IMG/VR virus record: IMGVR_UViG_2541047941_000006
Source: a virus
Lineage: Duplodnaviria > Heunggongvirae > Uroviricota > Caudoviricetes
Direction: 5' to 3' (one strand)
Length of the DNA stretch: 23,448 nt
Shown: in pieces, positions 1 to 23,448 of the stretch
Position numbering within the stretch: the first letter of the stretch is position 1
Layout of the letters: every line of letters begins with the position of its first letter
The notes under the pieces: model-generated
Databases searched by the model: none
What the model was told of the DNA's origin: nothing
The model's input: the letters and a program-made list of their open reading frames with translations, nothing else
Position numbers and translations under genes: made by a program

Positions 1-1158
1 ATGCTCACCGTTAAGCAGATTGAAGCAGCAAAGCCGAAAGAAAAACCATACCGCCTTCTCGATGGTAATGGCCTGTACCTTTATGTTCCTGTATCCGGGA
101 AAAAGGTATGGCAGCTTCGCTACAAGATTGACGGTAAGGAGAAAATCCTGACCGTCGGAAAATATCCGCTTATGACTTTGCAGGAAGCAAGGGATAAGGC
201 ATGGACTGCGAGGAAAGACATCTCGGTTGGCATCGATCCGGTAAAGGCGAAAAAGGCTTCGTCTAACAACAATTCATTTAGTGCGATTTACAAGGAATGG
301 TACGAGCACAAGAAGCAAGTCTGGTCAGTAGGCTATGCAACTGAACTTGCCAAAATGTTTGATGACGACATTTTACCCATCATCGGCGGTCTTGAGATTC
401 AGGATATTGAGCCGATGCAACTGCTGGAAGTAATCCGCAGATTTGAAGATCGCGGTGCAATGGAGCGAGCCAACAAAGCCCGCAGAAGATGCGGCGAGGT
501 TTTTCGTTACGCTATTGTCACCGGAAGGGCTAAATATAACCCGGCACCTGACCTTGCAGACGCCATGAAAGGATACCGCAAGAAGAACTTCCCGTTCCTT
601 CCAGCAGACCAGATGCCTGCATTCAACAAAGCACTGGCAACATTTTCAGGAAGTATCGTATCGCTCATTGCGACAAAAGTTTTACGTTATACAGCCCTAA
701 GAACGAAAGAGCTTCGTTCCATGCTATGGAAGAACGTCGATTTTGAAAACAGGATTATCACCATCGACGCCAGTGTGATGAAGGGACGCAAAATTCATGT
801 GGTCCCGATGTCAGACCAGGTGGTTGAACTTCTCACTACGCTAAGCTCAATCACCAAACCAGTCTCAGAGTTTGTTTTTGCCGGGCGCAACGATAAGAAG
901 AAGCCAATCTGCGAGAACGCGGTATTGCTTGTGATCAAACAAATCGGCTATGAAGGTCTGGAAAGCGGTCACGGATTCAGGCATGAATTCAGCACGATTA
1001 TGAACGAGCACGAATGGCCTGCTGACGCTATTGAAGTGCAGCTGGCACATGCCAACGGCGGATCTGTGCGCGGTATTTACAACCATGCTCAGTATCTCGA
1101 TAAGCGCAGAGAAATGATGCAGTGGTGGGCGGATTGGCTTGATGAAAAAGTGGAGTAA
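1..1158 (+). CDS. intS: Tyrosine recombinase / prophage integrase, P4-type (IntS-like, KplE1/CPS-53 family)
   Basis: 385-aa ORF starting at base 1; N-terminal KPKEKPYRLLDGNGLYLYV motif typical of P4-family integrases and a C-terminal catalytic region (HGFRHEF ... RGIYNH, the catalytic Tyr lying in the last motif). Recalled as matching E. coli IntS; paired with a TorI-like excisionase and tRNA-derived att core at the other end of the element. Confidence 0.85.
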   Translation: MLTVKQIEAAKPKEKPYRLLDGNGLYLYVPVSGKKVWQLRYKIDGKEKILTVGKYPLMTLQEARDKAWTARKDISVGIDPVKAKKASSNNNSFSAIYKEWYEHKKQVWSVGYATELAKMFDDDILPIIGGLEIQDIEPMQLLEVIRRFEDRGAMERANKARRRCGEVFRYAIVTGRAKYNPAPDLADAMKGYRKKNFPFLPADQMPAFNKALATFSGSIVSLIATKVLRYTALRTKELRSMLWKNVDFENRIITIDASVMKGRKIHVVPMSDQVVELLTTLSSITKPVSEFVFAGRNDKKKPICENAVLLVIKQIGYEGLESGHGFRHEFSTIMNEHEWPADAIEVQLAHANGGSVRGIYNHAQYLDKRREMMQWWADWLDEKVE

Positions 1159-1367
1159 TCCGGACCGTACTTCTTTATCCAGGCATAAAGGCTGTGGGTG
1201 GTGATATCGAGACGTGTTGCAACGCTGGCAACAGAATAACCGCGATCAACAACCTGTTTGACTGCTTCAGTTTTAAACTCTTCGGGATAACGCTTACCGC
1301 TCATGGGCACCTCTCTTTAAGCCATCTTAAATGACTCTGAGGTGTCTGTTAAACCCGTGGCGATTCA
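1159..1367 (-). mobile_element. IS3-family IS fragment (left end plus 5' part of orfA), truncated exactly at the intS stop codon
   Basis: Minus-strand ORF begins MSGKRYPEEFKTEAVKQVVDRGYSVASVATRLDITTHSLYAWIKKYGPD (HTH-type OrfA N-terminus) with RBS AGAGAGGTG upstream; similarity ends at about 1159, where the frame reads through the intS 3' end. The minus-strand terminus begins TGAATCG at 1367. Confidence 0.6.
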
Positions 1368-1370
1368 AAA

Positions 1371-1820
1371 CTGCGTGTTACGTTCGCCCTGGACTGTTGC
1401 GATCGTGAAGCCATAGACTGGGCCGCAAGCACGGGAGGTTACGATAAAGCGACAGTGCAGGATGTCATGTTAGGAGCGATAGAAAAACGCTTTGGCGATA
1501 AAGTACCGGAACAGTCCATCCAGTGGCTGACAGATAACGGTTCAGCGTATAGAGCGCATGAAACACGGCAGTTCGCCAGAGAGTTGAATCTGGAGCCCTG
1601 CACAACGGCAATCAGCAGTCCTCAGAGTAATGGAATGGCAGAAAGGTTCGTGAAAACGATGAAGGAAGACTACATCGCGTTCATGCCGAAACCGAATGTA
1701 AGAACGGCATTGCATAATCTTGCAGTGGCGATCGAACATTACAATGAAAACCATCCGCACAGTGCGTTGGGTTATCGCTCTCCGCGAGAATATCGACGTC
1801 AGCGGGTAACGTTAACTTAA
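1371..1820 (+). pseudogene. IS2-like (IS3 family) transposase OrfB, C-terminal DDE fragment
   Basis: In-frame translation from 1371 gives [14 protein letters not shown]...[25 protein letters not shown]...[26 protein letters not shown]...[14 protein letters not shown], the conserved C-terminal half of IS2-type OrfB. No orfA or N-terminal part is present in the same orientation; an IS2-like right terminal repeat follows to about 1852. Confidence 0.7.
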
Positions 1821-1861
1821 GATACACCCCCTGTCTGGAAATAAGGGGGCAAGAACAATGA

Positions 1862-2614
1862 TCAGATTCCCTGGTGAGTAAGAATTTTACTTTCTGAACT
1901 CCTCTGAGAGTATTGACTTGGAGAAACACCAAAATAACGTCTAAATACATAAGTAAAGTATGAGACACTGGCATAACCACAGACCTTAGCTACTTTACTA
2001 ATAGGATAACAACGAGTGCTGAGTAAATATTCAGCCATTTGCATCCTCTCATCAAGTATGATCTTACTGAATGATACCCCCTCTTCTTTCAATTTCATCT
2101 TTAGTAAACTTTCGCTGAGATATAATCTTGATGATATATCCTTAAGACGCCATGATGCAGATAAATCCGTATGAATAATCGTTTTAACTTTAGCCCCTGT
2201 GCTTTTCAAACATCCAAACAGAAATACTCCAAATTGTTTTTCAGAAGAAAATGCAGAGAGACATGTAAAAGCAATAGACTCATCAAAAATTTCTATGTAT
2301 TCAGCACAGTGATTAGCCCAACTAATTAATCCTTTAATTAAACTGAAGTCAGCAAAGTTTATTTTTAAATAAGATGGATATTCCCTACAATCAGAAATAC
2401 CCCTTAAGTTATTAGCTTTCAAATAGCGACTAATAAACTCAGCGCCAAAATCCGCCACTATCACTCTTTCAGGATATGTCAGGAAAAAATCTCTAGAGCT
2501 AGAGTCGACAAGTACAGATGAACCTCTCTCCAGAAACACACTCTCTTTTCCGAAATAAACATCAAAGGACTCCAAAATCAATATAACTGAACATGTAGTT
2601 GCCATATCATCCAC
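1862..2614 (-). CDS. AraC/XylS-family transcriptional regulator (AppY/EnvY-like), low-GC cargo
   Basis: 250-aa ORF; C-terminal double HTH signature (WRLKDISSRLYLSESLLKMKLKEEGVSFSKIILDERMQMAEYLL...KVAKVCGYASVSYFTYVFRRYFGVSPSQY); AT-rich coding and upstream region; flanked by the IS2-like fragment and IS1. Confidence 0.8.
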   Translation of the reverse strand: MDDMATTCSVILILESFDVYFGKESVFLERGSSVLVDSSSRDFFLTYPERVIVADFGAEFISRYLKANNLRGISDCREYPSYLKINFADFSLIKGLISWANHCAEYIEIFDESIAFTCLSAFSSEKQFGVFLFGCLKSTGAKVKTIIHTDLSASWRLKDISSRLYLSESLLKMKLKEEGVSFSKIILDERMQMAEYLLSTRCYPISKVAKVCGYASVSYFTYVFRRYFGVSPSQYSQRSSESKILTHQGI

Positions 2615-2826
2615 CCAATTTAACTGAAACCAGGATGAAGTATATGCATATAAAGTTCACTTTGCCAAACTTCAGTATAAAAAACCACATAAAAAATAGG
2701 GTGTGATAAAAAATACCGTAACAATAAAGCAAAGGATTATAAAATCCGTTACAGTTACAAATGATACTCAAGAAACAATTCCTTAGGAAAAACTTATTTA
2801 CAGCCAATAAGGGTAATGACTCCAAC

Positions 2827-3330
2827 TTATTGATAGTGTTTTATGTTCAGATAATGCCCGATGACTTTGTCATGCAGCTCCACCGATTTTGAGAACGACA
2901 GCGACTTCCGTCCCAGCCGTGCCAGGTGCTGCCTCAGATTCAGGTTATGCCGCTCAATTCGCTGCGTATATCGCTTGCTGATTACGTGCAGCTTTCCCTT
3001 CAGGCGGGATTCATACAGCGGCCAGCCATCCGTCATCCATATCACCACGTCAAAGGGTGACAGCAGGCTCATAAGACGCCCCAGCGTCGCCATAGTGCGT
3101 TCACCGAATACGTGCGCAACAACCGTCTTCCGGAGACTGTCATACGCGTAAAACAGCCAGCGCTGGCGCGATTTAGCCCCGACATAGCCCCACTGTTCGT
3201 CCATTTCCGCGCAGACGATGACGTCACTGCCCGGCTGTATGCGCGAGGTTACCGACTGCGGCCTGAGTTTTTTAAGTGACGTAAAATCGTGTTGAGGCCA
3301 ACGCCCATAATGCGGGCTGTTGCCCGGCAT
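2827..3330 (-). CDS. insB: IS1 InsB (expressed as InsAB' by -1 frameshift)
   Basis: 167-aa ORF overlapping the insA 3' end in the -1 frame, canonical IS1 arrangement. Confidence 0.85.
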
Positions 3331-3524
3331 CCAACGCCATTCATGGCCATATCAATGATTTTCTGGTGCGTACCGGGTTGAGAAGCGGTGTAAGTGAACT
3401 GCAGTTGCCATGTTTTACGGCAGTGAGAGCAGAGATAGCGCTGATGTCCGGCGGTGCTTTTGTCGTTACGCACCACCCCGTCAGTAGCTGAACAGGAGGG
3501 ACAGCTGATAGAAACAGAAGCCAC
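3249..3524 (-). CDS. insA: IS1 InsA
   Basis: 91-aa [46 protein letters not shown]... with zinc-finger and HTH, canonical IS1 InsA. Confidence 0.9.
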
Positions 3525-3673
3525 TGGAGCATCTCAAAAACACCATCATACACTAAATCAGTAAGTTGGCAGCATCACCGGTCGCCACCATATACGGCAG
3601 TTCTCAGGCTCAACTTTCTGAAAGGCTCGGGTGATGTAATATGCGCGTGAGATGCGCTGTGAAATTCAGATGT

Positions 3674-3697
3674 AAAAAAAGCCCCGCATCGCGAGGC
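3674..3697 (-). terminator. Putative intrinsic terminator downstream of Rz
   Basis: On the minus strand GCCUCGC-GAU-GCGGGGC hairpin (one G-U pair) followed by UUUUUUU, about 30 nt after the Rz stop. Confidence 0.45.
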
Positions 3698-3729
3698 TCA
3701 TTAAATGGACTTTGTGATTTGCAAAAAAA

Positions 3730-4188
3730 TTATTTCAGGCATTGCGTCCTGATGTATTCCTGCAGGTAGTTAACCTGCGCGGTTATCTTGTCGATTCCAC
3801 TTCGGAGACGGTAATAATTGAGTTCAGCATCTGCTGTAAGTCCTGGGCTTTCTCCATCGCCCATGCCGCTGGCTCCGGTCGTTGACTTTGCACAGGTGGC
3901 GGCGACTTGCAGGCGCTTACGCCCAGCAGAAACATCAGCACGGAGACTTTCGATAGTCGCGTTAGCATCAGCAAGCTCCTTTGTGTATCTTGCGTCGAGT
4001 TCTGCTACATCACGTTGACGCTTCCGCATGTCAGCGATGGTGGCGTTCGCCTTCTCCAGTTCACTGGCCTTGTTATCGCGCTGCTCTTTGTAGGCGATTG
4101 CGTTATCACGGTAATGATTAACAGCCCATGACAGGCAGACGATGATGCAGATAACCAGAGCATAAATAATCGCGGCGACTCTGCTCAC
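3730..4188 (-). CDS. Rz: Rz inner-membrane spanin (i-spanin)
   Basis: ORF with N-terminal TMD ([28 protein letters not shown]) and coiled-coil-like body, closely resembling lambda Rz. Probable GTG start at 4188 (track ORF starts at TTG 4203); overlaps the endolysin stop. Confidence 0.8.
3783..3974 (-). CDS. Rz1: Rz1 outer-membrane lipoprotein spanin (o-spanin), embedded in Rz +1 frame
   Basis: 63-aa ORF wholly inside Rz; signal peptide with lipobox LLGVSAC followed by a Pro-rich segment ([16 protein letters not shown]), classic Rz1. Confidence 0.7.
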
Positions 4189-4718
4189 TGATCTATCCCC
4201 CAACAGGCTAATGCGCTTTCCTGGTCACGACGAATAACCTGTCCATAGCAGTTATTTGAACGTATGCGGCAATCGCGCCCACCATCTTTTATCCACCAGC
4301 GAATCGCCTCGCATGCACCTTTACGATCACCGGCATTCAGCCGCTTATAAAACGTCGACGGGAAACACTTACCGGGGCCAATGTTATAGGGACAAAATGA
4401 CGCGATACCCGCTTTCTGTGGTTCGGTCAGTGGCACTTTAATATTGCGCTCCACCCATGCCAGCGCCTTATCCCGTTCAATGGCGTTAACCTGGTCGCAT
4501 TTTTCCTTCGACAGTTTCATACCGGGAAAAACGGGTTTTCCATCCACCACCGTGGCACCCCGACAGATGGTCCAGATGCCGGAACCATCGCGGTATGCCG
4601 TTGTGTGGTTACCTTCTTTTTCATCCAGAAACTGGTCGAGAATATCAGGCGCAGGCGCACCGACGGCAATCAGTGCCAGAACGGCAGCCGACAGGCCGTA
4701 TCTGATTTTTGCGTTCAT
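4185..4718 (-). CDS. R: Phage endolysin (lysozyme), probable SAR type, RrrQ-like
   Basis: 177-aa ORF; weakly hydrophobic Ala/Gly-rich N-terminus ([17 protein letters not shown]) ahead of the catalytic domain; sits between the pinholin/ydfR-like genes and Rz. Confidence 0.85.
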
Positions 4719-5061
4719 GGATATTTATCAGGATTTATCGGTTTCTGAACCCTGGATATGTTTATCTGTCCCGGCCTGTTGAATCAGGCAAGGAATAGTT
4801 AAATACAATAGAGAGGATTGTTTATGGACAATAGCACCATTTCTCTACAGGAGTTGCTCGACTGCATTTCCAAGCTTCGGGATGATGTAAATGCCCTTAC
4901 TGTCGCATTTTAATATCTGGCATTCTCAATTCCCAAGGAACAAATGCAACCAACACTGGCATCGCTCCAGCTTGAATCACTCAACCCCAAATGGTCCCAG
5001 CAACAACAAAATTCTTTCAAGTGGCTGGCGGTATTACTGGAAGAAAAATATGCTGGTGAAA

Positions 5062-5406
5062 TTACCATTTCGGCGGAGTATTCAGAGAACCAGTAATTCT
5101 TCCCGGTAGCTTTCCTTTGTAGGTTATCCACACATTCTGCGCCTCTAAAATTATGGGGCGCTTTTCCGGCGACAGCTCATCCCCTTCACATAACCCGGCA
5201 GCAACATCCAGGAAGACCTGTCTGATGCTCCTTCTGGCTGCTGCCTCATAAAACTCCAGCGCGGCACCTTCAACACGGTCCAGCGAGATGTCCAGGTCAA
5301 AAATTTCACCGTCAAAGCGTTTTTTGTCCCGTAACGCTAAAGTTACCGTAACTTTATTCTCAAAATTGCGGATCCCTTTCACAATCAGTTCATAGTTTTG
5401 AGTCAT
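5062..5406 (-). CDS. YdfR-like protein of unknown function in the lysis cassette
   Basis: 114-aa ORF starting 5 nt after the holin stop with RBS GGGAGAG; same holin-ydfR-lysozyme-Rz order as the Qin prophage lysis cassette (recalled). Confidence 0.65.
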   Translation of the reverse strand: MTQNYELIVKGIRNFENKVTVTLALRDKKRFDGEIFDLDISLDRVEGAALEFYEAAARRSIRQVFLDVAAGLCEGDELSPEKRPIILEAQNVWITYKGKLPGRITGSLNTPPKW

Positions 5407-5410
5407 TGAA

Positions 5411-5626
5411 TTACTCTCCCCGTGCAGCCTTACGCTTGTCTTCTTTAATCTTGAAATAAAGGTTTGTCAGGTACGTCAGCAGGCCAAATACCAGGCTACC
5501 CAGCACTCCAATTGCCGCCCACTGTGAGGGCGTGACTTTATCTAGCAGCTGTAAAAACCAGTACCCGGCACTACCTGCTGAGGTGCCATAGGCGACACCC
5601 GTTGTTAACTTATCCATGGATTTCAT
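5411..5626 (-). CDS. S: Class II holin / pinholin (S21-like) with dual-start motif
   Basis: 71-aa [31 protein letters not shown]...[35 protein letters not shown]; two TMDs; Met1-Lys-Ser-Met4 dual start typical of pinholin/antiholin pairs. Confidence 0.9.
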
Positions 5627-5734
5627 AACCCCACCTCGCAGACAAAGCGGGTGTAAATTGAGGGAATACTACGAAACGTAACAGACTCGGAGTCAGTGAA
5701 TAACTCAGGTATTGGGTTATCAGCTAATATCGAG

Positions 5735-5770
5735 ACTCAAAAAATGGAAAAACCCGCTCGACGGCGGGTT
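5735..5770 (-). terminator. Intrinsic terminator upstream of the holin (candidate tR' of the late operon)
   Basis: On the minus strand AAACCCGCC-GUCGA-GCGGGUUU hairpin followed by UUUUUCCAUUUUUU, about 110 nt upstream of the holin start. Confidence 0.5.
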
Positions 5771-6199
5771 TAAGCTGTGTGACGAAGTAACCACTCTTAA
5801 CAGCATAACCAATTTTTTACGTACGTAAACCACTAAATGATATTTGCGAGAATGCTACCGAGTGTTCAAAACACCACCACAAATACATAAGAAAACCTCA
5901 ACAAATAACCAACAAATAATTTCCAGTGTTATTTTTAGCCGATTTAAATTGAACCTTCAAATTATAGAGCACTTATAAATAACAGCCGTTAATATAAATT
6001 GGCTAATAGATTTATTTTTATTCAGCCAAGAGCTATGAATAGGATTCGATAGAAAAAAGTTCAGATAAAAATAGAGATCTACTTCACAAATCAAACGAGA
6101 AACCAAAACTTACATCTTGAAATAATCACATTGATTAGATGAATATTTATCGCGCAGTGACATCATTTTTTAATAATAGTTCAAAAAAAAGGGCTCACG

Positions 6200-7297
6200 A
6201 TGAAAAAATTAACAGTGGCAATTTCTGCTGTAGCTGCATCAGTACTGATGGCGATGTCTGCTCAGGCAGCTGAAATTTATAATAAAGACAGTAACAAGCT
6301 GGATCTGTACGGGAAAGTTAATGCTAAGCACTACTTCTCCTCTAATGATGCAGATGATGGTGATACTACTTATGCCCGTCTTGGCTTCAAAGGTGAAACC
6401 CAAATCAACGATCAACTGACTGGTTTCGGTCAGTGGGAATATGAATTCAAAGGCAACCGCGCTGAATCTCAAGGTTCCTCCAAAGACAAAACCCGTCTTG
6501 CATTTGCAGGCCTGAAATTCGGTGACTACGGCTCAATCGATTACGGCCGTAACTACGGTGTAGCATACGACATCGGTGCGTGGACTGACGTTCTGCCAGA
6601 ATTCGGTGGCGATACCTGGACCCAAACAGATGTGTTCATGACTGGTCGCACCACTGGTGTTGCAACCTATCGTAACAACGACTTCTTTGGTCTGGTTGAT
6701 GGTCTGAACTTTGCTGCTCAGTACCAAGGCAAAAACGATCGTAGCGATTTCGATAACTACACTGAAGGTAACGGTGATGGCTTCGGTTTCTCTGCTACCT
6801 ATGAATACGAAGGATTCGGTATCGGTGCAACTTATGCGAAATCTGATCGTACCGACACTCAAGTTAATGCAGGGAAAGTTCTTCCTGAAGTATTTGCTTC
6901 CGGTAAAAATGCAGAAGTTTGGGCCGCAGGTCTGAAATATGATGCTAACAACATTTACCTGGCCACTACCTATTCTGAAACCCAGAATATGACTGTATTT
7001 GCTGATCACTTCGTTGCTAATAAAGCCCAAAACTTCGAAGCTGTTGCACAATATCAGTTCGATTTCGGTCTGCGTCCGTCCGTTGCTTACCTGCAATCTA
7101 AAGGTAAGGATCTTGGAGTATGGGGCGATCAGGACTTAGTCAAATATGTTGATGTAGGTGCAACCTATTACTTCAACAAAAATATGTCTACTTTCGTTGA
7201 TTACAAAATCAACCTGCTTGACAAAAATGACTTCACTAAAGCACTCGGTGTAAGCACTGATGACATCGTTGCTGTAGGTCTGGTTTACCAGTTCTAA
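6200..7297 (+). CDS. nmpC: Outer-membrane general porin, prophage-encoded NmpC/Lc/OmpD type (intact)
   Basis: 365-aa ORF with signal peptide ([30 protein letters not shown]), porin motifs ([31 protein letters not shown]) and C-terminal VGLVYQF; lies between Q and the lysis genes on the opposite strand, as nmpC does in DLP12. Confidence 0.85.
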
Positions 7298-7433
7298 TCT
7301 GATTACGAAAAAGATATGTTGCGGGAGGCGTTGCCTCCCCAACATATAAGTGGCTCCCTCAAGCCACTTCCTTTAGAAGCACAACCTTGCTTCTAACTAT
7401 ATAAACCTTCTGTTATATATTACCCTTTATTTT

Positions 7434-7460
7434 TGGGGGCGTCTCAACGCCCCATTTTTA
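7434..7460 (+). terminator. Putative intrinsic terminator in the nmpC-Q intergenic hairpin cluster
   Basis: GGGGGCG-tctcaa-CGCCCC hairpin followed by ATTTTTAATAATTTTT; two further hairpins at about 7325-7341 and 7350-7371. Confidence 0.4.
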
Positions 7461-7486
7461 ATAATTTTTAGTAAACAATTGGCATA

Positions 7487-7870
7487 TTAATTAGAGTTAT
7501 TAACAACGATATCCATCTCTAACCGGATATCTAATGCCATTAACATCCCTTCAATTATGCCCTCAGCCTTCTGTAACCTTTTCCCGATATAACCATCAGA
7601 GCAGCGATGCTTACCTGCCAGTGACATGAATGTCATACCGACTACATAATAATCTACTAATAAATCGTGCAAATCGCTGTTGTTCTTTTTCAGACGGGCC
7701 ATGCACCCGCAAATGATCATCGCGTCATCGTCACAACATTGCGGGCGAGATTTTACTTTTGAAGTAATTAATCCCTTAAAACCGGCGGCAATGGACGACC
7801 AGGTCACATCTTCATGATTATTAGCCGCCCACGCTCCCCAACGCTCAAGAACCATCTGAATATCACGCAT
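7487..7870 (-). CDS. quuD: Late-gene antitermination protein Q (Q82/QuuD type)
   Basis: 127 aa from ATG 7870 (RBS GGAG 8 nt upstream; track ORF starts at an upstream TTG): [24 protein letters not shown]...[20 protein letters not shown]...; positioned upstream of the lysis cassette. Confidence 0.8.
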
Positions 7871-7955
7871 CAACTTACTCCACAAAAATCAGACCAGAAC
7901 GCCAATTACAAGCAAAAATCAACAAAACAGTATTAGTTGATTGTTATCTCTGACT

Positions 7956-8078
7956 TCATACTCCTGCTCCTGTCAGGGTTTTGGCGTAATTCTTCAGTAT
8001 TCGGTAATCGGTCAAAACAGAACCGGGAAAACGATATAAGCGCAGGCGCAGCCAGCGGTGGCGAAGAAGTTCTGCCAT
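7956..8078 (-). CDS. Possible small ORF between rusA and Q (ylcG-position), uncertain
   Basis: 40-codon ATG ORF (MAELLRHRWLRLRLYRFPGSVLTDYRILKNYAKTLTGAGV) with no clear RBS; position matches the small gene between rusA and quuD in DLP12. Confidence 0.25.
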   Translation of the reverse strand: MAELLRHRWLRLRLYRFPGSVLTDYRILKNYAKTLTGAGV

Positions 8079-8092
8079 ATAAAACTCAAACA

Positions 8093-8454
8093 TCATTCAT
8101 CTCCCAGTTCAGTGATGGTCAGTTCCAGCTTTCCACCTTTGACAACCGGCATCTTCACAACGCGGTAATCAACGACCTGAGCATCATCCAGCCAGAAACC
8201 TGCTTTGGTGAGTACGTCAAAAGAGGCTTTTGTAGATTATCCAGGTCACGGCGACGGCGATCCGGCATGTGGCACTCAATGCGGATTTTCACAGGCATAG
8301 CCAGACCGATATCCAGCATTGAGCCTTTAATGATTCGGGCGACGTTATCGCGGTATGCCTGCCCTTCTGCGCTGATGTGCGTGCGCCCTCGATTATGGCG
8401 GTAGTAGCGGTTATTGCTCGGCGGCCAGGGTAGTGTGATGTGGTAAGTATTCAC
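8093..8454 (-). pseudogene. rusA: rusA Holliday-junction resolvase, frameshifted
   Basis: N-terminal 76 aa in one frame ([25 protein letters not shown]...[12 protein letters not shown]), then the C-terminal 44 aa ([44 protein letters not shown]) continue in the -1 frame; the shift maps to a T4 run at 8229-8232 (A4 on the coding strand). Confidence 0.8.
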
Positions 8455-8741
8455 GCCTTAATTACCCCCTCTTTCAGCCAGATAACCTGCGTTCTCGCCA
8501 TACCTTCCAGCGCGCATTCTTTTGCATATCCAGCGTCAACAAAATGCGTGCGGCGGTCGATTTCGTCGTGGCAGGCAGAACATGCAATGGTGGCAATCAG
8601 GTCTGGCGGTTTCGTACCGGTGCCGCACAATCCAGTCAGCCGGATATGTGCCAGTACAGACGTTTCAGGGTTGCCATTACATACGCCAGGGATTCTTACC
8701 TGGCATTCCCGACCACGCGCTGCTTTTCTCAAATCAGCCAT
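8451..8741 (-). CDS. ybcO: YbcO-like nin-region protein (DUF1364, Cys-rich putative nuclease)
   Basis: 96 aa from ATG 8741 with strong RBS AAGGAGGA: [64 protein letters not shown]...; start overlaps the ninE stop. Confidence 0.8.
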
Positions 8742-8904
8742 GACTCCTCCTTGCTGCCAGTCGCAACCATTTTTTATCAACCAGGCTGGCGGTATACCCG
8801 AGCAGTGTTGGTATTTCGGATGGCTTCAGCTCAGGTTTACGCTTACGACGATTTGGTACTCTGTAGATGTGTCCGTTCATGACACGAATAAGCGGTGTAG
8901 CCAT
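8734..8904 (-). CDS. ninE: NinE
   Basis: 56 aa from ATG 8904: [56 protein letters not shown]. Confidence 0.8.
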   Translation of the reverse strand: MATPLIRVMNGHIYRVPNRRKRKPELKPSEIPTLLGYTASLVDKKWLRLAARRSHG

Positions 8905-9359
8905 TACGCCTCCTGCTTGTCGCGGAGCTGCTGGAACTCGCAGCTCTGCGGAATAGTCAGATGGCAACCAATATTCATCGCCCAGGCTTCAACCTTACAC
9001 AGGAAGACATACATCTCTCCGGTATCAAGATCGGAGGTATGGCGTAACGACTGGATAGTGGTGATATCACCGGTTACGACATCAACCAGGTCCTTGGTTT
9101 CATAACCGAGGTATGTGTGTTTGAGAGCATCTTTTACCCATGCTGAAGTAGCGAACGATTTCCCCCTGCTGATGAGGTATTCACTGATTTCGCTGTACCA
9201 CATGTGGCTGAGTGCATTCTGGGAAAGACTGCGTTTCTCACGCCACGGTTTAAGCACCATGCGAAAGCATTTGCCTTCCTCCAGATAAGGCTGGATCTGC
9301 TGGCCGATAGCGGTGAAGTTGCCGCGATGTAATTTGATGCCGTCTTGTGGGAGGTTCAC
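8904..9359 (-). CDS. ybcN: YbcN-like nin-region protein (DNA base-flipping protein family)
   Basis: 151-aa ORF ([57 protein letters not shown]...), GTG start with RBS GGAGGTG. Confidence 0.8.
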
Positions 9360-9547
9360 GCTTCACCTCCGCAGAGGTCAAACGCTAGATGCAAAGAATT
9401 GCAGGTGCATTTCTGCATCAGTGAAGGGAGAAGAGAGTTTGGATTGTATGTGCGCATAAACGTCCCCGTTTAGCGCAGAAGTCACCGGAGTTGTTCAGGC
9501 TCCGAGGACATTATTATTGCTGGTTGATAATGGAAAATCAAAGCTTA

Positions 9548-9829
9548 CTAAGCTGAGGAGGATTTCTTGGGGTGATATTTACGGATTGCAGCATCAATAC
9601 GGACGCGGGATGGTAAGACATCGAATGCTATGTTGTAGTATTCACTATCAAACGCTTGATGTCTCACAACATTAAATTCTTTAAACTCAGTCACTTGGTA
9701 AACCACTGGTTCATTGGAATTGGTAGAACGCACTACCGATTTCGTTACCACGCTTATCTTATCAAGCCCTGCTTCATCGTTCTTTATATCGCCTTCATGA
9801 CCTAAACCAAAAACTAAGTAATCTTCCAC
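9548..9829 (-). CDS. Hypothetical protein (93 aa), low-GC insert in the nin region
   Basis: GTG start preceded by AGGAG (6-nt spacer); no family recognised; AT-rich; immediately downstream of the small exported protein. Confidence 0.5.
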   Translation of the reverse strand: MEDYLVFGLGHEGDIKNDEAGLDKISVVTKSVVRSTNSNEPVVYQVTEFKEFNVVRHQAFDSEYYNIAFDVLPSRVRIDAAIRKYHPKKSSSA

Positions 9830-9872
9830 GTTAAGCTCCTATAAGATTTTGTTATATGTCGTTTTTGGCCAA

Positions 9873-10121
9873 TTATTTCATTAAACTTTTTGAGACAAAT
9901 ACTTGTTCGCACTTTGCCATATATGGCTCTCTGCCTGATACTTCATGGTATAGAGCATGATTTAGCATAATGTTTTTCATGCTTTCTTCGCAGTCTTTCC
10001 TGCTATAAAAGACGTTTACCGGCTCTTTTGTGGTGTTGACATTCACTACTTCCACTGAACAACCTGACATATTGCTGAGGCTAGCACAGGTGCTCAAAAC
10101 CAGCACAAATAGTTCGTGCAT
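9873..10121 (-). CDS. Hypothetical small exported protein / possible lipoprotein (82 aa), low-GC insert
   Basis: ATG 10121 with strong RBS AAGGGAG (7-nt spacer); N-terminal signal-like segment MHELFVLVLSTCASLSNMSGC with a possible lipobox Cys; four Cys in total. Confidence 0.55.
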   Translation of the reverse strand: MHELFVLVLSTCASLSNMSGCSVEVVNVNTTKEPVNVFYSRKDCEESMKNIMLNHALYHEVSGREPYMAKCEQVFVSKSLMK

Positions 10122-10297
10122 AAAACGACTCCCTTATCTATGTGCTGGTTATATTGCCCAAATTCTAATAGAAATTACGACTATTTTTTAACGGCAGCAA
10201 CATCTTGTATTCCTAAACTTAGCAGAAGGCGGTGGGTAAAGACGGTACCATAGTGTCATTTCGATGGCCTCCTGTCGAAAACAATAGGCCTTCGATG

Positions 10298-10582
10298 CTA
10301 AGTTCTGTATACCGACAATACCCGTTTCATCGCGGCACTCTGGCGACACTCCTTAAAAATCATATTCGTGCTCACCTTTCCTTCCCGTTCTTCTCTGGTA
10401 GCGAACCGGTAATACACCGTTCGCCAGACCTTACCATCAACGACCAGGATTCCTGCCCGCGCCATTTTAGCCGCAGCCTGATTTATGCTGGCTACGGTTG
10501 CGCCTGTTACCGCGGCAACGTCCTGCGCACAGAAGTTCTTATGAGTCCCCAGGTAATGAATAATTGCCTCTTTGCCCGTCAT
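10298..10582 (-). CDS. ren: Ren (lambda ren-like)
   Basis: 94 aa MTGKEAIIHYLGTHKNFCAQDVAAVTGATVASINQAAAKMARAGILVVDGKVWRTVYYRFATREEREGK..., closely resembling lambda Ren; directly downstream of P. Confidence 0.8.
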   Translation of the reverse strand: MTGKEAIIHYLGTHKNFCAQDVAAVTGATVASINQAAAKMARAGILVVDGKVWRTVYYRFATREEREGKVSTNMIFKECRQSAAMKRVLSVYRT

Positions 10583-11280
10583 GCTCTTGCTCCTTTCAGC
10601 CCAAACTTAGCTTTGATTTCTGCGATCTTCGCCAGAGCCTGTGTACGATTTAGAGGTCTACCGCCCATGACAGGAAGTTGTTTTACTGGTTCAGGGATCG
10701 CCTCACCACGGTTAATTCTCGCAGTCATATGGACAAGCTCATCTGCGGCCTTACGGCGTAATTCCGCATCAGTAAGCGCATTGGCCCGCATGTTCTGATA
10801 CAGGTTGGTAACCAGCCAGTAGTGCGCGTTTGATTTCCACGGATAAGACTCCGCATCCGGATACAGGCCTCGCTTCCGGCAATACTCGTAAACCATATCA
10901 ACCAGCTCGCTGACGTTTGGCAGTCCGGCGATAACGGATGCTTCTTCCCGGCACCATGCAACAAACTGCCCGGGTGATGGCAGGAATGGTCGATTCTGCC
11001 GACGGGCTACGCGCATTCCTGCGTTAACCTGTTCCATTGTGGTGATCCCGTTTTCCCGGAAAGCCAGAACCCACTGGCGGCGGATTTCGTTCAGTTCGTT
11101 CTGATCCCGGTTAGCCAGGCTCGCCGGGAAAGTTGCCAGTAACTGGCTGAACACACCGTTGATGATCTGCGCTACCTGCTGTACCTGCGGCTTTTCGTCG
11201 TACTGTTCCGGCATGTTGTTGGCGATCCGACGCATCTGCTCACGGTCAAAGTTAACCATCTGTGCGGCGATGTTTTTCAT
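10579..11280 (-). CDS. P: Replication protein P (DnaB helicase loader), lambda type
   Basis: 233 aa MKNIAAQMVNFDREQMRRIANNMPEQYDEKPQVQQVAQIINGVFSQLL..., near-identical to recalled lambda P; ATGA overlaps with O and ren. Confidence 0.9.
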   Translation of the reverse strand: MKNIAAQMVNFDREQMRRIANNMPEQYDEKPQVQQVAQIINGVFSQLLATFPASLANRDQNELNEIRRQWVLAFRENGITTMEQVNAGMRVARRQNRPFLPSPGQFVAWCREEASVIAGLPNVSELVDMVYEYCRKRGLYPDAESYPWKSNAHYWLVTNLYQNMRANALTDAELRRKAADELVHMTARINRGEAIPEPVKQLPVMGGRPLNRTQALAKIAEIKAKFGLKGARA

Positions 11281-12206
11281 AAATCCACCCCGTAAATCCA
11301 GTCAGTGTTCGTCAGGTCGAGTTTTGGTTTGCCGGCTGTCACGCCAGCCTGTTGCTTGTTTCGGTTGATTTCGAGCTGGGTCCACTTGTCGCGGAGTTTG
11401 GCCGGACTCAGCACGTTACCGGACCAGAAGTTGTCCTGGCATGCCCAGCGGAACAGCACGCACATGTCGCGGTGGTTACGTCCGTCACGTTCACGCATCA
11501 GGCGGATATCGTTAGCCCACCCTGCAAAATTCGGTTTTCTGGCTGAGGGCGCGATGGTCTTCACCATGTCAAACATCCACTCTGCGGCGGTCAGGTCTTC
11601 TGCTGTCCCCCACTTGCTGCCGCTCTGAATTGCAGCATCTGGTTTCACCACAGGAAGATCGTTTTCTGGTTGGTCAGAGGATTCGCCAGAATTCTCGGAC
11701 GAAAAAGGTTTTATATTGTCTTTTGTTAGTTTGTCTTTTGTGTTTACCTGATTCGGGTAAACGCCTTTACCTGATTTGGGTAAACTTTTCTTACCTGATT
11801 CAGGTAAATTTACCTCTTTCAGGTAAACTTTATTTTTCTTACCTGATTCGGGTAATGTTGCCCATTCACTGACCACATTATTAATACCGATATTCCGCCC
11901 GCTCTGAATCAAAATCCCACGCTTTACCAGAACACTTTTTGCAGCAGAACACTTGTGCGGCAATATCCCGGTCAATTCGGACAGTTGCTCGTTGCTCACC
12001 CAATCCAGTTTTTTATTAAAGCCATATGTTTTGCGCATGACAGCCAGGAAGACCAGAAGCTGGTGCTGTGTTAATCCGGCCAGCATCACAGCTTCCAGCA
12101 ACTCATTTGCAATGCGCGTATAACCATCATCGAGATCTGCCACGCGCGGCTCCTTTTGTGCCGCATCCGGCACTGGAAAATTGAATATCTCAGCAGTGTT
12201 TGCCAT
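11277..12206 (-). CDS. O: Replication initiator O (lambdoid, non-lambda iteron specificity)
   Basis: Start reassigned to ATG 12206 (MANTAEIFNFPVPD...) with RBS GGGAGGAATT; N-terminal domain is O-like, the linker encodes the iterons (LPESGKK repeats), and the C-terminal domain matches lambda O, consistent with the lambda-type P. Confidence 0.85.
   Translation of the reverse strand: MANTAEIFNFPVPDAAQKEPRVADLDDGYTRIANELLEAVMLAGLTQHQLLVFLAVMRKTYGFNKKLDWVSNEQLSELTGILPHKCSAAKSVLVKRGILIQSGRNIGINNVVSEWATLPESGKKNKVYLKEVNLPESGKKSLPKSGKGVYPNQVNTKDKLTKDNIKPFSSENSGESSDQPENDLPVVKPDAAIQSGSKWGTAEDLTAAEWMFDMVKTIAPSARKPNFAGWANDIRLMRERDGRNHRDMCVLFRWACQDNFWSGNVLSPAKLRDKWTQLEINRNKQQAGVTAGKPKLDLTNTDWIYGVDL
11744..11855. 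repeat. Origin of replication: five 17-bp palindromic iterons inside the O gene
   Basis: TTACCTGATTCGGGTAA at 11744, 11767, 11791, 11810 (variant TTACCTCTTTCAGGTAA) and 11839; flanked at about 11700-11742 by an AT-rich stretch (GTTTTATATTGTCTTTTGTTAGTTTGTCTTTTG). Confidence 0.8.
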
Positions 12207-12292
12207 AATTCCTCCCGCAATGAGTGTGTTACGATTTGCACCTGAAAGTCGGTTCTGTTCCCGCAGACCGACTTTCGCCATTTCTGAACCTG

Positions 12293-12832
12293 TCATATTG
12301 CCCCCAGCATGGTGGTCACCATCGCCATTAATGGACCAGCCAGATCCGGGTCCACACGAAACATCGACACAATACCTTCACTCATTTCCTTCAGTTTCTG
12401 GTGGCGTGGTGCGTTGAGAATGACAGCCTGTTTTGCCTCACTGAGTTCCTTTTCCATTTCAGCCAACCGAGTCATGAAGCTATCCTGCTCAACCAGGTAA
12501 CCGCGATATTCCAGCGGTAGTACCGCCAGAATTGCCGGGGTCAGTTCACGCACGTTATTTCGGTATTTTTCAGAATCGAATTTGTTATCGAGGAAGCGGA
12601 ACAGCTTCTGGCGTGCACGACTGACATCATCAGGGAAATCGATGGTGCCGCCGCCCTGCTCCCGATACTCATTCACAATGAGTGCGGCAACAACATCCTG
12701 ATTATCTGCAGCCGACCAGGCGCGAACGGCATCACGGATTTTTTCGTGGCCTGCCGCCTGTTTTGTTTGAGAACGATTTATCAGCGCAGCCGGGGTAATT
12801 CCGCTAGTCTGTTGGTATGTAATTGGTTGCAT
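12293..12832 (-). CDS. YdaT-like protein in the cII position
   Basis: 179-aa ORF directly downstream of cro with RBS AAGGA; roughly twice the size of lambda CII; tentatively the YdaT family that accompanies YdaS/Cro-like genes in Rac-type immunity regions. Confidence 0.55.
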   Translation of the reverse strand: MQPITYQQTSGITPAALINRSQTKQAAGHEKIRDAVRAWSAADNQDVVAALIVNEYREQGGGTIDFPDDVSRARQKLFRFLDNKFDSEKYRNNVRELTPAILAVLPLEYRGYLVEQDSFMTRLAEMEKELSEAKQAVILNAPRHQKLKEMSEGIVSMFRVDPDLAGPLMAMVTTMLGAI

Positions 12833-12892
12833 AATTAATTCCTTTAGTTTGAATTGACTGTTAATCAGTCTGTTAAGTTGATTGCTTATTGT

Positions 12893-12901
12893 TAAAGAGC
12901 G
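12893..12901 (-). promoter_or_regulatory. boxA-like element (candidate nutR) between cro and the YdaT-like gene
   Basis: Minus-strand CGCTCTTTA matches the boxA consensus; a small hairpin GACUG-AUUAA-CAGUC lies 22 nt downstream (12856-12870) as a possible boxB. Confidence 0.35.
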
Positions 12902-12913
12902 TGAAATGGAAAT

Positions 12914-13144
12914 TTAAGCTGCGTTCTTTTCGGTGTGTGGAAACAACTTCGGAAGGTCCGGGCGAATCTGGTATGCCTTCACAACTCCACCAGTAGCCGT
13001 AACAATGCTGCCGACATGTTCAGGGGATACCTTTGCTTTGTTGTGAAGCCACTTATAGACGGCCTGCTGTGAAACTTCGCAGGCATCGCCCAGTTTCTTT
13101 TGTGAACCAACGATATTGATCGCTGTTTTGATTGCTGGGTTCAT
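12914..13144 (-). CDS. cro: Cro-like repressor (YdaS/Cro family HTH)
   Basis: 76-aa ORF divergent from cI with RBS GGAGG; HTH segment QKKLGDACEVSQQAVYKWL. Confidence 0.8.
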   Translation of the reverse strand: MNPAIKTAINIVGSQKKLGDACEVSQQAVYKWLHNKAKVSPEHVGSIVTATGGVVKAYQIRPDLPKLFPHTEKNAA

Positions 13145-13158
13145 AACAACCTCCGTGG

Positions 13159-13207
13159 TTAATCTGAATCAAGATTAAAACTATGGTTGTTTTTAGTCAA
13201 CAACCAT
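13159..13207. promoter_or_regulatory. OR operator region with two palindromes, overlapping the PR promoter for cro
   Basis: Perfect palindromes ATGGTTGTT-N7-AACAACCAT (13183-13207) and TTAATCT-N6-AGATTAA (13159-13178); minus-strand -35 TTGACT (13195-13200) and -10 TAATCT (13172-13177) ahead of cro. Confidence 0.5.
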
Positions 13208-13213
13208 TTTCGT

Positions 13214-13242
13214 TTGATGTAATAAAACCCTGGTTGTACATT
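13214..13242 (+). promoter_or_regulatory. Putative PRM promoter giving a leaderless cI transcript
   Basis: -35 TTGATG (13214-13219), 17-bp spacer, -10 TACATT (13237-13242), then 6 nt to the cI ATG at 13249; no SD sequence. Confidence 0.4.
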
Positions 13243-13248
13243 TGGTCT

Positions 13249-13938
13249 ATGAAAACAACACTCTCAGAAAGACTTAAAGAAGCCAGATTAGCGCGAGGCC
13301 TTACACAAAAGGCGCTTGGGGATTTGGTCGGGGTTAGCCAAGCTGCTATTCAGAAAATCGAAACAGGGAAAGCTAACCAAACAACTAAAATCGTGGAGAT
13401 CGCGAACGCTTTGGGTGTGCGCGCAGAATGGTTATCTTCTGGCGTTGGAAATATGTCAGACAGTACAGTGCAACCAATACAATCAACTGTCAGCCATTCC
13501 AAATACTTTAAGATTGACGTTCTTGATATAGAAGTGAGTGCCGGGCCGGGAGTCATCAACCGTGAGTTTGTAGAAGTTCTACGCTCGGTTGAGTACTCGT
13601 TTGACGATGCTCGTCACATGTTCGATGGTAGGAAGGCAGAAAATATCCGCATCATTAACGTGCGTGGTGACAGCATGTCAGGAACGATCGAACCAGGTGA
13701 TCTGCTGTTCGTTGATATCACGGTTAAATCTTTCGACGGTGATGGTATCTATGCGTTTCTGTATGACGACACAGCCCATGTAAAGCGCCTGCAAATGATG
13801 AAGGATAAGCTGCTGGTTATCTCTGATAACAAAAGCTACTCACCGTGGGACCCGATCGAGAAAGATGAGATGAACCGGGTATTTATCTTCGGGAAAGTTA
13901 TTGGGAGCATGCCGCAGACGTATAGGAAGCATGGATAG
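13249..13938 (+). CDS. cI: CI-type prophage repressor (HTH plus S24 LexA-like autopeptidase domain)
   Basis: 229 aa from ATG 13249 (track ORF starts upstream at 13183); N-terminal HTH (LTQKALGDLVGVSQAAIQKIETGK); C-terminal peptidase motifs (VRGDSMSGTIEPGDLLFVD ... HVKRLQ). Confidence 0.85.
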   Translation: MKTTLSERLKEARLARGLTQKALGDLVGVSQAAIQKIETGKANQTTKIVEIANALGVRAEWLSSGVGNMSDSTVQPIQSTVSHSKYFKIDVLDIEVSAGPGVINREFVEVLRSVEYSFDDARHMFDGRKAENIRIINVRGDSMSGTIEPGDLLFVDITVKSFDGDGIYAFLYDDTAHVKRLQMMKDKLLVISDNKSYSPWDPIEKDEMNRVFIFGKVIGSMPQTYRKHG

Positions 13939-14006
13939 TACCAATTAAAAATTATCAACCGGGCATTGTGCTCATTCAGTAAAACAACTTAATTATTCAT
14001 TTTAGA

Positions 14007-15080
14007 ATGGAGAACTTAATGGATACTTTAAAATATGAGAAATTCTCTGATTTTGATCACAATGACCCATTTTTTGACTCTTTAAAAAAAGATTATAAAG
14101 AGTTTCCTCTTTGGTTAGAAAAAAAAGCCAGAGAAGGAGAATCAGCTTATGTGCTCTATGATGACAAGCATAAAATCGAAGGTTTTATGTATCTAAAAGA
14201 AAATGATGATGCAAATGACATTAATCCAGCGCTCCCACCAGGACGTCATCTAAAGATAGGAACATTCAAATTTGAATCTAAAGGCACCCTTCGCGGACAA
14301 CGATTTCTAAAAAAAGCGTTTGACCATGCATTTTCATCAAAATCTGATGATATTTATGTTACTGTTTTCGACAAACACGTCCATCTAATAAAACTTTTCC
14401 AAACGTACGGATTTTACATTCATGGTGAAAAAGAAACACATAACGGGAAAGAGTTTGTATATGCGAGGTCTTTGCATGAGCCTTATGGTGATATTTTATT
14501 AGATTACCCTCGAATAATGACATCAAGGGCCAACAAATATTTACTGGCGATTTATCCCGAATATCACACTAGACTATTCCCTGATTCAAAACTTGTAAAT
14601 GAATCACCAGATATTGTCAAAGATATATCCCATGCTAACAGCATTCATAAAATTTACATATGTGGAATGCGTTCTGTGATGGGAATGAAAAGAGGAGATA
14701 TCATTGTCATCTATAGAACCGGAGACAAAAAAGGGCCAGCTCGCTATCGTTCTGTAGCCAGTACATTATGTGTAGTTGAGAGCGTAAAAAATATTTCTGA
14801 ATTTTTAAGCGAAGATAGTTTTGTAGACTATTGTATTCGTTTTAGCGTATTTTCTGAAGATGAACTCAGAAAAATCTATAAAGAACGTCGATACCCTTTC
14901 ATTATAAGATTCACATACAATCTGTCTTTGCCAAAGAGACCCAATCGTGCTATTTTAATAGATCATGTGGGGCTAAATGGTTCGCGTGCATTCCGATGGA
15001 GTCACTTTAAACTCACAAATGAGCAGTTCTTAAAGATCATCGAGTTAGGCAAGATAAATGAAAGTTTTATTATCCATTAA
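14007..15080 (+). CDS. Hypothetical 357-aa protein: N-terminal GNAT-like acyltransferase region fused to a C-terminal PUA-like region (candidate exclusion/defence effector)
   Basis: Long AT-rich ORF directly downstream of cI (rexA position); GNAT-like motifs by eye (GTLRGQRFLKKAFDHAF; LFQTYGFYIHGE); C-terminal segment with PUA/ASCH-like strands (LLAIYPEYHTRLF; KRGDIIVIYRTGD). More likely start is ATG 14019 (GGAG 6 nt upstream). Domain calls are unverified. Confidence 0.7.
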   Translation: MENLMDTLKYEKFSDFDHNDPFFDSLKKDYKEFPLWLEKKAREGESAYVLYDDKHKIEGFMYLKENDDANDINPALPPGRHLKIGTFKFESKGTLRGQRFLKKAFDHAFSSKSDDIYVTVFDKHVHLIKLFQTYGFYIHGEKETHNGKEFVYARSLHEPYGDILLDYPRIMTSRANKYLLAIYPEYHTRLFPDSKLVNESPDIVKDISHANSIHKIYICGMRSVMGMKRGDIIVIYRTGDKKGPARYRSVASTLCVVESVKNISEFLSEDSFVDYCIRFSVFSEDELRKIYKERRYPFIIRFTYNLSLPKRPNRAILIDHVGLNGSRAFRWSHFKLTNEQFLKIIELGKINESFIIH

Positions 15081-15435
15081 GCCTGAGTTTGCAGAAAAAA
15101 TATTGAACGGAACAAAGCGGTTCGAGTTTCGTAAAGGTATATTCAAAAATCCGCAAATTAGCACCGTTGTTATTTATGCCACGATGCCATTAGGTAAAGT
15201 TGTTGGTCAATTCCGTATTGAATCAATACTAAGTGACGAACCGGAATCTCTTTGGAAAAAGACGGAAAAACACGCAGGTATTTCTAAGCAATTTTATGAC
15301 TCATATTATTCAGGTAGAGAAAAGGCCTACGCAATAAAAATTGGTGAAGTGGAAAGATATAAAGAACCAATTCCTATCTCTGCTCTAGGGAGTAATATTA
15401 AGCCACCACAATCATATCTTTACCTACCTGCGTAA
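15058..15435 (+). CDS. ASCH-domain (PUA-like) protein, 125 aa, translationally coupled to the upstream gene
   Basis: N-terminus MKVLLSIKPEFAEKILNGTKRFEFRK matches the ASCH beta1/GxKxxExR signature; start overlaps the upstream gene by 23 nt; AT-rich. Confidence 0.7.
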   Translation: MKVLLSIKPEFAEKILNGTKRFEFRKGIFKNPQISTVVIYATMPLGKVVGQFRIESILSDEPESLWKKTEKHAGISKQFYDSYYSGREKAYAIKIGEVERYKEPIPISALGSNIKPPQSYLYLPA

Positions 15436-15439
15436 GAAT

Positions 15440-15466
15440 CCCGGCCACCGTGCCGGGTTTTCTTTT
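15440..15466 (+). terminator. Intrinsic terminator closing the cI-cassette operon
   Basis: CCCGGC-caccgt-GCCGGG hairpin followed by TTTTCTTTTG, 5 nt after the ASCH gene stop. Confidence 0.6.
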
Positions 15467-15590
15467 GTCCCCTCATCACACAAACCGTTCAAATAACCAC
15501 CACGACATCCCTTCAGTTATCGCTATGCGATGCAAGTCACAAAATAAATCCATCCTAAATACAACCAGTTATATCTAAAACAACCAGTAA

Positions 15591-15633
15591 AACAACTTTT
15601 GTTGTTGACGATAAAACAACTATAGTTTTAAAT
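15591..15633 (+). promoter_or_regulatory. OL operator / PL promoter region
   Basis: Palindrome AACAAC-TTTT-GTTGTT (15591-15606) shares the AACAAC half-site with OR; -35 TTGACG (15605-15610), 17-bp spacer, -10 TTAAAT (15628-15633); more AACAAC repeats at 15561-15620. Confidence 0.45.
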
Positions 15634-15739
15634 AAATTCATCGCAACAACACAACGATACGGCAACCACCTGATTCACCGTTGCGATGACCGCTTAGATC
15701 CGCAGCTTGAATTTCAGCAGGCTCCGGGGAGTGCGAGGG

Positions 15740-16117
15740 GTGAAGCGGACGCGTGAACGTCGGTGTGACCAGCTGAAATCAACTCAACACTTCATACCTC
15801 AGTCGCTTCAACGAGGCGGCTTAGTTATGACAACCGGCGGCCATCCACCGCCTGAATACGCGCAGAAGTCTATATATGTTCAGCAGCCCAGCTTACGGGC
15901 AGGAGTTTTTATGGTTCATCAACATTACGGAACGCAGACCGTTAATCGCGGTGCGGTCATGCCAGGAATGCTGGTCAAACACAAAGATGGTACCTGGACT
16001 GCATCAGCTAATTTACGCGGACGACTTTATCTGCATCGCGGCATTGAGCGCACTTATACCCGTGACTTGCTCGTGGAAGTTTTTCTCGACGGACGCGGCA
16101 ACGGTCTGAATCACTAA
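15740..16117 (+). CDS. Possible N-like antiterminator (arginine-rich motif), start uncertain
   Basis: ORF in the first position of the PL operon; in-frame GTG at 15740 preceded by GGGGAG gives an N-terminus MKRTRERRCDQLKS resembling the lambda N arginine-rich motif; rest is basic and low-complexity. The first in-frame ATG with a strong RBS is at 15908, which would give a 69-aa protein instead. Confidence 0.35.
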   Translation: MKRTRERRCDQLKSTQHFIPQSLQRGGLVMTTGGHPPPEYAQKSIYVQQPSLRAGVFMVHQHYGTQTVNRGAVMPGMLVKHKDGTWTASANLRGRLYLHRGIERTYTRDLLVEVFLDGRGNGLNH

Positions 16118-16192
16118 TCCCCTTTCCTGTTTTCCGAATCAGCCTGGCATTCCGCGGGCGATTTTTTCACAGCCATTTTCAGGAGTTCAGCC

Positions 16193-16489
16193 ATGAACGC
16201 TTATTACATTCAGGATCGTCTTGAGGCTCAGAGCTGGGCGCGTCACTACCAGCAGATCGCCCGTGAAGAGAAAGAGGCAGAACTGGCAGACGACATGGAA
16301 AAAGGCCTGCCCCAGCACCTGTTTGAATCGCTATGCATCGATCATTTGCAACGCCACGGGGCCAGCAAAAAAGCCATTACCCGTGCGTTTGATGACGATG
16401 TTGAGTTTCAGGAGCGCATGGCAGAACACATCCGGTACATGGTTGAAACCATTGCTCACCACCAGGTTGATATTGATTCAGAGGTATAA
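16193..16489 (+). CDS. gam: Gam (RecBCD inhibitor), GamS-length
   Basis: 98 aa [60 protein letters not shown]..., near-identical to recalled lambda Gam; RBS AGGAG. Confidence 0.9.
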
Positions 16490-16494
16490 AACGG

Positions 16495-17280
16495 ATGAGT
16501 ACAGCACTCGCAACGCTGGCAGGGAGGCTGGCTGAACGTGTCGGCATGGATTCTGTCGACCCACAGGAACTGATCACCACTCTTCGCCAGACGGCATTTA
16601 AAGGTGATGCCAGCGATGCGCAGTTCATCGCATTGTTGATCGTCGCCAACCAGTACGGCCTTAATCCGTGGACGAAAGAAATTTACGCCTTCCCTGATAA
16701 GCAGAACGGCATCGTTCCGGTGGTGGGCGTTGATGGCTGGTCCCGTATCATCAATGAAAACCAGCAGTTTGATGGCATGGACTTTGAGCAGGACAATGAA
16801 TCCTGTACATGCCGGATTTACCGCAAGGACCGTAATCATCCGATCTGCGTTACCGAATGGATGGATGAATGCCGCCGCGAACCATTCAAAACTCGCGAAG
16901 GCAGAGAAATCACGGGGCCGTGGCAGTCGCATCCCAAACGGATGTTACGGCATAAAGCCATGATTCAGTGTGCCCGTCTGGCCTTCGGATTTGCTGGTAT
17001 CTATGACAAGGATGAAGCCGAGCGCATTGTCGAAAATACTGCATACACTGCAGAACGTCAGCCAGAACGCGACATCACTCCGGTTAACGATGAAACCATG
17101 CAGGAGATTAACACTCTGCTGATCGCCCTAGATAAAACATGGGATGACGACTTATTGCCGCTCTGTTCCCAGATATTTCGCCGCGACATTCGTGCATCGT
17201 CAGAACTGACACAGGCCGAAGCAGTAAAAGCTCTTGGATTCCTGAAACAGAAAGCCGCAGAGCAGAAGGTGGCAGCATGA
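16495..17280 (+). CDS. bet: Bet (Red-beta single-strand annealing protein)
   Basis: 261 aa [66 protein letters not shown]..., near-identical to recalled lambda Bet. Confidence 0.95.
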
Positions 17281-17957
17281 CACCGGACATTATCCTGCAG
17301 CGTACCGGGATCGATGTGAGAGCTGTCGAACAGGGGGATGATGCGTGGCACAAATTACGGCTCGGCGTCATCACCGCTTCAGAAGTTCACAACGTGATAG
17401 CAAAACCCCGCTCCGGAAAGAAGTGGCCTGACATGAAAATGTCCTACTTCCACACCCTGCTTGCCGAGGTTTGCACCGGTGTGGCTCCGGAAGTTAACGC
17501 TAAAGCACTGGCCTGGGGAAAACAGTACGAGAACGACGCCAGAACCCTGTTTGAGTTCACTTCCGGCGTGAATGTTATTGAATCCCCGATCATCTATCGC
17601 GACGAAAGTATGCGCACCGCCTGCTCTCCCGATGGTTTATGCAGTGACGGCAACGGCCTTGAACTGAAATGCCCGTTTACCTCCCGGGATTTCATGAAGT
17701 TCCGGCTCGGTGGTTTCGAGGCCATAAAATCGGCTTACATGGCCCAGGTGCAGTACAGCATGTGGGTGGCACGAAAAGATGCCTGGTACTTTGCCAACTA
17801 TGACCCGCGGATGAAGCGTGAAGGCCTGCATTATGTCGTGATTGAGCAGGATGAAAAGTATATGGCGAGTTTTGACGAGATGGTGCCGGAGTTCATCGAA
17901 AAAATGGACGAGGCACTGGCTGAAATTGGTTTTGTATTTGGGGAGCAATGGCGATGA
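17277..17957 (+). CDS. exo: Exo (lambda 5'-3' exonuclease, Red-alpha)
   Basis: 226 aa [65 protein letters not shown]...; ATGA overlap with bet. Confidence 0.95.
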
Positions 17958-18136
17958 AGCATCCTCACGATAATATCCGGGTAGGCGCGATCACTTTCGT
18001 CTACTCCGTTACAAAGCGAGGCTGGGTATTTCCCGGCCTTTCTGTTACCCGAAATCCCCTGAAAGCACAGCGGCTGGCTGAGGAGATAAATAATAAACGG
18101 GGAGCTGTATGCACAAAGCATCTCCTGTTGAGTTAA
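17948..18136 (+). CDS. Lambda orf60a-like small protein
   Basis: 62 aa [62 protein letters not shown]; immediately after exo as in lambda. Confidence 0.7.
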
Positions 18137-18300
18137 GAACGAGCATTGAGATGGCACATAGCCTCGCTCAAATTGGAGTCAGGTTTGTGCCAATACCAGT
18201 AGAAACAGACGAAGAATTTCATACGTTAGCCGCATCCCTTTCACAAAAGCTGGAAATGATGGTGGCGAAAGCAGAAGCAGATGAGAGAGACCAGGTATGA
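18109..18300 (+). CDS. Lambda orf63-like small protein
   Basis: 63 aa [63 protein letters not shown]; overlaps the orf60a end as in lambda. Confidence 0.7.
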   Translation: MHKASPVELRTSIEMAHSLAQIGVRFVPIPVETDEEFHTLAASLSQKLEMMVAKAEADERDQV

Positions 18301-18310
18301 CAACCACTGA

Positions 18311-18592
18311 ATGCATTTTTCTGGCTGCGGGCTTCATATTCTGTGTGCTTATGCTTGCCGACATGGGGCTTGTTCAGTGACACCTCAGCAGGAAAACGCC
18401 CTTCGCAGCATTGCCCGTCAGGCTAATTCTGAAATCAAAAAAGCCAGACAGCAGTTTCCGGATAAAAACGTCGATGACATTTGCCGTAGCGTACTGAAGA
18501 AGCACCGCGAAACGGTAACGCTGATGGGATTCACACCGACTCATTTAAGCCTGGCAATCGGCATGTTAAACGGCGTTTTTAAGGAACGGTGA
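18311..18592 (+). CDS. Lambda orf61-like small protein (start uncertain)
   Basis: C-terminal 71 aa (VTPQQENALRSIARQANSEIKKARQQFPDKNVDDICRSVLKKHRETVTLMGFTPTHLSLAIGMLNGVFKER) look protein-like; the N-terminal 22 aa from ATG 18311 are Cys/His-rich and may be untranslated; alternative GTG start at 18377. Confidence 0.5.
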   Translation: MHFSGCGLHILCAYACRHGACSVTPQQENALRSIARQANSEIKKARQQFPDKNVDDICRSVLKKHRETVTLMGFTPTHLSLAIGMLNGVFKER

Positions 18593-18690
18593 ACATGAAA
18601 AGCAAAATCATCAGGGAGCTACAGGCTCCTTTTTTATTATTCGCATTCACCCTCAAGCGTATTAACCAACAATTCAGGGATTAATGAAAG

Positions 18691-18912
18691 ATGGCGGACA
18701 TCATTGATTCAGCATCAGAAATTGAAGAATTACAGCGCAATACAGCAATAAAAATGCGTCGTCTGAACCACCAGGCTGTATCTGCCACTTATTGTTGTGA
18801 GTGTGGCGATCCCATAGATGAGCGAAGACGCCTGGCCGTTCAGGGTTGTCGGACTTGTGCAAGTTGCCAGGAAGATCTGGAGCTTATCAGTAAACAGAGA
18901 GGTTCGAAGTGA
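18691..18912 (+). CDS. TraR/DksA-family C4 zinc-finger protein (lambda Orf73-like)
   Basis: 73 aa with a CxxC...CxxC zinc finger (CCECGDPIDERRRLAVQGCRTC) at the C-terminus and a short N-terminal helix, matching the TraR family. Confidence 0.75.
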   Translation: MADIIDSASEIEELQRNTAIKMRRLNHQAVSATYCCECGDPIDERRRLAVQGCRTCASCQEDLELISKQRGSK

Positions 18913-19160
18913 GCGTAATTCACTCTCAGGCACTGCGTGAAGCGGCAGAGCAGGCAATGCATGACAACTGGGGATTTGACGCGGACCTTTTCCATGAGCT
19001 GGTAACACCATCGATTGTGCTGACACTGCTGGATGAACGGGAAAGAAACCAGCAATACATCAAACGCCGCGACCAGGAGAACGAGGATATTGCGCTAACG
19101 GTGGGGAAACTGCGTGTTGAGCTGGAGACAGCAAAAATCAAAACTCAACGAGCAGCGTGA
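18909..19160 (+). CDS. Hypothetical protein (ea22-position), possibly interrupted by an in-frame TGA
   Basis: 83-aa ORF from GTG 18909; after the TGA at 19158-19160 the same frame stays open for 54 more protein-like codons (VEGVISDGSKRIAELEAWVEYTRAAYVRAKDKGDLIRVITSQPTGFYAYVPCN) to about 19322. Confidence 0.4.
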   Translation: MSVIHSQALREAAEQAMHDNWGFDADLFHELVTPSIVLTLLDERERNQQYIKRRDQENEDIALTVGKLRVELETAKIKTQRAA

Positions 19161-19458
19161 GTAGAAGGTGTTATCTCGGATGGAAGTAAGCGTATTGCTG
19201 AACTGGAGGCCTGGGTTGAATACACAAGAGCTGCATACGTAAGAGCAAAAGACAAGGGAGATTTGATCAGAGTTATTACCAGCCAACCAACGGGATTTTA
19301 CGCTTACGTACCATGTAATTAGGAATCCTTGAAGTGGCAGCCTAACTGCGGATACACTGAAATGGCGATTTGGTAACATGTTTCGCACAAGGCTGTTACT
19401 ACGCTTAGAGATAATCAGCCATGATTAAACGCTTTGTAAAAAGTAAAAGGAAATTACA

Positions 19459-20073
19459 ATGAAAAAATCAATACTAATTTTAGGGCTTACGTTAATTGTC
19501 TCATCTCAAATACCATCGGCAATGGCAAAAAATGAATCAAAACTATGGGTTGTTGTTGATCGAACGGAAAGACATACCTGCCCTTCAAGTAAATGTGGAG
19601 TGGCTGGGAAACTATTTTTCAGGGAAGGCGTAGATTTTCTAGAAAAAAAAGGTGAATGGGTTCGTATAACTGAGCCATATTCAGCCTCATGTGTTGGAGG
19701 GGAAAGCGAATATATTAAAGAAGGTAATAAATCCTGCACAAGAAAAAATGGAATCGTTAATGGCAAGTTTTCAGAATGGGTTAAACTTAGTGATCTTAGC
19801 AGTGAAAGGCCATCAGATCCTGCTGAAAATGCGAGCGGAGATGATACTTTAATCAAAGGATCTGATGACTACCGTATATACAAAAAAGAGTTTTCTTCGG
19901 CAGCTAGGAAGTTAATAAATGAAGGGGTCTGCACGGAAAGCGATTTTAAGGAAATCGGAGGGTGGATGGCATCAAGCAATAAGGGTGAAAACATCTATTT
20001 CACATATTGCGGAGGAATGACGTTGTCGAACAGAATATACCTAGATGTTAAAAGTGGAAAGACTTTTAGATAA
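19459..20073 (+). CDS. Secreted Cys-containing protein with SH3b-like segments (prophage moron), unknown function
   Basis: 204 aa; signal peptide MKKSILILGLTLIVSSQIPSAMA/KNE; SH3b-like pattern (KLWVVVDRTERHTCPSSKCGVAGKLFFREGVDFLEKKGEWVRIT); AT-rich; RBS AAGGAAA; followed by a terminator. Confidence 0.7.
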   Translation: MKKSILILGLTLIVSSQIPSAMAKNESKLWVVVDRTERHTCPSSKCGVAGKLFFREGVDFLEKKGEWVRITEPYSASCVGGESEYIKEGNKSCTRKNGIVNGKFSEWVKLSDLSSERPSDPAENASGDDTLIKGSDDYRIYKKEFSSAARKLINEGVCTESDFKEIGGWMASSNKGENIYFTYCGGMTLSNRIYLDVKSGKTFR

Positions 20074-20145
20074 TATGATATTACCAATGACAGTATTGAT
20101 TTAATGCCTCCATAGAATTATCTCTAGGAAGTAGGTATAAGAAAA

Positions 20146-20178
20146 GCCCGCACAATTAGCTGCTGCGGGCTTTGTGTT
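20146..20178 (+). terminator. Intrinsic terminator after the secreted-protein gene
   Basis: GCCCGCA-caattagctgc-TGCGGGC hairpin followed by TTTGTGTTATT. Confidence 0.5.
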
Positions 20179-20366
20179 ATTCGCCATATTTTATGAAGCA
20201 AATACGACACTATAGATAATTAAGCGTTGCTGGTTGTCGATTCCTCAATCACTCCTGTGGATGGCTCTCTTCTTGTATGTGCCATTGAAGGGGAATATCG
20301 CGTAAAAAGATACCGGAAGTATCCGCGCCGCCATGATTGTCTTTCTCCTGATGCAGGAAAAGCAGA

Positions 20367-20705
20367 ATGGCTAAATCAGCAACAGAGCACAAAGCCGATC
20401 AGAGAGCCAAGCAAGCATCATCCGGTATGCGTAAGCTGGAGCTTGTACTTGATGCTCAGGAAATTGAAATGCTGGAGCGTAACTGTGCCACGCGTCGCTT
20501 CAGGCGTGCGCCTTGCGAGTTTGGTGAGTACATCGCGTTACTGAGCCGCCAGGATGATGCACGTGTGCGCTGGCGTATAAAATCGATCAGCAGAAAACGT
20601 TGCGGTAAGTGCGGCGAGAGAGTTCCTGTTAATTCATGCCCGTGTAATGGTGACTCACAATGCTGGGTGACCAAAGGCTGGCACGAAACAAAATTAATGA
20701 TATAA
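20367..20705 (+). CDS. Hypothetical protein with C-terminal Cys-rich zinc-ribbon-like motif
   Basis: 112 aa; RBS AGGAAA 6 nt upstream; C-terminal CGKCGERVPVNSCPCNGDSQC; basic N-terminal region; preferred over the overlapping 20227-20544 ORF, which has no RBS and odd composition. Confidence 0.55.
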   Translation: MAKSATEHKADQRAKQASSGMRKLELVLDAQEIEMLERNCATRRFRRAPCEFGEYIALLSRQDDARVRWRIKSISRKRCGKCGERVPVNSCPCNGDSQCWVTKGWHETKLMI

Positions 20706-20733
20706 ATCTCTGTGACATGTCACGGAGGCGGCA

Positions 20734-21162
20734 ATGAAATTAGACCAGCAATATCTAAAAGATCTACTTATCGCATTCGAAAAAACTCGTGGCCCTGACA
20801 CGATGCTTAGTGAACTAGAGGATAATGGCTTTAATAGATATGACCAAGATTTTATTTTCCATATGCGATTATTATGTGACTACGAATTAATAGTCAGGGT
20901 TGATGGAAAACCTGGGTTCGGTCATATAATGTCCAAAGCGTTAGGGGAAGGTGTTGGATATAGTTGGATCGAAGTACCACTGAGGTTGACAGCAAGAGGG
21001 CATGATTTTATTGCTGACTTACGTCAAAAGGATGTCTGGCAAGCTATAAAAACAAACTTTAAGGATGAGGGAATTAGTACACTTATGAGTGTTTCAAAAT
21101 CACTAGCAAAAGGCTTTGCAAGGAAAAAGATAAAAGATATTACAGGAATAGATATTGAATAA
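20734..21162 (+). CDS. Hypothetical protein (142 aa), low-GC
   Basis: Clean ORF with protein-like composition (MKLDQQYLKDLLIAFEKTRGPDTMLSELEDNGFNRYDQDFIFHMRLLCDYELIVRVDGKPGFGH...); RBS GGAGG upstream; no family recognised with confidence. Confidence 0.6.
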   Translation: MKLDQQYLKDLLIAFEKTRGPDTMLSELEDNGFNRYDQDFIFHMRLLCDYELIVRVDGKPGFGHIMSKALGEGVGYSWIEVPLRLTARGHDFIADLRQKDVWQAIKTNFKDEGISTLMSVSKSLAKGFARKKIKDITGIDIE

Positions 21163-21245
21163 TTCTTAGCATCAAGCAACTACTGCCTTTGGTGGAAATT
21201 ATATCTGAACTCGCTACGGCGAGTTTTGTTTTATGGAGATGATAA

Positions 21246-21413
21246 ATGCACTTCCGAGTCACAGGTGAATGGAATGGAGAGCCATTCAACAGGGTTATCG
21301 AAGCAGAGAACATCAACGACTGCTATAACCACTGGATGATATGGGCGCAGATAGCGCATGCAGACGTAACCAATATTCGAATTGAAGAACTGAAAGAACA
21401 CCAATCCGCCTGA
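21246..21413 (+). CDS. Small protein (55 aa) upstream of torI (YpdJ-position)
   Basis: ATG with RBS GGAG (7-nt spacer): MHFRVTGEWNGEPFNRVIEAENINDCYNHWMIWAQIAHADVTNIRIEELKEHQSA; stop lies in the loop of a terminator hairpin. Missed by the ORF track because it is under 60 aa. Confidence 0.5.
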   Translation: MHFRVTGEWNGEPFNRVIEAENINDCYNHWMIWAQIAHADVTNIRIEELKEHQSA

Positions 21414-21428
21414 TGGCGGTTTTTTATT
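21406..21428 (+). terminator. Intrinsic terminator after the 55-aa ORF
   Basis: CCGCC-tgat-GGCGG hairpin followed by TTTTTTATT. Confidence 0.55.
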
Positions 21429-21470
21429 GCCTGATTTGCAGGTTCGATTCCCTATTCGGAGATAGCACTC

Positions 21471-21671
21471 ATGCAACACGAACTACAGCCTGATTCACTG
21501 GTTGATTTGAAATTCATCATGGCTGATACTGGCTTCGGTAAGACCTTCATCTATGACCGGATTAAGTCCGGCGACCTGCCTAAAGCCAAAGTTATCCACG
21601 GGCGAGCAAGATGGTTATATCGTGACCATTGTGAATTCAAAAATAAGCTCTTAAGCCGCGCCAATGGGTAA
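21471..21671 (+). CDS. torI: Excisionase / recombination directionality factor, AlpA-family HTH (TorI-like)
   Basis: 66 aa MQHELQPDSLVDLKFIMADTGFGKTFIYDRIKSGDLPKAKVIHGRARWLYRDHCEFKNKLLSRANG; winged-helix excisionase pattern; last gene before the att core at the end opposite the integrase, as in KplE1. Confidence 0.8.
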   Translation: MQHELQPDSLVDLKFIMADTGFGKTFIYDRIKSGDLPKAKVIHGRARWLYRDHCEFKNKLLSRANG

Positions 21672-21744
21672 AATAGCGGGTAAAATATTTCTCACATCTA
21701 AAAAACACCATTCCAATCAATCCCCTGCCGCTTCAAGTAGATGT

Positions 21745-21759
21745 CTGCAGGGGACACCA
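21745..21759. other. attR core: 15-bp copy of a tRNA-Arg (argW-like) 3' end
   Basis: CTGCAGGGGACACCA, the acceptor-stem/CCA 3' end of a tRNA, present as an isolated fragment 74 bp after torI; no full tRNA around it. Confidence 0.65.
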
Positions 21760-22200
21760 GATACCCTTCAAACGAAATCTACCTTCACCCCGTAAAAGAT
21801 GGGTTTGGCAGCACACTTGCCTTATATCTACTCATTTTTACTGCAACAGGTTGAAATCTCAGCACTGTCAGAAAGCGCTGATGACTAAACAGCCCTGGGC
21901 CGGGCGATGTAACCATCACACAGAATCCTGATAGCGAAATATGGCGTGACTCGATACTTCACTCCGCAATGCATTCCTTGATGAATTCGCAGGACCGTGA
22001 TACACGGGACAGGTCACTGAATGACGACAATGTCCTGGAAATCAGCGAACCGCGCATCTGAAGTACATTTGAGCGACTGTACCAGAACATGAATGAGGCG
22101 TTTGGATTAGGCGATTATTAGCAGGGCTAAGCATTTTACTATTATTATTTTCCGGTTGAGGGATATAGAGCTATCGACAACAACCGGAAAAAGTTTACGT

Positions 22201-23448
22201 CTATATTGCTGAAGGTACAGGCGTTTCCATAACTATTTGCTCGCGTTTTTTACTCAAGAAGAAAATGCCAAATAGCAACATCAGGCAGACAATACCCGAA
22301 ATTGCGAAGAAAACTGTCTGGTAGCCTGCGTGGTCAAAGAGTATCCCAGTCGGCGTTGAAAGCAGCACAATCCCAAGCGAACTGGCAATTTGAAAACCAA
22401 TCAGAAAGATCGTCGACGACAGGCGCTTATCAAAATTTGCCACGCTGTATTTGAAGACGGATATGACACAAAGTGGAACCTCAATAGCATGTAACAGCTT
22501 CACTAATGAAATAATCCAGGGGTTAACGAACAGCGCGCAGGAAAGGATACGCAACGCCATAATCACAACACCGATAAGTAATGCATTTTTTGGCCCTACC
22601 CGATTCACAAAGAAAGGAATAATCGCCATGCATAGCGCTTCGAGTACCACCTGGAATGAGTTGAGATAACCATACAGGCGCGTTCCTACATCGTGTGATT
22701 CGAATAAACCTGCATAAAAGACAGGAAAAAGTTGTTGATCAAAAATGTTATAGAAAGACCACGTCCCCACAATAAATATGACGAAAACCCAGAAGTTTCG
22801 ATCCTTGAAAACTGCGATAAAATCCTCTTTTTTTACCCCTCCCGCATCCGCCGCTACGCACTGGTGATCCTTATCTTTAAAACACATGTTGATCATCATA
22901 AATACAGCGCCAAATAGCGAGACCAACCAGAAGTTGATATGGGGACTGATACTAAAAAATATGCCGGCAAAGAACGCGCCAATAGCATAGCCAAAAGATC
23001 CCCAGGCGCGCGCTGTTCCATATTCGAAATGAAAATTTCGCGCCATTTTTTCGGTGAAGCTGTCAAGCAAACCGCATCCCGCCAGATACCCCAGGCCAAA
23101 AAAGAGCGCCCCCAGAATTAGACCTACAGAAAAATTGCTTTGCAGTAACGGTTCATAAACGTAAATCATAAACGGTCCGGTCAAGACCAGGATGAAACTC
23201 ATACACCAGATGAGCGGTTTCTTCAGACCGAGTTTATCCTGAACGATGCCGTAGAACATCATAAATAGAATGCTGGTAAACTGGTTGACCGAATAAAGTG
23301 TACCTAATTCCGTCCCTGTCAACCCTAGATGTCCTTTCAGCCAAATAGCGTATAACGACCACCACAGCGACCAGGAAATAAAAAAGAGAAATGAGTAACT
23401 GGATGCAAAACGATAGTACGCATTTCTGAATGGAATATTCAGTGCCAT
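22201..23448 (-). CDS. cscB: Sucrose:H+ symporter, LacY-family MFS permease (CscB)
   Basis: 415-aa 12-TMD ORF whose start codon is the last base of the window; MALNIPFRNAYYRFASSYSFLFFISWSLWWSLYAIWLKGHLG... recalled as CscB; oligosaccharide:H+ symporter family motifs. Confidence 0.85.
   Translation of the reverse strand: MALNIPFRNAYYRFASSYSFLFFISWSLWWSLYAIWLKGHLGLTGTELGTLYSVNQFTSILFMMFYGIVQDKLGLKKPLIWCMSFILVLTGPFMIYVYEPLLQSNFSVGLILGALFFGLGYLAGCGLLDSFTEKMARNFHFEYGTARAWGSFGYAIGAFFAGIFFSISPHINFWLVSLFGAVFMMINMCFKDKDHQCVAADAGGVKKEDFIAVFKDRNFWVFVIFIVGTWSFYNIFDQQLFPVFYAGLFESHDVGTRLYGYLNSFQVVLEALCMAIIPFFVNRVGPKNALLIGVVIMALRILSCALFVNPWIISLVKLLHAIEVPLCVISVFKYSVANFDKRLSSTIFLIGFQIASSLGIVLLSTPTGILFDHAGYQTVFFAISGIVCLMLLFGIFFLSKKREQIVMETPVPSAI

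Follow-up and report, generated by a model that had tools for sequence, protein, structure and literature searches.

A defective lambdoid prophage at the Escherichia coli argW site with intS and torI at opposite ends

The 23,448-nucleotide stretch of DNA analysed here (the window) carries a lambda-type prophage of an ordinary, decayed kind, inserted at the argW tRNA gene of E. coli. In full, we consider it highly probable that the element is a defective lambdoid mosaic at argW with the KplE1/Sf6/HK620 integration module and an IS1-linked loss of its structural genes, in line with a preliminary description of the same DNA as a defective mosaic with a KplE1-type split module (intS at attL, torI at attR). 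The IntS/TorI module itself, which also serves Sf6, HK620 and CUS-3, is already well studied and is not new here (Panis 2010, 2012). Between intS and torI lies a lambdoid genome with divergent early operons, whose gene content was backed by HMM searches (Pfam, PHROGs, NCBIfam). The minus strand reads cro, a YdaT/cII-like gene, O, P, ren, ninB, ybcO, rusA, Q, holin, DUF1327, endolysin and Rz/Rz1, so that the leftward PR operon (cro to Rz) had been oriented correctly; the plus strand reads cI, kil, gam, bet and exo, onward to torI. The chromosomal flank (21760-23448, minus strand) consists of intergenic DNA and a cscB-type sucrose permease gene (22201-23448), and is 99.1% identical to the flank in P393-F10, where an oligosaccharide MFS transporter is annotated, with cscK, cscA, cscR and dsdA after it.

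The intS gene (1-1158, plus strand) reads into the prophage from base 1, as first described, and encodes a tyrosine integrase with Arm-DNA-bind_3, Phage_int_M and Phage_integrase domains (Pfam). The protein is identical to K-12 IntS at 384 of 385 residues, the sole change being I205M, and the DNA is 96.2% identical. At the other end, the last gene is likewise the one proposed: torI (21471-21671, plus strand) encodes an excisionase (recombination directionality factor; PHROG excisionase) that matches K-12 TorI at 66/66 residues. It is followed by attR (21648-21759, plus strand; 98.2% identical to K-12 attR), an arm with GGGTAAAAT repeats and a 15-bp core at 21745-21759 that begins 73 bp past the torI stop, as it does in K-12. 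In the K-12 module literature, the primer site for attR in vitro falls at the 3' end of torI. The core, CTGCAGGGGACACCA, occurs once in the window and equals the last 15 nt of the tRNA-Arg gene argW (pawZ in the K-12 annotation), confirming the tRNA-Arg 3'-end copy reported at this position. For a given 15-mer, only about 4e-5 occurrences are expected in 23 kb on both strands; therefore, the core is not a chance match, and the argW core found in relatives also speaks against a 15-mer that arose by chance and has no partner.

The intS ATG stands at the very start of the window, so the sequence to the left of intS was checked for the tRNA gene and attL in relatives only. ARAGORN found no tRNA gene in the window; attL and argW probably lie to its left, and since attL is outside the window, its partnership with attR is inferred from these relatives. 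The element, first described as whole, is incomplete within the window, since the attL core is upstream of base 1. In STEC409, which matches window positions 1-3579 at 99.7%, argW lies 161 bp ahead of intS and has the same 15-mer at its end, and K-12, P393-F10 and 2013C-3264 also carry argW and the core upstream of intS. In ten further contigs with an identical IntS, the gene lay just downstream of yfdC, the gene preceding argW, in every case (10/10). An intact sister in P393-F10, roughly 49 kb long, runs argW, intS, tail, head, lysis, Q, nin, P, O, cro, cI, Red, torI, cscB, and 2013C-3264 showed an argW-intS-tail-head layout over the 50 kb examined. In STEC409, IS1 is joined to yadM and an inversion has parted the two prophage ends; the source strain of the window could likewise carry rearrangements beyond it.

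The right module boundary (21406-21451, plus strand) comprises a shared terminator identified by a terminator scan and a TTGC-N6-TTGC motif (21427-21439) that overlaps a 16-nt copy of the argW T-arm (21436-21451). Immediately past GGCGGTTTTTT, the sequences of lambda and PSS-13 part from those of the window, Sf6 and K-12. The terminator at 21406 sits just upstream of the putative torI promoter, and the HK620 record annotates a cII site and a promoter at the position that matches this boundary. At least four terminator-like hairpins follow kil on the plus strand, namely, three between PL and the terminator at 21406 and that terminator itself.

The left end shows how the element became defective. 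Next to intS lie IS3-family transposase remnants (1159-1861); judged from ORF translations, they are a piece of orfA (minus strand) and a piece of the integrase core (plus strand), and STEC409 has identical DNA that RefSeq labels as partial pseudogenes. These are followed by a cargo gene of 36% GC for a YdeO/GadX-like AraC-family regulator (1862-2614, minus strand; Pfam HTH_18/HTH_AraC), which scored 1e-41 against NCBIfam YdeO, under the curated cutoff. Next comes a 768-bp IS1 (2812-3579, minus strand), delimited by its inverted repeats, at the place where the tail, head, terminase and cos region has been deleted. No target-site duplication was found at this IS1, whose flanks are GCCAATAAG and GGTCGCCAC. 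Its left junction is constant, and its right flanks are of three kinds in three strains (the window, STEC409 and L019); the IS1-Rz junction of the window was found in no complete genome. The element is cryptic, in that an IS1 without target duplication replaces all genes from downstream of Rz through the tail fibres, and since the IS1-linked deletion removed cos and the terminase, head and tail genes, the prophage is defective. An IS1 anchored beside the AraC-family cargo deleted the whole stretch from the tail-fibre region to a point 150 bp downstream of Rz.

The description of the interior as a mosaic was upheld by blastn, with matches to DLP12 (97.8% over 5410-7239 and 97.1% over 7231-9542), Qin (92.3% over 4185-4728 and 87.2% over 5201-5638) and lambda (95.5% over 10308-11743 and 97.2% over 16111-19207), but it is no one-off recombinant, since intact sisters and many other argW prophages share the architecture. 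The lysis genes, described as Qin-like, are so in part. The Qin rrrQ-like endolysin gene (4185-4718, minus strand; Pfam Phage_lysozyme; 92.3% DNA identity), whose hydrophobic N terminus suggests a signal-anchor-release (SAR) type, and the ydfR-like DUF1327 gene (5062-5406, minus strand; Pfam, 7.5e-42; 87%) do resemble Qin. In contrast, the phage-21-type, essD-like holin gene (5411-5626, minus strand; Phage_holin_2_1, 2e-35) is 97.8% identical to DLP12, and the Rz spanin gene (3730-4203, minus strand; Phage_lysis, 2e-39), in which an Rz1 ORF with a lipobox is embedded at 3783-3974, is only about 82% identical to lambda or DLP12. An intact NmpC/OmpC-family porin gene (6200-7297, plus strand; Porin_1, 1e-156; 97 to 98% identical to DLP12 nmpC) is carried as cargo against the direction of the late operon. 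The DLP12-like origin proposed for Q and nin held over 7231-9542; it covers the quuD-like late antiterminator gene Q (7487-7885, minus strand; Phage_antitermQ, 2e-53; 97%) and the nin region (8090-9359, minus strand; RusA, YbcO, NinB), with ybcO, ninB/ybcN and a rusA pseudogene frameshifted by a 1-bp deletion in alignment to DLP12 rusA. Between ren and ninB, a variable cargo slot (9543-10307, minus strand) holds two small ORFs of unknown function and gave no similarity to DLP12, lambda or P393-F10 by blastn; sisters carry SIR2 or emrE-ybcK there.

The replication genes ren, P and O (10298-12296, minus strand; PHROG Ren, Pfam Phage_lambda_P and Phage_rep_O) include ori iterons at 11743-11832 in the form of tandem 19- to 23-bp repeats. 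The lambda-like span covers ren, P, the C-terminal part of O, and gam through ea22 (95 to 97%); hence, the lambda-like character previously assigned to O, P, ren and Red applies to P, ren and Red, but to only the C-terminal half of O. Upstream are the YdaT/cII-like gene (12293-12832, minus strand; YdaT_toxin, PHROG CII-like) and the cro-like gene (12914-13144, minus strand; YdaS_toxin/P22_Cro), with an exact boxA, CGCTCTTTAACAA (12889-12901), and a hairpin with a 5-bp stem (12856-12870) between them. The OR region (13145-13248) contains AAAACAAC...GTTGTTTT-type operator palindromes common to OL, and inverted repeats I2, I3 and I15 pair 13175-13215 (OR) with 15589-15631 (OL). The cI-type repressor gene (13249-13938, plus strand; HTH_3 and self-cleaving Peptidase_S24), annotated as a 690-bp gene in relatives, belongs to an immunity region of the type found in phages 4A7 and IdasGreatGrand. 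The position equivalent to rexAB is occupied by a candidate defence gene pair, PDC-M11A/B (14007-15435, plus strand; PADLOC, 2e-133 and 7e-52; ASCH domain), with a terminator directly after it (15440-15466; terminator scan). OL/PL (15560-15640, plus strand) has operator repeats and a TTGACG -35 element; this segment differs in 4A7, in which the flanks are conserved.

The left operon runs rightward from kil, gam, bet and exo (15911-17957, plus strand; PHROG Kil, NCBIfam FtsZ inhibitor, Pfam Gam, RecT and YqaJ; 97.2% to lambda) to torI as claimed, but the N-like gene placed at its start did not hold up, as searches of Pfam, PHROGs and NCBIfam yielded no N homologue. The sole hint of one is the Arg-rich stretch KRTRERR in an ORF upstream of kil, and this ORF is broken by a TAG at 15800 in three of five relatives. 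Distal accessory genes (17948-21413, plus strand) comprise lambda orf60a/63/61-like genes, a TraR-like gene, an Ea22 fragment, a 204-aa secreted protein, a UmuD-like fragment, a regulator, DUF2513 and a lambdap35-like gene. By blastn, this region matches lambda within 16111-19207 and over 21198-21433, and PSS-13, the sister at attLambda, has the same set.

We considered the possibility that the element was never one phage genome, with an unrelated lambdoid prophage having landed or recombined within a KplE1-like remnant reduced to intS and torI-attR. Similarity to K-12 KplE1 is indeed limited to 1-1156 and 21421-21759, the module boundaries are sharp (about 1075-1158 and 21433-21439), and IS remnants adjoin intS. 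However, lambda-like genomes found at argW run full length from the same intS to the same torI without an att site in between, the core 15-mer occurs once in the window, and the right boundary is an ordinary lambdoid junction, placed directly behind the terminator that stands before xis in lambda. Moreover, the lambda-site sister keeps the last 84 bp of intS next to the same cargo; therefore, intS and cargo were once part of one phage genome, and a two-element origin is very improbable.

It is also unlikely, if less decidedly so, that the prophage is an immobile fossil in which excision has ceased in this strain and the 15-mer, intS and torI were kept because they serve the host, for instance by inhibiting TorR. 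The position of attL outside the window, the IS1-mediated inversion that parts the two ends in the closest relative, STEC409, and the loss of structural genes and frameshift in rusA would fit such a fossil. Yet the K-12 remnant, although further decayed at 10.2 kb and lacking a repressor, still excises in vivo by means of the same proteins and sites; IntS here differs from its K-12 counterpart by one residue and the attR arm by 2%. In addition, the 3.8% divergence of intS DNA with a change at only 1 of 385 residues indicates continued purifying selection.

Because attP lies between the excisionase and integrase genes, integration leaves intS beside attL/argW and torI beside attR. For such a defective lambdoid prophage at argW, the following behaviour is predicted. 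The cI-type S24 repressor would keep PL and PR off, and its SOS cleavage would lead to O/P-dependent replication from the iterons, to Q-dependent expression of holin, endolysin and Rz, and to torI expression. For the K-12 module, excision with IntS, TorI and IHF has been observed both in vivo and in vitro, and intS is repressed at attL by both IntS and TorI (PMC2951348, PMC3509656). TorI, self-regulated IntS and host IHF may likewise recombine the two 15-bp cores here into a circle of about 22 kb, although virions could not be made. Induction, replication and lysis of this element are predictions only.

Among known systems, KplE1 (CPS-53) of K-12 (Panis et al. 2007, 2010, 2012) shares the argW site, IntS (384/385), TorI (66/66), the core, the attR arm (98%) and the split intS-attL/torI-attR layout; core identity is 15 nt here versus 16 nt in K-12, a difference due to a chromosomal flank of csc instead of dsdC. 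The KplE1 interior is unrelated, with P22-like and O-antigen-modification remnants and no repressor, whereas this element retains a complete lambdoid complement of immunity, replication, Red, nin, Q and lysis genes. Sf6, HK620, CUS-3 and Kapi1 (Lederbergvirus, P22-like temperate) carry the torI-attP-intS module at 96 to 98% DNA identity, including the boundary sequence and the promoter region upstream of torI, and the Sf6 and HK620 phage genomes have the order xis, attP, int; they differ in being complete, infectious podoviruses with P22-type structural and early genes. P393-F10 shares the full argW-to-csc gene order, with 95 to 99% identity over common modules, and 2013C-3264 shares the left end, with IS3 remnants and AraC cargo at 99.4%; unlike the window, both keep about 25 kb of structural genes and carry other cargo (ompT, iss, DGQHR or espJ, tccP, the last two in 2013C-3264), and P393-F10 lacks the PDC-M11 pair (blastn). 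Phages 4A7 and IdasGreatGrand match the element exactly or almost exactly in the immunity region, the PDC-M11 pair and the kil leader. Lambda and lambda-site prophages between bio and ybhC (PSS-13, Res13-Lact-ER02-39) have Red, ren, P and the distal left-operon genes in common with the element, up to the terminator just before xis, and in the sister at the lambda attachment site the integration module has been cleanly exchanged. Lambda has xis next to int in a shared transcript and attP on the downstream side of int, in contrast to attP between xis and int here, which places the genes at opposite prophage ends; lambda also has N and nutL, both absent from this element. DLP12 shares essD, nmpC, quuD, rusA, ybcO, ninE and ybcN at 97 to 98%, except that nmpC is IS5-interrupted in K-12 DLP12 and intact here and rusA is frameshifted here, and Qin shares rrrQ and ydfR at 87 to 92%; DLP12 (argU, intD) and Qin (intQ) use other sites and integrases than this element.

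The arrangement proposed in the preliminary description, with an integrase gene at base 1 and a TorI-like excisionase gene as the last one before a 15-bp copy of the argW 3' end, proved to be real. The gene at the left end (intS, 1-1158, plus strand) encoded a tyrosine integrase of the IntS family in which the N-terminal domain is of the arm-binding type (Pfam Arm-DNA-bind_3, Phage_int_M, and Phage_integrase). The protein was identical to IntS of Escherichia coli K-12 at 384 of 385 residues but the gene only 96.2% identical in DNA; intS is under purifying selection. The final gene before attR (torI, 21471-21671, plus strand) encoded a TorI-type winged-helix excisionase identical to TorI at 66 of 66 residues, with a stop codon 73 bp before the att core, as in K-12. 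The region from 21421 to 21759 was 98.2% identical to the right end of the K-12 cryptic prophage KplE1, and the attR arm (21421-21744) showed 98% identity to K-12 and to the P22-like phages Sf6 and HK620. The core itself, CTGCAGGGGACACCA (T), matched at 15 of 15 positions (21745-21759). This 15-mer is unique within the window, is both the argW 3' end and the K-12 feature pawZ, and has the K-12 spacing; it is no chance occurrence. Beyond 21759 lay chromosomal DNA with a cscB-type permease gene, and ARAGORN detected no tRNA within the window.

The preliminary description had made its case depend on argW and a matching core lying upstream of intS. The window itself starts at the intS ATG, and attL, taken as a site with argW ending in the core directly upstream of intS, an overlap with the intS promoter, five TorI sites (GTTCG, GATCG, GTCCG), and P' arm sites, was read only in relatives; argW and the core were present in every relative examined. 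When the whole window was searched by megablast in 5,426 complete E. coli genomes, no place covered at least 80% of it, and the junction between IS1 and Rz in the element was found in 0 of these 5,426 genomes and in 0 of 10 argW contigs with an identical IntS; therefore, the left flank was inferred from relatives. In E. coli STEC409, which was 99.7% identical to window positions 1-3579, argW ends 161 bp before the intS ATG, and argW with the same core likewise lies upstream of intS in K-12, P393-F10, and 2013C-3264. GTTCG-type repeats and GGGTAAAA motifs were present in attL of STEC409, K-12, and P393-F10, and the identity shared between attL of the relatives and attR of the window was exactly the 15-nt core. 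Moreover, an exact-protein look-up placed the identical IntS just downstream of yfdC, the gene preceding argW, in 10 of 10 further contigs.

Sf6 and HK620 carry the DNA of this recombination module at 96-98% identity in the order xis (torI), attP, int, and because attP lies between torI and int, integration places intS at attL and torI at attR. Previous studies of KplE1 revealed the same split organization, an intS promoter that overlaps attL, repression of intS by IntS and by TorI (the latter via GTTCG, GATCG, and GTCCG boxes), a requirement for IntS, TorI, and IHF in excision, and the common occurrence of this type of module in numerous argW phages and prophages (PMC2951348, PMC3509656). Near-identity to the KplE1 module suggests that the element in the window would be excised by the same IntS-, TorI-, and IHF-dependent mechanism.

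A second piece of argW was seen immediately upstream of torI, where TTGCAGGTTCGATTCC (within 21427-21451) corresponds to 16 nt of the argW T-arm that in the tRNA run straight into the 15-nt att core. This copy contains the TorI-box motif GTTCG and overlaps a TTGC-N6-TTGC box at which a cII-activated promoter is annotated in HK620. It is kept in K-12, Sf6, and HK620, is duplicated in Erwinia phage Midgardsormr38, and is absent from one Klebsiella phage and a second Erwinia phage, both of which have homologous modules. The idea of a second att site derived from tandem integration was not supported, since the copy lies outside the minimal in vitro attR, coincides with the cII-box promoter, and is duplicated or absent in homologous modules. 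The copy may be a site of TorI autoregulation or the remnant of an att identity that was once longer, and the presence of GTTCG at the cII-box promoter hints at the former.

The interior was mapped from a six-frame open reading frame (ORF) listing and HMM searches. On the minus strand were Rz/Rz1 (3730-4203), an endolysin gene encoding a hydrophobic N terminus (4185-4718), a DUF1327 gene, a phage-21-type holin gene (5411-5626), Q (7487-7885), ninB, ybcO, and rusA (8090-9359), O, P, and ren (10298-12296), a YdaT/cII-like gene (12293-12832), and a cro-like gene (12914-13144). The plus strand carried a porin gene (6200-7297), a cI-type repressor gene (S24/HTH, 13249-13938), a two-gene insert recognized by PADLOC (14007-15435), kil (15911-16117), gam, bet, and exo (16193-17957), and a run of small lambda-like accessory genes between exo and torI. 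Thus, O/P with iterons inside O (11743-11832), a nin region, Q, and a holin-endolysin-Rz/Rz1 cassette were all present, as in a lambdoid phage.

The module assignments made earlier (lysis genes like those of Qin, nin and Q like those of DLP12, and O/P/ren and Red like those of lambda) were essentially borne out by measured identities, except that the holin was DLP12-like rather than Qin-like. Similarity to DLP12 extended over 5410-7239 (97.8%; essD to nmpC) and 7231-9542 (97.1%; quuD, ylcG, rusA, ybcO, ninE, and ybcN), that to Qin over 4185-4728 (92.3%; rrrQ) and 5201-5638 (87.2%; ydfR), and that to lambda over 10308-11743 (95.5%; ren, P, and the C-terminal part of O), 16111-19207 (97.2%; kil/gam through ea22), and 21198-21433 (95.3%; the small gene that immediately precedes xis in lambda). 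Compared to its DLP12 counterpart, rusA (8090-8454) has a 1-bp deletion in an A-run, which shifts the reading frame and cuts the Holliday-junction resolvase short. Between ren and ninB (9543-10307) is a variable cargo slot that holds two small ORFs here (one in PHROG 16870 and the other lipoprotein-like, 82 amino acids, with no family), a SIR2-family gene in Res13-Lact-ER02-39, and emrE, ylcJ, and ybcK in P393-F10 and DLP12.

The isolated phages 4A7 and IdasGreatGrand have the same immunity region and PL leader as the element. Divergent cI and cro genes (an S24/HTH repressor and a Cro-like gene) were accompanied by operator-like palindromes, AAAACAAC...GTTGTTTT, common to OR (between cro and cI, 13175-13215) and OL (15589-15631). 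The N-like gene previously placed in the PL operon did not survive scrutiny: Pfam, PHROGs, and NCBIfam yielded no N homologue, the ORF at 15707-16117 matched Kil only, and the Arg-rich ORF upstream of kil was interrupted by an internal TAG in three of five aligned relatives. N is not universal among lambdoid phages, as HK022 lacks it. Of the set formed by N, nutL, and nutR, only a nutR-like element was found, consisting of a perfect boxA, CGCTCTTTAACAA, and a hairpin (5-bp stem, 5-nt loop) after cro (12856-12901); no nutL partner was present within 2 to 3 mismatches. Nor was there support for a put RNA of the HK022 type in place of N: Rfam gave no hit at the gathering score or at E values up to 1, the fold of the PL leader was not unusually stable (z = -1.1), and local alignment to the HK022 PL/PR region was no better than that of shuffled controls. 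At least four terminator-like plus-strand hairpins follow kil (16142, 18613, 21207, and 21406), and the last of these immediately precedes the promoter region of torI. The leader that follows PL (270 nt, 15641-15910) is nearly invariant across phages with differing operators and is a candidate control element; the cII-box promoter just upstream of torI could be one route to N-free expression of the excisionase.

No virion module (cos, terminase, head, and tail) was found in the interval between intS and Rz, whose only contents are remnants of IS3-family elements, an AraC-family gene of low GC content, and a complete IS1 (2812-3579), and therefore the element is defective. Sister prophages keep about 25 kb in this interval. 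In the intact sister at argW of P393-F10, the order is intS, cargo, tail fibers, tail, head, terminase, lysis, Q, and so on to torI and cscB, and the prophage of 2013C-3264 matches this layout across intS, the structural genes, and the early genes. The sequences flanking IS1, GCCAATAAG and GGTCGCCAC, differ, so there is no 9-bp target duplication. The left junction, GCCAATAAG beside the AraC gene, had three right partners in three strains, namely, DNA downstream of Rz (window), yadM (STEC409), and a tail-fiber-assembly region (contig L019, one of the 10 with an identical IntS); a second such contig, L020, has the right-hand sequence of L019 after IS1 with a different left flank. The yadM join indicates an inversion in STEC409, and the junction set as a whole is a nested series of IS1-adjacent deletions plus one inversion. 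Together, the lack of a target duplication, the variable junction partners, and the intact sisters show a loss of about 25 kb, including cos, through IS1-adjacent rearrangement.

The limits of the integration module were located by comparison to prophages at the lambda attachment site. The colinearity of lambda and the sister prophage PSS-13 with the window extends as far as the terminator GGCGGTTTTTT (21406-21425). Beyond it, lambda has the PI cII box and xis, and the window, Sf6, and HK620 have TTGCCTGATTTGC and torI; the right boundary lies at about 21433-21439 and the left one at about 1075-1158. The near-isogenic, defective prophage of Res13-Lact-ER02-39 (bio-ybhC) has lambda-type xis, int, and attP, and its core and P arm are of lambda type (86% identity to lambda 27528-27742). 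At 5772-6084 of that locus (L009), the P arm adjoins the last 84 bp of intS, beyond which come the IS3 remnants, AraC gene, and IS1 that are also seen in the window. This is a clean integration-module exchange between near-isogenic phages, and it is direct evidence that a lambda-type module took the place of an argW-type one in Res13-Lact-ER02-39. The swap with its intS remnant in a sister at the lambda site also argues against intS and torI being leftovers of a separate KplE1-like element in a two-element composite. Since the core occurs only once in the window and the intact sister is bounded by the same intS and torI with no internal att site, such a composite is very improbable.

That the prophage is instead a fixed fossil that no longer excises would fit the location of attL outside the window and the inversion carried by the nearest relative. 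However, the K-12 element is more decayed and still excises, and intS is under purifying selection, so we regard a fossil as unlikely. Beyond an excisable but defective prophage, the intact cI, O/P with iterons, Q, the pinholin-type lysis cassette, and the near-wild-type IntS, TorI, and attR raise the tentative idea, unlikely on present evidence, of a capsid-less, SOS-inducible replicon that excises, replicates, and lyses its host, with the excisionase turned on without an N-type antiterminator.

The two-gene insert between cI and OL/PL, where lambda has rexAB, has 35% GC and its own terminator at the end. The first gene encodes 357 amino acids with an acetyltransferase-like N terminus and the second a 125-amino-acid ASCH-domain protein, and the pair matched the PADLOC phage-defense candidate PDC-M11A/B (E values of 2e-133 and 7e-52). 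It was absent in P393-F10 and PSS-13, present in 4A7 and IdasGreatGrand, and found in 275 of the 5,426 complete E. coli genomes. A literature search on PDC-M11 found no experimental validation, the one paper listed giving the name a single time, and defense is a candidate role only. The porin and AraC genes are host-facing cargo. The NmpC/OmpC-family porin gene looks intact, whereas IS5 interrupts the copy in K-12 DLP12; the YdeO/GadX-like AraC regulator gene (1862-2614, 36% GC) also looks intact, and in 2013C-3264 the same regulator adjoins espJ and tccP, which encode type III effectors.

In the collection, 2,893 blocks were indexed as carrying the exact IntS protein. In contigs L017 to L026, this 385-amino-acid protein, located just downstream of yfdC, adjoined three kinds of prophage interior, with lambda-like tail-fiber genes, Mu- or P2-like baseplate genes, or a tailspike of P22 type accompanied by ant, arc, and mnt; therefore, one identical integrase serves siphovirus-, myovirus-, and podovirus-type prophages at argW. 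The Stx2 phage VT2phi_272 (NC_028656.1) was considered as a lambdoid IntS phage and rejected, since intS and argW there are flanking chromosome at the start of the record. The integrase of the phage itself is found across argW from that intS, and the attR annotated for the phage adjoins yfdC; thus, argW is the target of two different integrase systems. Where a "Stx-converting" record matches intS, the matching DNA may belong to the flank.

The locus can be annotated with confidence as a defective lambdoid prophage at argW whose excision module is probably functional. The PDC-M11 pair beside cI and the early-left operon without N are the only leads for experiment. The wider significance is small, the element being a clean, well-bounded case of two textbook processes: the swapping of argW-type (torI, attP, intS) and lambda-type (xis, int, attP) modules at the terminator before xis in near-identical lambdoids, and stepwise prophage decay through IS1-adjacent deletions. 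The architecture, site, and mechanism have already been described, and annotated lambda-like genomes with this module are public; what is new is the particular deletion derivative.

Follow-up and report, generated by a model that had tools for sequence, protein, structure and literature searches.

The earliest account of adjacent deletions promoted by IS1 is said to be that of Reif and Saedler (1975), for the gal region of E. coli K-12. The K-12 prophage DLP12, which lies at argU with intD beside its early genes, retains bor together with fragments of nohD and of tail-fibre genes. Prophages of the KplE1 type carry intS at their attL end, transcribed inward, and torI at attR, with a 16-nt core of the sequence CTGCAGGGGACACCAT (PMC2951348). 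Where an insertion sequence has lost its target-site duplication, this is caused by adjacent deletions or by recombination between IS copies, and such deletions are often small at first and lengthen over time (PMC11708052). We find that the stretch of phage DNA analysed here (the window, 23,448 nucleotides) is, as read from its genes and ends, one whole remnant of about 22 kb of an argW-type (KplE1/CPS-53-like) lambdoid prophage, and that of its three IS elements IS1 alone, by comparison with related prophages, marks the big deletion.

The remnant is bounded by intS on one side and by torI, the attR core and cscB on the other (Table 1), such that IntS and TorI are encoded at opposite prophage ends and the 16-nt core lies at attR, as in the KplE1/CPS-53 recombination module. 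The window begins at the intS ATG; in STEC409, C7 and F404 intS is annotated beside the tRNA-Arg gene argW at a distance of 161 bp, and the IntS C-terminus (DEKVE, then stop) is as in K-12 IntS. At the opposite end, homology to K-12 and to TL20 ends at the attR core, and the identity between window 21421-23448 and the torI-attR-transporter stretch of C7 is 99.0%; beyond the transporter, C7 continues with a sugar kinase gene, cscA, a LacI-family regulator gene and dsdA. The idea that the intS and Rz sides are two unrelated loci joined by IS1, which was based on none of 5,426 complete E. coli genomes covering 80% of window 1-6000 and on the joining of the IS1 to yadM in STEC409, was dropped, being contradicted by torI, the attR core, cscB and the gene order of C7 and F404. 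Because intS and torI/attR/cscB bound one prophage, the loss of the morphogenesis genes from between intS and Rz is a real, collinear deletion.

The argW prophages of C7 and F404 retain all structural genes. C7 reads intS, scars, AraC-family gene, tail, head, terminase, lysis and Q, and onward to torI and cscB; F404 reads intS, scars, AraC-family gene, IS1, tfa, stf, lom and J, onward to terminase and trkG, after which come Rz, R, S, ompC and quuD, then ren, P and O, and then gam, bet and exo. These two prophages confirm the gene order that a preliminary description of this DNA had assumed for the prophage type, and also its statement that structural genes are absent between Rz and intS, where we find the duplication-free IS1 exactly at the junction. 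The flanks of the window IS1 have the same order, strand and relative orientation as in C7 and F404, and this unchanged orientation is what a deletion, but not an inversion, predicts. From IS1 to the Rz stop codon there are ~28.3 kb in F404 versus 150 bp in the window. The lost DNA would come to roughly 24-28 kb and would have held the tail-fibre assembly, tail, head and terminase genes, to 150 bp past Rz; since the nearest comparators are mosaic, with 82-96% identity in the lysis and early regions, both size and content are estimates.

Table 1. Features of the window, followed by the junction pairs of the same IS1 (left position / right flank) in the window and in comparator genomes.
Feature	Position	Strand	Evidence or genomes
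intS, KplE1/CPS-53-type tyrosine integrase, full length 385 aa	1..1158	+	1 aa unlike K-12 IntS
ISX-like IS3-family fragment, IRL terminus through orfA codon 49; remainder deleted	1159..1367	-	98.6% identity to full copy
ISEc48-like (IS3 family, IS2 group) fragment, 3' 150 codons of orfB and own IRR	1368..1857	+	97.4% to F404 ISEc48
AraC/YdeO-like regulator gene, intact cargo between IS scars and IS1	1862..2614	-	HTH_18 and HTH_AraC domains
Retained region upstream of AraC gene	2615..2811		ends at left IS1 junction ...GCCAATAAG
Complete IS1, 768 bp, insA and insB', no target-site duplication	2812..3579	-	ends, length, flanks
150 bp left downstream of Rz; right breakpoint at 3580 (GGTCGCCAC...)	3580..3729		100% identical to uninterrupted prophages
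Rz spanin gene, first intact gene right of scar	3730..4203	-	Phage_lysis, E=2e-39
Rz1, embedded in Rz	3783-3974		ORF
Endolysin gene (R-type lysozyme)	4185..4718	-	ORF; EM20-18-50 homologue annotated lysozyme
Holin gene (essD / P21 S type)	5411..5626	-	Phage_holin_2_1, E=2e-35
torI, KplE1 excisionase (recombination directionality factor)	21471..21671	+	66 aa, identical to K-12 TorI
attR core CTGCAGGGGACACCAG	21745..21760	+	15/16 match to KplE1 16-nt core
cscB-type oligosaccharide MFS transporter gene, host DNA right of attR	22201..23448	-	TIGR00882, E=1.7e-178
IS1 junction	2811 / L002-11361		13P477T, 2009C-3133, AR_0369
IS1 junction	2620 / 11361		Res13
IS1 junction	1856 / 11361		ETEC1746
IS1 junction	2575 / about 11481		F404
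IS1 junction	2811 / ompC		E2
IS1 junction	2811 / yadM		STEC409
IS1 junction	2811 / helicase region		2 HS-C
IS1 junction	2811 / Rz-downstream		this window

The element at the junction has the size of an IS1 (~768 bp), and its terminal repeats, GGTAATGAC and GGTGATGCT, fit the imperfect IS1 repeats GGTGATGCTGCC / GGTAATGACTCC. Both insA and insB' are intact (Zn_ribbon_InsA and HTH_Tnp_IS1, DDE_Tnp_IS1 domains), the A6C frameshift motif (TTAAAAAAC) is present, and identity to eight IS1 copies read from other genomes is 99.1-99.5%. As had been seen before, this complete element has differing 9-mers at its two sides, GCCAATAAG on the left and GGTCGCCAC on the right; nothing longer than a 4-mer is common to the two 15-nt flanks, and each 9-mer was found just once in the window. 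The missing duplication does not take the element out of IS1 but marks this copy as out of a simple-insertion context; as a positive control, an IS1 of B-JRPT-4119 that sits in the same module does have a 9-bp duplication (window 2587-2595). IS1-free genomes (NCTC9064) continue the left site as ...GCCAATAAG followed by TAAGACACTT, and a left junction identical to that of the window is present in up to ~120 of the 5,426 genomes. Across the right breakpoint, uninterrupted prophages read ...CCCCGAGAT followed by GGTCGCCACCATATAC, with GGTCGCCAC there once. The window's own IS1/Rz-downstream junction (exact 40 nt) was unmatched in GTDB species representatives, JGI metagenomes and IMG/VR, and was found in no collection searched. 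Relative to the eight copies compared, the window IS1 has substitutions at IS positions 652 and 721, both in its right-hand 120 bp, the first of which leads to InsA G21D, a change absent from the other copies read. No IS1 among >72,000 matches in the collection has both, which made a test for a chimeric IS1 by these two right-end substitutions uninformative. Two changes in 768 bp are in line with how far the DNA around the IS1 has diverged.

Between the IS1 and the older scars lies a regulator gene with a G+C content of 34%, whose best NCBIfam match is YdeO (below the cut-off of that model) and whose product differs at 3 amino acids from that of the copy found at 313 kb in O157:H7 EC4115. The gene is very probably the orthologue of the one for PatE (z0321), the AraC-like regulator encoded by O-island 8 of EDL933.

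On the other side of the IS1, prophages that are 100% identical over the 150 bp downstream of Rz carry a GIY-YIG nuclease gene after Rz, not bor/iss, and in iss-bearing prophages iss is 32 bp from Rz. Although bor had been counted among the lost genes, it was probably never present in this prophage and would not have been lost in the deletion. Use of the 150-bp flank as a marker of the progenitor was dropped, as the match examined (WEC) is a DLP12-position prophage, with the appY-ompT-envY end seen. The early region of the remnant has relatives at icd, again a case of lambdoid mosaicism, and because of such mosaicism the 150-bp flank is not diagnostic of a locus.

The two IS fragments beside intS, which are named here after the RefSeq annotations of K-12 and F404 and not after ISfinder, were correctly described before as an IS3-family orfA fragment at the intS stop codon and an opposed IS2-like orfB fragment that it meets at about 1367-1371; we place the exact join at 1367/1368. 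ATCC 8739 has a full-length IS3-family element to which window 1149-1368 aligns over 220 nt with 98.6% identity (E=1e-112); a K-12 relic of this element is annotated 'ISX'/insX. The fragment has an IRL terminus ...GATTCA at 1367, that is, the TG...CA end of the IS3 family, then orfA, in the form of a minus-strand ORF (ATG at 1304) that encodes 49 residues of an IS3-family OrfA (Pfam HTH_Tnp_1, E=7.6e-15). Its homology overlaps the last 10 nt of intS, and since this overlap is explained by a GTGGA(G/A) microhomology, the fragment begins at the intS stop codon. The similarity to the full-length copy ends at window 1149-1158, and ~210 nt of the element are left, where the ATCC 8739 transposase gene alone has 1,151 nt; this remnant is a dead fragment. 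The ISEc48-like remnant is dead as well: window 1367-1858 is 97.4% identical to the full ISEc48 in F404, and the remnant shows 94.3% identity to the ST95-32 copy and ~70.7% to IS2. It has rve (from profile position 24 of 102) and rve_3 domains and an IRR, with its outer end at ~1857, that can be aligned to the IRL of a full copy, but it is without orfA, the 5' part of orfB and the IRL. Only window 1368-1857 matches, and in the full ST95-32 copy the alignment starts at position 1794.

The end of ISX at 1367 was made by transposition, meaning that ISX had inserted into ISEc48, whereas ISX and intS were joined in a separate microhomology deletion; the two fragments are not halves of one event. 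The order of steps would be that ISX transposed into orfB of an ISEc48 lying just past the stop codon of the AraC gene, and that a microhomology-mediated deletion then took the remainder of ISX along with the 5' part of ISEc48 and the DNA next to intS, with its endpoint at the intS stop. Both fragments and the AraC gene are kept in C7 (window 1-2811, 99.57%) and in F404 (window 1-2575, 99.53%), and are also found in the b-region of att-lambda prophages that retain tail-fibre genes; O157:H7 has the ISEc48 fragment and the AraC gene. Their presence in the same form in prophages with every morphogenesis gene identifies the fragments as older scars, borne along by the module and with no relation to the big deletion. 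The alignment to intact prophages that had been suggested for defining breakpoints accordingly places this deletion at IS1 and not at the fragments.

The same IS1 was found with eight pairs of left and right junctions across the window and ten comparator genomes, none of them with a duplication, and its flanks vary on both sides among the eleven loci read (Table 1). In the form in which the IS1 is resident, position 2811 is joined to AGCCTTCTTG; the smaller deletions of the series are of 191-955 bp. In 13P477T, the 550-bp case, the junction query had just two matches in the whole genome, a sign that IS1 copies are few there, and this fits stepwise transposase-mediated adjacent deletions. Taken together, these junctions form a fan of nested IS1-anchored deletions, with the features expected of adjacent deletion: the IS is intact and without a duplication, one flank is constant and the other variable, and the flanks are collinear with the undeleted order.

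How, then, did the IS1 come to lie next to the Rz flank? We put a little better than even chances on a resident IS1 upstream of the AraC gene from whose end one deletion was made, by adjacent deletion. The tail-proximal cargo module (intS, ISX fragment, ISEc48 fragment and patE-like gene) would first have held the IS1 197 bp upstream of the AraC ORF (start 2614), and the IS1 transposase would then have carried out an intramolecular transposition, in which one end of the IS attacks a target on its own DNA molecule; the intervening DNA would be lost, the IS1 and one flank would stay, and no target duplication would arise. Directly observed are the anatomy of the locus, the missing duplication, the collinear flanks and the series of alternative flanks; from these we infer the enzymatic route and precisely what was lost. 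We regard as possible, though rather doubtful, RecA-dependent homologous recombination between the resident IS1 and a second IS1 in direct orientation, independently inserted 150 bp downstream of Rz, which would leave a single hybrid IS1 flanked by one half of each former duplication. The same product (intact IS1, unrelated 9-mers, collinear flanks) is expected from it, the single GGTCGCCAC at the uninterrupted site is what a former duplication requires, and the clustering of both IS1 substitutions at the right might point to another IS1 copy as the origin of this end; moreover, many E. coli genomes give 30-40 IS1 matches, and recombination between IS copies is a common cause of missing duplications (PMC11708052). 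However, none of the 5,426 genomes matched a synthetic query with an IS1 placed at the right site, no IS1 in the collection has both substitutions and could have been the donor, and second copies are a poor explanation for many small one-sided deletions, one of them in the genome with two junction-query matches. A synthetic query in which IS1 sits at the left site as a simple insertion, flanked by a 9-bp duplication, likewise found this state in 0 of 5,426 genomes, its only match being a two-piece one in B-JRPT-4119, at a different insertion point; with no parental state in the complete E. coli genomes searched, adjacent deletion and recombination between direct IS1 copies are not separable.

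Two further readings depart more strongly from adjacent deletion. It is improbable that no DNA was lost and that the morphogenesis genes lie elsewhere, through an IS1-mediated inversion or translocation or through a collapsed assembly of two IS1 copies. Inversion or translocation would predict reciprocal IS1 flanks, ...GAGAT-GGTCGCCAC on one side and GCCAATAAG-TAAGACAC or AGCCTTCTTG on the other. In STEC409 this IS1 abuts yadM, which is necessarily a rearrangement, yadM being ~2.3 Mb from argW on the K-12 map; the junction of the window is unique among all collections searched, contigs are classically misjoined at repeats such as this one of 768 bp, and the source genome was read in this window only, such that the lost block could sit elsewhere in it. 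Yet both flanks belong to one prophage and are oriented as for a simple deletion, where an inversion would flip one of them, and a chance misjoin seldom links two collinear points of one prophage. The proposal of the preliminary description, that the three IS elements are one graveyard that jointly caused the loss of terminase, head, tail and bor genes, draws on the position of all three between intS and Rz and on every junction being abnormal, but we now give it hardly any credence: the fragments are unchanged in C7 and F404 next to intact structural genes and occur in the att-lambda prophages with tail-fibre genes, and the DNA downstream of Rz is of the GIY-YIG type.

It might also be asked whether this IS1 is a long-lived 'deletion hub', moving between phages and between sites (argW, att-lambda and a third) as part of the patE cargo module and time and again removing the morphogenesis genes of differing lambdoid prophages; since the IS1 is oriented toward patE, the expression of that gene might be altered too. 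We think this unlikely; were it true, the integrase/excisionase pair, the lysis cassette and an acid-resistance regulator gene would be spared each time, and prophage domestication at these loci would be channelled by one inherited IS and not by random decay. The deletion itself is ordinary prophage decay, IS1-anchored deletions and the decay of argW prophages both being well documented, and opens no new question. It is a clear example of an IS turning a functional prophage cryptic, in which one event removes the virion genes and spares the excision module (IntS, TorI, attR), the lysis cassette, the patE-like regulator gene and an ompC-type porin gene. The comparison also parts old, module-borne scars from the deletion scar, a distinction that matters when prophage history is read from IS debris.

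Set against the known systems, the locus is similar to the IS1 deletions at gal and to the IS-adjacent deletions of the Lenski long-term lines (PMC11708052) in having an intact IS, a deletion exactly from the IS end and no target duplication, and in the series having one fixed and one variable flank, nested and growing from one anchor. It differs from them in that the series extends across natural isolates and two chromosomal loci and not one laboratory lineage, in that the parental simple insertion was recovered from none of 5,426 genomes, and in that the enzymatic route is inferred. With CPS-53 / KplE1 of K-12 the remnant shares the site, the recombination module, intS and torI at opposite ends and the loss of the morphogenesis genes. 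However, CPS-53 has gtrABS (yfdGHI) after intS, a length of 10.2 kb and no lysis, Q or immunity genes, whereas the remnant has ~22 kb, IS scars and a patE-like gene where CPS-53 has gtr, and an IS1 at its deletion junction; it keeps S-R-Rz/Rz1, the ompC-type porin gene, Q, nin, O and P homologues and gam-bet-exo, and has XRE-type regulator homologues where immunity genes lie. DLP12 of K-12 is the counterpart for the lysis and late genes, which match essD, the ompC-type porin gene (nmpC in K-12), quuD, rusA, ybcO, ninE and ybcN in related prophages, with Rz and the endolysin corresponding to rzpD and rrrD. Like the remnant, DLP12 has an AraC-family gene at its tail-proximal end (appY there, patE-like here), IS elements and large internal deletions, but unlike in DLP12 the cut here is clean, from IS1 to 150 bp past Rz.

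The intS gene at the left end and torI, the attR core and a cscB-type transporter gene at the right identify the whole window as a single remnant of an argW prophage that extends over about 22 kb from intS to torI-attR. This is the prophage type described by Panis et al., with an inward-transcribed intS at attL and torI at attR, and the intS/torI module is also found in HK620, Sf6 and others (PMC2951348). The stretch from torI through attR to the transporter is common to the window and Escherichia coli C7 (99.0% identity), where a sugar kinase gene, cscA, a LacI-family regulator gene and dsdA follow. Homology to annotated relatives gives an ordinary lambdoid order from IS1 to torI, and the gam-to-torI arm is 98.2% identical to the argW prophage of TL20, which retains terminase and head genes. 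We dropped the idea that IS1 joins two unrelated loci; the right end of the window is the torI-attR of an argW prophage. IntS, TorI and the attR core all survive, and the remnant may still be able to excise, like KplE1 in K-12; attL lies outside the window. The OmpC-type porin gene (nmpC in K-12 DLP12) is cargo located past the holin gene and before the Q homologue; in strain E2 a deletion by the same IS1 extends into the part of this gene that encodes the signal peptide.

Features of the argW prophage remnant, from left to right
Feature	Position	Strand	Remarks
intS	1-1158	+	full-length ORF; product 1 residue off K-12 IntS, same DEKVE* end
AraC/YdeO-like (patE-like) ORF	1862-2614	-	250 codons; stop codon four bases past the ISEc48 fragment
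IS1	2812-3579		768 bp; both terminal repeats, insA, insB', A6C frameshift motif
Rz/Rz1, R, S	first gene block after IS1		homology to annotated relatives
ompC-type porin gene	6200-7297, after S	+	365 aa; homology to annotated relatives
Q and nin-region homologues	after porin gene		homology to annotated relatives
ren, P, O homologues	after nin region		homology to annotated relatives
XRE-type regulator homologues	at immunity-gene position		homology to annotated relatives
gam, bet, exo	last block before torI		homology to annotated relatives
torI	21471-21671	+	product identical to K-12 TorI
attR core	21745-21760	+	15/16 match to the 16-nt KplE1 core
cscB-type transporter gene	beyond attR core		right end of window

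The preliminary description had held two IS fragments and IS1 jointly responsible for the loss of the morphogenesis genes and bor, and structurally complete relatives now place IS1 at the joint of a deletion of about 24-28 kb. The argW prophage of C7 (about 41 kb, contractile-tail type) reads intS, ISX fragment, ISEc48 fragment, AraC gene, tail, head, terminase, lysis and on to torI, and is 99.57% identical to window 1-2811. F404, with a lambda-like tail, has intS, the fragments, the AraC gene, IS1, tfa, stf, lom and J through to terminase, trkG, Rz, R, S, ompC and quuD and on to gam, bet and exo, with 82-96% identity to the window in the lysis and early regions. From the end of IS1 to the Rz stop there are about 28.3 kb in F404, and the same interval is about 24 kb in C7 and about 25 kb in WEC (a DLP12-position prophage), versus 150 bp in the window, a comparison that lends good support to a collinear deletion with IS1 at its joint. 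The IS1-marked deletion is thus real, but IS1 alone is responsible and the fragments are bystanders, because both occur in C7 and F404 (99.5-99.6% identity) together with every morphogenesis gene. Nor does bor probably belong among the lost genes: the 150 bp retained beyond Rz are 100% identical to prophages that continue with a GIY-YIG nuclease gene, DUF1398, ylcI and nohD, whereas iss/bor, in prophages having one, lies 32 bp from Rz, and the progenitor probably had no bor.

The fragments themselves are as first described, an IS3-family orfA piece at the intS stop meeting an opposed IS2-like orfB piece, with the boundary at 1367/1368. Right after intS comes a minus-strand ORF for residues 1-49 of an IS3-family OrfA (HTH_Tnp_1, E=7.6e-15), and window 1149-1368 is 98.6% identical over 220 nt to a complete element in ATCC 8739, of which K-12 carries a relic in CP4-6 (annotated ISX/insX). 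This alignment stops at the true left terminus of the element (...GATTCA, 1367) and on its other side overlaps the last 10 nt of intS. Comparing window 1149-1161 (GTGGAGTAATCC) with the K-12 intS end (GTGGAGTGA) and the IS (GTGGAAGAATCC) puts the joint within a 5-6-nt microhomology. The TAA stop may therefore be a hybrid codon of intS and IS sequence made by microhomology joining, and IntS is exactly full length, with its stop codon inside the junction. From 1368 the plus strand carries the final 150 codons for an IS2-group OrfB (rve, rve_3), and the fragment reaches the element's own right terminal repeat near 1857; it is 97.4% identical to the full ISEc48 copy of F404, 94.3% to that of ST95-32 and about 70.7% to IS2 itself. 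The genuine ISX terminus at 1367 shows that ISX transposed into orfB of an ISEc48 located just past the stop codon of the AraC gene; a later microhomology deletion took what remained of ISX and the 5' part of ISEc48, along with any DNA that had stood after intS. K-12 has gtrABS at that position, from which one can only guess that gtr-type genes disappeared here.

Both fragments are old scars travelling with a cargo module. They are also found, alongside the final 84 bp of intS, in the b-region of att-lambda lambdoid prophages. There the module (locus L017, 2659-2890; also L006, L003, L018 and L019) begins with only window 1075-1158 of intS and directly adjoins a P arm and core of lambda type (14/15 match for the core), next to ybhB, which means that this scarred cargo has passed between phages whose integrases differ. 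O157:H7 EC4115 has the ISEc48 fragment and AraC gene as well, close to a P4-like integrase gene, and in B-JRPT-4119 they sit next to the pao operon. The AraC/YdeO-like gene is intact and AT-rich (34% G+C), its product has 3 aa differences from the EC4115 copy at 313 kb, and its position makes it a very probable orthologue of PatE (z0321, O-island 8), an activator for acid-resistance genes that is itself encoded by a prophage. Upstream of the gene's start, 197 bp away, is IS1, with insA/insB' on the same strand (window 2615-3579); the element could change the gene's expression by read-through or by loss of an upstream silencing sequence. In the IS1-free NCTC9064 locus (L002, 11195-11250), the non-coding stretch between the AraC gene and a tail-fibre assembly gene holds what resembles a reversed 3' half of a tRNA gene, perhaps left over from an old attachment site within the cargo.

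As initially reported, the complete IS1 has differing flanking 9-mers (GCCAATAAG and GGTCGCCAC), and we found no target-site duplication, the longest string common to the flanks being a 4-mer. The left junction, GCCAATAAG followed by IS1, occurs in up to about 120 of 5,426 complete genomes, a count in which some matches are split in two pieces and might lack the precise junction. The eleven loci we read yielded eight left-right junction pairs, all of them free of a duplication, while the control, a simple IS1 insertion elsewhere in the same module (B-JRPT-4119), has one of 9 bp. The Rz-side junction of the window was not found in complete E. coli genomes, GTDB representatives, JGI metagenomes or IMG/VR.

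IS1 junction pairs (left, window coordinate; 11361 is a position in the IS1-free NCTC9064 locus)
Left	Right	Genome	Site
2811	11361 (550-bp loss)	13P477T, 2009C-3133, AR_0369	att-lambda
2620	11361	Res13	att-lambda
1856	11361	ETEC1746	argW
2575	about 11481	F404	argW
2811	inside ompC	E2	att-lambda
2811	yadM	STEC409	argW
2811	helicase region	2 HS-C	adjoining another integrase gene
2811	150 bp beyond Rz	this window	argW

In STEC409 (L001, 11580 onward) the argW IS1 abuts the yad fimbrial operon (yadM, yadL, yadK, yadC, panB), and because this operon lies far from argW on the K-12 map, the joint indicates a large IS1-mediated chromosomal rearrangement.

Since one IS1 end is fixed, its partners vary and some deletions are only a few hundred bases long, IS1 transposase may have made adjacent deletions extending stepwise from the fixed end, a source for the junction to which we give an even chance. 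One carrier of the 550-bp deletion has only two matches to the junction query, which fits this mechanism. Recombination between two direct IS1 copies would yield the same product, and we consider it rather unlikely; of the two parental states, neither a simple insertion at the left site nor an IS1 at the right-hand site was found in the 5,426 genomes. The IS1 copy is neutral as to a hybrid origin: its substitutions at IS positions 652 (window 3463; InsA G21D, in the zinc-ribbon region) and 721 (window 3532; GAGGTG to GAGATG, just upstream of the insA start), both near the end joined to new DNA, are absent from 8/8 other copies compared, and none of more than 72,000 matches in complete E. coli genomes has both. 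The lost block may instead have been relocated, or the assembly collapsed across IS1, although the collinear orientation that both flanks keep speaks against either, and all readings besides adjacent deletion and IS1-by-IS1 recombination are, even together, improbable. Adjacent deletions extending stepwise have been reported in long-term evolution lines (PMC11708052), and the event in this prophage is a fresh instance of a well-known process.

What the first reader, a model, noticed from the sequence alone, without database searches (positions are those of the whole stretch)
1862..2811. Orphan low-GC AraC-family regulator boxed in by an IS2-like fragment and IS1, in place of the phage structural genes
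A 250-aa AraC/XylS-type regulator (AppY/EnvY/Rns-like C-terminal HTH) with an AT-rich upstream region lies where head/tail genes would be. Prophage-borne AraC regulators of this type commonly rewire host stress, acid-resistance or adhesin genes; the IS flanking suggests it is mobilisable cargo that survived when the rest of the late region was lost.
Basis: partly seen in the sequence, partly recalled or inferred. Interest (0 to 1): 0.55.

Follow-up and report, generated by a model that had tools for sequence, protein, structure and literature searches.

The report
Known phage-borne acid-resistance regulator PatE
The gene is a near-identical copy of PatE, an already characterised prophage-encoded AraC-type activator of E. 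coli acid-resistance genes, sitting in a decayed prophage whose head and tail genes were lost next to an IS1 element, so the finding is real but ordinary.

Summary
The ORF is real. It is 247 aa from the ATG at 2605 (250 aa from the GTG at 2614), has 35% GC, and carries a C-terminal AraC double-HTH domain. It is 244/247 identical to the only AraC-family gene of prophage CP-933H/Sp1 in E. coli O157:H7 EDL933/Sakai. That gene is Z0321, PatE, a published RpoS-dependent activator of gadE/hdeAB acid resistance.

About 650 of 5,426 complete E. coli genomes carry the gene. So do viable lambdoid phages (ev099, mEp332, PhiR70_1), where patE plus the same dead IS3-family fragments lies between the tail-fibre assembly gene and attP/int. 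The "IS2-like fragment" is therefore inherited phage baggage, not a decay boundary or a mobilising element.

The IS1 (2812-3579) is complete but has no target duplication. It marks the joint where the rest of the patE upstream region and all head/tail genes were lost. The prophage sits at argW (intS at 1-1158, attR core at 21436-21451).

One wrinkle is that this allele carries R170M. The position aligns with MarA Arg46 in the first recognition helix and is K/R in every relative examined. About 15% of patE carriers have the M allele. Activity may be altered, but this is untested.

Verdict: already known, low interest.

The parts
1..1158 (+). intS-type tyrosine integrase (385 aa) of the argW prophage; context, left end of the prophage
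   Evidence: ORF. 99.7% identical DNA in STEC409, annotated 'prophage integrase IntS' directly after tRNA-Arg.
1158..1304 (-). Truncated IS3-family orfA piece (HTH_Tnp_1), non-functional
   Evidence: Pfam hit on ORF 1089-1310. RefSeq 'transposase, incomplete, missing C-terminus' at the equivalent position.
1368..1820 (+). Truncated IS3-family orfB piece (rve/rve_3 integrase core, N-terminus missing); on the opposite strand to the orfA piece
   Evidence: Pfam. RefSeq 'integrase core domain-containing protein, missing N-terminus'. Sakai annotation 'ISEc48, family IS3, partial'. Present next to patE in phages ev099 and mEp332.
1862..2605 (-). patE orthologue, 247 aa, AraC/XylS-family activator; allele D69G, P151S, R170M relative to EDL933 PatE
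   Evidence: Identified as Z0321/PatE through and PMC10877973.
2606..2811 (-). Retained 206 nt of the native AT-rich patE upstream region (30% GC). It holds one sigma-70-like consensus match (TTGGCA-18-TATACT, 2668-2639) and the SD-like GGGTGG.
   Evidence: The native intergenic region is 823 nt in EDL933 and about 1.5 kb in phage ev099. The promoter match is a consensus hit only and is not above chance for the region.
2812..3579 (-). Complete IS1 (768 bp; insA/insB on the minus strand, same direction as patE). No target-site duplication, so it is a rearrangement/deletion joint.
   Evidence: Boundaries and flanks GCCAATAAG / GGTCGCCAC. The patE-side junction is shared by 122 of 5,426 genomes, with different DNA on the far side in different strains.
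3580..5626 (-). Surviving late region: terminator-like hairpin (3699-3679), Rz (3730-4203), lysozyme (4185-4718), DUF1327 protein (5062-5406), holin (5411-5626); context
   Evidence: (Pfam Phage_lysis, Phage_lysozyme, DUF1327, Phage_holin_2_1 on the identical contig L012).
21436..21451 (+). attR core: 16 nt identical to the 3' part of tRNA-Arg (argW); right end of the prophage
   Evidence: Homology with related prophages ends at 21439.

Best explanation
Window 1862-2605 (minus strand) is an orthologue of patE. PatE is the prophage-encoded AraC/XylS-family activator first described in E. coli O157:H7 EDL933 (Z0321, prophage CP-933H, O-island 8).

Shown here: the protein is full length and 99% identical to the EDL933 protein. 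It has the family's C-terminal double helix-turn-helix DNA-binding domain and a YdeO/GadW-like N-terminal domain. It sits in its native phage position, the b region between the side tail-fibre genes and the integration module. It is accompanied by the same dead IS3-family fragments as in viable lambdoid phages.

Taken from the literature: PatE is expressed in an RpoS-dependent way in stationary phase. It binds the hdeA promoter between -132 and -45. It raises transcription of gadE, gadBC and hdeAB, which increases survival at low pH. In EHEC it indirectly lowers LEE expression.

Inferred: in this strain it acts in trans on the same chromosomal acid-fitness-island promoters as a lysogenic-conversion (moron) gene.

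The prophage is an argW-integrated lambdoid remnant. An IS1 that inserted 206 nt upstream of patE lies at a rearrangement joint. At that joint the rest of the upstream region and all packaging, head and tail genes are missing, and the IS1 now abuts the end of the lysis cassette.
For: Family: Pfam HTH_18 and HTH_AraC above cut-off. Best solved relative is the GadX DNA-binding domain 3mkl, E 6e-24. Best NCBIfam models are YdeO and GadX.

Identity: 244/247 to EDL933 WP_000246059.1. That is the only AraC-family gene inside CP-933H/Sp1 at thrW. Z0321 is listed as 'putative regulator (prophage CP-933H)', O-island 8, with a WT/rpoS expression ratio of 6 (PMC2907692). PatE = z0321, with its acid-resistance role, is stated in PMC10877973 and PMC10057817.

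Synteny: 1,428 bp (window 1384-2811) are 99.3% identical to EDL933. 1,737 bp (1075-2811) are 99.1-99.3% identical to phages mEp332 and ev099.

Phage position: J, lom, tail fibre, tail-fibre assembly, patE, IS3 pieces, int, xis in ev099 and mEp332.

Prevalence: about 651 of 5,426 complete E. coli genomes.

IS1 joint: no target duplication. The far side of the IS1 varies among strains that share the near junction.

Prophage limits: argW upstream in STEC409 and the attR core.
Against: No experiment on this allele exists.

R170M replaces a residue that is K or R in PatE of EDL933, the phage copies, YdeO, GadX, GadW, AppY, EnvY and four more distant homologues. It aligns with MarA Arg46 in 1BL0 numbering. 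By my recollection of the MarA-DNA structure that residue contacts DNA. Binding could therefore be weakened or changed.

All three nucleotide differences from EDL933 in the CDS are non-synonymous.

Only 206 nt of an 823-1,500 nt native upstream region remain. Native regulation, whether through RpoS or any silencer, may be lost.

The equation Z0321 = WP_000246059.1 rests on it being the only AraC gene in CP-933H. The primary paper (Bender et al. 2012) was not available to read.
Confidence: 0.88

Rival explanations
1. It is PatE by descent but functionally attenuated or dead in this lineage. R170M cripples the first recognition helix, and the IS1 has cut the gene off from most of its native control region. 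The gene would be a decaying passenger of a decaying prophage.
For: The M170 position is K/R in all 11 relatives aligned and in the phage copies. M170 was seen only in IS1-linked copies in the eight loci whose allele was computed or annotated: the window, L010, L013, STEC409, Res13, 13P477T and 2009C-3133, plus the identical contig L012. There are 3 non-synonymous and 0 synonymous differences from EDL933. Res13-type strains have lost everything upstream of about 15 nt before the start codon.
Against: The ORF is intact in every copy examined. The M allele is in 101 of 657 records across different chromosomal sites (argW, att-lambda), so it has persisted. One substitution in one of two HTH motifs need not abolish binding. 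A promoter-like site and the SD are retained. The M170/IS1 association is most simply one lineage identical by descent and is not evidence of selection.
Confidence: 0.25
2. One reading: an IS-bounded, IS-mobilisable regulator cassette that moved into, or survived in, the place of the late genes because of its IS flanks.
For: The gene is flanked by IS-derived DNA on both sides. The same gene is found at three or more chromosomal sites: thrW, att-lambda and argW.
Against: The IS3-family pieces are truncated and lie on opposite strands, and no second intact IS is present. The same pieces sit next to patE in viable phages, without IS1. The different chromosomal sites are therefore explained by phage integration and by exchange of integration modules. 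An 84-nt intS remnant sits beside a lambda-type attP/int in ev099 and mEp332, and a full intS sits there in the window. IS1 lacks a target duplication here, which indicates a deletion or rearrangement joint rather than a transposition of the cassette.
Confidence: 0.04
3. The protein mainly serves the phage, for example by controlling phage or superinfection genes, or it has a regulon in this non-EHEC host unrelated to acid resistance.
For: It is conserved at 97-98% in viable temperate phages. Relatives such as AppY are pleiotropic (PMC10057817).
Against: Published data tie PatE to gadE, gadBC and hdeAB. A preprint reports raised acid survival on overexpressing a 'PatE' homologue in Nissle 1917, though I did not check that sequence against this one. 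The b-region position is typical of non-essential conversion genes.
Confidence: 0.05

Closest known systems
PatE (Z0321 / ECs0287, prophage CP-933H / Sp1, E. coli O157:H7)
   Same: 244/247 identical and the same length. The 3' flank (IS3-family fragment) and the first 206 nt of upstream DNA are the same. It is prophage cargo next to the integration module.
   Different: Three substitutions (D69G, P151S, R170M). The host prophage is at argW with an IntS integrase rather than at thrW. An IS1 lies 206 nt upstream, and the rest of the upstream region and the tail genes are deleted.
patE copies in viable lambdoid phages ev099 (Radostvirus), mEp332, PhiR70_1
   Same: 97-98% identical protein. 1,737 bp of colinear DNA, including both IS3-family fragments and 84 nt of the intS 3' end.
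   Different: The phages keep about 1.5 kb of upstream DNA, tail-fibre genes and a lambda-type attP-int-xis module. They have R at position 170 and no IS1.
YdeO, GadW, GadX (E. coli acid-fitness regulators)
   Same: Same AraC subfamily. YdeO aligns end to end (NCBIfam, residues 4-238). Identity is 33% to YdeO and GadW and 27% to GadX. The literature reports the same target pathway.
   Different: Far below the equivalog cut-offs (143 vs 348 bits for YdeO, 110 vs 500 for GadX). These are chromosomal core or island genes, not phage cargo.
   Same: Prophage-associated AraC-family regulators. AppY also feeds into acid resistance (PMC10057817).
   Different: Only 27% and 26% identical. They are not orthologues.
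Rns/CsvR/ToxT virulence regulators
   Same: Detectable similarity over the DNA-binding domain and part of the N-terminal domain (E about 1e-15 to 1e-13).
   Different: Distant. No adjacent fimbrial or toxin operon. Ligand (fatty-acid) binding residues were not examined.

Membership tests
AraC/XylS family | C-terminal domain of about 100 aa with two helix-turn-helix motifs | tested here: met
   Pfam HTH_18 54.6 bits (cut-off 33.6) and HTH_AraC 54.2 bits (cut-off 26.6). GadX DNA-binding domain 3mkl E 6e-24.
PatE orthologue | Near-identity over the full length to Z0321 of EDL933 | tested here: met
   244/247, no gaps. Z0321 is equated with EDL933_RS01490 because it is the only AraC gene in CP-933H. 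That last step is an inference.
PatE orthologue | Conserved flanking DNA / prophage b-region position | tested here: met
   1,428 bp shared with EDL933 and 1,737 bp with phages ev099 and mEp332. Position between the tail-fibre assembly gene and int.
PatE orthologue | Activates gadE/hdeAB and raises acid survival; binds hdeA -132..-45 | not testable with these tools
   Known only from the literature for the EDL933 allele (PMC10877973).
PatE orthologue | Basic residue (K/R) at the helix-3 position equivalent to MarA Arg46 | tested here: not met
   M170 in the window. K/R in all 11 relatives and in the phage copies. This is a conserved feature rather than a formal family definition. It lowers confidence in full activity, not in orthology.
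YdeO (NCBIfam NF007407 equivalog) | Score at or above the curated cut-off of 348 bits | tested here: not met
   143.3 bits. 33% identity.
GadX (NCBIfam NF007432 equivalog) | Score at or above the curated cut-off of 500 bits | tested here: not met
   109.9 bits. 27% identity.
AppY / EnvY orthologue | High full-length identity to the K-12 proteins | tested here: not met
   27% and 26% identity.
IS-bounded composite transposon | Two transposition-competent IS copies flanking the cargo, with a target-site duplication outside | tested here: not met
   One side has only truncated IS3-family pieces on opposite strands. The IS1 has no target duplication.

The most novel reading that the evidence does not exclude
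The M170 allele is found in the IS1-linked prophage remnants sampled here, not in the viable phages or O157 examined. It could be a naturally re-tuned PatE with weakened or shifted promoter recognition. Together with the IS1 truncation of the upstream region, that would be a step in host domestication, or silencing, of a phage-delivered acid-resistance activator.
Probability: 0.15. Interest if true: 0.3.

Novelty: already known. Interest (0 to 1): 0.12.

Why it matters
It matters little beyond correct annotation. Public records name this protein only 'AraC family transcriptional regulator' or 'helix-turn-helix domain-containing protein'. A functional name, PatE, exists in the literature, and roughly one in eight complete E. 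coli genomes, plus several isolated lambdoid phages, carry the gene. The phage data show that temperate phages can deliver an acid-resistance activator as a conversion gene. The R170M allele gives a cheap natural test of the role of the first recognition helix in this subfamily.

Tried and rejected
(1) Reading the primary PatE and PsrB papers (PMC3416394, PMC4288888). They are not held, so I relied on a review, the RpoS microarray paper and the AppY paper.

(2) Fetching EDL933 as NC_002655. It is not in the collection. I used NZ_CP008957 and Sakai NC_002695 instead.

(3) Looking for the window's source among complete E. coli genomes. No record covers 80% or more of the window. An exact 12.6-kb match was found in draft assembly GCA_000461315.1.

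(4) YdeO, GadX, AppY or EnvY orthology. Rejected on score and identity.

(5) Composite-transposon reading. Rejected (see rival explanations).

(6) Independent recurrence of IS1 at the same site as evidence of selection. Rejected. The Res13 (IS1 at 2620) and 13P477T arrangements are best read as secondary adjacent deletions from the same 2811/2812 insertion. One clearly independent IS1 insertion, with a target duplication, lies about 220 nt further upstream in strain SCEC020026. That fits IS1's known preference for AT-rich DNA.

(7) Promoter scan. One 10/12 consensus match upstream of patE, but the number of hits in the region is at chance level, so no promoter is claimed.

(8) PADLOC scan of PatE. 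No hit.

(9) Not done: placing PsrA and PsrB relative to PatE. O157 genomes gave only one blastn place, so these are less than about 65-70% identical at DNA level. I also did not check the Nissle 'PatE' sequence.

Full report
**1. Observation**

The window has an intact minus-strand ORF at 1862..2614 (250 aa from GTG). An ATG at 2605 lies 7 nt downstream of GGGTGG. It is the start RefSeq uses for the identical gene in other genomes. The product is therefore most likely 247 aa.

Pfam places HTH_18 and HTH_AraC on the C-terminus, both above their gathering scores. GC is 35.1% in the CDS and 30.1% in the 206 nt upstream, against 45.6% for the window.

A complete 768-bp IS1 lies at 2812-3579. On the other side are two truncated IS3-family pieces. 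One is an orfA N-terminal piece on the minus strand. The other is an orfB C-terminal piece on the plus strand. The Sakai genome labels the equivalent stretch 'ISEc48, family IS3, partial'.

The gene lies between an integrase (1-1158) and the lysis cassette (3730-5626). The protein is probably 247 aa rather than 250. The fragment is IS3-family (ISEc48), not specifically IS2.

**2. What it is**

The DNA of 1830-2815 occurs at 95% identity or better in about 651 of 5,426 complete E. coli genomes, including O157:H7.

In EDL933 and Sakai the match falls in prophage CP-933H/Sp1 at thrW. There it is the only AraC-family gene: EDL933_RS01490 (WP_000246059.1) and ECs_0287. The window protein is 244/247 identical to it, with no gaps.

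Z0321 is described as the 'putative regulator (prophage CP-933H)' of O-island 8 and is RpoS-dependent, with a WT/rpoS ratio of 6 (PMC2907692). A 2024 review states that z0321 encodes PatE, an AraC/XylS-family protein. The review reports three things about it:
- It activates gadB, gadC, gadE and hdeAB.
- It acts on the hdeA promoter between -132 and -45.
- It lowers expression of several LEE genes (PMC10877973; also PMC10057817).

I could not read the primary paper. The step 'Z0321 = the only AraC gene of CP-933H' is an inference, though a strong one.

Public databases carry the window's exact protein sequence under generic names only.

**3. Relatives**

- NCBIfam ranks YdeO first (143 bits, aligned end to end) and GadX second. 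Both are far below the equivalog cut-offs.
- In a MAFFT alignment, identity is 33% to YdeO and GadW, 27% to GadX and AppY, and 26% to EnvY.
- The best solved relative is the GadX DNA-binding domain (3mkl). Rns, CsvR and ToxT follow.

PatE is thus a distinct member of the acid-fitness AraC subgroup. It is not an AppY, EnvY or Rns orthologue.

**4. Context**

The window's 1-3579 is 99.7% identical to strain STEC409, where tRNA-Arg (argW) lies just upstream of intS. A 16-nt copy of the argW 3' part lies at 21436-21451, where homology with related prophages ends. Beyond it is a LacY-family permease.

The window therefore holds almost a whole argW-integrated lambdoid remnant, in this order:
- intS
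- IS3-family pieces
- patE
- IS1
- Rz, R, DUF1327 protein and S
- porin
- Q
- nin region
- P and O
- cro and cI
- gam, bet and exo
- attR

The window is 100% identical over 12.6 kb to draft assembly GCA_000461315.1.

**5. patE is phage cargo in its native place**

tblastn against phage genomes finds patE at 97-98% identity in phages ev099 (genus Radostvirus), mEp332 and PhiR70_1. In ev099 the order is J, lom, tail fibre, tail-fibre assembly, about 1.5 kb, patE, IS3 orfB piece, IS3 orfA piece, int, xis, exo, bet and gam. mEp332 shows the same order as far as the IS3 pieces, where the record ends.

Window 1075-2811 is colinear with these phages at 99.1-99.3%. That stretch includes both IS3 pieces and the last 84 nt of intS. 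The same unit sits at the right end of att-lambda prophages in other E. coli. A shorter version (1384-2811) is in CP-933H.

The IS3-family fragment is therefore old baggage carried by viable phages. It is not a scar of this prophage's decay, and it cannot mobilise anything.

The different chromosomal sites (thrW, att-lambda, argW) follow from phage integration and from exchange of integration modules. The window has a full intS. The lambda-int phages have an 84-nt intS stump.

**6. The IS1**

The 9 nt on either side of the IS1 differ (GCCAATAAG and GGTCGCCAC), so there is no target duplication. The patE-side junction at 2811/2812 is shared by 122 genomes. The far side differs from strain to strain:

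| Strain or locus | Far side of the IS1 |
|---|---|
| STEC409 | yadM fimbrial genes |
| L010 / L011 | a 1.6-kb DUF1398/T5orf172 segment |
| 13P477T | native upstream DNA minus 550 bp, then tail-fibre genes |
| Window | the end of the lysis cassette |

The simplest reading is one ancestral IS1 insertion followed by adjacent deletions and rearrangements. In the window's arrangement the rest of the patE upstream region and all packaging, head and tail genes are missing beside it.

A separate IS1 insertion with a target duplication lies about 220 nt further upstream in strain SCEC020026. That fits IS1's taste for AT-rich DNA.

**7. How it most likely works**

By orthology and the literature, PatE is made mainly in stationary phase under RpoS. 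Through its two HTH motifs it binds AT-rich sites upstream of hdeA, and directly or indirectly of gadE. It raises expression of the glutamate-dependent acid-resistance system and the HdeAB chaperones, so the lysogen survives low pH better.

What is shown here is family, orthology, intactness and genomic position. The regulon and the phenotype are taken from published work on the EDL933 allele.

**8. Caveats on activity**

The allele differs from EDL933 at D69G, P151S and R170M. All three nucleotide differences are non-synonymous.

Position 170 is K or R in EDL933 PatE, the F3_13_1_3 allele, YdeO, GadX, GadW, AppY, EnvY and four more distant homologues. It is R in the phage copies. It aligns with MarA residue 44 of the 127-aa K-12 annotation, which is Arg46 in the 129-aa numbering of 1BL0. 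From my recollection of the MarA-DNA structure (Rhee et al. 1998), that residue is a DNA-contacting residue of helix 3.

The exact 61-mer carrying the M codon is in 101 of 657 records. In the eight loci whose allele I computed or read from the annotation, M170 always came with the IS1 junction or a derivative of it. This is most simply one lineage identical by descent.

Only 206 nt of the native upstream region remain, against 823 nt in EDL933 and about 1.5 kb in ev099. One 10/12 sigma-70-like match (2668-2639) is retained. Such matches are at chance frequency in this region. The IS1 genes point the same way as patE, so read-through is conceivable but untested.

**9. Verdict**

The finding is real, and its general interpretation is right: a prophage-borne AraC regulator that rewires acid resistance. 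But the gene is the already characterised PatE. It is widespread in E. coli and carried by isolated lambdoid phages. The IS-mobilisation idea is not supported. Novelty: already known. Interest is low. The only mildly interesting residue of the analysis is the R170M recognition-helix allele linked to the IS1-truncated control region.

Noticed in passing
window 14007-15435 (+): Two overlapping ORFs (357 aa and 125 aa) immediately downstream of the cI-type repressor (13183-13938), in the position rexAB holds in lambda. They match PADLOC candidate defence system PDC-M11, components A (E 2e-133) and B (E 7e-52). The larger has no Pfam hit. Its neighbour is annotated as an ASCH-domain protein in a related genome.
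   Followed up: partly
window 6200-7297 (+): An intact 365-aa Gram-negative porin gene (Pfam Porin_1, E 1e-156) lies between the Q antiterminator and the holin, on the opposite strand to the late genes. It is annotated OmpC/porin in related prophages.
   Followed up: no
window 1075-1158 and loci L005, L006, L016, L017, L019: The last 84 nt of intS persist as a stump next to the IS3-family pieces in phages and prophages that use a lambda-type attP-int-xis module. This is a trace of an integration-module exchange between argW-type and att-lambda-type phages.
   Followed up: partly
window 9541-10579, compared with L006 15668-17599 and hits H26, H37: The stretch between replication gene P and the nin genes is variable. 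Related prophages carry a SIR2-family protein, a 'SNIPE associated domain' protein or a DGQHR-domain protein there, while the window has only short unannotated ORFs. It looks like a defence-gene hotspot.
   Followed up: no
window 22201-23448 (-): Outside the prophage, just past attR, is a 415-aa LacY-family sugar symporter (Pfam LacY_symp, E 3e-193), annotated 'oligosaccharide MFS transporter' in a related genome. From memory, the sucrose (csc) locus with cscB lies at argW in some E. coli. This was not verified.
   Followed up: no
L021 (E. coli SCEC020026) 3967-4734: A second, independent IS1 insertion with an 8-10 bp target duplication lies about 220 nt further upstream of patE than in the window. 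This strain carries a more divergent patE allele with five substitutions and R at 170.
   Followed up: yes
window 1862-2605: All three nucleotide differences from the EDL933 patE CDS are non-synonymous and none is synonymous. The numbers are too small for a selection test.
   Followed up: partly
window 5062-5406 (-): A 114-aa DUF1327 protein is inserted between the holin and the lysozyme gene of the lysis cassette.
   Followed up: no

Follow-up and report, generated by a model that had tools for sequence, protein, structure and literature searches.

The 23,448-nt stretch of viral DNA considered here (the window; Caudoviricetes, IMG/VR record IMGVR_UViG_2541047941_000006) carries behind its cro-like gene an open reading frame of 179 codons, which raises the question of whether this gene takes the part that CII plays in phage lambda and, if so, at which site and promoter its product would act. 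The ORF at 12293..12832 (minus strand) comprises exactly 179 codons plus stop, begins with ATG and is preceded by a Shine-Dalgarno sequence (AAGGA, 12840..12844, minus strand) located 7 nt 5' of the start codon. It lies directly 3' of a cro-equivalent gene encoding a 76-aa HTH protein of the YdaS type (12914..13144, minus strand; Pfam YdaS_toxin at E 6.6e-17 and, weakly, P22_Cro at E 7e-05), whose counterpart in phage PhiR47_2 is annotated Cro, is divergent from a cI-type repressor gene with the Pfam domains HTH_3 and Peptidase_S24 (13183..13938, plus strand) and is followed by lambda-type O and P genes (Pfam Phage_rep_O at E 1.6e-34 and Phage_lambda_P at E 5.3e-62). The true start of cI is likely the ATG at 13249; in PhiR47_2, cI is annotated as 690 nt. 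With cro before it, O and P behind it and cI divergent, the 179-aa gene therefore sits in the lambdoid cII slot, as the first-pass annotation had proposed, and the latter's estimate that the product is about twice the size of lambda CII agrees with the actual lengths of 179 versus 97 aa (1.85-fold). The neighbourhood is collinear with that of PhiR47_2, annotated there as cI / Cro / cII / O / P, and the order cI / cro (YdaS) / 179-aa gene / M3-oop-like RNA / O / P is the same as in phi80. Moreover, the module is very common, the DNA of positions 12200-13200 being present in 2222 of 5426 complete E. coli genomes (about 40%), where the PGAP name of the product is 'toxin YdaT domain-containing protein'. 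In total, 713 homologues of the 179-aa protein were found at E<=1e-3, so that a chance ORF can be discounted, and the family is narrow, with only 142 clusters (50% identity) reaching this threshold among 1.84 billion representatives.

The O ORF (11277-12296) overlaps the stop codon of the cII-type gene at its ATG at 12296 and is usually annotated from there (1020 nt, as in PhiR47_2). The PHROG 277 alignment begins at residue 31 of this ORF (12206), a Met codon with a GGAGG Shine-Dalgarno sequence, and the true start of the replication initiator O (11277..12206, minus strand) is probably this Met31, leaving the first 30 codons untranslated. As the homology of O starts only at Met31, an 86-nt spacer remains between cII and O. 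The first 30 codons of the ORF cover a predicted oop/M3-like antisense RNA (12216..12286, plus strand), for which promoter scan, inverted repeat, fold and comparison with phi80 were considered. The unit, contained within 12181-12292, shows a promoter TTGAAT-17-CATAAT (12181-12209) overlapping the O start, a perfect 10-bp inverted repeat in a stem-loop at 12244-12276 (fold at -24.6 kcal/mol, z -3.65) and a T-rich tail. In position, it corresponds to the annotated M3 RNA of phi80 ('homolog of lambda oop RNA') and to the M3-like RNA of HK639, the stem sequences being different. A scan of the whole window at Rfam gathering thresholds gave no matches, so that the assignment as oop/M3-like RNA comes from the phi80 comparison only.

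On the other side of the gene, the 81-bp spacer to cro contains the only exact copy in the window of a boxA-like element, CGCTCTTTAACAA (12889..12901, minus strand), which we take to be a near-perfect boxA of the rrn/lambda type. A hairpin GACTG-TTAAT-CAGTC (5-bp stem, 5-nt loop; 12856-12870) follows 18 nt after CGCTCTTTAACAA, and both elements together may constitute nutR. A second boxA copy (nutL) was not found in the window, nor was an obvious N gene after PL; in the ORF at 15707-16117, an N-terminus rich in Arg (RTRERR) is joined in frame with a Kil-like domain. Repeated AAAACAAC and ATGGTTGT motifs are present in both 13150-13240 and 15560-15640, which are likely the CI/Cro operators, a palindrome ATGGTTGTT-N7-AACAACCAT is located at 13183-13207, and a promoter TTGACG-17-TATAGT near 15605-15633 has a PL-like look. 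Besides, the rexAB slot downstream of cI (14007-15435, plus strand) is occupied by a two-gene candidate defence system with PADLOC matches to PDC-M11A (E 2e-133) and PDC-M11B (E 7e-52), whose counterparts in PhiR47_2 are annotated as GevT toxin and GevA antitoxin.

The protein encoded in the cII slot belongs to a family that is already known and well studied. It matches Pfam PF06254 (YdaT_toxin, formerly DUF1019) with 104.6 bits versus a gathering cut-off of 21 (E 3.9e-30, profile positions 1-90 of 92), a profile also matched by phi80 CII at E 2.7e-28, and PHROG 163, 'CII-like transcriptional activator', at E 5e-67. By tblastn, 44 records among phage genomes match the 179-aa protein, with 92-96% identity to the annotated cII of coliphages 4A7, Lambda_4C10, D2, 1W, Perceval, Turner and the PhiR series, 66% to cII of phage phi80 and about 51% to cII of HK639/HK225, while BLASTP aligns Rac YdaT at 35% identity over the DNA-binding domain (E 2e-12). 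With a profile of 33 homologues, the YdaT structures 8bt1 (CP-933P YdaT, E 1.5e-07) and 3c4r (E 1.7e-06) were recovered from the PDB. Lambda CII, aligned to a profile of the family, was assigned an hhalign probability of 0.2%, showing no detectable similarity. The lambda CII sequence used for this matches Pfam Phage_CII at E 1e-48; the 179-aa protein has no match to this Pfam family (PF05269). Hence, membership in the YdaT family and the lack of resemblance to lambda CII, both asserted in the first-pass annotation, are corroborated, the former also at the level of the predicted fold. PF06254 fits the phi80-type long forms (E 1e-28 to 1e-30, 90 of 92 positions) far better than Rac YdaT, which is matched at E 1.8e-11 and only at profile positions 6-66. 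The name 'YdaT_toxin' is misleading on two counts, and the current RefSeq name of K-12 YdaT is 'DNA binding transcriptional activator'.

An AF2 model of the 179-aa protein based on the 50-sequence alignment reaches a mean pLDDT of 80, this alignment including Rac-type sequences, before whose inclusion a shallower alignment had given a pLDDT of 56. In the model, residues 1-26 are disordered, five helices extend across 28-113, and further helices are placed at 119-138, 143-160 and 162-177. Predicted domains are an N-terminal extension (1-26), a POU-like HTH (27-113) with the recognition helix at 70-82 bearing Arg79, and three C-terminal helices (119-177); the protein would thus possess the all-alpha POU-like HTH plus long oligomerisation helix. 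Foldseek against the PDB returned only 3c4r and 8bt1 (probability 1.0, TM 0.62-0.65 on target, about 120 aligned columns), the rest being noise. Arg79 aligns with Arg60 of CP-933P YdaT and Arg57 of Rac YdaT, both essential for DNA binding, and at least 90% of the sequences in the 50-sequence alignment, which contains long as well as short forms, keep this Arg. Short family members (about 140 aa) align only from profile position 27 onward, and the first 26 residues therefore represent an extension peculiar to the phi80-type long form. At the other end, many short-form YdaTs terminate with a His after a hydrophobic residue (...VH, ...LH, ...IH) and the long forms with a conserved hydrophobic helix (PLMxMVTxMLG); by analogy with the C-terminal tail of lambda CII, either ending could be a determinant of stability or degradation.

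What proteins of this family do has been established with relatives. YdaS and YdaT were proposed to be equivalents of Cro and CII by context (Casjens, 2003; Jobling, PMC5917428). The YdaT of CP-933P is a non-toxic homologue of phi80 CII, is no partner in a toxin-antitoxin (TA) pair and switches on the otherwise silent promoter PRE933P (Jurenas et al., PMC8630535). Its structure consists of a POU-like HTH and a 29-residue helix forming a four-helix bundle in the tetramer, and it footprints at TTGATT-N6-AATCAA at the ydaS/ydaT junction, a box described as 'downstream' of PRE933P (Prolic-Kalinsek et al., PMC9986795). In the Rac prophage, the box ATGATT-N6-AATCAA spans the ydaT start codon, YdaT raises racR (repressor-directed) transcription 29-fold, and Rac and CP-933P YdaT, 30% identical, cross-recognise their sites (Wons et al., PMC11879457). 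In view of this published function, the question of the gene's role is largely answered and the TA reading is obsolete. The verdict of the first-pass annotation that the role is unclear can thus not be upheld, as the published YdaT work shows a CII analogue activating a PRE-like promoter (PMC8630535, PMC11879457); of the two views of the family it mentioned, the one as CII-like regulators stands (PMC8630535, PMC11879457), while the one as toxin-antitoxin pairs has been rejected (PMC5917428, PMC8630535). The 179-aa ORF very probably represents an intact, ordinary activator of the phi80-CII/YdaT type with a CII-type role.

Since the published box is absent in canonical form from the window, 50 non-redundant homologous loci (48-96% protein identity, collected from one-genome-per-species contigs and phages) were compared for identifying the site at which this activator may bind. 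The sense strand of codons 17-22 follows the pattern NTGAT(A/T)-N6-NNTCAN in these loci, with TGAT and TCA being invariant and residues 17, 21 and 22 varying. Codons 16-22, lying within the protein-variable N-terminal extension, show the lowest third-position entropy of the whole gene, and third positions conserved to at least 96% amount to 4 of 21 in codons 2-22 versus 5 of 157 elsewhere. Ile18 is encoded by the rare codon ATA in 42 and by ATT in eight of the 50 loci, but never by ATC, although the latter accounts for 58% of Ile codons elsewhere in these genes. The conservation of codons 17-22 could partly be due to protein constraint. From this DNA-level conservation and the published consensus (PMC9986795, PMC11879457), a YdaT/CII box is predicted at 12767..12784 (plus strand), reading TTGAGA-ACGATT-TATCAG on the plus and CTGATA-AATCGT-TCTCAA on the sense strand and agreeing with TTGATT-N6-AATCAA at 8 of 12 specified positions, the TTGA and ATCA cores included. 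This element is the putative binding site of the 179-aa protein.

The distance from this box to a second element is likewise conserved. In all long-form loci, TAnnnT is found exactly 20 nt past the box on the antisense strand (TAGTCT in the window, TATTGT in phi80), and the three codons underneath encode varying amino acids. The same 20-nt spacing is present in short-form loci that cannot be aligned with the former, with TATGAT in Rac and in a CP-933P-like phage, TAGCAT in a Klebsiella phage, TAACAT in an Aeromonas phage and TATGCT, TAACCT, TAGGCT and TATGAT in IMG/VR contigs. Among 23 divergent lineages, in which the 42 nt following the box are less than 60% identical, TAnnnT occurs at offset 20 in 20 and at offset 21 in two, one lineage having CATTGT, compared to between zero and two of the 23 at other offsets. 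Judged from the sequences, this pattern is typical of a sigma-70 -10 element kept at constant distance from the site of an activator. The predicted -10 hexamer of a PRE-like, activator-dependent promoter in the window is thus TAGTCT at 12805..12810 (plus strand); a recognisable -35 was not found at this position. We regard the specific site together with this promoter geometry as somewhat favoured.

The composite of box, 20 nt and TAnnnT occurs once in the 23.4-kb window, so that no counterpart of PI or PaQ (a second box plus promoter) is seen in the window, also not opposite the Q-like gene. A box-like site at 7856-7873, antisense to the 5' end of Q, was considered as PaQ analogue and rejected, having no -10 at 20-21 nt. 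The mismatch-tolerant search for the published box (up to 3 mismatches) did not flag 12767-12784 itself; TTGATT-N6-AATCAA with up to 3 mismatches gave 25 matches in the window versus 19.6 expected. Among them, 9524-9541 (1 mismatch) and 13155-13172 (2 mismatches, between cro and cI) were dismissed, both being individually non-significant and lacking a -10 at the conserved spacing. TTGATT-like half-sites in the cro-cII spacer (12849-12883) were also dropped as main operator because the 81-bp spacer is not shared with phi80, HK639 and mEp237; the nutR-like element of boxA and hairpin fits this sequence better. With a PWM built from 21 homologous boxes, only the self site scored above shuffles, but the PWM is uninformative on additional sites because its spacer columns carry coding signal. 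The lambda-type direct repeat TTGC-N6-TTGC is absent from the cro-cII junction, and its two matches in the window (1710 and 17461) are far from the latter and do not exceed chance expectation.

Tetramer formation, box binding and PRE activation are known from the literature on homologues; together with the family, predicted fold, gene context, DNA conservation of the box and fixed distance between box and -10 derived in this analysis, they suggest the following course of events. Transcribed from PR behind cro, the gene would be expressed early, and by homology its 179-aa product may assemble into a tetramer via its C-terminal helices. Its POU-like HTH, with recognition helix 70-82 and Arg79, would bind an imperfect inverted repeat of the TTGATT-N6-AATCAA type, for which the gene's own codons 17-22 (12767-12784) are the best candidate. 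From there, the bound protein may activate the opposite-strand promoter with -10 TAGTCT at 12805-12810 and a transcription start near 12817, in a class-II arrangement with the box centred near -41.5; this geometry, as well as the exact site and promoter in the window, is what we infer. The transcript would run antisense through the ribosome-binding site of cII and through cro into cI and could thus bring about repressor establishment, as known from lambda PRE.

In Rac and other short-form loci, the box overlaps the start codon and the -10 is located 20 nt away on the antisense strand. Short-form YdaTs almost all start with M(K/E)IKHE, since the AATCAA half-site corresponds to their codons 2-4. 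That all regulators of the YdaT/phi80-CII type use one architecture, namely a coding-embedded 18-bp box, 20 nt, a TAnnnT -10 and class-II activation from near -41.5, is a proposition for which we consider the chances to be even. If true, it would account for the invariant M(K/E)IKHE with which the short forms start and for the I-N-R-x-Q motif with its rare ATA codon in the long forms, the 26-aa extension of the phi80 type would have arisen by growth of the ORF across its own operator and promoter, and the YdaT-dependent promoter of Rac would be the box-adjacent TATGAT instead of PracR4 about 190 bp away. Such a box-adjacent Rac promoter may have been overlooked, the published model placing activation about 190 bp away.

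The latter model also provides the best-surviving alternative for the window, in which the 179-aa protein would be a CII analogue as well, but would activate a promoter lying farther off, within cro and some 190-200 bp from the box, with the box-adjacent TAnnnT being something else. In Rac, activation is attributed to PracR4, with the box lying about 190 bp upstream of this promoter (Wons et al., PMC11879457), and a promoter scan of the window indeed gives a promoter-like site inside cro, TTCACA-17-AACAAT (12978-13006, plus strand), on the correct strand and 194 bp from the box. However, this site agrees at only 9 of 12 positions, and the two promoter-like sites found in 11900-13400 compare with 1.9 expected from shuffles. 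The cro genes upstream of phi80-type cII belong to different families, so that a promoter inside cro cannot co-travel with cII, whereas the unit of box and TAnnnT (20-21 nt) does so in 22 of the 23 lineages, Rac with its TATGAT included. In addition, the Rac and CP-933P reporter fragments held the box-adjacent region too (PMC11879457; primers in the supplement of PMC8630535). Activation of a remote promoter is hence weighted lower than that of the box-adjacent one and appears rather unlikely.

Turning back to the CII-type role as such, the gene might be a decaying remnant in a defective prophage that has lost this role. The window does look rearranged: in its first part (1-4720), an integrase fragment (1-1158, plus strand), an unknown 250-aa gene and a transposase-like gene (2827-3330) adjoin the Rz/endolysin genes for lysis without intervening structural genes, as would be expected of a defective prophage (rearranged or truncated) or of a second element next to it. 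Nevertheless, decay of the 179-aa gene is very unlikely, as the ORF is full length and all 53 columns invariant in 33 homologues (window protein included) are therefore intact, deviations of the protein from the commonest allele are limited to about 5% of positions, the predicted box and -10 and the Shine-Dalgarno sequence are all intact, and near-identical modules are present in phages that have been grown on E. coli C and K-12. Finally, a YdaS/YdaT toxin-antitoxin pair or a repressor-checked toxin, with the 179-aa protein as growth inhibitor, is highly improbable: the family names in Pfam and RefSeq are still 'toxin YdaT' and 'toxin YdaS', and ectopically expressed Rac YdaT poisons cells and makes them filament (PMC5700377, PMC11879457), but the latter toxicity is accounted for by host rcsA, whose transcription Rac YdaT activates (PMC11879457), CP-933P YdaT is non-toxic and shows no TA behaviour together with its YdaS (PMC8630535), overproduced lambda CII is toxic as well (PMC5917428), the gene is embedded in a complete lambdoid immunity/replication module, the fold predicted by the model is that of an HTH transcription factor, and PADLOC gave no match for the YdaS/YdaT pair.

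For annotation, this means that the label 'toxin YdaT' in Pfam and RefSeq is misleading and that the gene is better described as encoding the lysogeny activator, of the CII type, in a phi80-like switch. The family is already documented by a crystal structure, reporter data and a defined operator, and near-identical copies are annotated cII in GenBank phages, so that the coding-embedded box and the family-wide spacing between box and -10 would be a modest refinement of published work and not a new kind of system. A box embedded at a fixed distance from the -10 would bear on the true YdaT-dependent PRE start in phages of the Rac, CP-933P and phi80 types.

Compared to known systems, lambda CII (PF05269) is a functional analogue, being a tetrameric HTH activator encoded at the same gene position, whose site is situated within its own gene, at the 5' end of the coding sequence, whose promoter runs antisense through cro to cI and whose gene is followed just downstream by an oop-type antisense RNA, as predicted for the window. 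In contrast to the inverted repeat of the YdaT type, lambda CII recognises the direct repeat TTGC-N6-TTGC, and it also drives PI and PaQ, for which the window shows no counterpart. Rac YdaT (b1358, 140 aa, E. coli K-12) shares family, slot and, as predicted, box type and the spacing between box and TAnnnT with the window gene, but is a short form, has His56, needed in the Rac protein, where the window protein has Phe78, and additionally binds the racR-ydaS intergenic region and the host rcsA promoter and is toxic (PMC11879457), traits that are not known for the phi80 type. Homologous POU-like HTH domains with a long helix are found in CP-933P YdaT (8BT1) and the homologue from E. coli CFT073 (3C4R), which likewise occupy the cII slot and are about 28% identical to the window protein over about 120 aligned residues, with the recognition-helix Arg kept. 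As predicted for the window, their box near the 5' end of the gene is followed by TATGAT/TAnnnT 20 nt off on the antisense strand. The 141-aa CP-933P protein, however, lacks the 26-aa N-terminal extension, so that its box overlaps the start codon instead of codons 17-22, and also the helices 143-160 and 162-177, and the candidate box of the window is more degenerate than that of CP-933P. The phi80 CII group, consisting of phi80 CII itself (cII, JX871397, 180 aa) and cII of 4A7, Lambda_4C10, D2, 1W, Perceval and PhiR, differs from the window in more diverged first 16 codons and in cro, cI and replication modules representing different mosaics; the cro-cII spacer is a conserved 30 bp in phi80, HK639 and CobraSix, compared to the 81 bp with the boxA-like element here. 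The genetics of phi80 cII was reportedly worked out by Ogawa et al. in 1988. Apart from these differences, the group has the same length and slot, the latter being defined by cro / cII / M3-oop-like RNA / O-like gene, and Pfam family, N-terminal extension with the predicted embedded box and C-terminal helices are all common to it and the window protein.

Follow-up and report, generated by a model that had tools for sequence, protein, structure and literature searches.

The two-gene cassette that follows the cI-type repressor in virus record IMGVR_UViG_2541047941_000006 (the window is the whole stretch of 23,448 nucleotides that was analysed) is the GevT-GevA module, listed in PADLOC as candidate PDC-M11, and is already known. 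A sequence-only reading of the same DNA had presented it as an undescribed module, and this claim falls: besides the match to PDC-M11, the architecture was predicted in 2020 (Bell et al. 2020) and is named in a phage record that is 99% identical. Little is therefore added here by way of discovery, but as an experimental subject the pair is a good one, being very widespread, present in several prophage defence hotspots and rigid in the architecture of its junction. With moderate confidence, we regard it as a self-contained, horizontally mobile cassette of the toxin-antitoxin (TA) type, which a lambdoid prophage carries in its rexAB slot as cargo expressed in the lysogen. The features of the locus, in positions of the window, are as follows.

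13183..13938, + strand: cI-type repressor (context; Pfam HTH_3, 6.5e-13, and Peptidase_S24, 1.5e-18)
13939..14018, + strand: cI-gevT spacer, with the SD motif GGAG at 14009-14012 and no predicted terminator
14019..15080 (or from the ATG at 14007), + strand: gevT, 353 aa (or 357 aa), a fusion of a GNAT fold and a PUA-like domain
14025..14486, + strand: GNAT-fold domain of GevT, about residues 7-160 (357-aa numbering)
14499..15080, + strand: PUA-like (EVE/ASCH-type) domain of GevT, residues 165-357
15058..15080, + strand: gevT/gevA overlap of 23 nt, from the ORF coordinates
15058..15435, + strand: gevA, 125 aa, encoding a free-standing ASCH protein with the GKER type of octapeptide
15440..15466, + strand: intrinsic terminator closing the cI-gevT-gevA unit, CCCGGC-CACCGT-GCCGGG and then TTTTCTTTTG
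15576..15640, + strand: inferred OL/PL region (context), with three operator-like repeats TAAAACAAC at 15576-15620

Identity with a catalogued module

Over 13900-15600, the cassette shares 99.1% nucleotide identity with Escherichia phage PhiR47_2 (GenBank PV340567.1), in which the two genes are annotated "GevT toxin" and "GevA antitoxin"; both names come from this GenBank annotation. The GevT proteins are 100% identical in amino-acid sequence, and the order of genes, from cI through GevT and GevA to kil/gam/bet/exo, is as here, so that the two are effectively the same element and differ only in the annotated start of GevT, 357 aa versus 353 aa in RefSeq. PhiR47_2 comes from the panel of temperate phages that Brenes & Laub 2025 derived from ECOR strains.

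PDC-M11 is a candidate phage defence system in PADLOC-DB, put forward by "guilt-by-embedding" (Payne et al. 2024 preprint), and its A and B models cover both cassette proteins at full length (2.1e-133 for GevT against PDC-M11A and 6.8e-52 for GevA against PDC-M11B). The definition of the PDC systems rests on copies found inside BREX, DISARM or type I RM loci (Payne et al. 2024), whereas the copy examined here sits in a prophage. Some of the A models are longer (444-501 positions), with GevT aligned only from about position 90-165 on; the extra N-terminal region of these models, absent from GevT here, may be the PIN domain described by Bell et al.

The architecture itself was set out by Bell, Wolf & Koonin 2020 (PMC7641849), who predicted the (PIN)-GNAT-EVE plus ASCH module to be a prophage-borne toxin-antitoxin and named Iyer et al. 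2013 as having described it before. According to their study, GNAT-EVE fusions, common in prophages of beta/gamma-proteobacteria, nearly always have an ASCH gene as a neighbour, and none of the domains of the module had been characterised by then. The cassette agrees with that module in its GNAT domain and C-terminal EVE-like domain, its adjacent ASCH gene and its setting in a gamma-proteobacterial prophage. Within the accessible literature, Bell et al. 2020 was the sole match for GevT, GevA, GevTA and GNAT-EVE, and no report of toxicity, neutralisation, phage protection or biochemistry was found for the family.

Organization and composition of the locus

Both reading frames are present in the ORF list (gevT as 14007..15080, +, 357 aa, and gevA as 15058..15435, +, 125 aa), co-directional, overlapping by 23 nt, and placed between the cI-type repressor and the terminator. 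The repressor gene is annotated cI in PhiR47_2 and in its natural relative PhiR34_1, with a start that related phages place at an internal ATG at about 13249. As the cI-gevT spacer has no predicted terminator, co-transcription with cI is plausible, and the 23-nt overlap implies translational coupling of the two cassette genes. The spacer also holds one exact copy of the operator-like 9-mer TAAAACAAC, at 13980-13988. The terminator, a G+C-rich hairpin with a T-run lying 5 nt past the gevA stop, is kept in PhiR34_1. Beyond it, the operator-like repeats are accompanied by an AACAAC/GTTGTT inverted pair and a TTGACG hexamer resembling a -35 element, with gam, bet and exo downstream; from this position and from similar motifs at OR, we infer that 15576..15640 is OL/PL. 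The GC content is 0.33-0.37 over 14000-15400, compared with 0.44-0.55 in the flanks. Much of the sequence-only reading is confirmed at this level: two genes with a 23-nt overlap after cI, richer in AT than their flanks and followed by an intrinsic terminator upstream of OL/PL, and a place in the lysogenic transcription unit that corresponds to the rexAB slot, as seen from the gene order, the lack of a terminator between cI and gevT, and the presence of one after gevA.

A search for Rfam families in 13800-16300 gave no match, and promoter-like matches inside the cassette were not in excess (7 found versus 8.3 expected from shuffled sequence). In PhiR34_1, all of gevT and most of gevA have been lost in one deletion, so that only about 72 nt remain from the 3' end of gevA. 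Its junction, at about 13983/15364, lies away from a 14-mer direct repeat that flanks the cassette, and for this reason we dropped the reading of that repeat as an insertion scar. PhiR34_1 is thus a natural cassette-deleted sibling phage and a ready-made control for experiments.

GevT, a GNAT fold fused to a PUA-like domain

The translation of gevT probably starts at the second ATG, at 14019, rather than at 14007, since GGAG lies 6 nt upstream of it and RefSeq and most homologues agree; the ORF proposed earlier for protein A stands, while its length of 357 aa probably has to be shortened to 353 aa. GevT consists of an N-terminal GNAT fold and a C-terminal PUA-like (EVE/ASCH-type) domain, in agreement with what had been seen by eye; its AF2 model has a pLDDT of 87.4 and a pTM of 0.85. 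The PUA-like fold class binds nucleic acids and modified bases. The protein also matches phrog_6345 (1e-186). Pfam gave no match to full-length GevT, and for the split halves the GNAT and EVE matches were sub-threshold only. We considered whether the C-terminal domain could be a close paralogue of GevA and rejected this, as hhalign aligns the first strand only (E 7e-4, probability 27%).

The putative active site departs from the canonical one. When aligned by sequence, the position of the general-acid Tyr (F-Y-KKMGF in PaiA) appears to correspond to a near-invariant Phe, F131, in GevT. Three residues on, Y134 is invariant and could substitute for the canonical GNAT Tyr. Motif A (Q/RxxGxG/A) reads K92-G-T-L-R-G97. 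Given this atypical Tyr position and motif A, together with the sub-threshold Pfam GNAT match, acyl transfer by GevT would not be assured.

GevA and the ASCH erasers

GevA was recognised early on as an ASCH protein, and the searches agree: it scores over the gathering threshold of Pfam ASCH (2.5e-8) and matches ZmASCH (5guq) over its full length in phmmer (8.6e-16). Six residues, G18, K20, E23, R25, Y40 and S119, are invariant in 28 GevA homologues, and the Lys/Glu dyad (K20, E23) of the GKER octapeptide is retained. ZmASCH (PDB 5GUQ) has the same octapeptide and dyad and itself matches PDC-M11B at 3e-29, but differs in having no GNAT-EVE neighbour gene; its 375-aa neighbour does not match, and we rejected ZmASCH as a GevA orthologue within a GNAT-EVE operon. 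A 2026 preprint reports that 19 ASCH proteins, ZmASCH among them, use a Lys/Glu dyad to strip tRNA of ac4C in vitro, and that ZmASCH is inactive on free ac4C and does not significantly change the ac4C of tRNA in vivo. The ASCH proteins that erase ac4C include YqfB, TthASCH, EOLA1 and TRIP4. GevA shares the ASCH fold and the conserved dyad with the GKER-type erasers of tRNA ac4C, whereas the GK[T/S]R octapeptide of the YqfB-type ac4C amidohydrolase is absent from GevA, which has G18-K20-E23-R25 instead.

Spread and genomic contexts

The database holds 1631 relatives of GevT and 2443 of GevA, and among 80 species-level genomes spread over many phyla, 75 have the B gene after the A gene with an overlap of 23 or 29 nt. 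The overlap is 23 nt in 67 of the 80 loci and 29 nt in 8, across different species and phyla. Such numbers, and the recurrent overlap of A followed by B, indicate that these are not chance ORFs. Among complete E. coli genomes, 275 of 5426 (5%) carry the cassette. The sequence-only reading had asked whether the pair recurs beside phage repressors or in defence islands, and it does both. A Salmonella prophage has it after a CI repressor of another kind, Klebsiella and Dickeya have it between CI and the integrase of P2/186-like prophages, and in SopEPhi it occupies the old/tin hotspot between gpA and gpQ. In an island of V. cholerae, its neighbours are type I-F CRISPR-Cas/SNIPE on one side and a SIR2 gene on the other. 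Most neighbours across the 80 species-level genomes are nonetheless unremarkable, and many contexts are neither phage- nor defence-related. A 355-358-aa gene found between CI and GevT in the Klebsiella and Dickeya prophages was considered as a part of the system and rejected, being unrelated to GevT and having no PADLOC match. In a decaying prophage of O157:H7, the cassette is intact although the P gene has been split by IS1203.

A possible mechanism and its alternatives

We propose that gevT and gevA would be transcribed with cI in the lysogen, where translational coupling would keep GevA in a fixed ratio to GevT. GevT would inhibit growth as an acyltransferase whose nucleic-acid-linked target, be it tRNA, aminoacyl-tRNA or a nucleobase, is chosen by its PUA-like domain. 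GevA would restrain it, either by erasing the mark or competing on the same substrate, which is the version we prefer in view of the in vitro deacetylation of tRNA ac4C by related ASCH proteins, or by binding GevT. Superinfection by another phage would then tip the balance between the two proteins, translation would stop and the infection would abort, such that the lysogen would exclude heterologous phages, a role like that of RexAB reached by a different mechanism. A narrower form of this proposal, in which the GNAT domain of GevT, guided by the PUA-like reader, writes an acyl mark and the ASCH domain of GevA erases it as a reversible acylation of nucleic acid, is the leading idea on the chemistry but speculative and on present evidence rather unlikely; the marked base would lie in tRNA or another RNA, with an ac4C-like product, or possibly in DNA. 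Either way, a GNAT writer-like protein next to an ASCH protein, with ASCH domains newly reported as tRNA ac4C erasers, yields a concrete hypothesis, cheap to test, for a new kind of TA chemistry.

The logic of toxin and antidote, also part of the sequence-only reading, finds indirect backing in the toxin and antitoxin names in GenBank and in Tn-seq of Dickeya dadantii 3937, whose proteins cluster (at at least 90% identity) with homologues 57% identical to A and 63% to B. In that dataset, CI (Dda3937_01765) and the ASCH gene (01763) are scored as essential, and the GNAT gene (01764) as growth-defective ("GD"). An essential ASCH homologue fits an antitoxin. However, the call concerns a 375-bp, AT-rich, horizontally acquired gene and could instead reflect poor transposon access; the GNAT gene beside it is also insertion-poor. 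Shielding by nucleoid proteins can be one cause of such poor access.

Could the pair serve addiction only? GevA would then bind and inhibit GevT as in a type II system, and the cassette would stabilise the prophage or persist as selfish DNA with no anti-phage role. This would account for the tight 23-nt coupling and strict co-occurrence of gevT and gevA, their joint loss in PhiR34_1, the survival of the cassette in the decaying O157:H7 prophage and the many carriers in ordinary chromosomal contexts. It fits less well with the presence of the pair in known hotspots of anti-phage cargo and in defence islands, or with the invariance across phyla of a catalytic-type Lys/Glu dyad and of cleft residues in GevA, for which an antitoxin that only binds would have no need. 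A toxin-first order and an antitoxin with no DNA-binding domain, as in this cassette, are also atypical for autoregulated type II pairs. We consider addiction as the only function to be possible but unlikely.

An improbable alternative is that the module benefits the phage by modification, with GevT acylating a DNA or RNA base against restriction or to tune expression and GevA reading or regulating the mark, in which case it would be neither toxic nor a defence. Bell et al. 2020 (PMC7641849) point in this direction when they suggest that GNAT-EVE might shield phages from host RM, and they attribute a proposal of DNA base acetylation to Iyer et al. 2013. The cassette is, however, part of the lysogenic (cI) unit and not one of the early lytic genes, its ASCH homologue is essential by Tn-seq, the GenBank annotation speaks of toxin and antitoxin, and the phage manages without the cassette, as PhiR34_1 demonstrates. 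Least probable is that GevA is the effector, an ASCH ribonuclease acting on phage or host RNA with GevT as its sensor or regulator: ZmASCH has been reported as an ssRNA RNase that cuts in vitro and this interpretation has been given for Dickeya, but insertions in a toxic effector should be tolerated and are instead depleted in Tn-seq, GevA has G46 where the third residue of ZmASCH, K53, would align, and in GenBank it is the GNAT protein that is named as the toxin.

Comparison with known systems

Our preferred reading of a lysogen-expressed TA-type cassette can be set beside three known systems. GNAT/RHH type II TAs (TacAT, AtaRT, KacAT, ItaRT) are two-gene modules with a GNAT-fold toxin, as putatively here. 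Their toxins are single-domain proteins of about 160-175 aa with a catalytic Tyr and an upstream RHH antitoxin. GevT, by contrast, has 353 aa and includes a PUA-like domain, it is paired with an ASCH protein encoded downstream, for which Pfam gave neither an RHH nor an HTH match, and the aligned position of the general-acid Tyr (F/L-Y-x-x-x-G-F) appears to be F131. The substrate that GNAT/RHH toxins acetylate is aminoacyl-tRNA (as cited by Bell et al. 2020, PMC7641849), which by analogy is a plausible class of target for GevT.

RexA/RexB of lambda occupy the same slot, from cI to the terminator before OL/PL, and are co-directional with cI; by analogy, the exclusion they exert from the lysogen is the role that might be expected of the cassette too. 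There is no homology between them, as no Rex model was matched in PADLOC or Pfam, and RexAB is a membrane-depolarising system.

In DarT/DarG, the toxin marks nucleic acid covalently, an enzymatic antitoxin removes the mark, and the two serve to defend against phages. The folds and the chemistry are unrelated, ADP-ribosylation of DNA as against a putative acylation by GevT, and the likeness would be one of proposed logic only, offered as a hypothetical analogy. If the writing and erasing of an acyl mark were to prove true, GevT-GevA would be a DarTG-style immune module that prophages use from the rexAB slot, conserved in bacteria of different phyla and in some archaeal viruses.

Organization of the locus

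In the window, which is a lambdoid prophage or phage, the counterpart of lambda's leftward operon runs along the + strand. The cassette and its surroundings are laid out as follows.

Features of the immunity region and cassette
12914..13144, divergent from the repressor gene: YdaS/Cro-type regulator
13183..13938, +: cI repressor gene, HTH_3 and Peptidase_S24 domains
14007..15080, +: protein A ORF (gevT), 357 aa
15058..15435, +: protein B ORF (gevA), 125 aa
15440-15466: strong intrinsic-terminator-like hairpin, CCCGGC…GCCGGG then a T-run, 5 nt past the protein B stop
15576-15627: beyond the terminator, three exact repeats of TAAAACAAC and an AACAAC/GTTGTT inverted pair

Both ORFs run in the same direction as the upstream repressor gene and overlap each other by 23 nt, no terminator is predicted in the interval between the repressor gene and gene A, and the Gam, Bet and Exo genes lie downstream. 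The sequence-only reading had described this anatomy, a two-gene cassette behind a repressor with a terminator before OL/PL, and all of its elements were found, as was the AT-richness it reported (GC 0.33-0.37 over 14000-15400 vs 0.44-0.55 on either flank). The ORF it gave for gene A is real, but its start is most likely misplaced; the second ATG, at 14019, which would give 353 aa, is preceded by GGAG 6 nt upstream and is the start used by RefSeq and nearly all homologues.

The repeat region is very probably OL/PL, because like motifs occur between cro and cI. An exact 14-nt direct repeat, CAGTAAAACAACTT, which includes the operator half-site AACAAC, is present both in the interval between the cI stop and the gevT start (13977-13990) and in the OL operator cluster (15585-15598); the copy upstream of gevT could be a weak repressor site, or chance. 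The gene after the YdaS/Cro-type regulator encodes a YdaT domain, the cro- and cII-slot genes of the window being of the YdaS/YdaT type. No gene for an N-like antiterminator was detectable in the interval from the putative PL to gam (15460-16190); an ORF at 15707-16117 has no Pfam match, and a Kil-like protein is annotated there in related records. A homologous locus in Pantoea (L013), unlike the window, carries an N_peptide gene directly after the pair.

Protein folds and conserved residues

Protein A at full length has no Pfam match, yet its profile matches the GNAT protein PaiA among PDB sequences (E 2.3e-5), and a model built by AlphaFold from a 36-sequence alignment is confident (pLDDT 87.4, pTM 0.85). 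This agrees with the earlier assignment of a GNAT fold to the N-terminal half, and the PUA/ASCH-like call on the C-terminal half was likewise confirmed. The first strand of protein A, KYLLAIYPE, aligns with the N-terminus of protein B, KVLLSIKPE. In alignments the GNAT domain appears atypical: at the site of the usual general-acid Tyr a Phe is nearly invariant, a Tyr three residues further on is invariant, and motif A is degenerate.

Protein B, which had been read as an ASCH protein, is one by Pfam (2.5e-8, above the gathering score) and aligns along its entire length with ZmASCH of Zymomonas, a homologue of known crystal structure (8.6e-16). It belongs to the GKER subgroup; octapeptide residues G18, K20, E23 and R25 are invariant across 28 homologues, as are Y40 and S119 (ZmASCH Y47 and S128). 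ZmASCH matches the PDC-M11B models (3e-29) and falls in the same ASCH subfamily as GevA. Its own gene in Zymomonas mobilis (L094, 3825-5447) has no GNAT-EVE neighbour; it follows an unrelated 375-aa protein of unknown function and lies between mliC and argJ, and is thus a "solo" copy.

A previously described family

The cassette had been proposed as an undescribed module, a claim that does not hold. Proteins A and B match components of the PADLOC-DB candidate system PDC-M11 over their full lengths (2.1e-133 and 6.8e-52, respectively); PDC systems are "phage defence candidate" sets assembled from genes that lie inside BREX, DISARM and type I RM loci. Eight sequenced lambdoid phages of E. coli also carry the cassette at 99% identity. 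Among them is PhiR47_2, from Brenes & Laub's ECOR-derived panel of temperate phages, where the genes are annotated "GevT toxin" and "GevA antitoxin" in the order found in the window (cI, GevT, GevA, kil/gam/bet/exo); "Gev" is presumably short for GNAT-EVE. A distinct EVE cluster fused to the C-terminus of GNAT-like acetyltransferases was reported, with a predicted toxin–antitoxin function, by Bell, Wolf & Koonin (2020; PMC7641849), who point to Iyer et al. (2013) for a previous description. The cassette itself and the prediction about it therefore both predate this analysis. It is a member of the GNAT-EVE + ASCH (PDC-M11, GevTA) family, showing every defining feature that could be tested.

Distribution, genomic context and loss

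The exact cassette is found in 275 of 5426 complete E. coli genomes, always as a single chromosomal copy at least 99% identical. In O157:H7 EC4115 (L002, 1272-3286) it survives in a decaying, defective prophage whose replication gene P is interrupted by IS1203 and whose cI, gevT and gevA are intact. Detectable relatives number 1631 for protein A and 2443 for protein B, and 30 plasmid records carry homologues. A one-genome-per-species scan found a relative in 168 species, from which 80 loci (L013-L092) were kept, spanning Gamma-, Beta- and Alphaproteobacteria, Bacteroidota, Bacillota, Verrucomicrobia, Campylobacterota and others.

The ASCH gene directly follows and overlaps the GNAT-EVE gene in 75 of these 80 loci, so the junction is a deeply conserved feature, which implies translational coupling. 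The overlap (15058-15080 in the window) measures exactly 23 nt in 67 of them and 29 nt in the other eight, and this one stretch codes for the C-terminus of GevT, which is conserved (…ESFIIH/N), as well as for the N-terminus of GevA, which is invariant (MKVLLSIK). Just one other gene recurs next to the pair, though not in the window: an AAA_17/AAA_18 kinase-like (adenylate-kinase-like) P-loop NTPase gene, which adjoins the pair on either side in about 15 of the 80 loci (~19%); other neighbours are heterogeneous. In Alphaproteobacteria (Agrobacterium and Rhizobium; L092, 2239-4543, and L082, 723-1514), a GevT relative of 512 aa, a length that would accommodate a PIN extension at the N-terminus, adjoins a 263-aa ASCH-containing protein that is probably an HTH-ASCH fusion; L092 has a second, short GevT copy alongside, without an adjacent ASCH gene.

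A survey for recurrence beside phage repressors and in defence islands, as the sequence-only reading had suggested, found both. A Salmonella lambdoid prophage has the pair at 72% identity directly 3' of a different CI repressor, and in P2/186-like prophages of Klebsiella and Dickeya it lies between the genes for CI and integrase. In the latter (L008-L011, ~4893-5976), a 355-358-aa protein without a Pfam or PADLOC match, unrelated to GevT, lies between CI and the GevT homologue and may be another cargo gene of this slot. SopEΦ carries the pair between gpA and the portal gene gpQ, an interval that is the old/tin defence hotspot of P2-like phages. In Vibrio cholerae it is flanked by type I-F CRISPR-Cas, a SNIPE/T5orf172 nuclease and a SIR2 protein, together with an AAA_17/AAA_18 gene (L005-L007, 7444-7953) that weakly matches PADLOC "VakA" (5.8e-9). 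The pair also occurs in a Lacticaseibacillus phage and in Lactobacillus prophage Lj965 (L096, 2807-4902), where a cluster of four phage tRNA genes, for Ser, Glu, Tyr and Phe, directly precedes it and the terminase gene follows, a single case that may hint at a tRNA connection. ORFD of "inserted fragment IFa" in the archaeal virus psiM100 of Methanothermobacter (H60/H61, 8698-9534) is distantly homologous to GevT, matching at 27% identity across 79% of the protein (E 9e-15).

The sibling phage PhiR34_1 has the same immunity region and the same cI/cro/cII/O/P genes, with the cassette slot empty. After its cI stop (L093, 3460-3590) the sequence reads …CATTCAGTAAA|GAACTAATTCC…, that is, window position 13983 joined to ~15364, and the slot retains the last ~72 nt of gevA, the terminator and OL. 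A single ~1.38-kb deletion took out gevT completely along with the greater part of gevA; it is the PhiR34_1 lineage that lost the cassette, rather than that of the window gaining it, and the cassette is dispensable cargo. The 14-nt repeat was considered as the deletion junction and is ruled out by these endpoints.

Possible function

Starting from the observed folds, gene order, coupling, terminator, mobility and hotspot contexts, we propose that gevT and gevA would be transcribed with cI in the lysogen. GevT would be an acyltransferase that inhibits growth, directed by its PUA-like domain to a nucleic-acid substrate, be it tRNA, aminoacyl-tRNA or a base with or without modification, and GevA would counteract it. 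When a heterologous phage infects, GevT would be released from this control, aborting the infection. We consider it reasonably probable that this is a toxin–antitoxin-type, lysogen-expressed module acting in phage exclusion.

A Tn-seq study of Dickeya dadantii 3937 bears on the antitoxin role: the prophage CI repressor Dda3937_01765 was classed as essential, the adjacent "Acetyltransferase, GNAT family" gene 01764 as growth-defective, and the next gene, 01763 (ASCH), as essential. The strain-3937 proteins ADM97072 and ADM97071 fall in clusters (≥90%) of homologues 57% identical to protein A and 63% to protein B. An antitoxin gene would be expected to score as essential, as the ASCH gene does, and depletion in the toxin gene could reflect insertions that retain the GNAT domain but uncouple gevA. 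Alternatively, these calls could stem from poor transposon access to AT-rich foreign DNA.

As for how GevA would act, we favor its working on the same substrate as GevT, as eraser or competitor, because residues of catalytic type are invariant across phyla; inhibition of GevT by simple protein–protein contact is a possible alternative. ZmASCH has been reported as a Mg-dependent ssRNA ribonuclease. A 2026 preprint describes 19 ASCH proteins, including ZmASCH, that remove N4-acetylcytidine from tRNA in vitro using a Lys/Glu dyad within the GKER octapeptide; for ZmASCH, however, there was no activity on the free nucleoside and no significant effect in vivo. The dyad is invariant in the 28 GevA homologues. 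A specific writer/eraser chemistry for GevT and GevA is doubtful; it is directly testable, and the residual value of the cassette lies in its chemistry.

Comparison with known systems

The cassette lies outside the GNAT/RHH toxin–antitoxin families (TacAT, AtaRT and relatives), since those have a single-domain toxin, whereas GevT is a 353-aa two-domain protein, and differ from the cassette in partner type, gene order and the residue at the catalytic Tyr position. YqfB-type ASCH proteins form the GK[T/S]R subgroup, in contrast to the GKER subgroup of GevA. With RexAB, the cassette shares the slot alone.

Follow-up and report, generated by a model that had tools for sequence, protein, structure and literature searches.

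What does a lambdoid prophage carry between its early left promoter and gam when little room is left there? In the stretch of DNA analysed here (the window, 23,448 nt), a single open reading frame fills most of this interval. A first-pass annotation took it for a possible N-type antiterminator with a non-ATG start, lying in a region without ral, cIII or kil. The question is whether this frame encodes an antiterminator, another early protein or nothing at all over part of its length.

The window is a lambdoid prophage of E. coli. Its minus strand carries cro (12914-13144), a cII-like gene, O, P, ren, nin genes and a Q-type antiterminator. The plus strand carries, in order, a cI-like repressor (13183-13938), a two-gene moron (14007-15435), a terminator, OL/PL, the ORF in question, gam, bet and exo. 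The terminator closes the immunity-region operon (cI-like repressor, 357-aa protein and ASCH protein) just 5' of OL/PL. The operator repeats at 15561-15631 are inverted matches to the cro/cI operator region at 13175-13215, so the interval holds PL. The PL hexamers align with TTGATA/TATTAT of phages with another immunity type, and by this alignment the transcript would start near A15640. OL/PL, a leader, a single real gene and the beginning of gam make up the interval. The features are as follows.

15440 to 15465, plus strand: intrinsic terminator, stem CCCGGC/GCCGGG and then TTTTCTTTTG
15561 to 15633, plus strand: OL operators and PL promoter, with repeated AAAACAAC-type half-sites, putative -35 TTGACG (15605-15610) and putative -10 TTAAAT (15628-15633)
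15638 to 15689, plus strand: 10-bp inverted repeat, TCATCGCAAC (15638-15647) and GTTGCGATGA (15680-15689)
15640 to 15910, plus strand: 5' leader of the PL transcript, about 270 nt; the part before the upstream ORF is probably untranslated
15740 to 15826, plus strand: arginine-rich in-frame stretch (GTG, KRTRERR...), judged non-coding
15792 to 15830, plus strand: conserved RNA hairpin, inner stem AGUCGCUUC with GAGGCGGCU, outer stem UCAUA with UAUGA
15827 to 15910, plus strand: upstream ORF MTTGGHPPPEYAQKSIYVQQPSLRAGVF, beginning at ATG 15827 and in frame with kil here
15836 to 15852, plus strand: second small hairpin, GGCGG-CCAUCCA-CCGCC, inside the upstream ORF (codons G-G-H-P-P-P)
15901 to 15905, plus strand: kil Shine-Dalgarno sequence AGGAG, 5 nt 5' of ATG 15911, as read from the sequence
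15911 to 16117, plus strand: kil, cell-division inhibitor of the KilR/phi80-Kil family, 68 aa, assigned by family and homologue matches
16109 to 16192, plus strand: lambda-homologous spacer, now non-coding, from alignment with lambda 33049-33339 and phage D2
16193 to 16489, plus strand: gam, short form (GamS, 98 aa), RecBCD inhibitor (Pfam PF06064), followed by bet and exo

The one real gene is kil. Its product matches PHROG_294, 'Kil protein for bacterial septation inhibition', over residues 1-68 (E 1.3e-37), and the NCBIfam model NF008465, 'FtsZ inhibitor protein' (E 1.8e-17), the latter under the subfamily cutoff (63 against 92 bits). With BLASTP, it is 36% identical to Rac KilR from Met1 onward (E 9e-13) and 41% identical to phi80 Kil (E 5e-16). 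Its position between PL and gam/bet/exo is that of an early-left gene. At the identical locus in E. coli M8, RefSeq calls a 68-aa 'phage encoded cell division inhibitor protein' and leaves the leader without a CDS, and the annotations of phages Perceval and 4A7 give kil/Gam with phi80-Kil homology. Rac KilR inhibits FtsZ and cell division (PMC12482147, PMC5793797), and by homology the window's protein is predicted to block division of the host cell. The start codon is most probably ATG 15911: Met1 of the Kil homologues in Rac, phi80, HK225, Citrobacter, Kluyvera, Enterobacter and other genera falls at this position, the ribosome-binding site is strong and unpaired, and the annotation agrees. 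Alignment thus makes the ORF a known non-N protein, with its C-terminal 68 aa belonging to the KilR family from ATG 15911. Neither its supposed N-like character nor the supposed lack of kil survives, since the ORF is itself a kil of the KilR/phi80 type.

The compactness of the region was correctly described. About 560 bp lie between the PL -10 and the gam ATG at 16193, and tblastn of the whole window found no homologue of lambda N, cIII, ral, ea10, sieB or lambda-type kil. The earlier statement that ral and cIII are missing is upheld, and N is missing as well. This PL-kil-gam layout is ordinary, common and previously annotated in related phages. We regard it as very probable that the region consists of a KilR-type kil behind a conserved leader, followed by a lambda gam module, with the 136-codon ORF a product of chance framing. 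On this reading, it is where the early-left operon begins in the N-less lambdoid prophage type of Escherichia phages 4A7, Perceval and IdasGreatGrand.

How, then, did a longer frame arise? The mechanical ORF (15707-16117) begins at a TTG and runs for 136 codons, and GTG 15740 lies in frame within it, followed by MKRTRERRCDQ. This ORF is a frame accident: the untranslated leader, the short upstream ORF and kil share one reading frame by chance in the window's copy. Other copies do not keep the frame. Of 51 near-identical leaders, 20 have a TAG at 15800 and three have a frameshifting 5-nt insertion near 15780; in the phage alignment, IdasGreatGrand and PhiR70_1 have the same TAG. The first 20 codons from GTG 15740 are intact in 48 of the 51 copies, which, being at least 95% identical, hold little evolutionary information. 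Variable sites within 15740-15799 fall four times on third, three times on first and once on second codon positions, too few for any inference. A short peptide might conceivably be translated from GTG 15740, because a GGAG stands 8 nt upstream as a plausible Shine-Dalgarno sequence and those 20 codons are nearly always intact.

Protein searches gave the same picture. The translated leader had 37 matches among 5.8 billion proteins, all of them from this same locus, and the few proteins that take in the arginine-rich part are chimeras made by deletions. A tblastn search of 50,697 phage genomes found the arginine-rich stretch only in the same 16 phage records that share the leader. The N families of Pfam, PHROG and NCBIfam gave no match for the ORF, and tblastn of the window with lambda N, phi80 N and HK022 Nun returned nothing. 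The idea that the leader contains a remnant of N was also considered and rejected, as the protein search and the phage tblastn returned the same leader alone.

It was suggested that the ORF is an N-type antiterminator translated from GTG 15740, with its arginine-rich motif binding a boxB-like hairpin in the leader. KRTRERR, which is present if translation starts there, is similar to TRRRERR in the arginine-rich motif of lambda N, and the GGAG is suitably placed for such a start; one relative has ATG at the 15740 position. The likeness is one of composition, which is no proof of function, and in this frame the C-terminal half is Kil. A peptide of 20 residues would be without the NusA- and RNAP-binding parts of N, the stop codon and insertion described above interrupt the frame, and it has no homologue among N proteins or elsewhere. 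So the arginine-rich N-terminus exists as a string of codons, but it is not conserved as a protein.

RNA sites for N tell against this proposal as well. A perfect boxA does occur at 12889-12900 on the minus strand, 3' of cro, and the PL and PR leaders have two short motifs in common. However, this boxA belongs to the PR side and has no PL counterpart: with up to three mismatches allowed, none occurs in the PL leader, which also lacks a stem-pentaloop hairpin or canonical boxB, its sole extra hairpin having an 8-nt loop (z -1.8). The PR-side hairpin is missing from the closest relative, IdasGreatGrand, and phages with the same leader and another immunity type have cro and cII just 30 nt apart, without a nut site between them. 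No N-like ORF was found in the PR operon (cro, cII, O, P, ren, nin genes and Q). An N-type protein from GTG 15740 is thus extremely improbable, and the apparent new antiterminator is a frame artefact over a known kil. On its left arm, the phage probably does without N-type early antitermination.

One point counts against the reading favoured here: left transcripts would have to pass a strong terminator-like site at 18613-18631 in the PL operon, and no antiterminator for it was found.

The leader in front of kil is widespread and well conserved. From about 15641 it is 98% conserved, also where the operators differ, and 2210 of 5426 complete E. coli genomes (about 40%) carry it, nearly always with at least 95% identity. 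No CDS is annotated under it in the 40 E. coli records listed. The part from 15641 to 15790 is specific to the window's group of E. coli prophages. Relatives in Citrobacter, Kluyvera, Enterobacter and other genera have kil directly after PL behind unrelated leaders, and so supply no covariation data for 15641-15790. Folding of 15641-15790 in sliding windows was no better than that of shuffled sequences (z about -1.9 to +1.4), and 15635-15830 as a whole was not more stable than its shuffles (z -1.1). Along the leader, unusual stability appeared only at 15780-15860, over the hairpin at 15792-15830.

The inverted repeat at the start of the leader had been reported earlier, and it is indeed perfect over 10 bp with its second arm at 15680-15689, but the first arm lies at 15638-15647 and not at 15637-15646. 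In the RNA, the two arms would pair as an 8-bp stem at the very 5' end, closing a 32-nt loop (dG -8.6, z -1.3). A comparable repeat arises in 2.6% of shuffles of the interval. Phages of the 4A7 type keep 8-9 pairs, some of them G-U. In leader variant L024, the first 33 nt are replaced and the repeat is cut to about five pairs.

Another possible explanation for the conservation of the leader is that 15641-15790 is a cis-acting antiterminator RNA, like put of HK022, which would take the place of N in these phages. In its favour, N is missing, the leader starts where transcription is predicted to start and persists across immunity types, it is very widespread, and the operon has the terminator-like site downstream at 18613-18631. 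Use of put-like RNAs has also been suspected in N-less lambdoid phages (PMC12315714). A put covariance model was built from HK022 putL, HK022 putR and HK639 putL, and it recovers all three at 71-99 bits. Applied here, it found nothing in the leader, and its best matches in the window (E 0.6-0.9, 12-13 bits) lay inside O and bet. A search of the leader for the HK022-type put motif gave no match. Rfam produced no hit in the whole window at gathering thresholds and only chance-level hits in a permissive scan of 15560-16200. The chance-level folding of 15641-15790 also argues against a structured RNA, as do the lack of a second copy or related element on the PR side, the replacement of the first 33 nt in L024 and an IS3 element tolerated inside the leader of one prophage. 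Taken together, a put-like role for this leader is quite improbable.

The only well-supported RNA element of the interval is the hairpin at 15792-15830. Its predicted stability is -15.6 kcal/mol (z -4.5), which none of 200 shuffles reached. The hairpin was compared across 31 distinct variants, taken from viral contigs that had been retrieved by a 23-nt pattern overlapping the final four bases of the outer stem. Standard pairs occupy 97% of the pair cells, and compensatory changes are seen at seven pairs. The covariation score was reached by none of 500 shuffles, and slid controls were only 24-42% paired. The hairpin buries the GAGG of the upstream ORF in its inner stem, and the AUG in the UAUGA arm of its outer stem.

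This upstream ORF is part of a widespread block. Its first 24 nt are near-invariant in phi80, HK225 and HK639. The segment 15791-15852 is found in phi80 just after N and the terminator tL1A, inside the annotated t-L1, and it also occurs in HK639 and, directly 5' of kil, in HK225. Among 105 viral contigs, the block stands right after an intrinsic terminator in 63 and after a window-type leader in 36. Tentatively, the first 24 nt of the ORF may also be a site where deletions and module exchanges tend to end. In many phages, the upstream ORF ends in ...EVLY despite middles of varying length, and in others the frame differs. The ratio of C to G peaks over the same region, at 1.8 for 15780-15857. 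The second hairpin, inside the ORF (dG -8.9, z -2.2), is annotated as a terminator in HK639. An intrinsic terminator within the upstream ORF was rejected for the window: a T-run follows the second hairpin in six of the 105 contigs and is absent in the window.

We propose that the hairpin, the upstream ORF and the C-rich block may work together as a regulatory cassette, limiting or gating how far the toxic kil and the downstream recombination genes are expressed. It could act through translation-dependent read-through or through Rho-dependent termination, as for Rac kilR. Cardinale et al. in 2008 are said to have found that Rac kil is silenced by Rho. Expression of kilR in Rac is NusG-dependent (PMC5793797). 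Together, these two points make Rho- or translation-dependent control of kil by the cassette reasonable to suppose. A more specific version is that 15792-15910 is an undescribed attenuator, built from a covarying hairpin over the start of a short ORF, near-invariant MTTGGHPPP codons that double as a GC hairpin, and a tract rich in C. In many lambdoid phages, such an attenuator would gate kil and the recombination genes by read-through coupled to translation of the leader peptide, possibly sensing EF-P or translation via PPP, or by Rho access, and it would be the sole control of the left operon in N-less phages. We put this forward tentatively, as a minority possibility.

Could the hairpin instead control the form of Kil? 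In 34 of 35 window-type contigs, the upstream ORF is fused in frame to kil, and from these frames a 96-aa Kil isoform could be made. On this account, Kil would be mainly or partly a 96-aa long form from ATG 15827 and the hairpin a switch on the amount or form of Kil, which would fit both the strong covariation over that start codon and the 95-96-aa protein called in many database entries. However, phages Turner and PhiR30_1 have a 1-nt deletion and a 1-nt insertion, respectively, between 15827 and 15911, and both break the fusion while kil stays intact. Most other contexts, phi80 and HK225 among them, have an upstream ORF that stops before the next gene or is in another frame. Homologues from Rac, phi80, HK225 and other genera begin at the position of ATG 15911, whose own ribosome-binding site is strong and unpaired. 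A long Kil is thus unlikely, less so than a put-like leader and far less so than an N-type protein, and the 68-aa Kil from ATG 15911 stays the preferred product.

At the other end of kil, the sequence changes to lambda. Homology begins at about 16109, and the spacer up to gam is a remnant of the lambda kil 3' end and the N-terminal coding region of GamL. This agrees with the earlier observation that the sequence 5' of gam resembles the lambda kil/GamL leader with frame-breaking changes. A 1-nt insertion near 16176 breaks the GamL frame, and with tblastn GamL residues 10-36 and 29-138 match in two different frames. A weak terminator-like site is located at 16142-16159. Lambda Kil and the window's Kil both end in CAC TAA at the same distance from gam, and the lambda homology begins there. 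Two modules thus meet at the kil stop codon, by an exchange at a gene boundary and not by a deletion inside the interval. Of the deletion or recombination junction previously placed here, the recombination junction just 5' of gam was thus confirmed, and the deletion was not.

The gam gene itself is ordinary. It matches Pfam PF06064 over positions 1-98 of 98 (E 3.4e-65) and is 94% identical to lambda Gam residues 29-138. The 138-aa GamL cannot be encoded, with a TAA at 16115 in frame with gam in addition to the insertion near 16176. In lambda, GamL starts within kil, the gene that has been exchanged here, so only the 98-aa Gam is possible. The first-pass reading that only the short Gam is present was therefore right.

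The main value of this analysis is a correction: the supposed N-type gene is the well-known kil, in a layout that is known and annotated. Two points might interest phage biologists. One is how a common, N-less lambdoid group gets its early-left transcripts past downstream terminators, and the other is the role of the covarying hairpin and short-ORF cassette before kil.

The closest known systems include 15 sequenced phages in which the region is 91-98% identical, among them 4A7, 4C10, Perceval, IdasGreatGrand, Turner and the PhiR series. In these and in D2, the identity extends across the interval through leader, kil and gam. 4A7, 4C10, Perceval and D2 are filed under Bievrevirus, and IdasGreatGrand, Turner and the PhiR series have no genus in their records. 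IdasGreatGrand and Turner have the same operators as the window, whereas most of the related phages have other immunity modules and different morons at the rexAB position; small indels and the stop codon in the leader also set relatives apart from the window. In D2, the same leader runs up to the kil ATG and continues from there into lambda sequence (a truncated cIII, then kil and GamL), indicating that gene-boundary exchange occurs at that point too.

Compared to lambda, the window has the same OL/PL architecture, gam, bet and exo at least 94% identical, and 84 bp before gam that are homologous to the lambda kil-3'/GamL region. It differs in the absence of N, nutL, tL1, sieB, ral, ea10 and cIII, in the loss of the GamL start and frame, and in the exchange, exactly at the stop codon, of lambda's unrelated 47-aa Kil for a KilR-type Kil. 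Rac KilR and phi80 Kil are homologous to the window's protein over their full length from Met1, are of similar size (68-73 aa), belong to PHROG_294 and occupy the same place in the early-left operon, 5' of the recombination genes. In phi80, however, kil follows N, tL1 and other ORFs, whereas in the window it is the first gene after PL. In Rac, the sequence upstream of kilR is unrelated to the window's and contains the sRNA KilS.

Two RNA-based systems offer looser comparisons. The put RNAs of HK022 and HK639 are, like the window's leader, cis elements in the PL leaders of N-less lambdoid phages, but the leader matches them in neither sequence nor structure, without their two-stem structure or a PR-side copy. 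Attenuators of the pyrBI type, with a leader peptide, resemble the cassette in having a short ORF with a GC hairpin, followed in a few of the phages by a T-run. In such attenuators, coupled translation of a leader ORF keeps the terminator hairpin from forming. In the window, the hairpin has no T-run after it, and any function of this kind would be putative.

The short ORF upstream of kil, which opens at ATG 15827 and begins MTTGGHPPP, starts with a 24-nt block that is near-invariant across phi80, HK225 and HK639, while the sequence flanking it has diverged. The left end of three independent deletion chimeras in the protein databases lies inside this block or immediately past it. MTTGGHPPPE is joined to the C-terminus of Bet in one of these proteins, MTTGG to Gam in another, and MTTGGH to an orf61-like protein in the third. 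The block may be a recombination or deletion hotspot. Its position and those of other short elements in the PL and PR transcripts are as follows.

15827-15850, PL transcript: 24-nt block ATGACAACCGGCGGCCATCCACCG
15701-15715 and 15777-15789, PL leader: short motifs CGCAGCTTRAATTTC and AATCAACTYAACA
12909-12923 and 12871-12883, PR transcript (minus strand), past cro: second copies of CGCAGCTTRAATTTC and AATCAACTYAACA
12889-12900, minus strand: perfect rrn-type boxA GCTCTTTAACAA
~12852-12866, PR side: hairpin GACUG-AUUAA-CAGUC
16142-16168, kil-gam interval: weak terminator-like hairpin followed by a T-run (GCCTGGCATTCCGCGGGC GATTTTTTCA)
18613-18640, PL operon: strong intrinsic-terminator-like site, 8-bp stem and T-run

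The two short motifs shared by the PL leader and the PR transcript occur in the same order in both, but their spacing differs (61 nt in the leader vs 25 nt on the PR side). This sharing could be due to chance or could be a vestige of common ancestry. The boxA lies just 3' of the cro stop, is the only perfect one within the window, and is accompanied by neither a partner boxB nor N. IdasGreatGrand, the closest relative, retains this boxA but lacks the nearby hairpin. In phages of the 4A7 immunity type, the gap between cro and cII is only 30 nt.

In lambda, the counterpart of the hairpin region in the kil-gam interval is a homologous stretch encoding part of GamL. The stronger terminator-like site is flanked by an orf61-like gene and a DksA/TraR-like gene, and no early antiterminator capable of reading through it was identified.

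Elsewhere in the window, lambda's rexAB position is occupied by genes for a 357-aa protein and a 125-aa ASCH-domain protein (14007-15435). This pair matches the PADLOC candidate defence system PDC-M11 (PDC-M11A, E 2e-133; PDC-M11B, E 7e-52), whereas related prophages carry different morons there, such as a SIR2-family gene. The prophage probably also contains an insertion sequence, since an ORF past the lysis genes (2827-3330, minus strand) matches the transposase family phrog_720.

In RefSeq, the Rac prophage of E. coli K-12 has an annotated small RNA, KilS (L147 2406-2503), which lies some 175 nt 5' of kilR in the same orientation; KilS is unrelated in sequence to the window leader. In phage D2 (L009 3392-3520), the kil RBS and ATG of a window-type leader are joined to lambda cIII midway through its coding sequence (MRKLRDGWK...), giving a cIII truncated at its N-terminus, with lambda kil and then GamL downstream. 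Some other prophages of Enterobacteriaceae, from Citrobacter and Kluyvera (L012, L015-L018), resemble the window in having kil directly after PL, without N, but their leader is different. About 190 nt 5' of kil, they carry a long stem, GCTTCGCGGTGGTG ... CACCACCAGCGAAG, with another hairpin enclosed in it, an arrangement that may represent a separate type of structured leader RNA.

Follow-up and report, generated by a model that had tools for sequence, protein, structure and literature searches.

Envelope-protein morons are a known means by which prophages change the surface of their host and exclude other phages. The moron concept of Hendrix and colleagues, along with the lambda genes bor and lom, has been reviewed (PMC3594210). 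Small phage proteins acting at the envelope include T4 Spackle (gp61.3), which is made early, is periplasmic and inhibits the tail lysozyme gp5 (PMC7677548), and T5 Llp, a small lipoprotein that blocks FhuA (PMC9586334; 10.64898/2026.03.26.714494). Here we analyse a 204-amino-acid (aa) protein and the genetic block that carries it, both found in a 23,448-nt stretch of DNA that we refer to throughout as the window.

Because envelope-protein morons are already known, the locus is not new in kind. Like the lambdoid morons bor and lom, it is a small, compositionally foreign, present-or-absent block encoding what is predicted to be an exported envelope protein, and it shares with lambdoid morons both a (predicted) terminator of its own and horizontal spread between unrelated phages. 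It differs from them in its place, which is the pL arm instead of the neighbourhood of lysis or tail genes, and in its product, which is unrelated to Bor/Iss or Lom/Ail in both sequence and fold. With T4 Spackle it has in common that the protein is small, phage-encoded and periplasmic (here by prediction), carries a signal peptide and belongs to an early transcription unit; the block of a wall-degrading enzyme at the sacculus that we propose below would be alike in logic, not in ancestry. The same may be said of the lysozyme inhibitors Ivy, PliC/MliC, PliG and PliI, which are small, are encoded by stand-alone genes without a partner and are patchily distributed in Proteobacteria: here, too, the same domain comes in soluble-periplasmic and lipoprotein versions, in this case Cys-rich and with predicted disulfides, and again the likeness is one of logic rather than descent. 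The likeness of T5 Llp and the Cor proteins of phi80 and N15 (PMC9586334) is with stand-alone relatives of the C-terminal domain (hereafter C-domain), which are likewise small, disulfide-containing prophage lipoproteins or exported proteins; no similarity to Llp or Cor was detected, however, the E. coli 204-aa protein is not a lipoprotein, and FhuA, the target of Llp and Cor, is an outer-membrane protein, whereas the SH3b domain here points to the wall. Compared, finally, with the SH3b domains of endolysins, lysostaphin and NlpC/P60 hydrolases, the one described here falls below the Pfam threshold, contains a conserved insertion of about 20 residues with four Cys, is accompanied by no catalytic domain and is (by prediction) periplasmic in a Gram-negative host.

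A defective lambdoid prophage of E. coli, with no head or tail genes present, makes up the window; in it the integrase is followed by an AraC-type regulator, IS1, a GH24 lysozyme, a phage-borne porin and a CI-like repressor, and then by a PADLOC candidate defence pair, gam-bet-exo, the excisionase gene and chromosomal cscB. The gene for the 204-aa protein belongs to the early-left (pL) arm, with exo before it and the excisionase gene after it (Table 1). Homology of the flanks to other lambdoid elements ends at about 19290 and restarts at about 20224, and the plasmid-borne relative L015 (NZ_CP117972) has an intact 208-aa gene and an intact 129-aa S24/UmuD-like gene without the 204-aa gene between them. 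The remnant to the left of the block, which RefSeq labels an ead/Ea22-like pseudogene, corresponds to the end of that 208-aa gene and is the final ancestral lambdoid stretch before the inserted block; the fragment to its right, labelled by RefSeq as a partial ‘DNA repair protein’, corresponds to a segment within the S24 peptidase gene, of which it is a scar of about 100 bp. Since L015 keeps both genes intact, the block (roughly 19291-20223) has taken the place of the intergenic region together with the 5' portion of the S24 gene.

Table 1. Positions of the cassette, its parts and the surrounding features in the window (residue numbers refer to the 204-aa protein).
Feature	Position	Strand	Basis or remark
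Tyrosine integrase	1-1158
Upstream ea22-like/208-aa gene, 3' remnant	19212..19290	+	87% identical to L015 6001-6079
Leader, 142 bp, travelling with the CDS; presumed promoter and 5' UTR	19317..19458	+	Homology with E. fergusonii copy begins at 19317
Candidate weak sigma-70 promoter, TTGAAG-N18-TACACT	19329..19358	+	8/12 matches; putative
Shine-Dalgarno sequence, AAGGA	19447..19451	+	7 nt 5' of ATG; conserved in alignment A3
CDS, 204-aa protein (predicted to be exported), ATG start	19459..20073, stop codon included	+	Full-length phrog_8310 match
Predicted Sec-type signal peptide, residues 1-23	19459..19527	+	Hydrophobicity, -3/-1 rule, low pLDDT, signal/lipobox N-termini across the family
SH3b domain, residues 28-115, with Cys-bearing insertion of ~20 residues (C41, C46, C78, C93)	19540..19803	+
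Conserved linker, R117-P118-x-D120-P121-A...G	19804..19839	+	(Nearly) invariant columns in alignment A1
C-terminal α+β domain, residues 128-204	19840..20070	+	Cys pair C158/C184; no described relative
Predicted intrinsic-terminator-like hairpin with U-tract	20142..20181	+	Folding energy
S24/UmuD-like gene, internal fragment (right-edge scar)	20224..20329	+	85% identical to L015 7150-7253
TorI-type excisionase gene	21471-21671

The initial annotation had taken the gene for acquired cargo on the grounds, among others, of a GC content lower than that of its neighbours, and both points are borne out. The inserted block has 37.8% GC against 49.4% in the left flank and 43.7% in the right (the CDS itself has 38.0%, with 29.8% at third codon positions), the block is missing from the homologous plasmid arrangement, relatives of the gene occur at unrelated sites, and the same leader and CDS recur downstream of humD in a P1/P7-like phage-plasmid of E. 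fergusonii, where the protein is 90% and the DNA 84.9% identical. Homology between these two copies spans 19317 to 20075, that is, the 142-bp leader and the CDS, with a terminator-like stem further downstream. A pN of 0.054 and a pS of 0.474 (dN/dS 0.075) between them indicate that purifying selection on the protein is strong, and by the same comparison the leader is itself constrained, because only 19% of its positions differ: it is 81% identical between the two copies, against 53% at the synonymous sites of the CDS. Three of the marks of a moron are thus found together, namely insertion as a discrete block, a composition unlike that of the neighbours and a (predicted) terminator, and the alignments indicate that a moron-type cassette of leader, gene and terminator (about 19317-20181) is inserted in the pL arm.

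A scan of the coding strand upstream of the gene, with a threshold of 9/12, gave no consensus sigma-70 promoter here or in four other contexts; the weaker candidate in Table 1 has both hexamers invariant between the two diverged copies (alignment A3). Rfam has no family for the leader or the 3' UTR at E<=1, and inspection of the leader by eye gave no convincing match to LexA, CpxR or sigma-E boxes; a GTAAA-N2-GTAAA repeat near the ribosome-binding site was considered as a CpxR site and rejected, its spacing being wrong. At the 3' end, where the initial annotation had posited a terminator belonging to the gene, there is indeed a predicted G+C-rich hairpin with arms AAAGCCCGCA...UGCGGGCUUU followed by GUGUUAUU, which, with UUUGUGUUAUU 3' of it, folds at -20.7 kcal/mol (z -2.7; 2 of 200 shuffles fold as well) and which a simple scan missed because its loop is longer than that scan allows. 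A similar stem (GCCCGCA.AATTAGC) with a T-run lies 3' of the P1-like copy, and a bidirectional hairpin lies 3' of a copy in a Pseudomonas prophage (L127). Such a terminator would stop transcription initiated within the cassette from reaching the downstream excisionase gene. Lysogenic conversion requires expression from a repressed prophage; since the gene points the same way as the pL early-left operon, N-antiterminated early transcripts will cover it in lytic growth, and expression in lytic growth only is as possible as expression from the repressed prophage.

That the 204-aa ORF is a real gene we conclude from its hundreds of homologues together with the dN/dS given above; by our own arithmetic, the chance of a 204-codon open frame anywhere in the window, for DNA of 38% GC, is about 0.04. 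The whole protein is matched by phrog_8310 (‘unknown function’; E 1.8e-136), and no defence-protein model of PADLOC-DB 2.0 matches it at E<=10. A search of the literature found no paper on the family, on phrog_8310 or on a Gram-negative SH3b moron, and no data on binding, localisation, expression or phenotype for any member. Among complete E. coli genomes, 133 of 5426 carry the gene, and copies in this species, including those of the isolated phage Chlobot and of a 43-kb circular phage-like replicon, are always in the same lambdoid module. Chlobot is a viable phage. The E. coli copies come from diverse sources, among them pond water, sludge, poultry and humans. IS1 interrupts the gene in several genomes of this species, and it must therefore be dispensable in some E. 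coli, under some conditions at least. One apparent homologue of 78% identity (P0035) proved to come from a bisulfite-converted (C to T) assembly, and not to be a diverged copy, and was not used.

The N-terminus reads M-KK-SILILGLTLIVSS-QIPSAMA/KNE (the slash marks the predicted signal peptidase I cleavage site), with two Lys, a hydrophobic core of 13 residues and Ala at both -3 and -1 of the AMA/K site, so that the signal peptide of the initial annotation is upheld, as a prediction, by an n-h-c layout with small residues in the expected places. Kyte-Doolittle hydrophobicity (11-residue window) reaches its maximum of 2.8 at residues 4-14 and is nowhere above 0.97 in the rest of the protein, and residues 1-6 and 19-24 have a pLDDT below 50 in the AlphaFold model. 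A hydrophobic segment stands at the N-terminus of 214 of the 271 relatives bearing the C-terminal motif; 45 of these 214 (about a sixth of all 271) have a lipobox-like motif as well. A lipoprotein reading of the 204-aa protein itself was rejected: the signal region is not a lipobox because it has no Cys, the first being at residue 41, and the match to LPAM_1 is weak and below threshold (E 0.067). The mature protein, as predicted, is a Sec-exported protein of about 181 aa. The several Cys already remarked upon in the initial annotation number six (positions 41, 46, 78, 93, 158 and 184), each at least 90% conserved; C158 and C184 are invariant in the family alignment A1, and the other four lie in or around the insertion of about 20 residues, which is missing jointly with its four Cys from the two most distant aligned relatives.

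The suggestion of several SH3b-like segments stands in part: there is one SH3b domain, not several, and the C-terminal 77 residues form a different domain. Pfam SH3_3 (PF08239) matches residues 40-72 below its gathering threshold (16.2 against 27 bits; E 0.012), a precomputed match to PF08239 exists for several relatives, and the β-barrel fold characteristic of SH3b was found for the 204-aa protein. The C-domain, with the motifs SDD[YF], GGW.KS, YFTYCGG and N[RK]IYL, belongs to no Pfam family in any of 25 members. Modelled alone, the C-terminal 83 residues (pLDDT 91.8) are predicted to form three helices, two longer and one short, that pack against a three-stranded sheet; a BFVD search with this model gave no match at E<=0.001, and no solved immunity protein matched its fold. 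Its best structural neighbours, which are weak ones, are small α+β rolls of the cystatin/NTF2-like type, including subdomain 2 of the extracellular part of MapZ (2nda) and the NTF2-like accessory domains of Pgp2 and Csd6. MapZ subdomain 2 and the Pgp2 accessory domain reportedly bind peptidoglycan, and the predicted structure of the C-domain thus offers a hint, but only a hint, of peptidoglycan-binding fold neighbours. The only PDB sequence matches of the family profiles were to designed TIM barrels (E down to 8e-9) and were set aside as chance, since they sum four copies of a short helix motif of which almost none passes singly. We suggest that the 204-aa protein, which is predicted to be periplasmic, probably binds peptidoglycan.

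A profile search of 1.84 billion representative proteins returned 1539 at E<=1e-3 and 170 at E<=1e-30. Full-length relatives with 45-69% identity occur in Pseudomonas, Aeromonas, Shewanella, Rhodobacterales, Rhizobiales and other groups, and relatives with about 30% identity in Vibrio; most of all the relatives are in free-living marine and soil Proteobacteria. Every architecture seen is extracytoplasmic: the SH3b and C-domain pair may follow a signal peptide or lipobox, a zinc ribbon and transmembrane segment, or a signal peptide with an N-terminal domain and coiled coil, and ankyrin repeats or extra SH3b copies may stand in front. The C-domain also occurs alone, in exported proteins or lipoproteins of about 100 aa in Marinobacter, Methylobacillus, Agrobacterium (there in prophage-like regions), Rhizobium, Sphingomonas and viral contigs. 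Relatives were found on 51 IMG/VR viral contigs, and positions range from early-left and integrase-adjacent (directly 3' of the integrase in small Pseudomonas islands) to the interval between lysis genes and terminase in a Pseudomonas prophage and an antisense placement within the head genes of an alphaproteobacterial phage (L133); in an Aeromonas prophage, a relative lies in an accessory region beside a restriction-modification system and a toxin-antitoxin pair. No homologue is a phage structural protein, the identity that the initial annotation had set against a moron, and within head genes the gene runs only antisense. Across 77 loci of GTDB representatives, analysed by ORF calling and all-against-all BLAST clustering of the neighbours, no conserved partner gene emerged, the only recurrent neighbours being those of within-genus Vibrio synteny and the Pseudomonas integrase; such a pattern is more in keeping with a binder or inhibitor that acts alone than with a member of a two-gene system.

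Synthesising these findings, we tentatively propose, as the best explanation of the whole, that the cassette is a moron whose exported product protects the sacculus or blocks an incoming wall-degrading enzyme; as to the specific target of that protection we are less confident still. Signal peptidase I would cleave the precursor, the protein would stay in the periplasm and DsbA would form up to three disulfides, after which the SH3b domain would dock the protein on peptidoglycan. We take the C-domain to be the working module, with the SH3b domain as a targeting accessory, because the C-domain is found alone as an exported protein or lipoprotein, and we suggest that it may have a second ligand in the envelope, which could be peptidoglycan or else a peptidoglycan-acting enzyme. 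The net effect would be to shield the sacculus or to block a wall-degrading enzyme from outside, that is, exclusion or protection at the level of the wall; the attack could come from a tail lysin when another phage superinfects, from lysis from without, or from a muramidase or amidase that is secreted or injected.

The gene might instead be a lytic-cycle accessory, a delayed-early member of the pL operon that is N-antiterminated and silent in the lysogen, and whose product could remodel or stabilise the wall before lysis, tune the phage's own GH24 endolysin or exclude superinfection during the latent period. Its orientation is that of gam-bet-exo and the excisionase gene, no terminator lies upstream, the upstream scan found no consensus promoter, relatives are near GH24 lysozyme and spanin genes in two other phages (L127 and L138), and the E. 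coli prophage also carries a GH24 lysozyme. However, the constrained leader moves with the CDS into a P1-like plasmid that has no pL, a (predicted) terminator of its own is at odds with a place inside an operon, the L133 copy, being antisense to late genes, must be transcribed on its own, and the gene is intact in a defective prophage without head or tail genes; taking both sides together, we regard this reading as rather unlikely, albeit the alternative that holds up best.

The protein could also be a housekeeping envelope adaptor, binding peptidoglycan as a scaffold or tether and playing no part in conflict, with its lipoprotein and transmembrane variants anchored in the outer or inner membrane, in which case the phage copies would either add robustness of the envelope (to serum, bile or osmotic stress) as Bor does, or simply hitch-hike. 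Such a role draws on the core contexts of some relatives, with synteny around the copy common to ten Vibrio species and one alphaproteobacterial copy between metW and pheT, on the variants with lipoboxes, transmembrane anchors, coiled coils and extra SH3b copies, and on the peptidoglycan binding said to be a property of the weak fold neighbours MapZ subdomain 2 and Pgp2. For the distant, syntenic core relatives in Vibrio, gene order does point to a housekeeping role in the envelope that need not involve phages. Yet the closer relatives (>55% identity) are mostly on phages, the phage-plasmid or integrase islands, position is not conserved outside Vibrio, and the strong purifying selection that appears to act on the mobile-element copy argues against pure hitch-hiking, such that for the family member studied here we consider an adaptor unlikely.

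An orphan immunity-type function, in which the C-domain neutralises a specific toxin acting in the periplasm (a T6SS amidase or muramidase effector, say, or a colicin M- or pesticin-like bacteriocin) and is spread by mobile elements as a protective gene, seems to us improbable. The protein is small, (predicted to be) periplasmic and disulfide-bonded, has soluble and lipoprotein forms and is carried by mobile elements, and one of the Pseudomonas islands adjoins pyocin S/immunity loci. Against this, none of the 77 loci revealed a conserved effector-like neighbour, no solved immunity protein shares the C-domain fold, and the Vibrio copy is a syntenic core gene with no T6SS context; PADLOC matches none of the partner genes in the Pseudomonas islands, which also lack any recognisable toxin domain, and a ‘transcriptional regulator’ family, matched by 2 of 8 proteins, is the only PHROG found on them. 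Very improbable indeed is a secreted virulence, adhesion or host-interaction factor acting on a eukaryotic host or surface, to which the signal peptide and the ankyrin-repeat fusion of one relative might be referred, since no dedicated outer-membrane secretion system is linked to the gene (to our knowledge E. coli has no general outer-membrane route for Sec substrates without one), the hosts and sources of the E. coli copies are diverse and the relatives are mainly in free-living marine and soil Proteobacteria.

We therefore return to a moron-borne protein that protects the sacculus or blocks an incoming enzyme as the reading that we prefer. What is new here is the protein family, which, as sequence comparisons indicate, is strongly conserved and always extracytoplasmic and has been taken up time and again by unrelated mobile elements, and which is in no Pfam, NCBIfam, PADLOC or PDB family. 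Should the protein turn out to be only a structural binder of peptidoglycan, the finding would be an ordinary one. If it is true that the C-domain binds or inhibits a wall-active enzyme, a mechanism of exclusion or protection at the level of the Gram-negative wall would be added, and over a thousand ‘hypothetical’ proteins would gain a function. We further speculate, as a bolder and rather doubtful proposition, that the C-domain may be the first of a widespread and so far undescribed family of periplasmic blockers carried by mobile elements, here tethered to peptidoglycan by SH3b and neutralising the wall-degrading enzymes of incoming phages or competitors; at least 1500 clusters at 50% identity match the full-length profile, and such a family, if real, would constitute a new class of wall-level superinfection exclusion or immunity in lambdoid, P1-like and Pseudomonas/Aeromonas elements.

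An S24/UmuD-like (humD-type) gene adjoins the cassette (leader, 204-aa gene and terminator) in both its lambdoid and its P1-like copies, the latter in an E. fergusonii phage-plasmid locus (L144); it is a downstream fragment in the former and an intact upstream gene in the latter (see table). We suggest that the cassette may have been carried between lambdoid and P1-like phages via recombination in this common gene. The 112-aa ORF is conserved 3′ of the cassette in the E. coli lambdoid module, with an internal stop annotated in some genomes; neither Pfam nor PADLOC gives a match to it.

Features of the prophage and of the P1-like cassette copy
Feature	Position	Strand	Match or remark
Integrase	window 1-1158		
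AraC-family regulator	window 1862-2614	-	in 33% GC DNA
IS1	window 2827-3330		
GH24 lysozyme	window 4185-4718		
Gram-negative porin gene, prophage-borne	window 6200-7297	+	Pfam Porin_1, E 1e-156
Two overlapping ORFs, 357 aa and 125 aa	window 14007-15435	+	PADLOC matches
S24/UmuD-like fragment, downstream of cassette, lambdoid copy	window 20224-20329		
112-aa ORF with C-terminal Cys cluster	window 20367-20705	+	Cys cluster CGKCGERVPVNSCPCNGDSQC
TorI-type excisionase gene	window 21471-21671		element's end, adjoins cscB
S24/UmuD-like (humD-type) gene, intact, upstream of cassette, P1-like copy	L144 3681-4073		

In Pseudomonas, the 204-aa homologue sits in a recurrent small integrative island (loci L003 and L007-L011), following a tyrosine integrase and preceding four to five conserved ORFs of about 208-236, 105, 130, 337 and 175 aa. 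These conserved ORFs have no matches in Pfam or PADLOC, and the only PHROGs result is that two of the island ORFs match a ‘transcriptional regulator’ family; pyocin S/immunity genes adjoin one copy of the island.

Several independent E. coli genomes (H4, H5, H75, H95, H108 and H110) carry the 204-aa gene interrupted by IS1, such that it is matched in two pieces across ~1.4 kb, and in ATCC 8739 (L146 2691-3388) IS1 lies ~110 bp upstream of the gene, within the conserved leader. The AT-rich cassette looks like a hotspot for IS1 insertion, and those genomes in which the gene is interrupted can dispense with it. P0035, seemingly a 78%-identical homologue (from L153, a Logan SRR18740011 contig), was rejected: it comes from a bisulfite-sequencing assembly in which the same E. 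coli locus has undergone C-to-T conversion, and is a protein-database artefact that mimics divergence.

As for the prophage itself, the integrase, AraC-family regulator, IS1 and GH24 lysozyme succeed one another at window 1-5500, and head and tail genes are absent both there and from the element as a whole; the prophage is therefore a cryptic remnant. Directly downstream of its CI-like repressor gene lies a patch of 33-36% GC, holding the two overlapping ORFs; their PADLOC matches are PDC-M11A (E 2e-133) and PDC-M11B (E 7e-52), a candidate defence pair, and the second ORF has an ASCH domain; in lambda, rexAB occupies this same place, just 3′ of the repressor gene. The porin gene, which has a low-GC patch at its start, is likely to encode an NmpC/Lc-type conversion porin, and is therefore likely to be a second envelope-altering cargo gene of the same prophage.

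Follow-up and report, generated by a model that had tools for sequence, protein, structure and literature searches.

A cluster of three small genes is located directly upstream of the excisionase gene torI in a defective prophage, and it raises the question of which genes these are and whether they have anything to do with the neighboring excisionase. The analyzed DNA (IMG/VR record IMGVR_UViG_2541047941_000006), in the following termed the window, comprises 23,448 nucleotides. It represents a defective prophage of the lambdoid type that is integrated at argW, is devoid of virion genes and contains, in this order, intS, IS1, genes for a lysozyme and a porin, P, O, cI, sieB/ral/cIII/kil/gam/bet/exo and torI. 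All three open reading frames of the cluster are intact, reside on the plus strand and are preceded by a ribosome-binding site. The genes and their neighbors are as follows:

20227-20334, plus strand: internal fragment of an S24 peptidase gene (UmuD/HumD type), a pseudogene remnant with a weak Pfam Peptidase_S24 match
20367-20705, plus strand: ORF112, 112 amino acids (aa), phrog_536; ATG start codon, AGGA 10-13 nt upstream
20734-21162, plus strand: ORF142, 142 aa, DUF2513 (PF10711) according to Pfam; GGAGG upstream
21246-21413, plus strand: ORF55, 55 aa, orthologue of lambda orf55 (lambdap35, NP_597778), phrog_676
21471-21671, plus strand: torI, the KplE1/CPS-53 excisionase gene, whose product is 100% identical to TorI of K-12; context, outside the cluster

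A preliminary description had postulated three small genes of unknown function at this position. They are genuine, conserved and under purifying selection (dN/dS 0.08-0.35), while their function is unproven. Database searches yielded hundreds of homologues of conserved length. Together with the PHROG E-values and the Pfam score of DUF2513 given below, these data indicate that ORF112, ORF142 and ORF55 are conserved phage accessory genes and not chance ORFs. A 105-aa ORF (20227-20544), in which the S24 fragment runs into ORF112, was rejected as spurious; PGAP labels the identical stretch 20227-20334 as an incomplete 'DNA repair protein' or 'S24 family peptidase'. Rfam disclosed no known RNA at E <= 1 over positions 19000-22200, and PDB sequence searches with each of the three proteins singly gave nothing meaningful. 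There is no LexA box near the cluster, the sole CTGT-N8-ACAG sequence of the window being located inside cI and compatible with chance.

Homology to lambda DNA extends over 17105-19207 and 21198-21433, while K-12 DNA homology is confined to 21421-21759 (torI and attR). The approximately 2 kb of foreign DNA between the lambda segments (19208-21197) replace the C-terminal part of ea22 and ea8.5 of lambda and harbor a gene for a secreted protein of 204 aa, the umuD fragment, ORF112 and the DUF2513 gene. [quoted passage not shown] In lambda, this region contains orf60a, orf63, orf61, orf73, ea22, ea8.5 and orf55, genes that are dispensable and influence the choice between lysis and lysogeny (PMC3824215, PMC8614690). 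Upstream of the cluster, the window has retained orf60a/orf63/orf61-type genes, an Orf73/TraR homologue and an ea22 remnant. The two regions differ in the excisionase, which is KplE1 TorI in the window but Xis in lambda. In the isolated, plaque-forming phage Chlobot, an identical block is followed by xis/int of the lambda type.

The relationship to lambda is closest for the last gene. ORF55 is 96.4% identical to ORF55 of lambda and phage 434 over 55/55 residues, matched phrog_676 with an E-value of 3.6e-39 and occurs in 85 phage records; its start codon is preceded by GGAG at a distance of 8 nt and its dN/dS is 0.08. The surrounding DNA (21198-21433) is collinear with lambda, 95% identical and stops 20 bp short of the ATG of lambda xis. 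By this similarity, ORF55 is lambda Orf55, the last gene of the exo-xis region. The assumption that a gene with its own ribosome-binding site and terminator exists here was thus correct, and the ORF track had missed it only by a filter of at least 60 aa. Lambda Orf55 has been modelled as a T7 Gp2-like RNA polymerase binder, a proposal that stems from modelling only (PMC8614690). Two hairpins accompany the gene:

21207-21226, plus strand: hairpin resembling a terminator, directly ahead of the ORF55 ribosome-binding site and within the lambda-derived segment
21406-21428, plus strand: Rho-independent terminator that overlaps the stop codon of ORF55 (-9.6 kcal/mol)

The upstream hairpin has a predicted folding energy of -11.9 kcal/mol (z -3.2). 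In the terminator, the TGA stop codon of ORF55 lies within a 5-bp G+C stem (21406-21419), which is followed by TTTTTTATT; this terminator also has an annotation in HK140. Lambda homology stops at 21433 and K-12 homology begins at 21421, which makes the T-tract 21421-21433 the recombination joint of the lambda-type and KplE1-type modules.

This joint bears on the proposal that the cluster corresponds to the yfdT-ypdJ interval of KplE1 and encodes excision regulators or anti-defence proteins typical of an excisionase neighborhood. We regard this as highly unlikely, even though the genes immediately precede torI and, in KplE1-like prophages of Serratia, DUF2513 is separated from the downstream xis/int by a few genes. 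The similarity to yfdT/ypdJ suspected in the preliminary description was not found: blastp against YfdT (101 aa), YpdJ (46 aa), YfdS and YfdR of K-12 gave a best E-value of 0.047 over 26 residues, and blastn against the K-12 yfdT-ypdJ-torI interval (CPS-53) revealed homology only downstream of the ORF55 terminator. KplE1/CPS-53 shares with the window an identical torI, the identical 50 bp upstream of it and the same attR, but all sequences upstream of the terminator T-tract are unrelated. Moreover, the cluster genes are not restricted to the vicinity of excisionases. Homologues of ORF112 also occur in nin regions, ahead of terminase genes, as the last part of the epsilon15 early operon and behind gpA in P2-like phages, at a great distance from any excisionase, and the Chlobot block precedes an unrelated Xis of the lambda type. 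PADLOC-DB contained no defence family matching the three proteins or the 204-aa neighbor at E <= 0.1. An influence on torI might be exerted indirectly if ORF112 blocked transcription at the palindrome described below. Since DNA binding is predicted for two of the three gene products, the more general suggestion of regulators is plausible.

One of them is ORF142. It matched the Pfam model DUF2513 over profile positions 1-100 of 100 with 42.7 bits (cut-off 29.6 bits) and a PHROG profile with an E-value of 2e-34, and PF10711 is present in all of its homologues. The gene is AT-rich, as had been noticed before, with a GC content of approximately 0.38-0.41 versus 0.50-0.52 over ORF112. The AF2 model (pLDDT 92) exhibits an N-terminal winged helix-turn-helix of the MarR/PadR/TubR type followed by C-terminal helices, suggesting that ORF142 is probably a DNA-binding regulator. 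However, its sequence identity to MarR/PadR regulators is only 8-20%, and DUF2513 is a distinct Pfam family without a MarR dimerization or ligand-binding signature and without a studied member. A BFVD fold search with DUF2513 returned only uncharacterized or generic HTH proteins, and the searchable literature contained one unrelated mention of DUF2513 and nothing functional.

DUF2513 travels with ORF112. The gene pair, separated by the same spacer of approximately 28 nt, was found in Cronobacter (60% identity for ORF112 and 61% for DUF2513), in Yersinia (47% and 64%) and in a P22-like E. coli prophage. Several phage lineages thus have ORF112 and DUF2513 as a two-gene cassette. A toxin-antitoxin pair composed of a ribbon-helix-helix (RHH) antitoxin and DUF2513 was ruled out on account of the winged helix of DUF2513 and of the occurrence of either gene alone.

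ORF112 matched phrog_536 over residues 1-111 (PHROG profile search, E 7.3e-48) and, on this evidence, is a member of the uncharacterized epsilon15 gp49/phiV10 p55/PHROG 536 family, for which Pfam has no model and whose members are annotated as 'hypothetical' or 'transcriptional regulator'. Epsilon15 gp49 and phiV10 p55 are 70-87% identical to ORF112, have the same length of 112 aa and share the conserved cysteines. The regulator label of epsilon15 gp49 is annotation only; the epsilon15 record notes a similarity to N15 gp46, and the literature on gp49 yielded nothing functional. Homologues of ORF112 fell into 394 clusters, nearly all of them 112 aa long, and the family had 179 representatives, many of them fragments, among 1.8e9 proteins.

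The zinc-ribbon-like cysteine motif described earlier at the C-terminus of the protein was confirmed. It reads C79-x2-C82...C91-x-C93...C99 and is complemented by H106. In the alignment of close homologues C40, C79, C82, C91, C93 and C99 are invariant, and among 59 diverse family members this holds for C79 and C82, while C99 is present in at least 90%. ORF112 is predicted to be a small DNA-binding regulator in which a basic helix at the N-terminus precedes an RHH-like strand-helix-helix, and a Cys4 zinc ribbon forms the C-terminus. The RHH signal is below threshold (NF008671 YbfE, E 0.007, 16.8 bits versus a cut-off of 62 bits), and weak matches to RHH_5, RepB-RCR_reg and RHH_1 (E 0.01-0.07) were obtained with five of the 59 members. 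An AF2 monomer based on a 22-sequence alignment showed helices where expected but no confident fold (pLDDT 53), and the RHH assignment is therefore tentative. In common with RHH regulators such as Arc/MetJ/CopG, YbfE and ArtA, ORF112 is small, has a basic N-terminal arm ahead of the predicted strand-helix-helix and presumably targets a short perfect palindrome; the zinc ribbon is an addition to this scheme. The RHH protein ArtA of pSK41 binds to ACATGACATGT-type sites, which we cite as an analogy only.

The cysteine knuckle C-x2-C-G-x2-(L/I)-P ... G-x3-C resembles the finger of TraR/DksA proteins including lambda Orf73, and PDB profile searches with the ORF112 family gave weak matches to TraR and YbiI (E approximately 0.07-0.08). 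Homology to TraR/DksA is tentative: hhalign of the family against an Orf73/TraR alignment did not uphold these matches (45% probability over only 26 columns). The second CxxC of TraR is absent from the family, which instead has one Cys with a Trp or Phe behind it, and ORF112 shows no sign of the coiled-coil by which TraR/DksA proteins reach into the secondary channel of RNA polymerase. A role as late-gene activator of epsilon15-like phages was also considered. It is weakened by lambdoid prophages whose nin region contains both ORF112 and a Q antiterminator.

The state of the ORF112 copy in the window required separate consideration. This allele carries the substitutions P45F and Y50C at near-invariant positions (conserved in at least 90% of the homologues), and the 96-98% identical copies of E. 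coli TL20 and 13C1065T contain in-frame TGA codons at C79 and C40. These stops affect two of the three chromosomal copies read, the copy of E. coli L091 (P22-like prophage) being intact. Both kinds of changes suggest that ORF112 may be dispensable in this prophage. Taken further, ORF112 could be a functionless, decaying hitch-hiker captured together with the umuD fragment by illegitimate recombination, leaving only DUF2513 and orf55 of importance, if any. Besides the mutations, the adjoining truncated S24 peptidase fragment, the many fragmentary family members, the lack of virion genes in the host prophage and the dN/dS of up to 0.27-0.35 against the nearest intact relatives are in line with this idea. 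We consider it unlikely, though, since the gene is intact here and 100% identical in Chlobot, an intact cluster of 99% identity to ORF112 comprises 173 sequences, dN/dS (0.10-0.35) remains well under 1, and the palindrome and the spacer to DUF2513 have been perfectly kept.

This palindrome is the most conspicuous element of the cluster:

20712-20723, no strand assigned: perfect 12-bp palindrome GTGACATGTCAC (GTGAC-AT-GTCAC), candidate ORF112 operator
20711-20724: 14-mer TGTGACATGTCACG, which contains the 12-bp palindrome

It is located between the ORF112 stop codon and the Shine-Dalgarno sequence of ORF142. Its core is invariant in the spacers of E. coli, Cronobacter and Yersinia despite saturated synonymous sites, and in every close ORF112 homologue examined, including epsilon15 gp49 and phiV10 p55, the palindrome lies at or just past the stop codon, whatever follows. 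Many homologues have their TGA stop codon inside the palindrome. Six distant homologues (25-40% identity) were inspected as well, and in four of them the variant GTGACGCGTCAC (GTGAC-GC-GTCAC) was found at the stop codon or at most 150 nt away, one of these four sites having a single mismatch. Near the stop codon of an Aeromonas phage homologue (29% identity) there was only the 6-bp sequence ACGCGT, which is uninformative. The linkage of this palindrome to the 3′-end of ORF112-family genes across lineages is the new observation of this study; no paper in the literature mentions the 12-mer in a phage context. The half-sites resemble the TGTGA/TCACA of CRP/FNR targets. CRP/FNR sites, however, space their half-sites as TGA-N6-TCA, whereas the spacing is TGA-N4-TCA here, and a CRP/FNR site was rejected.

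Epsilon15, Tyrion and ZF40 each contain three exact copies of the palindrome, compared to approximately 0.04 expected per genome, and phiV10 has two exact copies, its site at the third conserved position deviating by one mismatch. Control loci of 464 kb were free of it. Of 128 palindrome sites in IMG/VR, 40 abut an ORF112 homologue, a further 49 reside in epsilon15-like or ZF40-like flanks and 39 occur in unrelated contexts. In epsilon15-like phages the sites are found at conserved operon-end positions beside terminators: the gp49 gene is the last of the early-right operon, before a terminator and terS, and two further palindromes mark other operon ends. In contrast, ORF112 belongs to the early-left operon of the window, no terminator follows the gene, and the prophage, like the whole Chlobot genome, contains a single palindrome. 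With only one site each, any regulon role seen in epsilon15-like phages is not reproduced here. Two of the three ZF40 palindromes are situated inside coding sequence.

Could the palindrome act as RNA, either as a hairpin hiding the DUF2513 Shine-Dalgarno sequence (translational coupling) or as a processing or 3′-end stabilizing element? For the window, a longer hairpin of 9 bp that includes pairing with GGAGG is predicted (-10.8 kcal/mol, z -2.6), and the stop codon within the palindrome of many homologues as well as the nearby terminators in several phages would be compatible with such a function. But the stem extension covering the Shine-Dalgarno sequence is absent in Cronobacter and Yersinia, where only the 10-12 bp core has been kept, and this core alone yields a stem of 4-5 bp with a loop of 2-4 nt. 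The palindrome is also retained where no DUF2513 gene comes after it, and sites at convergent junctions and in the ZF40 coding regions fit no single RNA role. Accordingly, we rate a function at the RNA level as quite improbable.

In every context, the downstream sequences diverge completely right after the palindrome, and Enterobacter mori has kept the palindrome and DUF2513 with ORF112 reduced to a 3′ stub. Such findings, together with the sites that divide the packaging, structural and early modules in epsilon15-like phages and those in unrelated contexts, would be expected if another factor bound to the palindrome, or if it were a recombination site at module boundaries whose linkage to ORF112 reflected shared ancestry of a mobile cassette. 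To this explanation we assign a low probability. The linkage holds down to 25% protein identity even though the central dinucleotide has changed from AT to GC, which disfavors simple shared ancestry of the DNA. Moreover, 12 bp are very short for homologous recombination, and phages bearing the gene possess several copies while control DNA has none.

We therefore favor, with reasonable though not strong confidence, a reading in which the interval is the distal end of a pL-type operon with three separate accessory genes, ORF112 being a protein that binds to the palindrome, ORF142 a regulator and ORF55 the Orf55 protein. The cluster would be expressed early from pL, as a promoter-distal part of the operon of a defective lambda-like prophage that has acquired a KplE1-type intS/torI integration module at argW. 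An ORF112 dimer would bind to GTGAC-N2-GTCAC at the 3′-end of its own gene. As the only palindrome copy is located downstream of the ORF112 stop codon and ahead of the ribosome-binding site of DUF2513, this binding would affect transcription entering DUF2513, orf55 and torI. Operators are rarely found at the 3′-end of the gene that encodes their own regulator; classical RHH repressors occupy sites upstream of their target genes. The position of the palindrome at three operon ends beside intrinsic terminators in epsilon15-like phages suggests that it may serve as a roadblock or insulator that assists termination.

A bolder version of this model, which is doubtful at present, regards the epsilon15 gp49/ORF112 family as an undescribed RHH-like plus zinc-ribbon class of proteins insulating operon ends at GTGAC-N2-GTCAC. 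Positioned at operon ends and often over the last stop codon, they would act as bidirectional insulators or termination enhancers, with the lone site of this prophage gating the read-through from pL into DUF2513, orf55 and torI.

The cluster itself is ordinary, consisting of conserved lambdoid exo-xis accessory genes, one of which is lambda orf55. What it adds is the deep and tight tie of an unstudied phage protein family to a perfect palindrome at the stop codon. If gp49/ORF112 indeed binds to GTGACATGTCAC, this could reveal how these temperate phages delimit their transcription units and, in lambdoid prophages, could tell whether transcripts reading into the excisionase gene are subject to modulation. 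Such binding would also offer a first functional handle on DUF2513, the travelling partner of ORF112.

The three small genes upstream of torI, the excisionase gene of KplE1/CPS-53, are genuine and no chance ORF is among them. They lie exactly where the preliminary description had placed them, each with a Shine-Dalgarno-like sequence:

20367-20705, plus strand: ORF112, 112 aa
20734-21162, plus strand: ORF142, 142 aa
21246-21413, plus strand: ORF55, 55 aa

PHROG matches of ORF112, ORF142 and ORF55 gave E values of 7e-48, 2e-34 and 4e-39, respectively, and ORF142 scored above the Pfam threshold for DUF2513. Instead of lacking homologues, all three have many of constant length, and full-length ORF55 was found in 85 phage records. 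Pairwise dN/dS values were 0.10-0.35 for ORF112, 0.16 for ORF142 and 0.08-0.22 for ORF55. The Cys-rich C-terminus ascribed to the 112-aa protein (C79-x2-C82, C91-x-C93, C99, H106), the AT-richness of the 142-aa gene (GC about 0.38-0.41 vs. about 0.51 for ORF112) and the ribosome-binding site and terminator of the 55-aa gene, whose stop codon resides within a G+C stem followed by a T-run (21406-21428), were also recovered. ORF55 had escaped the ORF track solely because of its 60-aa threshold.

In essence, a single defective lambdoid prophage at argW makes up the window; it has no virion genes, with terminase, head and tail genes all absent. It is arranged as follows:

First part, in order: intS (1-1158), an AraC-family gene, IS1 (2827-3330), lysozyme, a porin gene (6200-7297), P, O, a YdaT-like gene and an S24-type cI repressor gene
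Early-left arm after cI: sieB, ral, cIII, kil, gam, bet, exo, orf60a/63/61-type genes, an Orf73/TraR homologue and a truncated ea22
Prophage end: torI, then attR

DNA homology to lambda covers 17105-19207 and 21198-21433, while homology to K-12 (KplE1/CPS-53) was restricted to 21421-21759, i.e., torI with its 50-bp leader and attR. The two module types meet at 21421-21433, inside the T-tract of the terminator after ORF55. Since KplE1-type prophages possess at this position an analogous terminator with a different hairpin but the same TTTTTATTGCCTGA tail, the exchange appears to have taken place at analogous terminators. Beyond attR (21760-23448), dsdC as in K-12 is replaced by a minus-strand gene of 415 aa (22201-23448), which presumably resembles the sucrose permease gene cscB.

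Foreign DNA fills the approximately 2 kb that separate the lambda segments (19208-21197), with a gene for a 204-aa protein, a umuD/humD-type fragment, ORF112 and ORF142. Chlobot, an isolated lambdoid phage, has the same block with 98% DNA identity (ORF112 100%, ORF142 99% identical), followed by lambda-type xis/int, and a P22-like E. coli prophage shows the order ASCH, ORF112, DUF2513, orf55, 114-aa gene, int. The 204-aa gene (19459-20073) looks like a moron inserted in the exo-xis region, the accessory interval of lambda; its product matched PHROG 8310 (E 2e-136) and, weakly, SH3_3. This gene lies in a low-GC stretch (about 0.37-0.40) and encodes an N-terminal signal peptide (MKKSILILGLTLIVSSQIPSAMA); 3' of it, at ~20146-20180, there is a GCCCGCA...TGCGGGC hairpin whose tail is T-rich. 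Directly 5' of ORF112, an internal fragment of a UmuD/HumD-type S24 peptidase gene (20227-20334) gives rise to a spurious 105-aa ORF (20227-20544), which overlaps ORF112 in another frame. In the Chlobot annotation it is named 'UmuD-like protein', and ORF112 is shortened to 46 codons (141 nt).

ORF55 shares 96.4% identity with lambda orf55 (lambdap35, NP_597778) and with phage 434 ORF55, and probably acts as in lambda. The only functional statement that we found in the literature is a modelling proposal, according to which ORF55 may fold into three strands and one helix in the manner of T7 Gp2, with speculated binding to RNA polymerase (PMC8614690). The terminator overlapping its stop codon is conserved and annotated in HK140. 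Immediately 5' of the ORF55 ribosome-binding site, there is a strong terminator-like hairpin inherited from lambda (21207-21226; GAACTCGC-TACG-GCGAGTTT plus T-run; -11.9 kcal/mol, z -3.2), so that the gene is bracketed by two such structures.

ORF142 is most likely a separate regulator with a predicted winged helix. In four lineages ORF112 and ORF142 have been inherited together as a cassette, and each gene also occurs alone. KplE1-like Serratia prophages (L016-L019; with YfdP, YfdQ/DUF2303 and ParB-like genes) contain a DUF2513 gene without ORF112 and without the palindrome described below, followed by genes for an Rv2179c-like exonuclease, a small AlpA/Xis-like protein and an integrase.

ORF112 belongs to PHROG 536 together with epsilon15 gp49, phiV10 p55, ZF40 gp22 and proteins of P2-like Yersinia phages and Aeromonas phages. 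With 179 representatives among 1.8 billion proteins it is a small family, and Pfam has no model for it. An alignment of 59 diverse members disclosed an N-terminal basic helix (R-K-x2-Q-R-x-R) and a short hydrophobic strand, two helices with a conserved P-Y ... E-Y-x3-L-I motif, a linker helix, and a C-terminal zinc ribbon (C-x2-C-G-x2-L-P ... C ... C-W/F). Ribbon-helix-helix signals were weak (NF008671/YbfE, E 0.007; few members match RHH_5, RepB or RHH_1), and the AF2 monomer model was unreliable (pLDDT 53). The zinc knuckle has some likeness to TraR/DksA, which profile-profile comparison did not uphold (45% probability over 26 columns). The gene belongs to an early operon in all contexts and often closes it, ahead of a terminator. 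ORF112 is intact in the window, in Chlobot and in the P22-like prophage. That the window copy has functionally decayed is unlikely, even though, of the three E. coli chromosomal copies inspected, two that are 96-98% identical to this allele have a single in-frame TGA each (replacing the Cys79 codon in TL20, L001:6268-6606, and the Cys40 codon in 13C1065T, L002:4141-4479; both PGAP pseudogenes) and the window allele itself differs at the near-invariant P45 and Y50.

Downstream of ORF112 a candidate operator of the form GTGAC-N2-GTCAC is located:

20712-20723: palindrome GTGACATGTCAC, between the ORF112 stop codon and the ORF142 Shine-Dalgarno sequence

The E. coli, Cronobacter and Yersinia spacers all carry it unchanged, despite saturated synonymous sites between these genes. 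In the close homologues examined (E. coli, Chlobot, a Klebsiella phage, ZF40, Salmonella and Citrobacter lambdoid prophages, Cronobacter, Yersinia frederiksenii, epsilon15, phiV10), the exact TGACATGTCA core lies at the stop codon or at most 10 nt after it, with one mismatch in phiV10. The core is kept whatever gene comes next, and the sequences diverge completely straight after it; in Enterobacter mori, just a 3' stub of ORF112 and the palindrome are left in front of DUF2513. We regard it as very unlikely that the palindrome works at the RNA level and not as a DNA operator: the window hairpin can be extended to sequester the ORF142 Shine-Dalgarno sequence (-10.8 kcal/mol), but this extension is not conserved. 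Of six distant homologues (25-40% identity), two have a GTGAC-GC-GTCAC variant that overlaps the stop codon, one has it after the stop with one mismatch and one has it 140 nt downstream, the remaining two having no convincing site.

The window and the whole Chlobot genome contain a single copy each. Against ~0.04 expected per genome, epsilon15, Tyrion and ZF40 have three exact copies each; phiV10 has two, and its copy at the third conserved position carries one mismatch. In the epsilon15-like phages, GTGACATGTCAC follows terL, the last structural gene and gp49:

epsilon15: 2143, 19518, 39613
phiV10: 2263, 19494, 39102
Tyrion: 2703, 20378, 41756

All three positions adjoin intrinsic terminators, two are at convergent gene junctions, and in several cases the last gene uses the TGA of the palindrome as its stop codon. 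A further one-mismatch copy overlaps the Rz stop of epsilon15 (26619). ZF40 has one copy after gp22 and two within coding sequence (gp08, cII-like gp12). No copy was detected in 63 loci without an ORF112 gene (464 kb). An IMG/VR scan for TGTGACATGTCACG yielded at least 128 sites; among the matches listed (128), 40 abut an ORF112 homologue, 49 reside in epsilon15-like/ZF40-like flanks and 39 elsewhere. Binding of the palindrome by a factor other than ORF112, or a mere module-boundary sequence, appears improbable to us. Within the IMG/VR contigs L111, L130, L140, L159 and L197, some show the palindrome in iteron-looking arrays of GTGACA/CGTGAC-type hexamers, and in others the 14-mer forms the start of a Q-antiterminator-like ORF (ATG CGT GAC ATG TCA CAG). 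We found no paper mentioning the motif in a phage context.

In its simplest reading, ORF112 would be a dimeric sequence-specific DNA-binding protein with the target GTGAC-N2-GTCAC. The placement at operon ends and convergent junctions in epsilon15-like phages suggests that ORF112 on its site may act as a protein roadblock, reinforcing termination or insulating transcription units. The window site would then act on pL transcription running into DUF2513, orf55 and torI. Of the preliminary interpretation, it stands that the genes are real and plausibly regulatory, not that they are tied to excision or yfdT/ypdJ-like; K-12 YfdS, YfdT, YpdJ and YfdR showed no similarity to the three proteins (best E 0.047 over 26 residues), which refutes the latter. 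The gene content is ordinary lambdoid accessory DNA, and the linkage of gene and palindrome is a new, testable lead of moderate interest.
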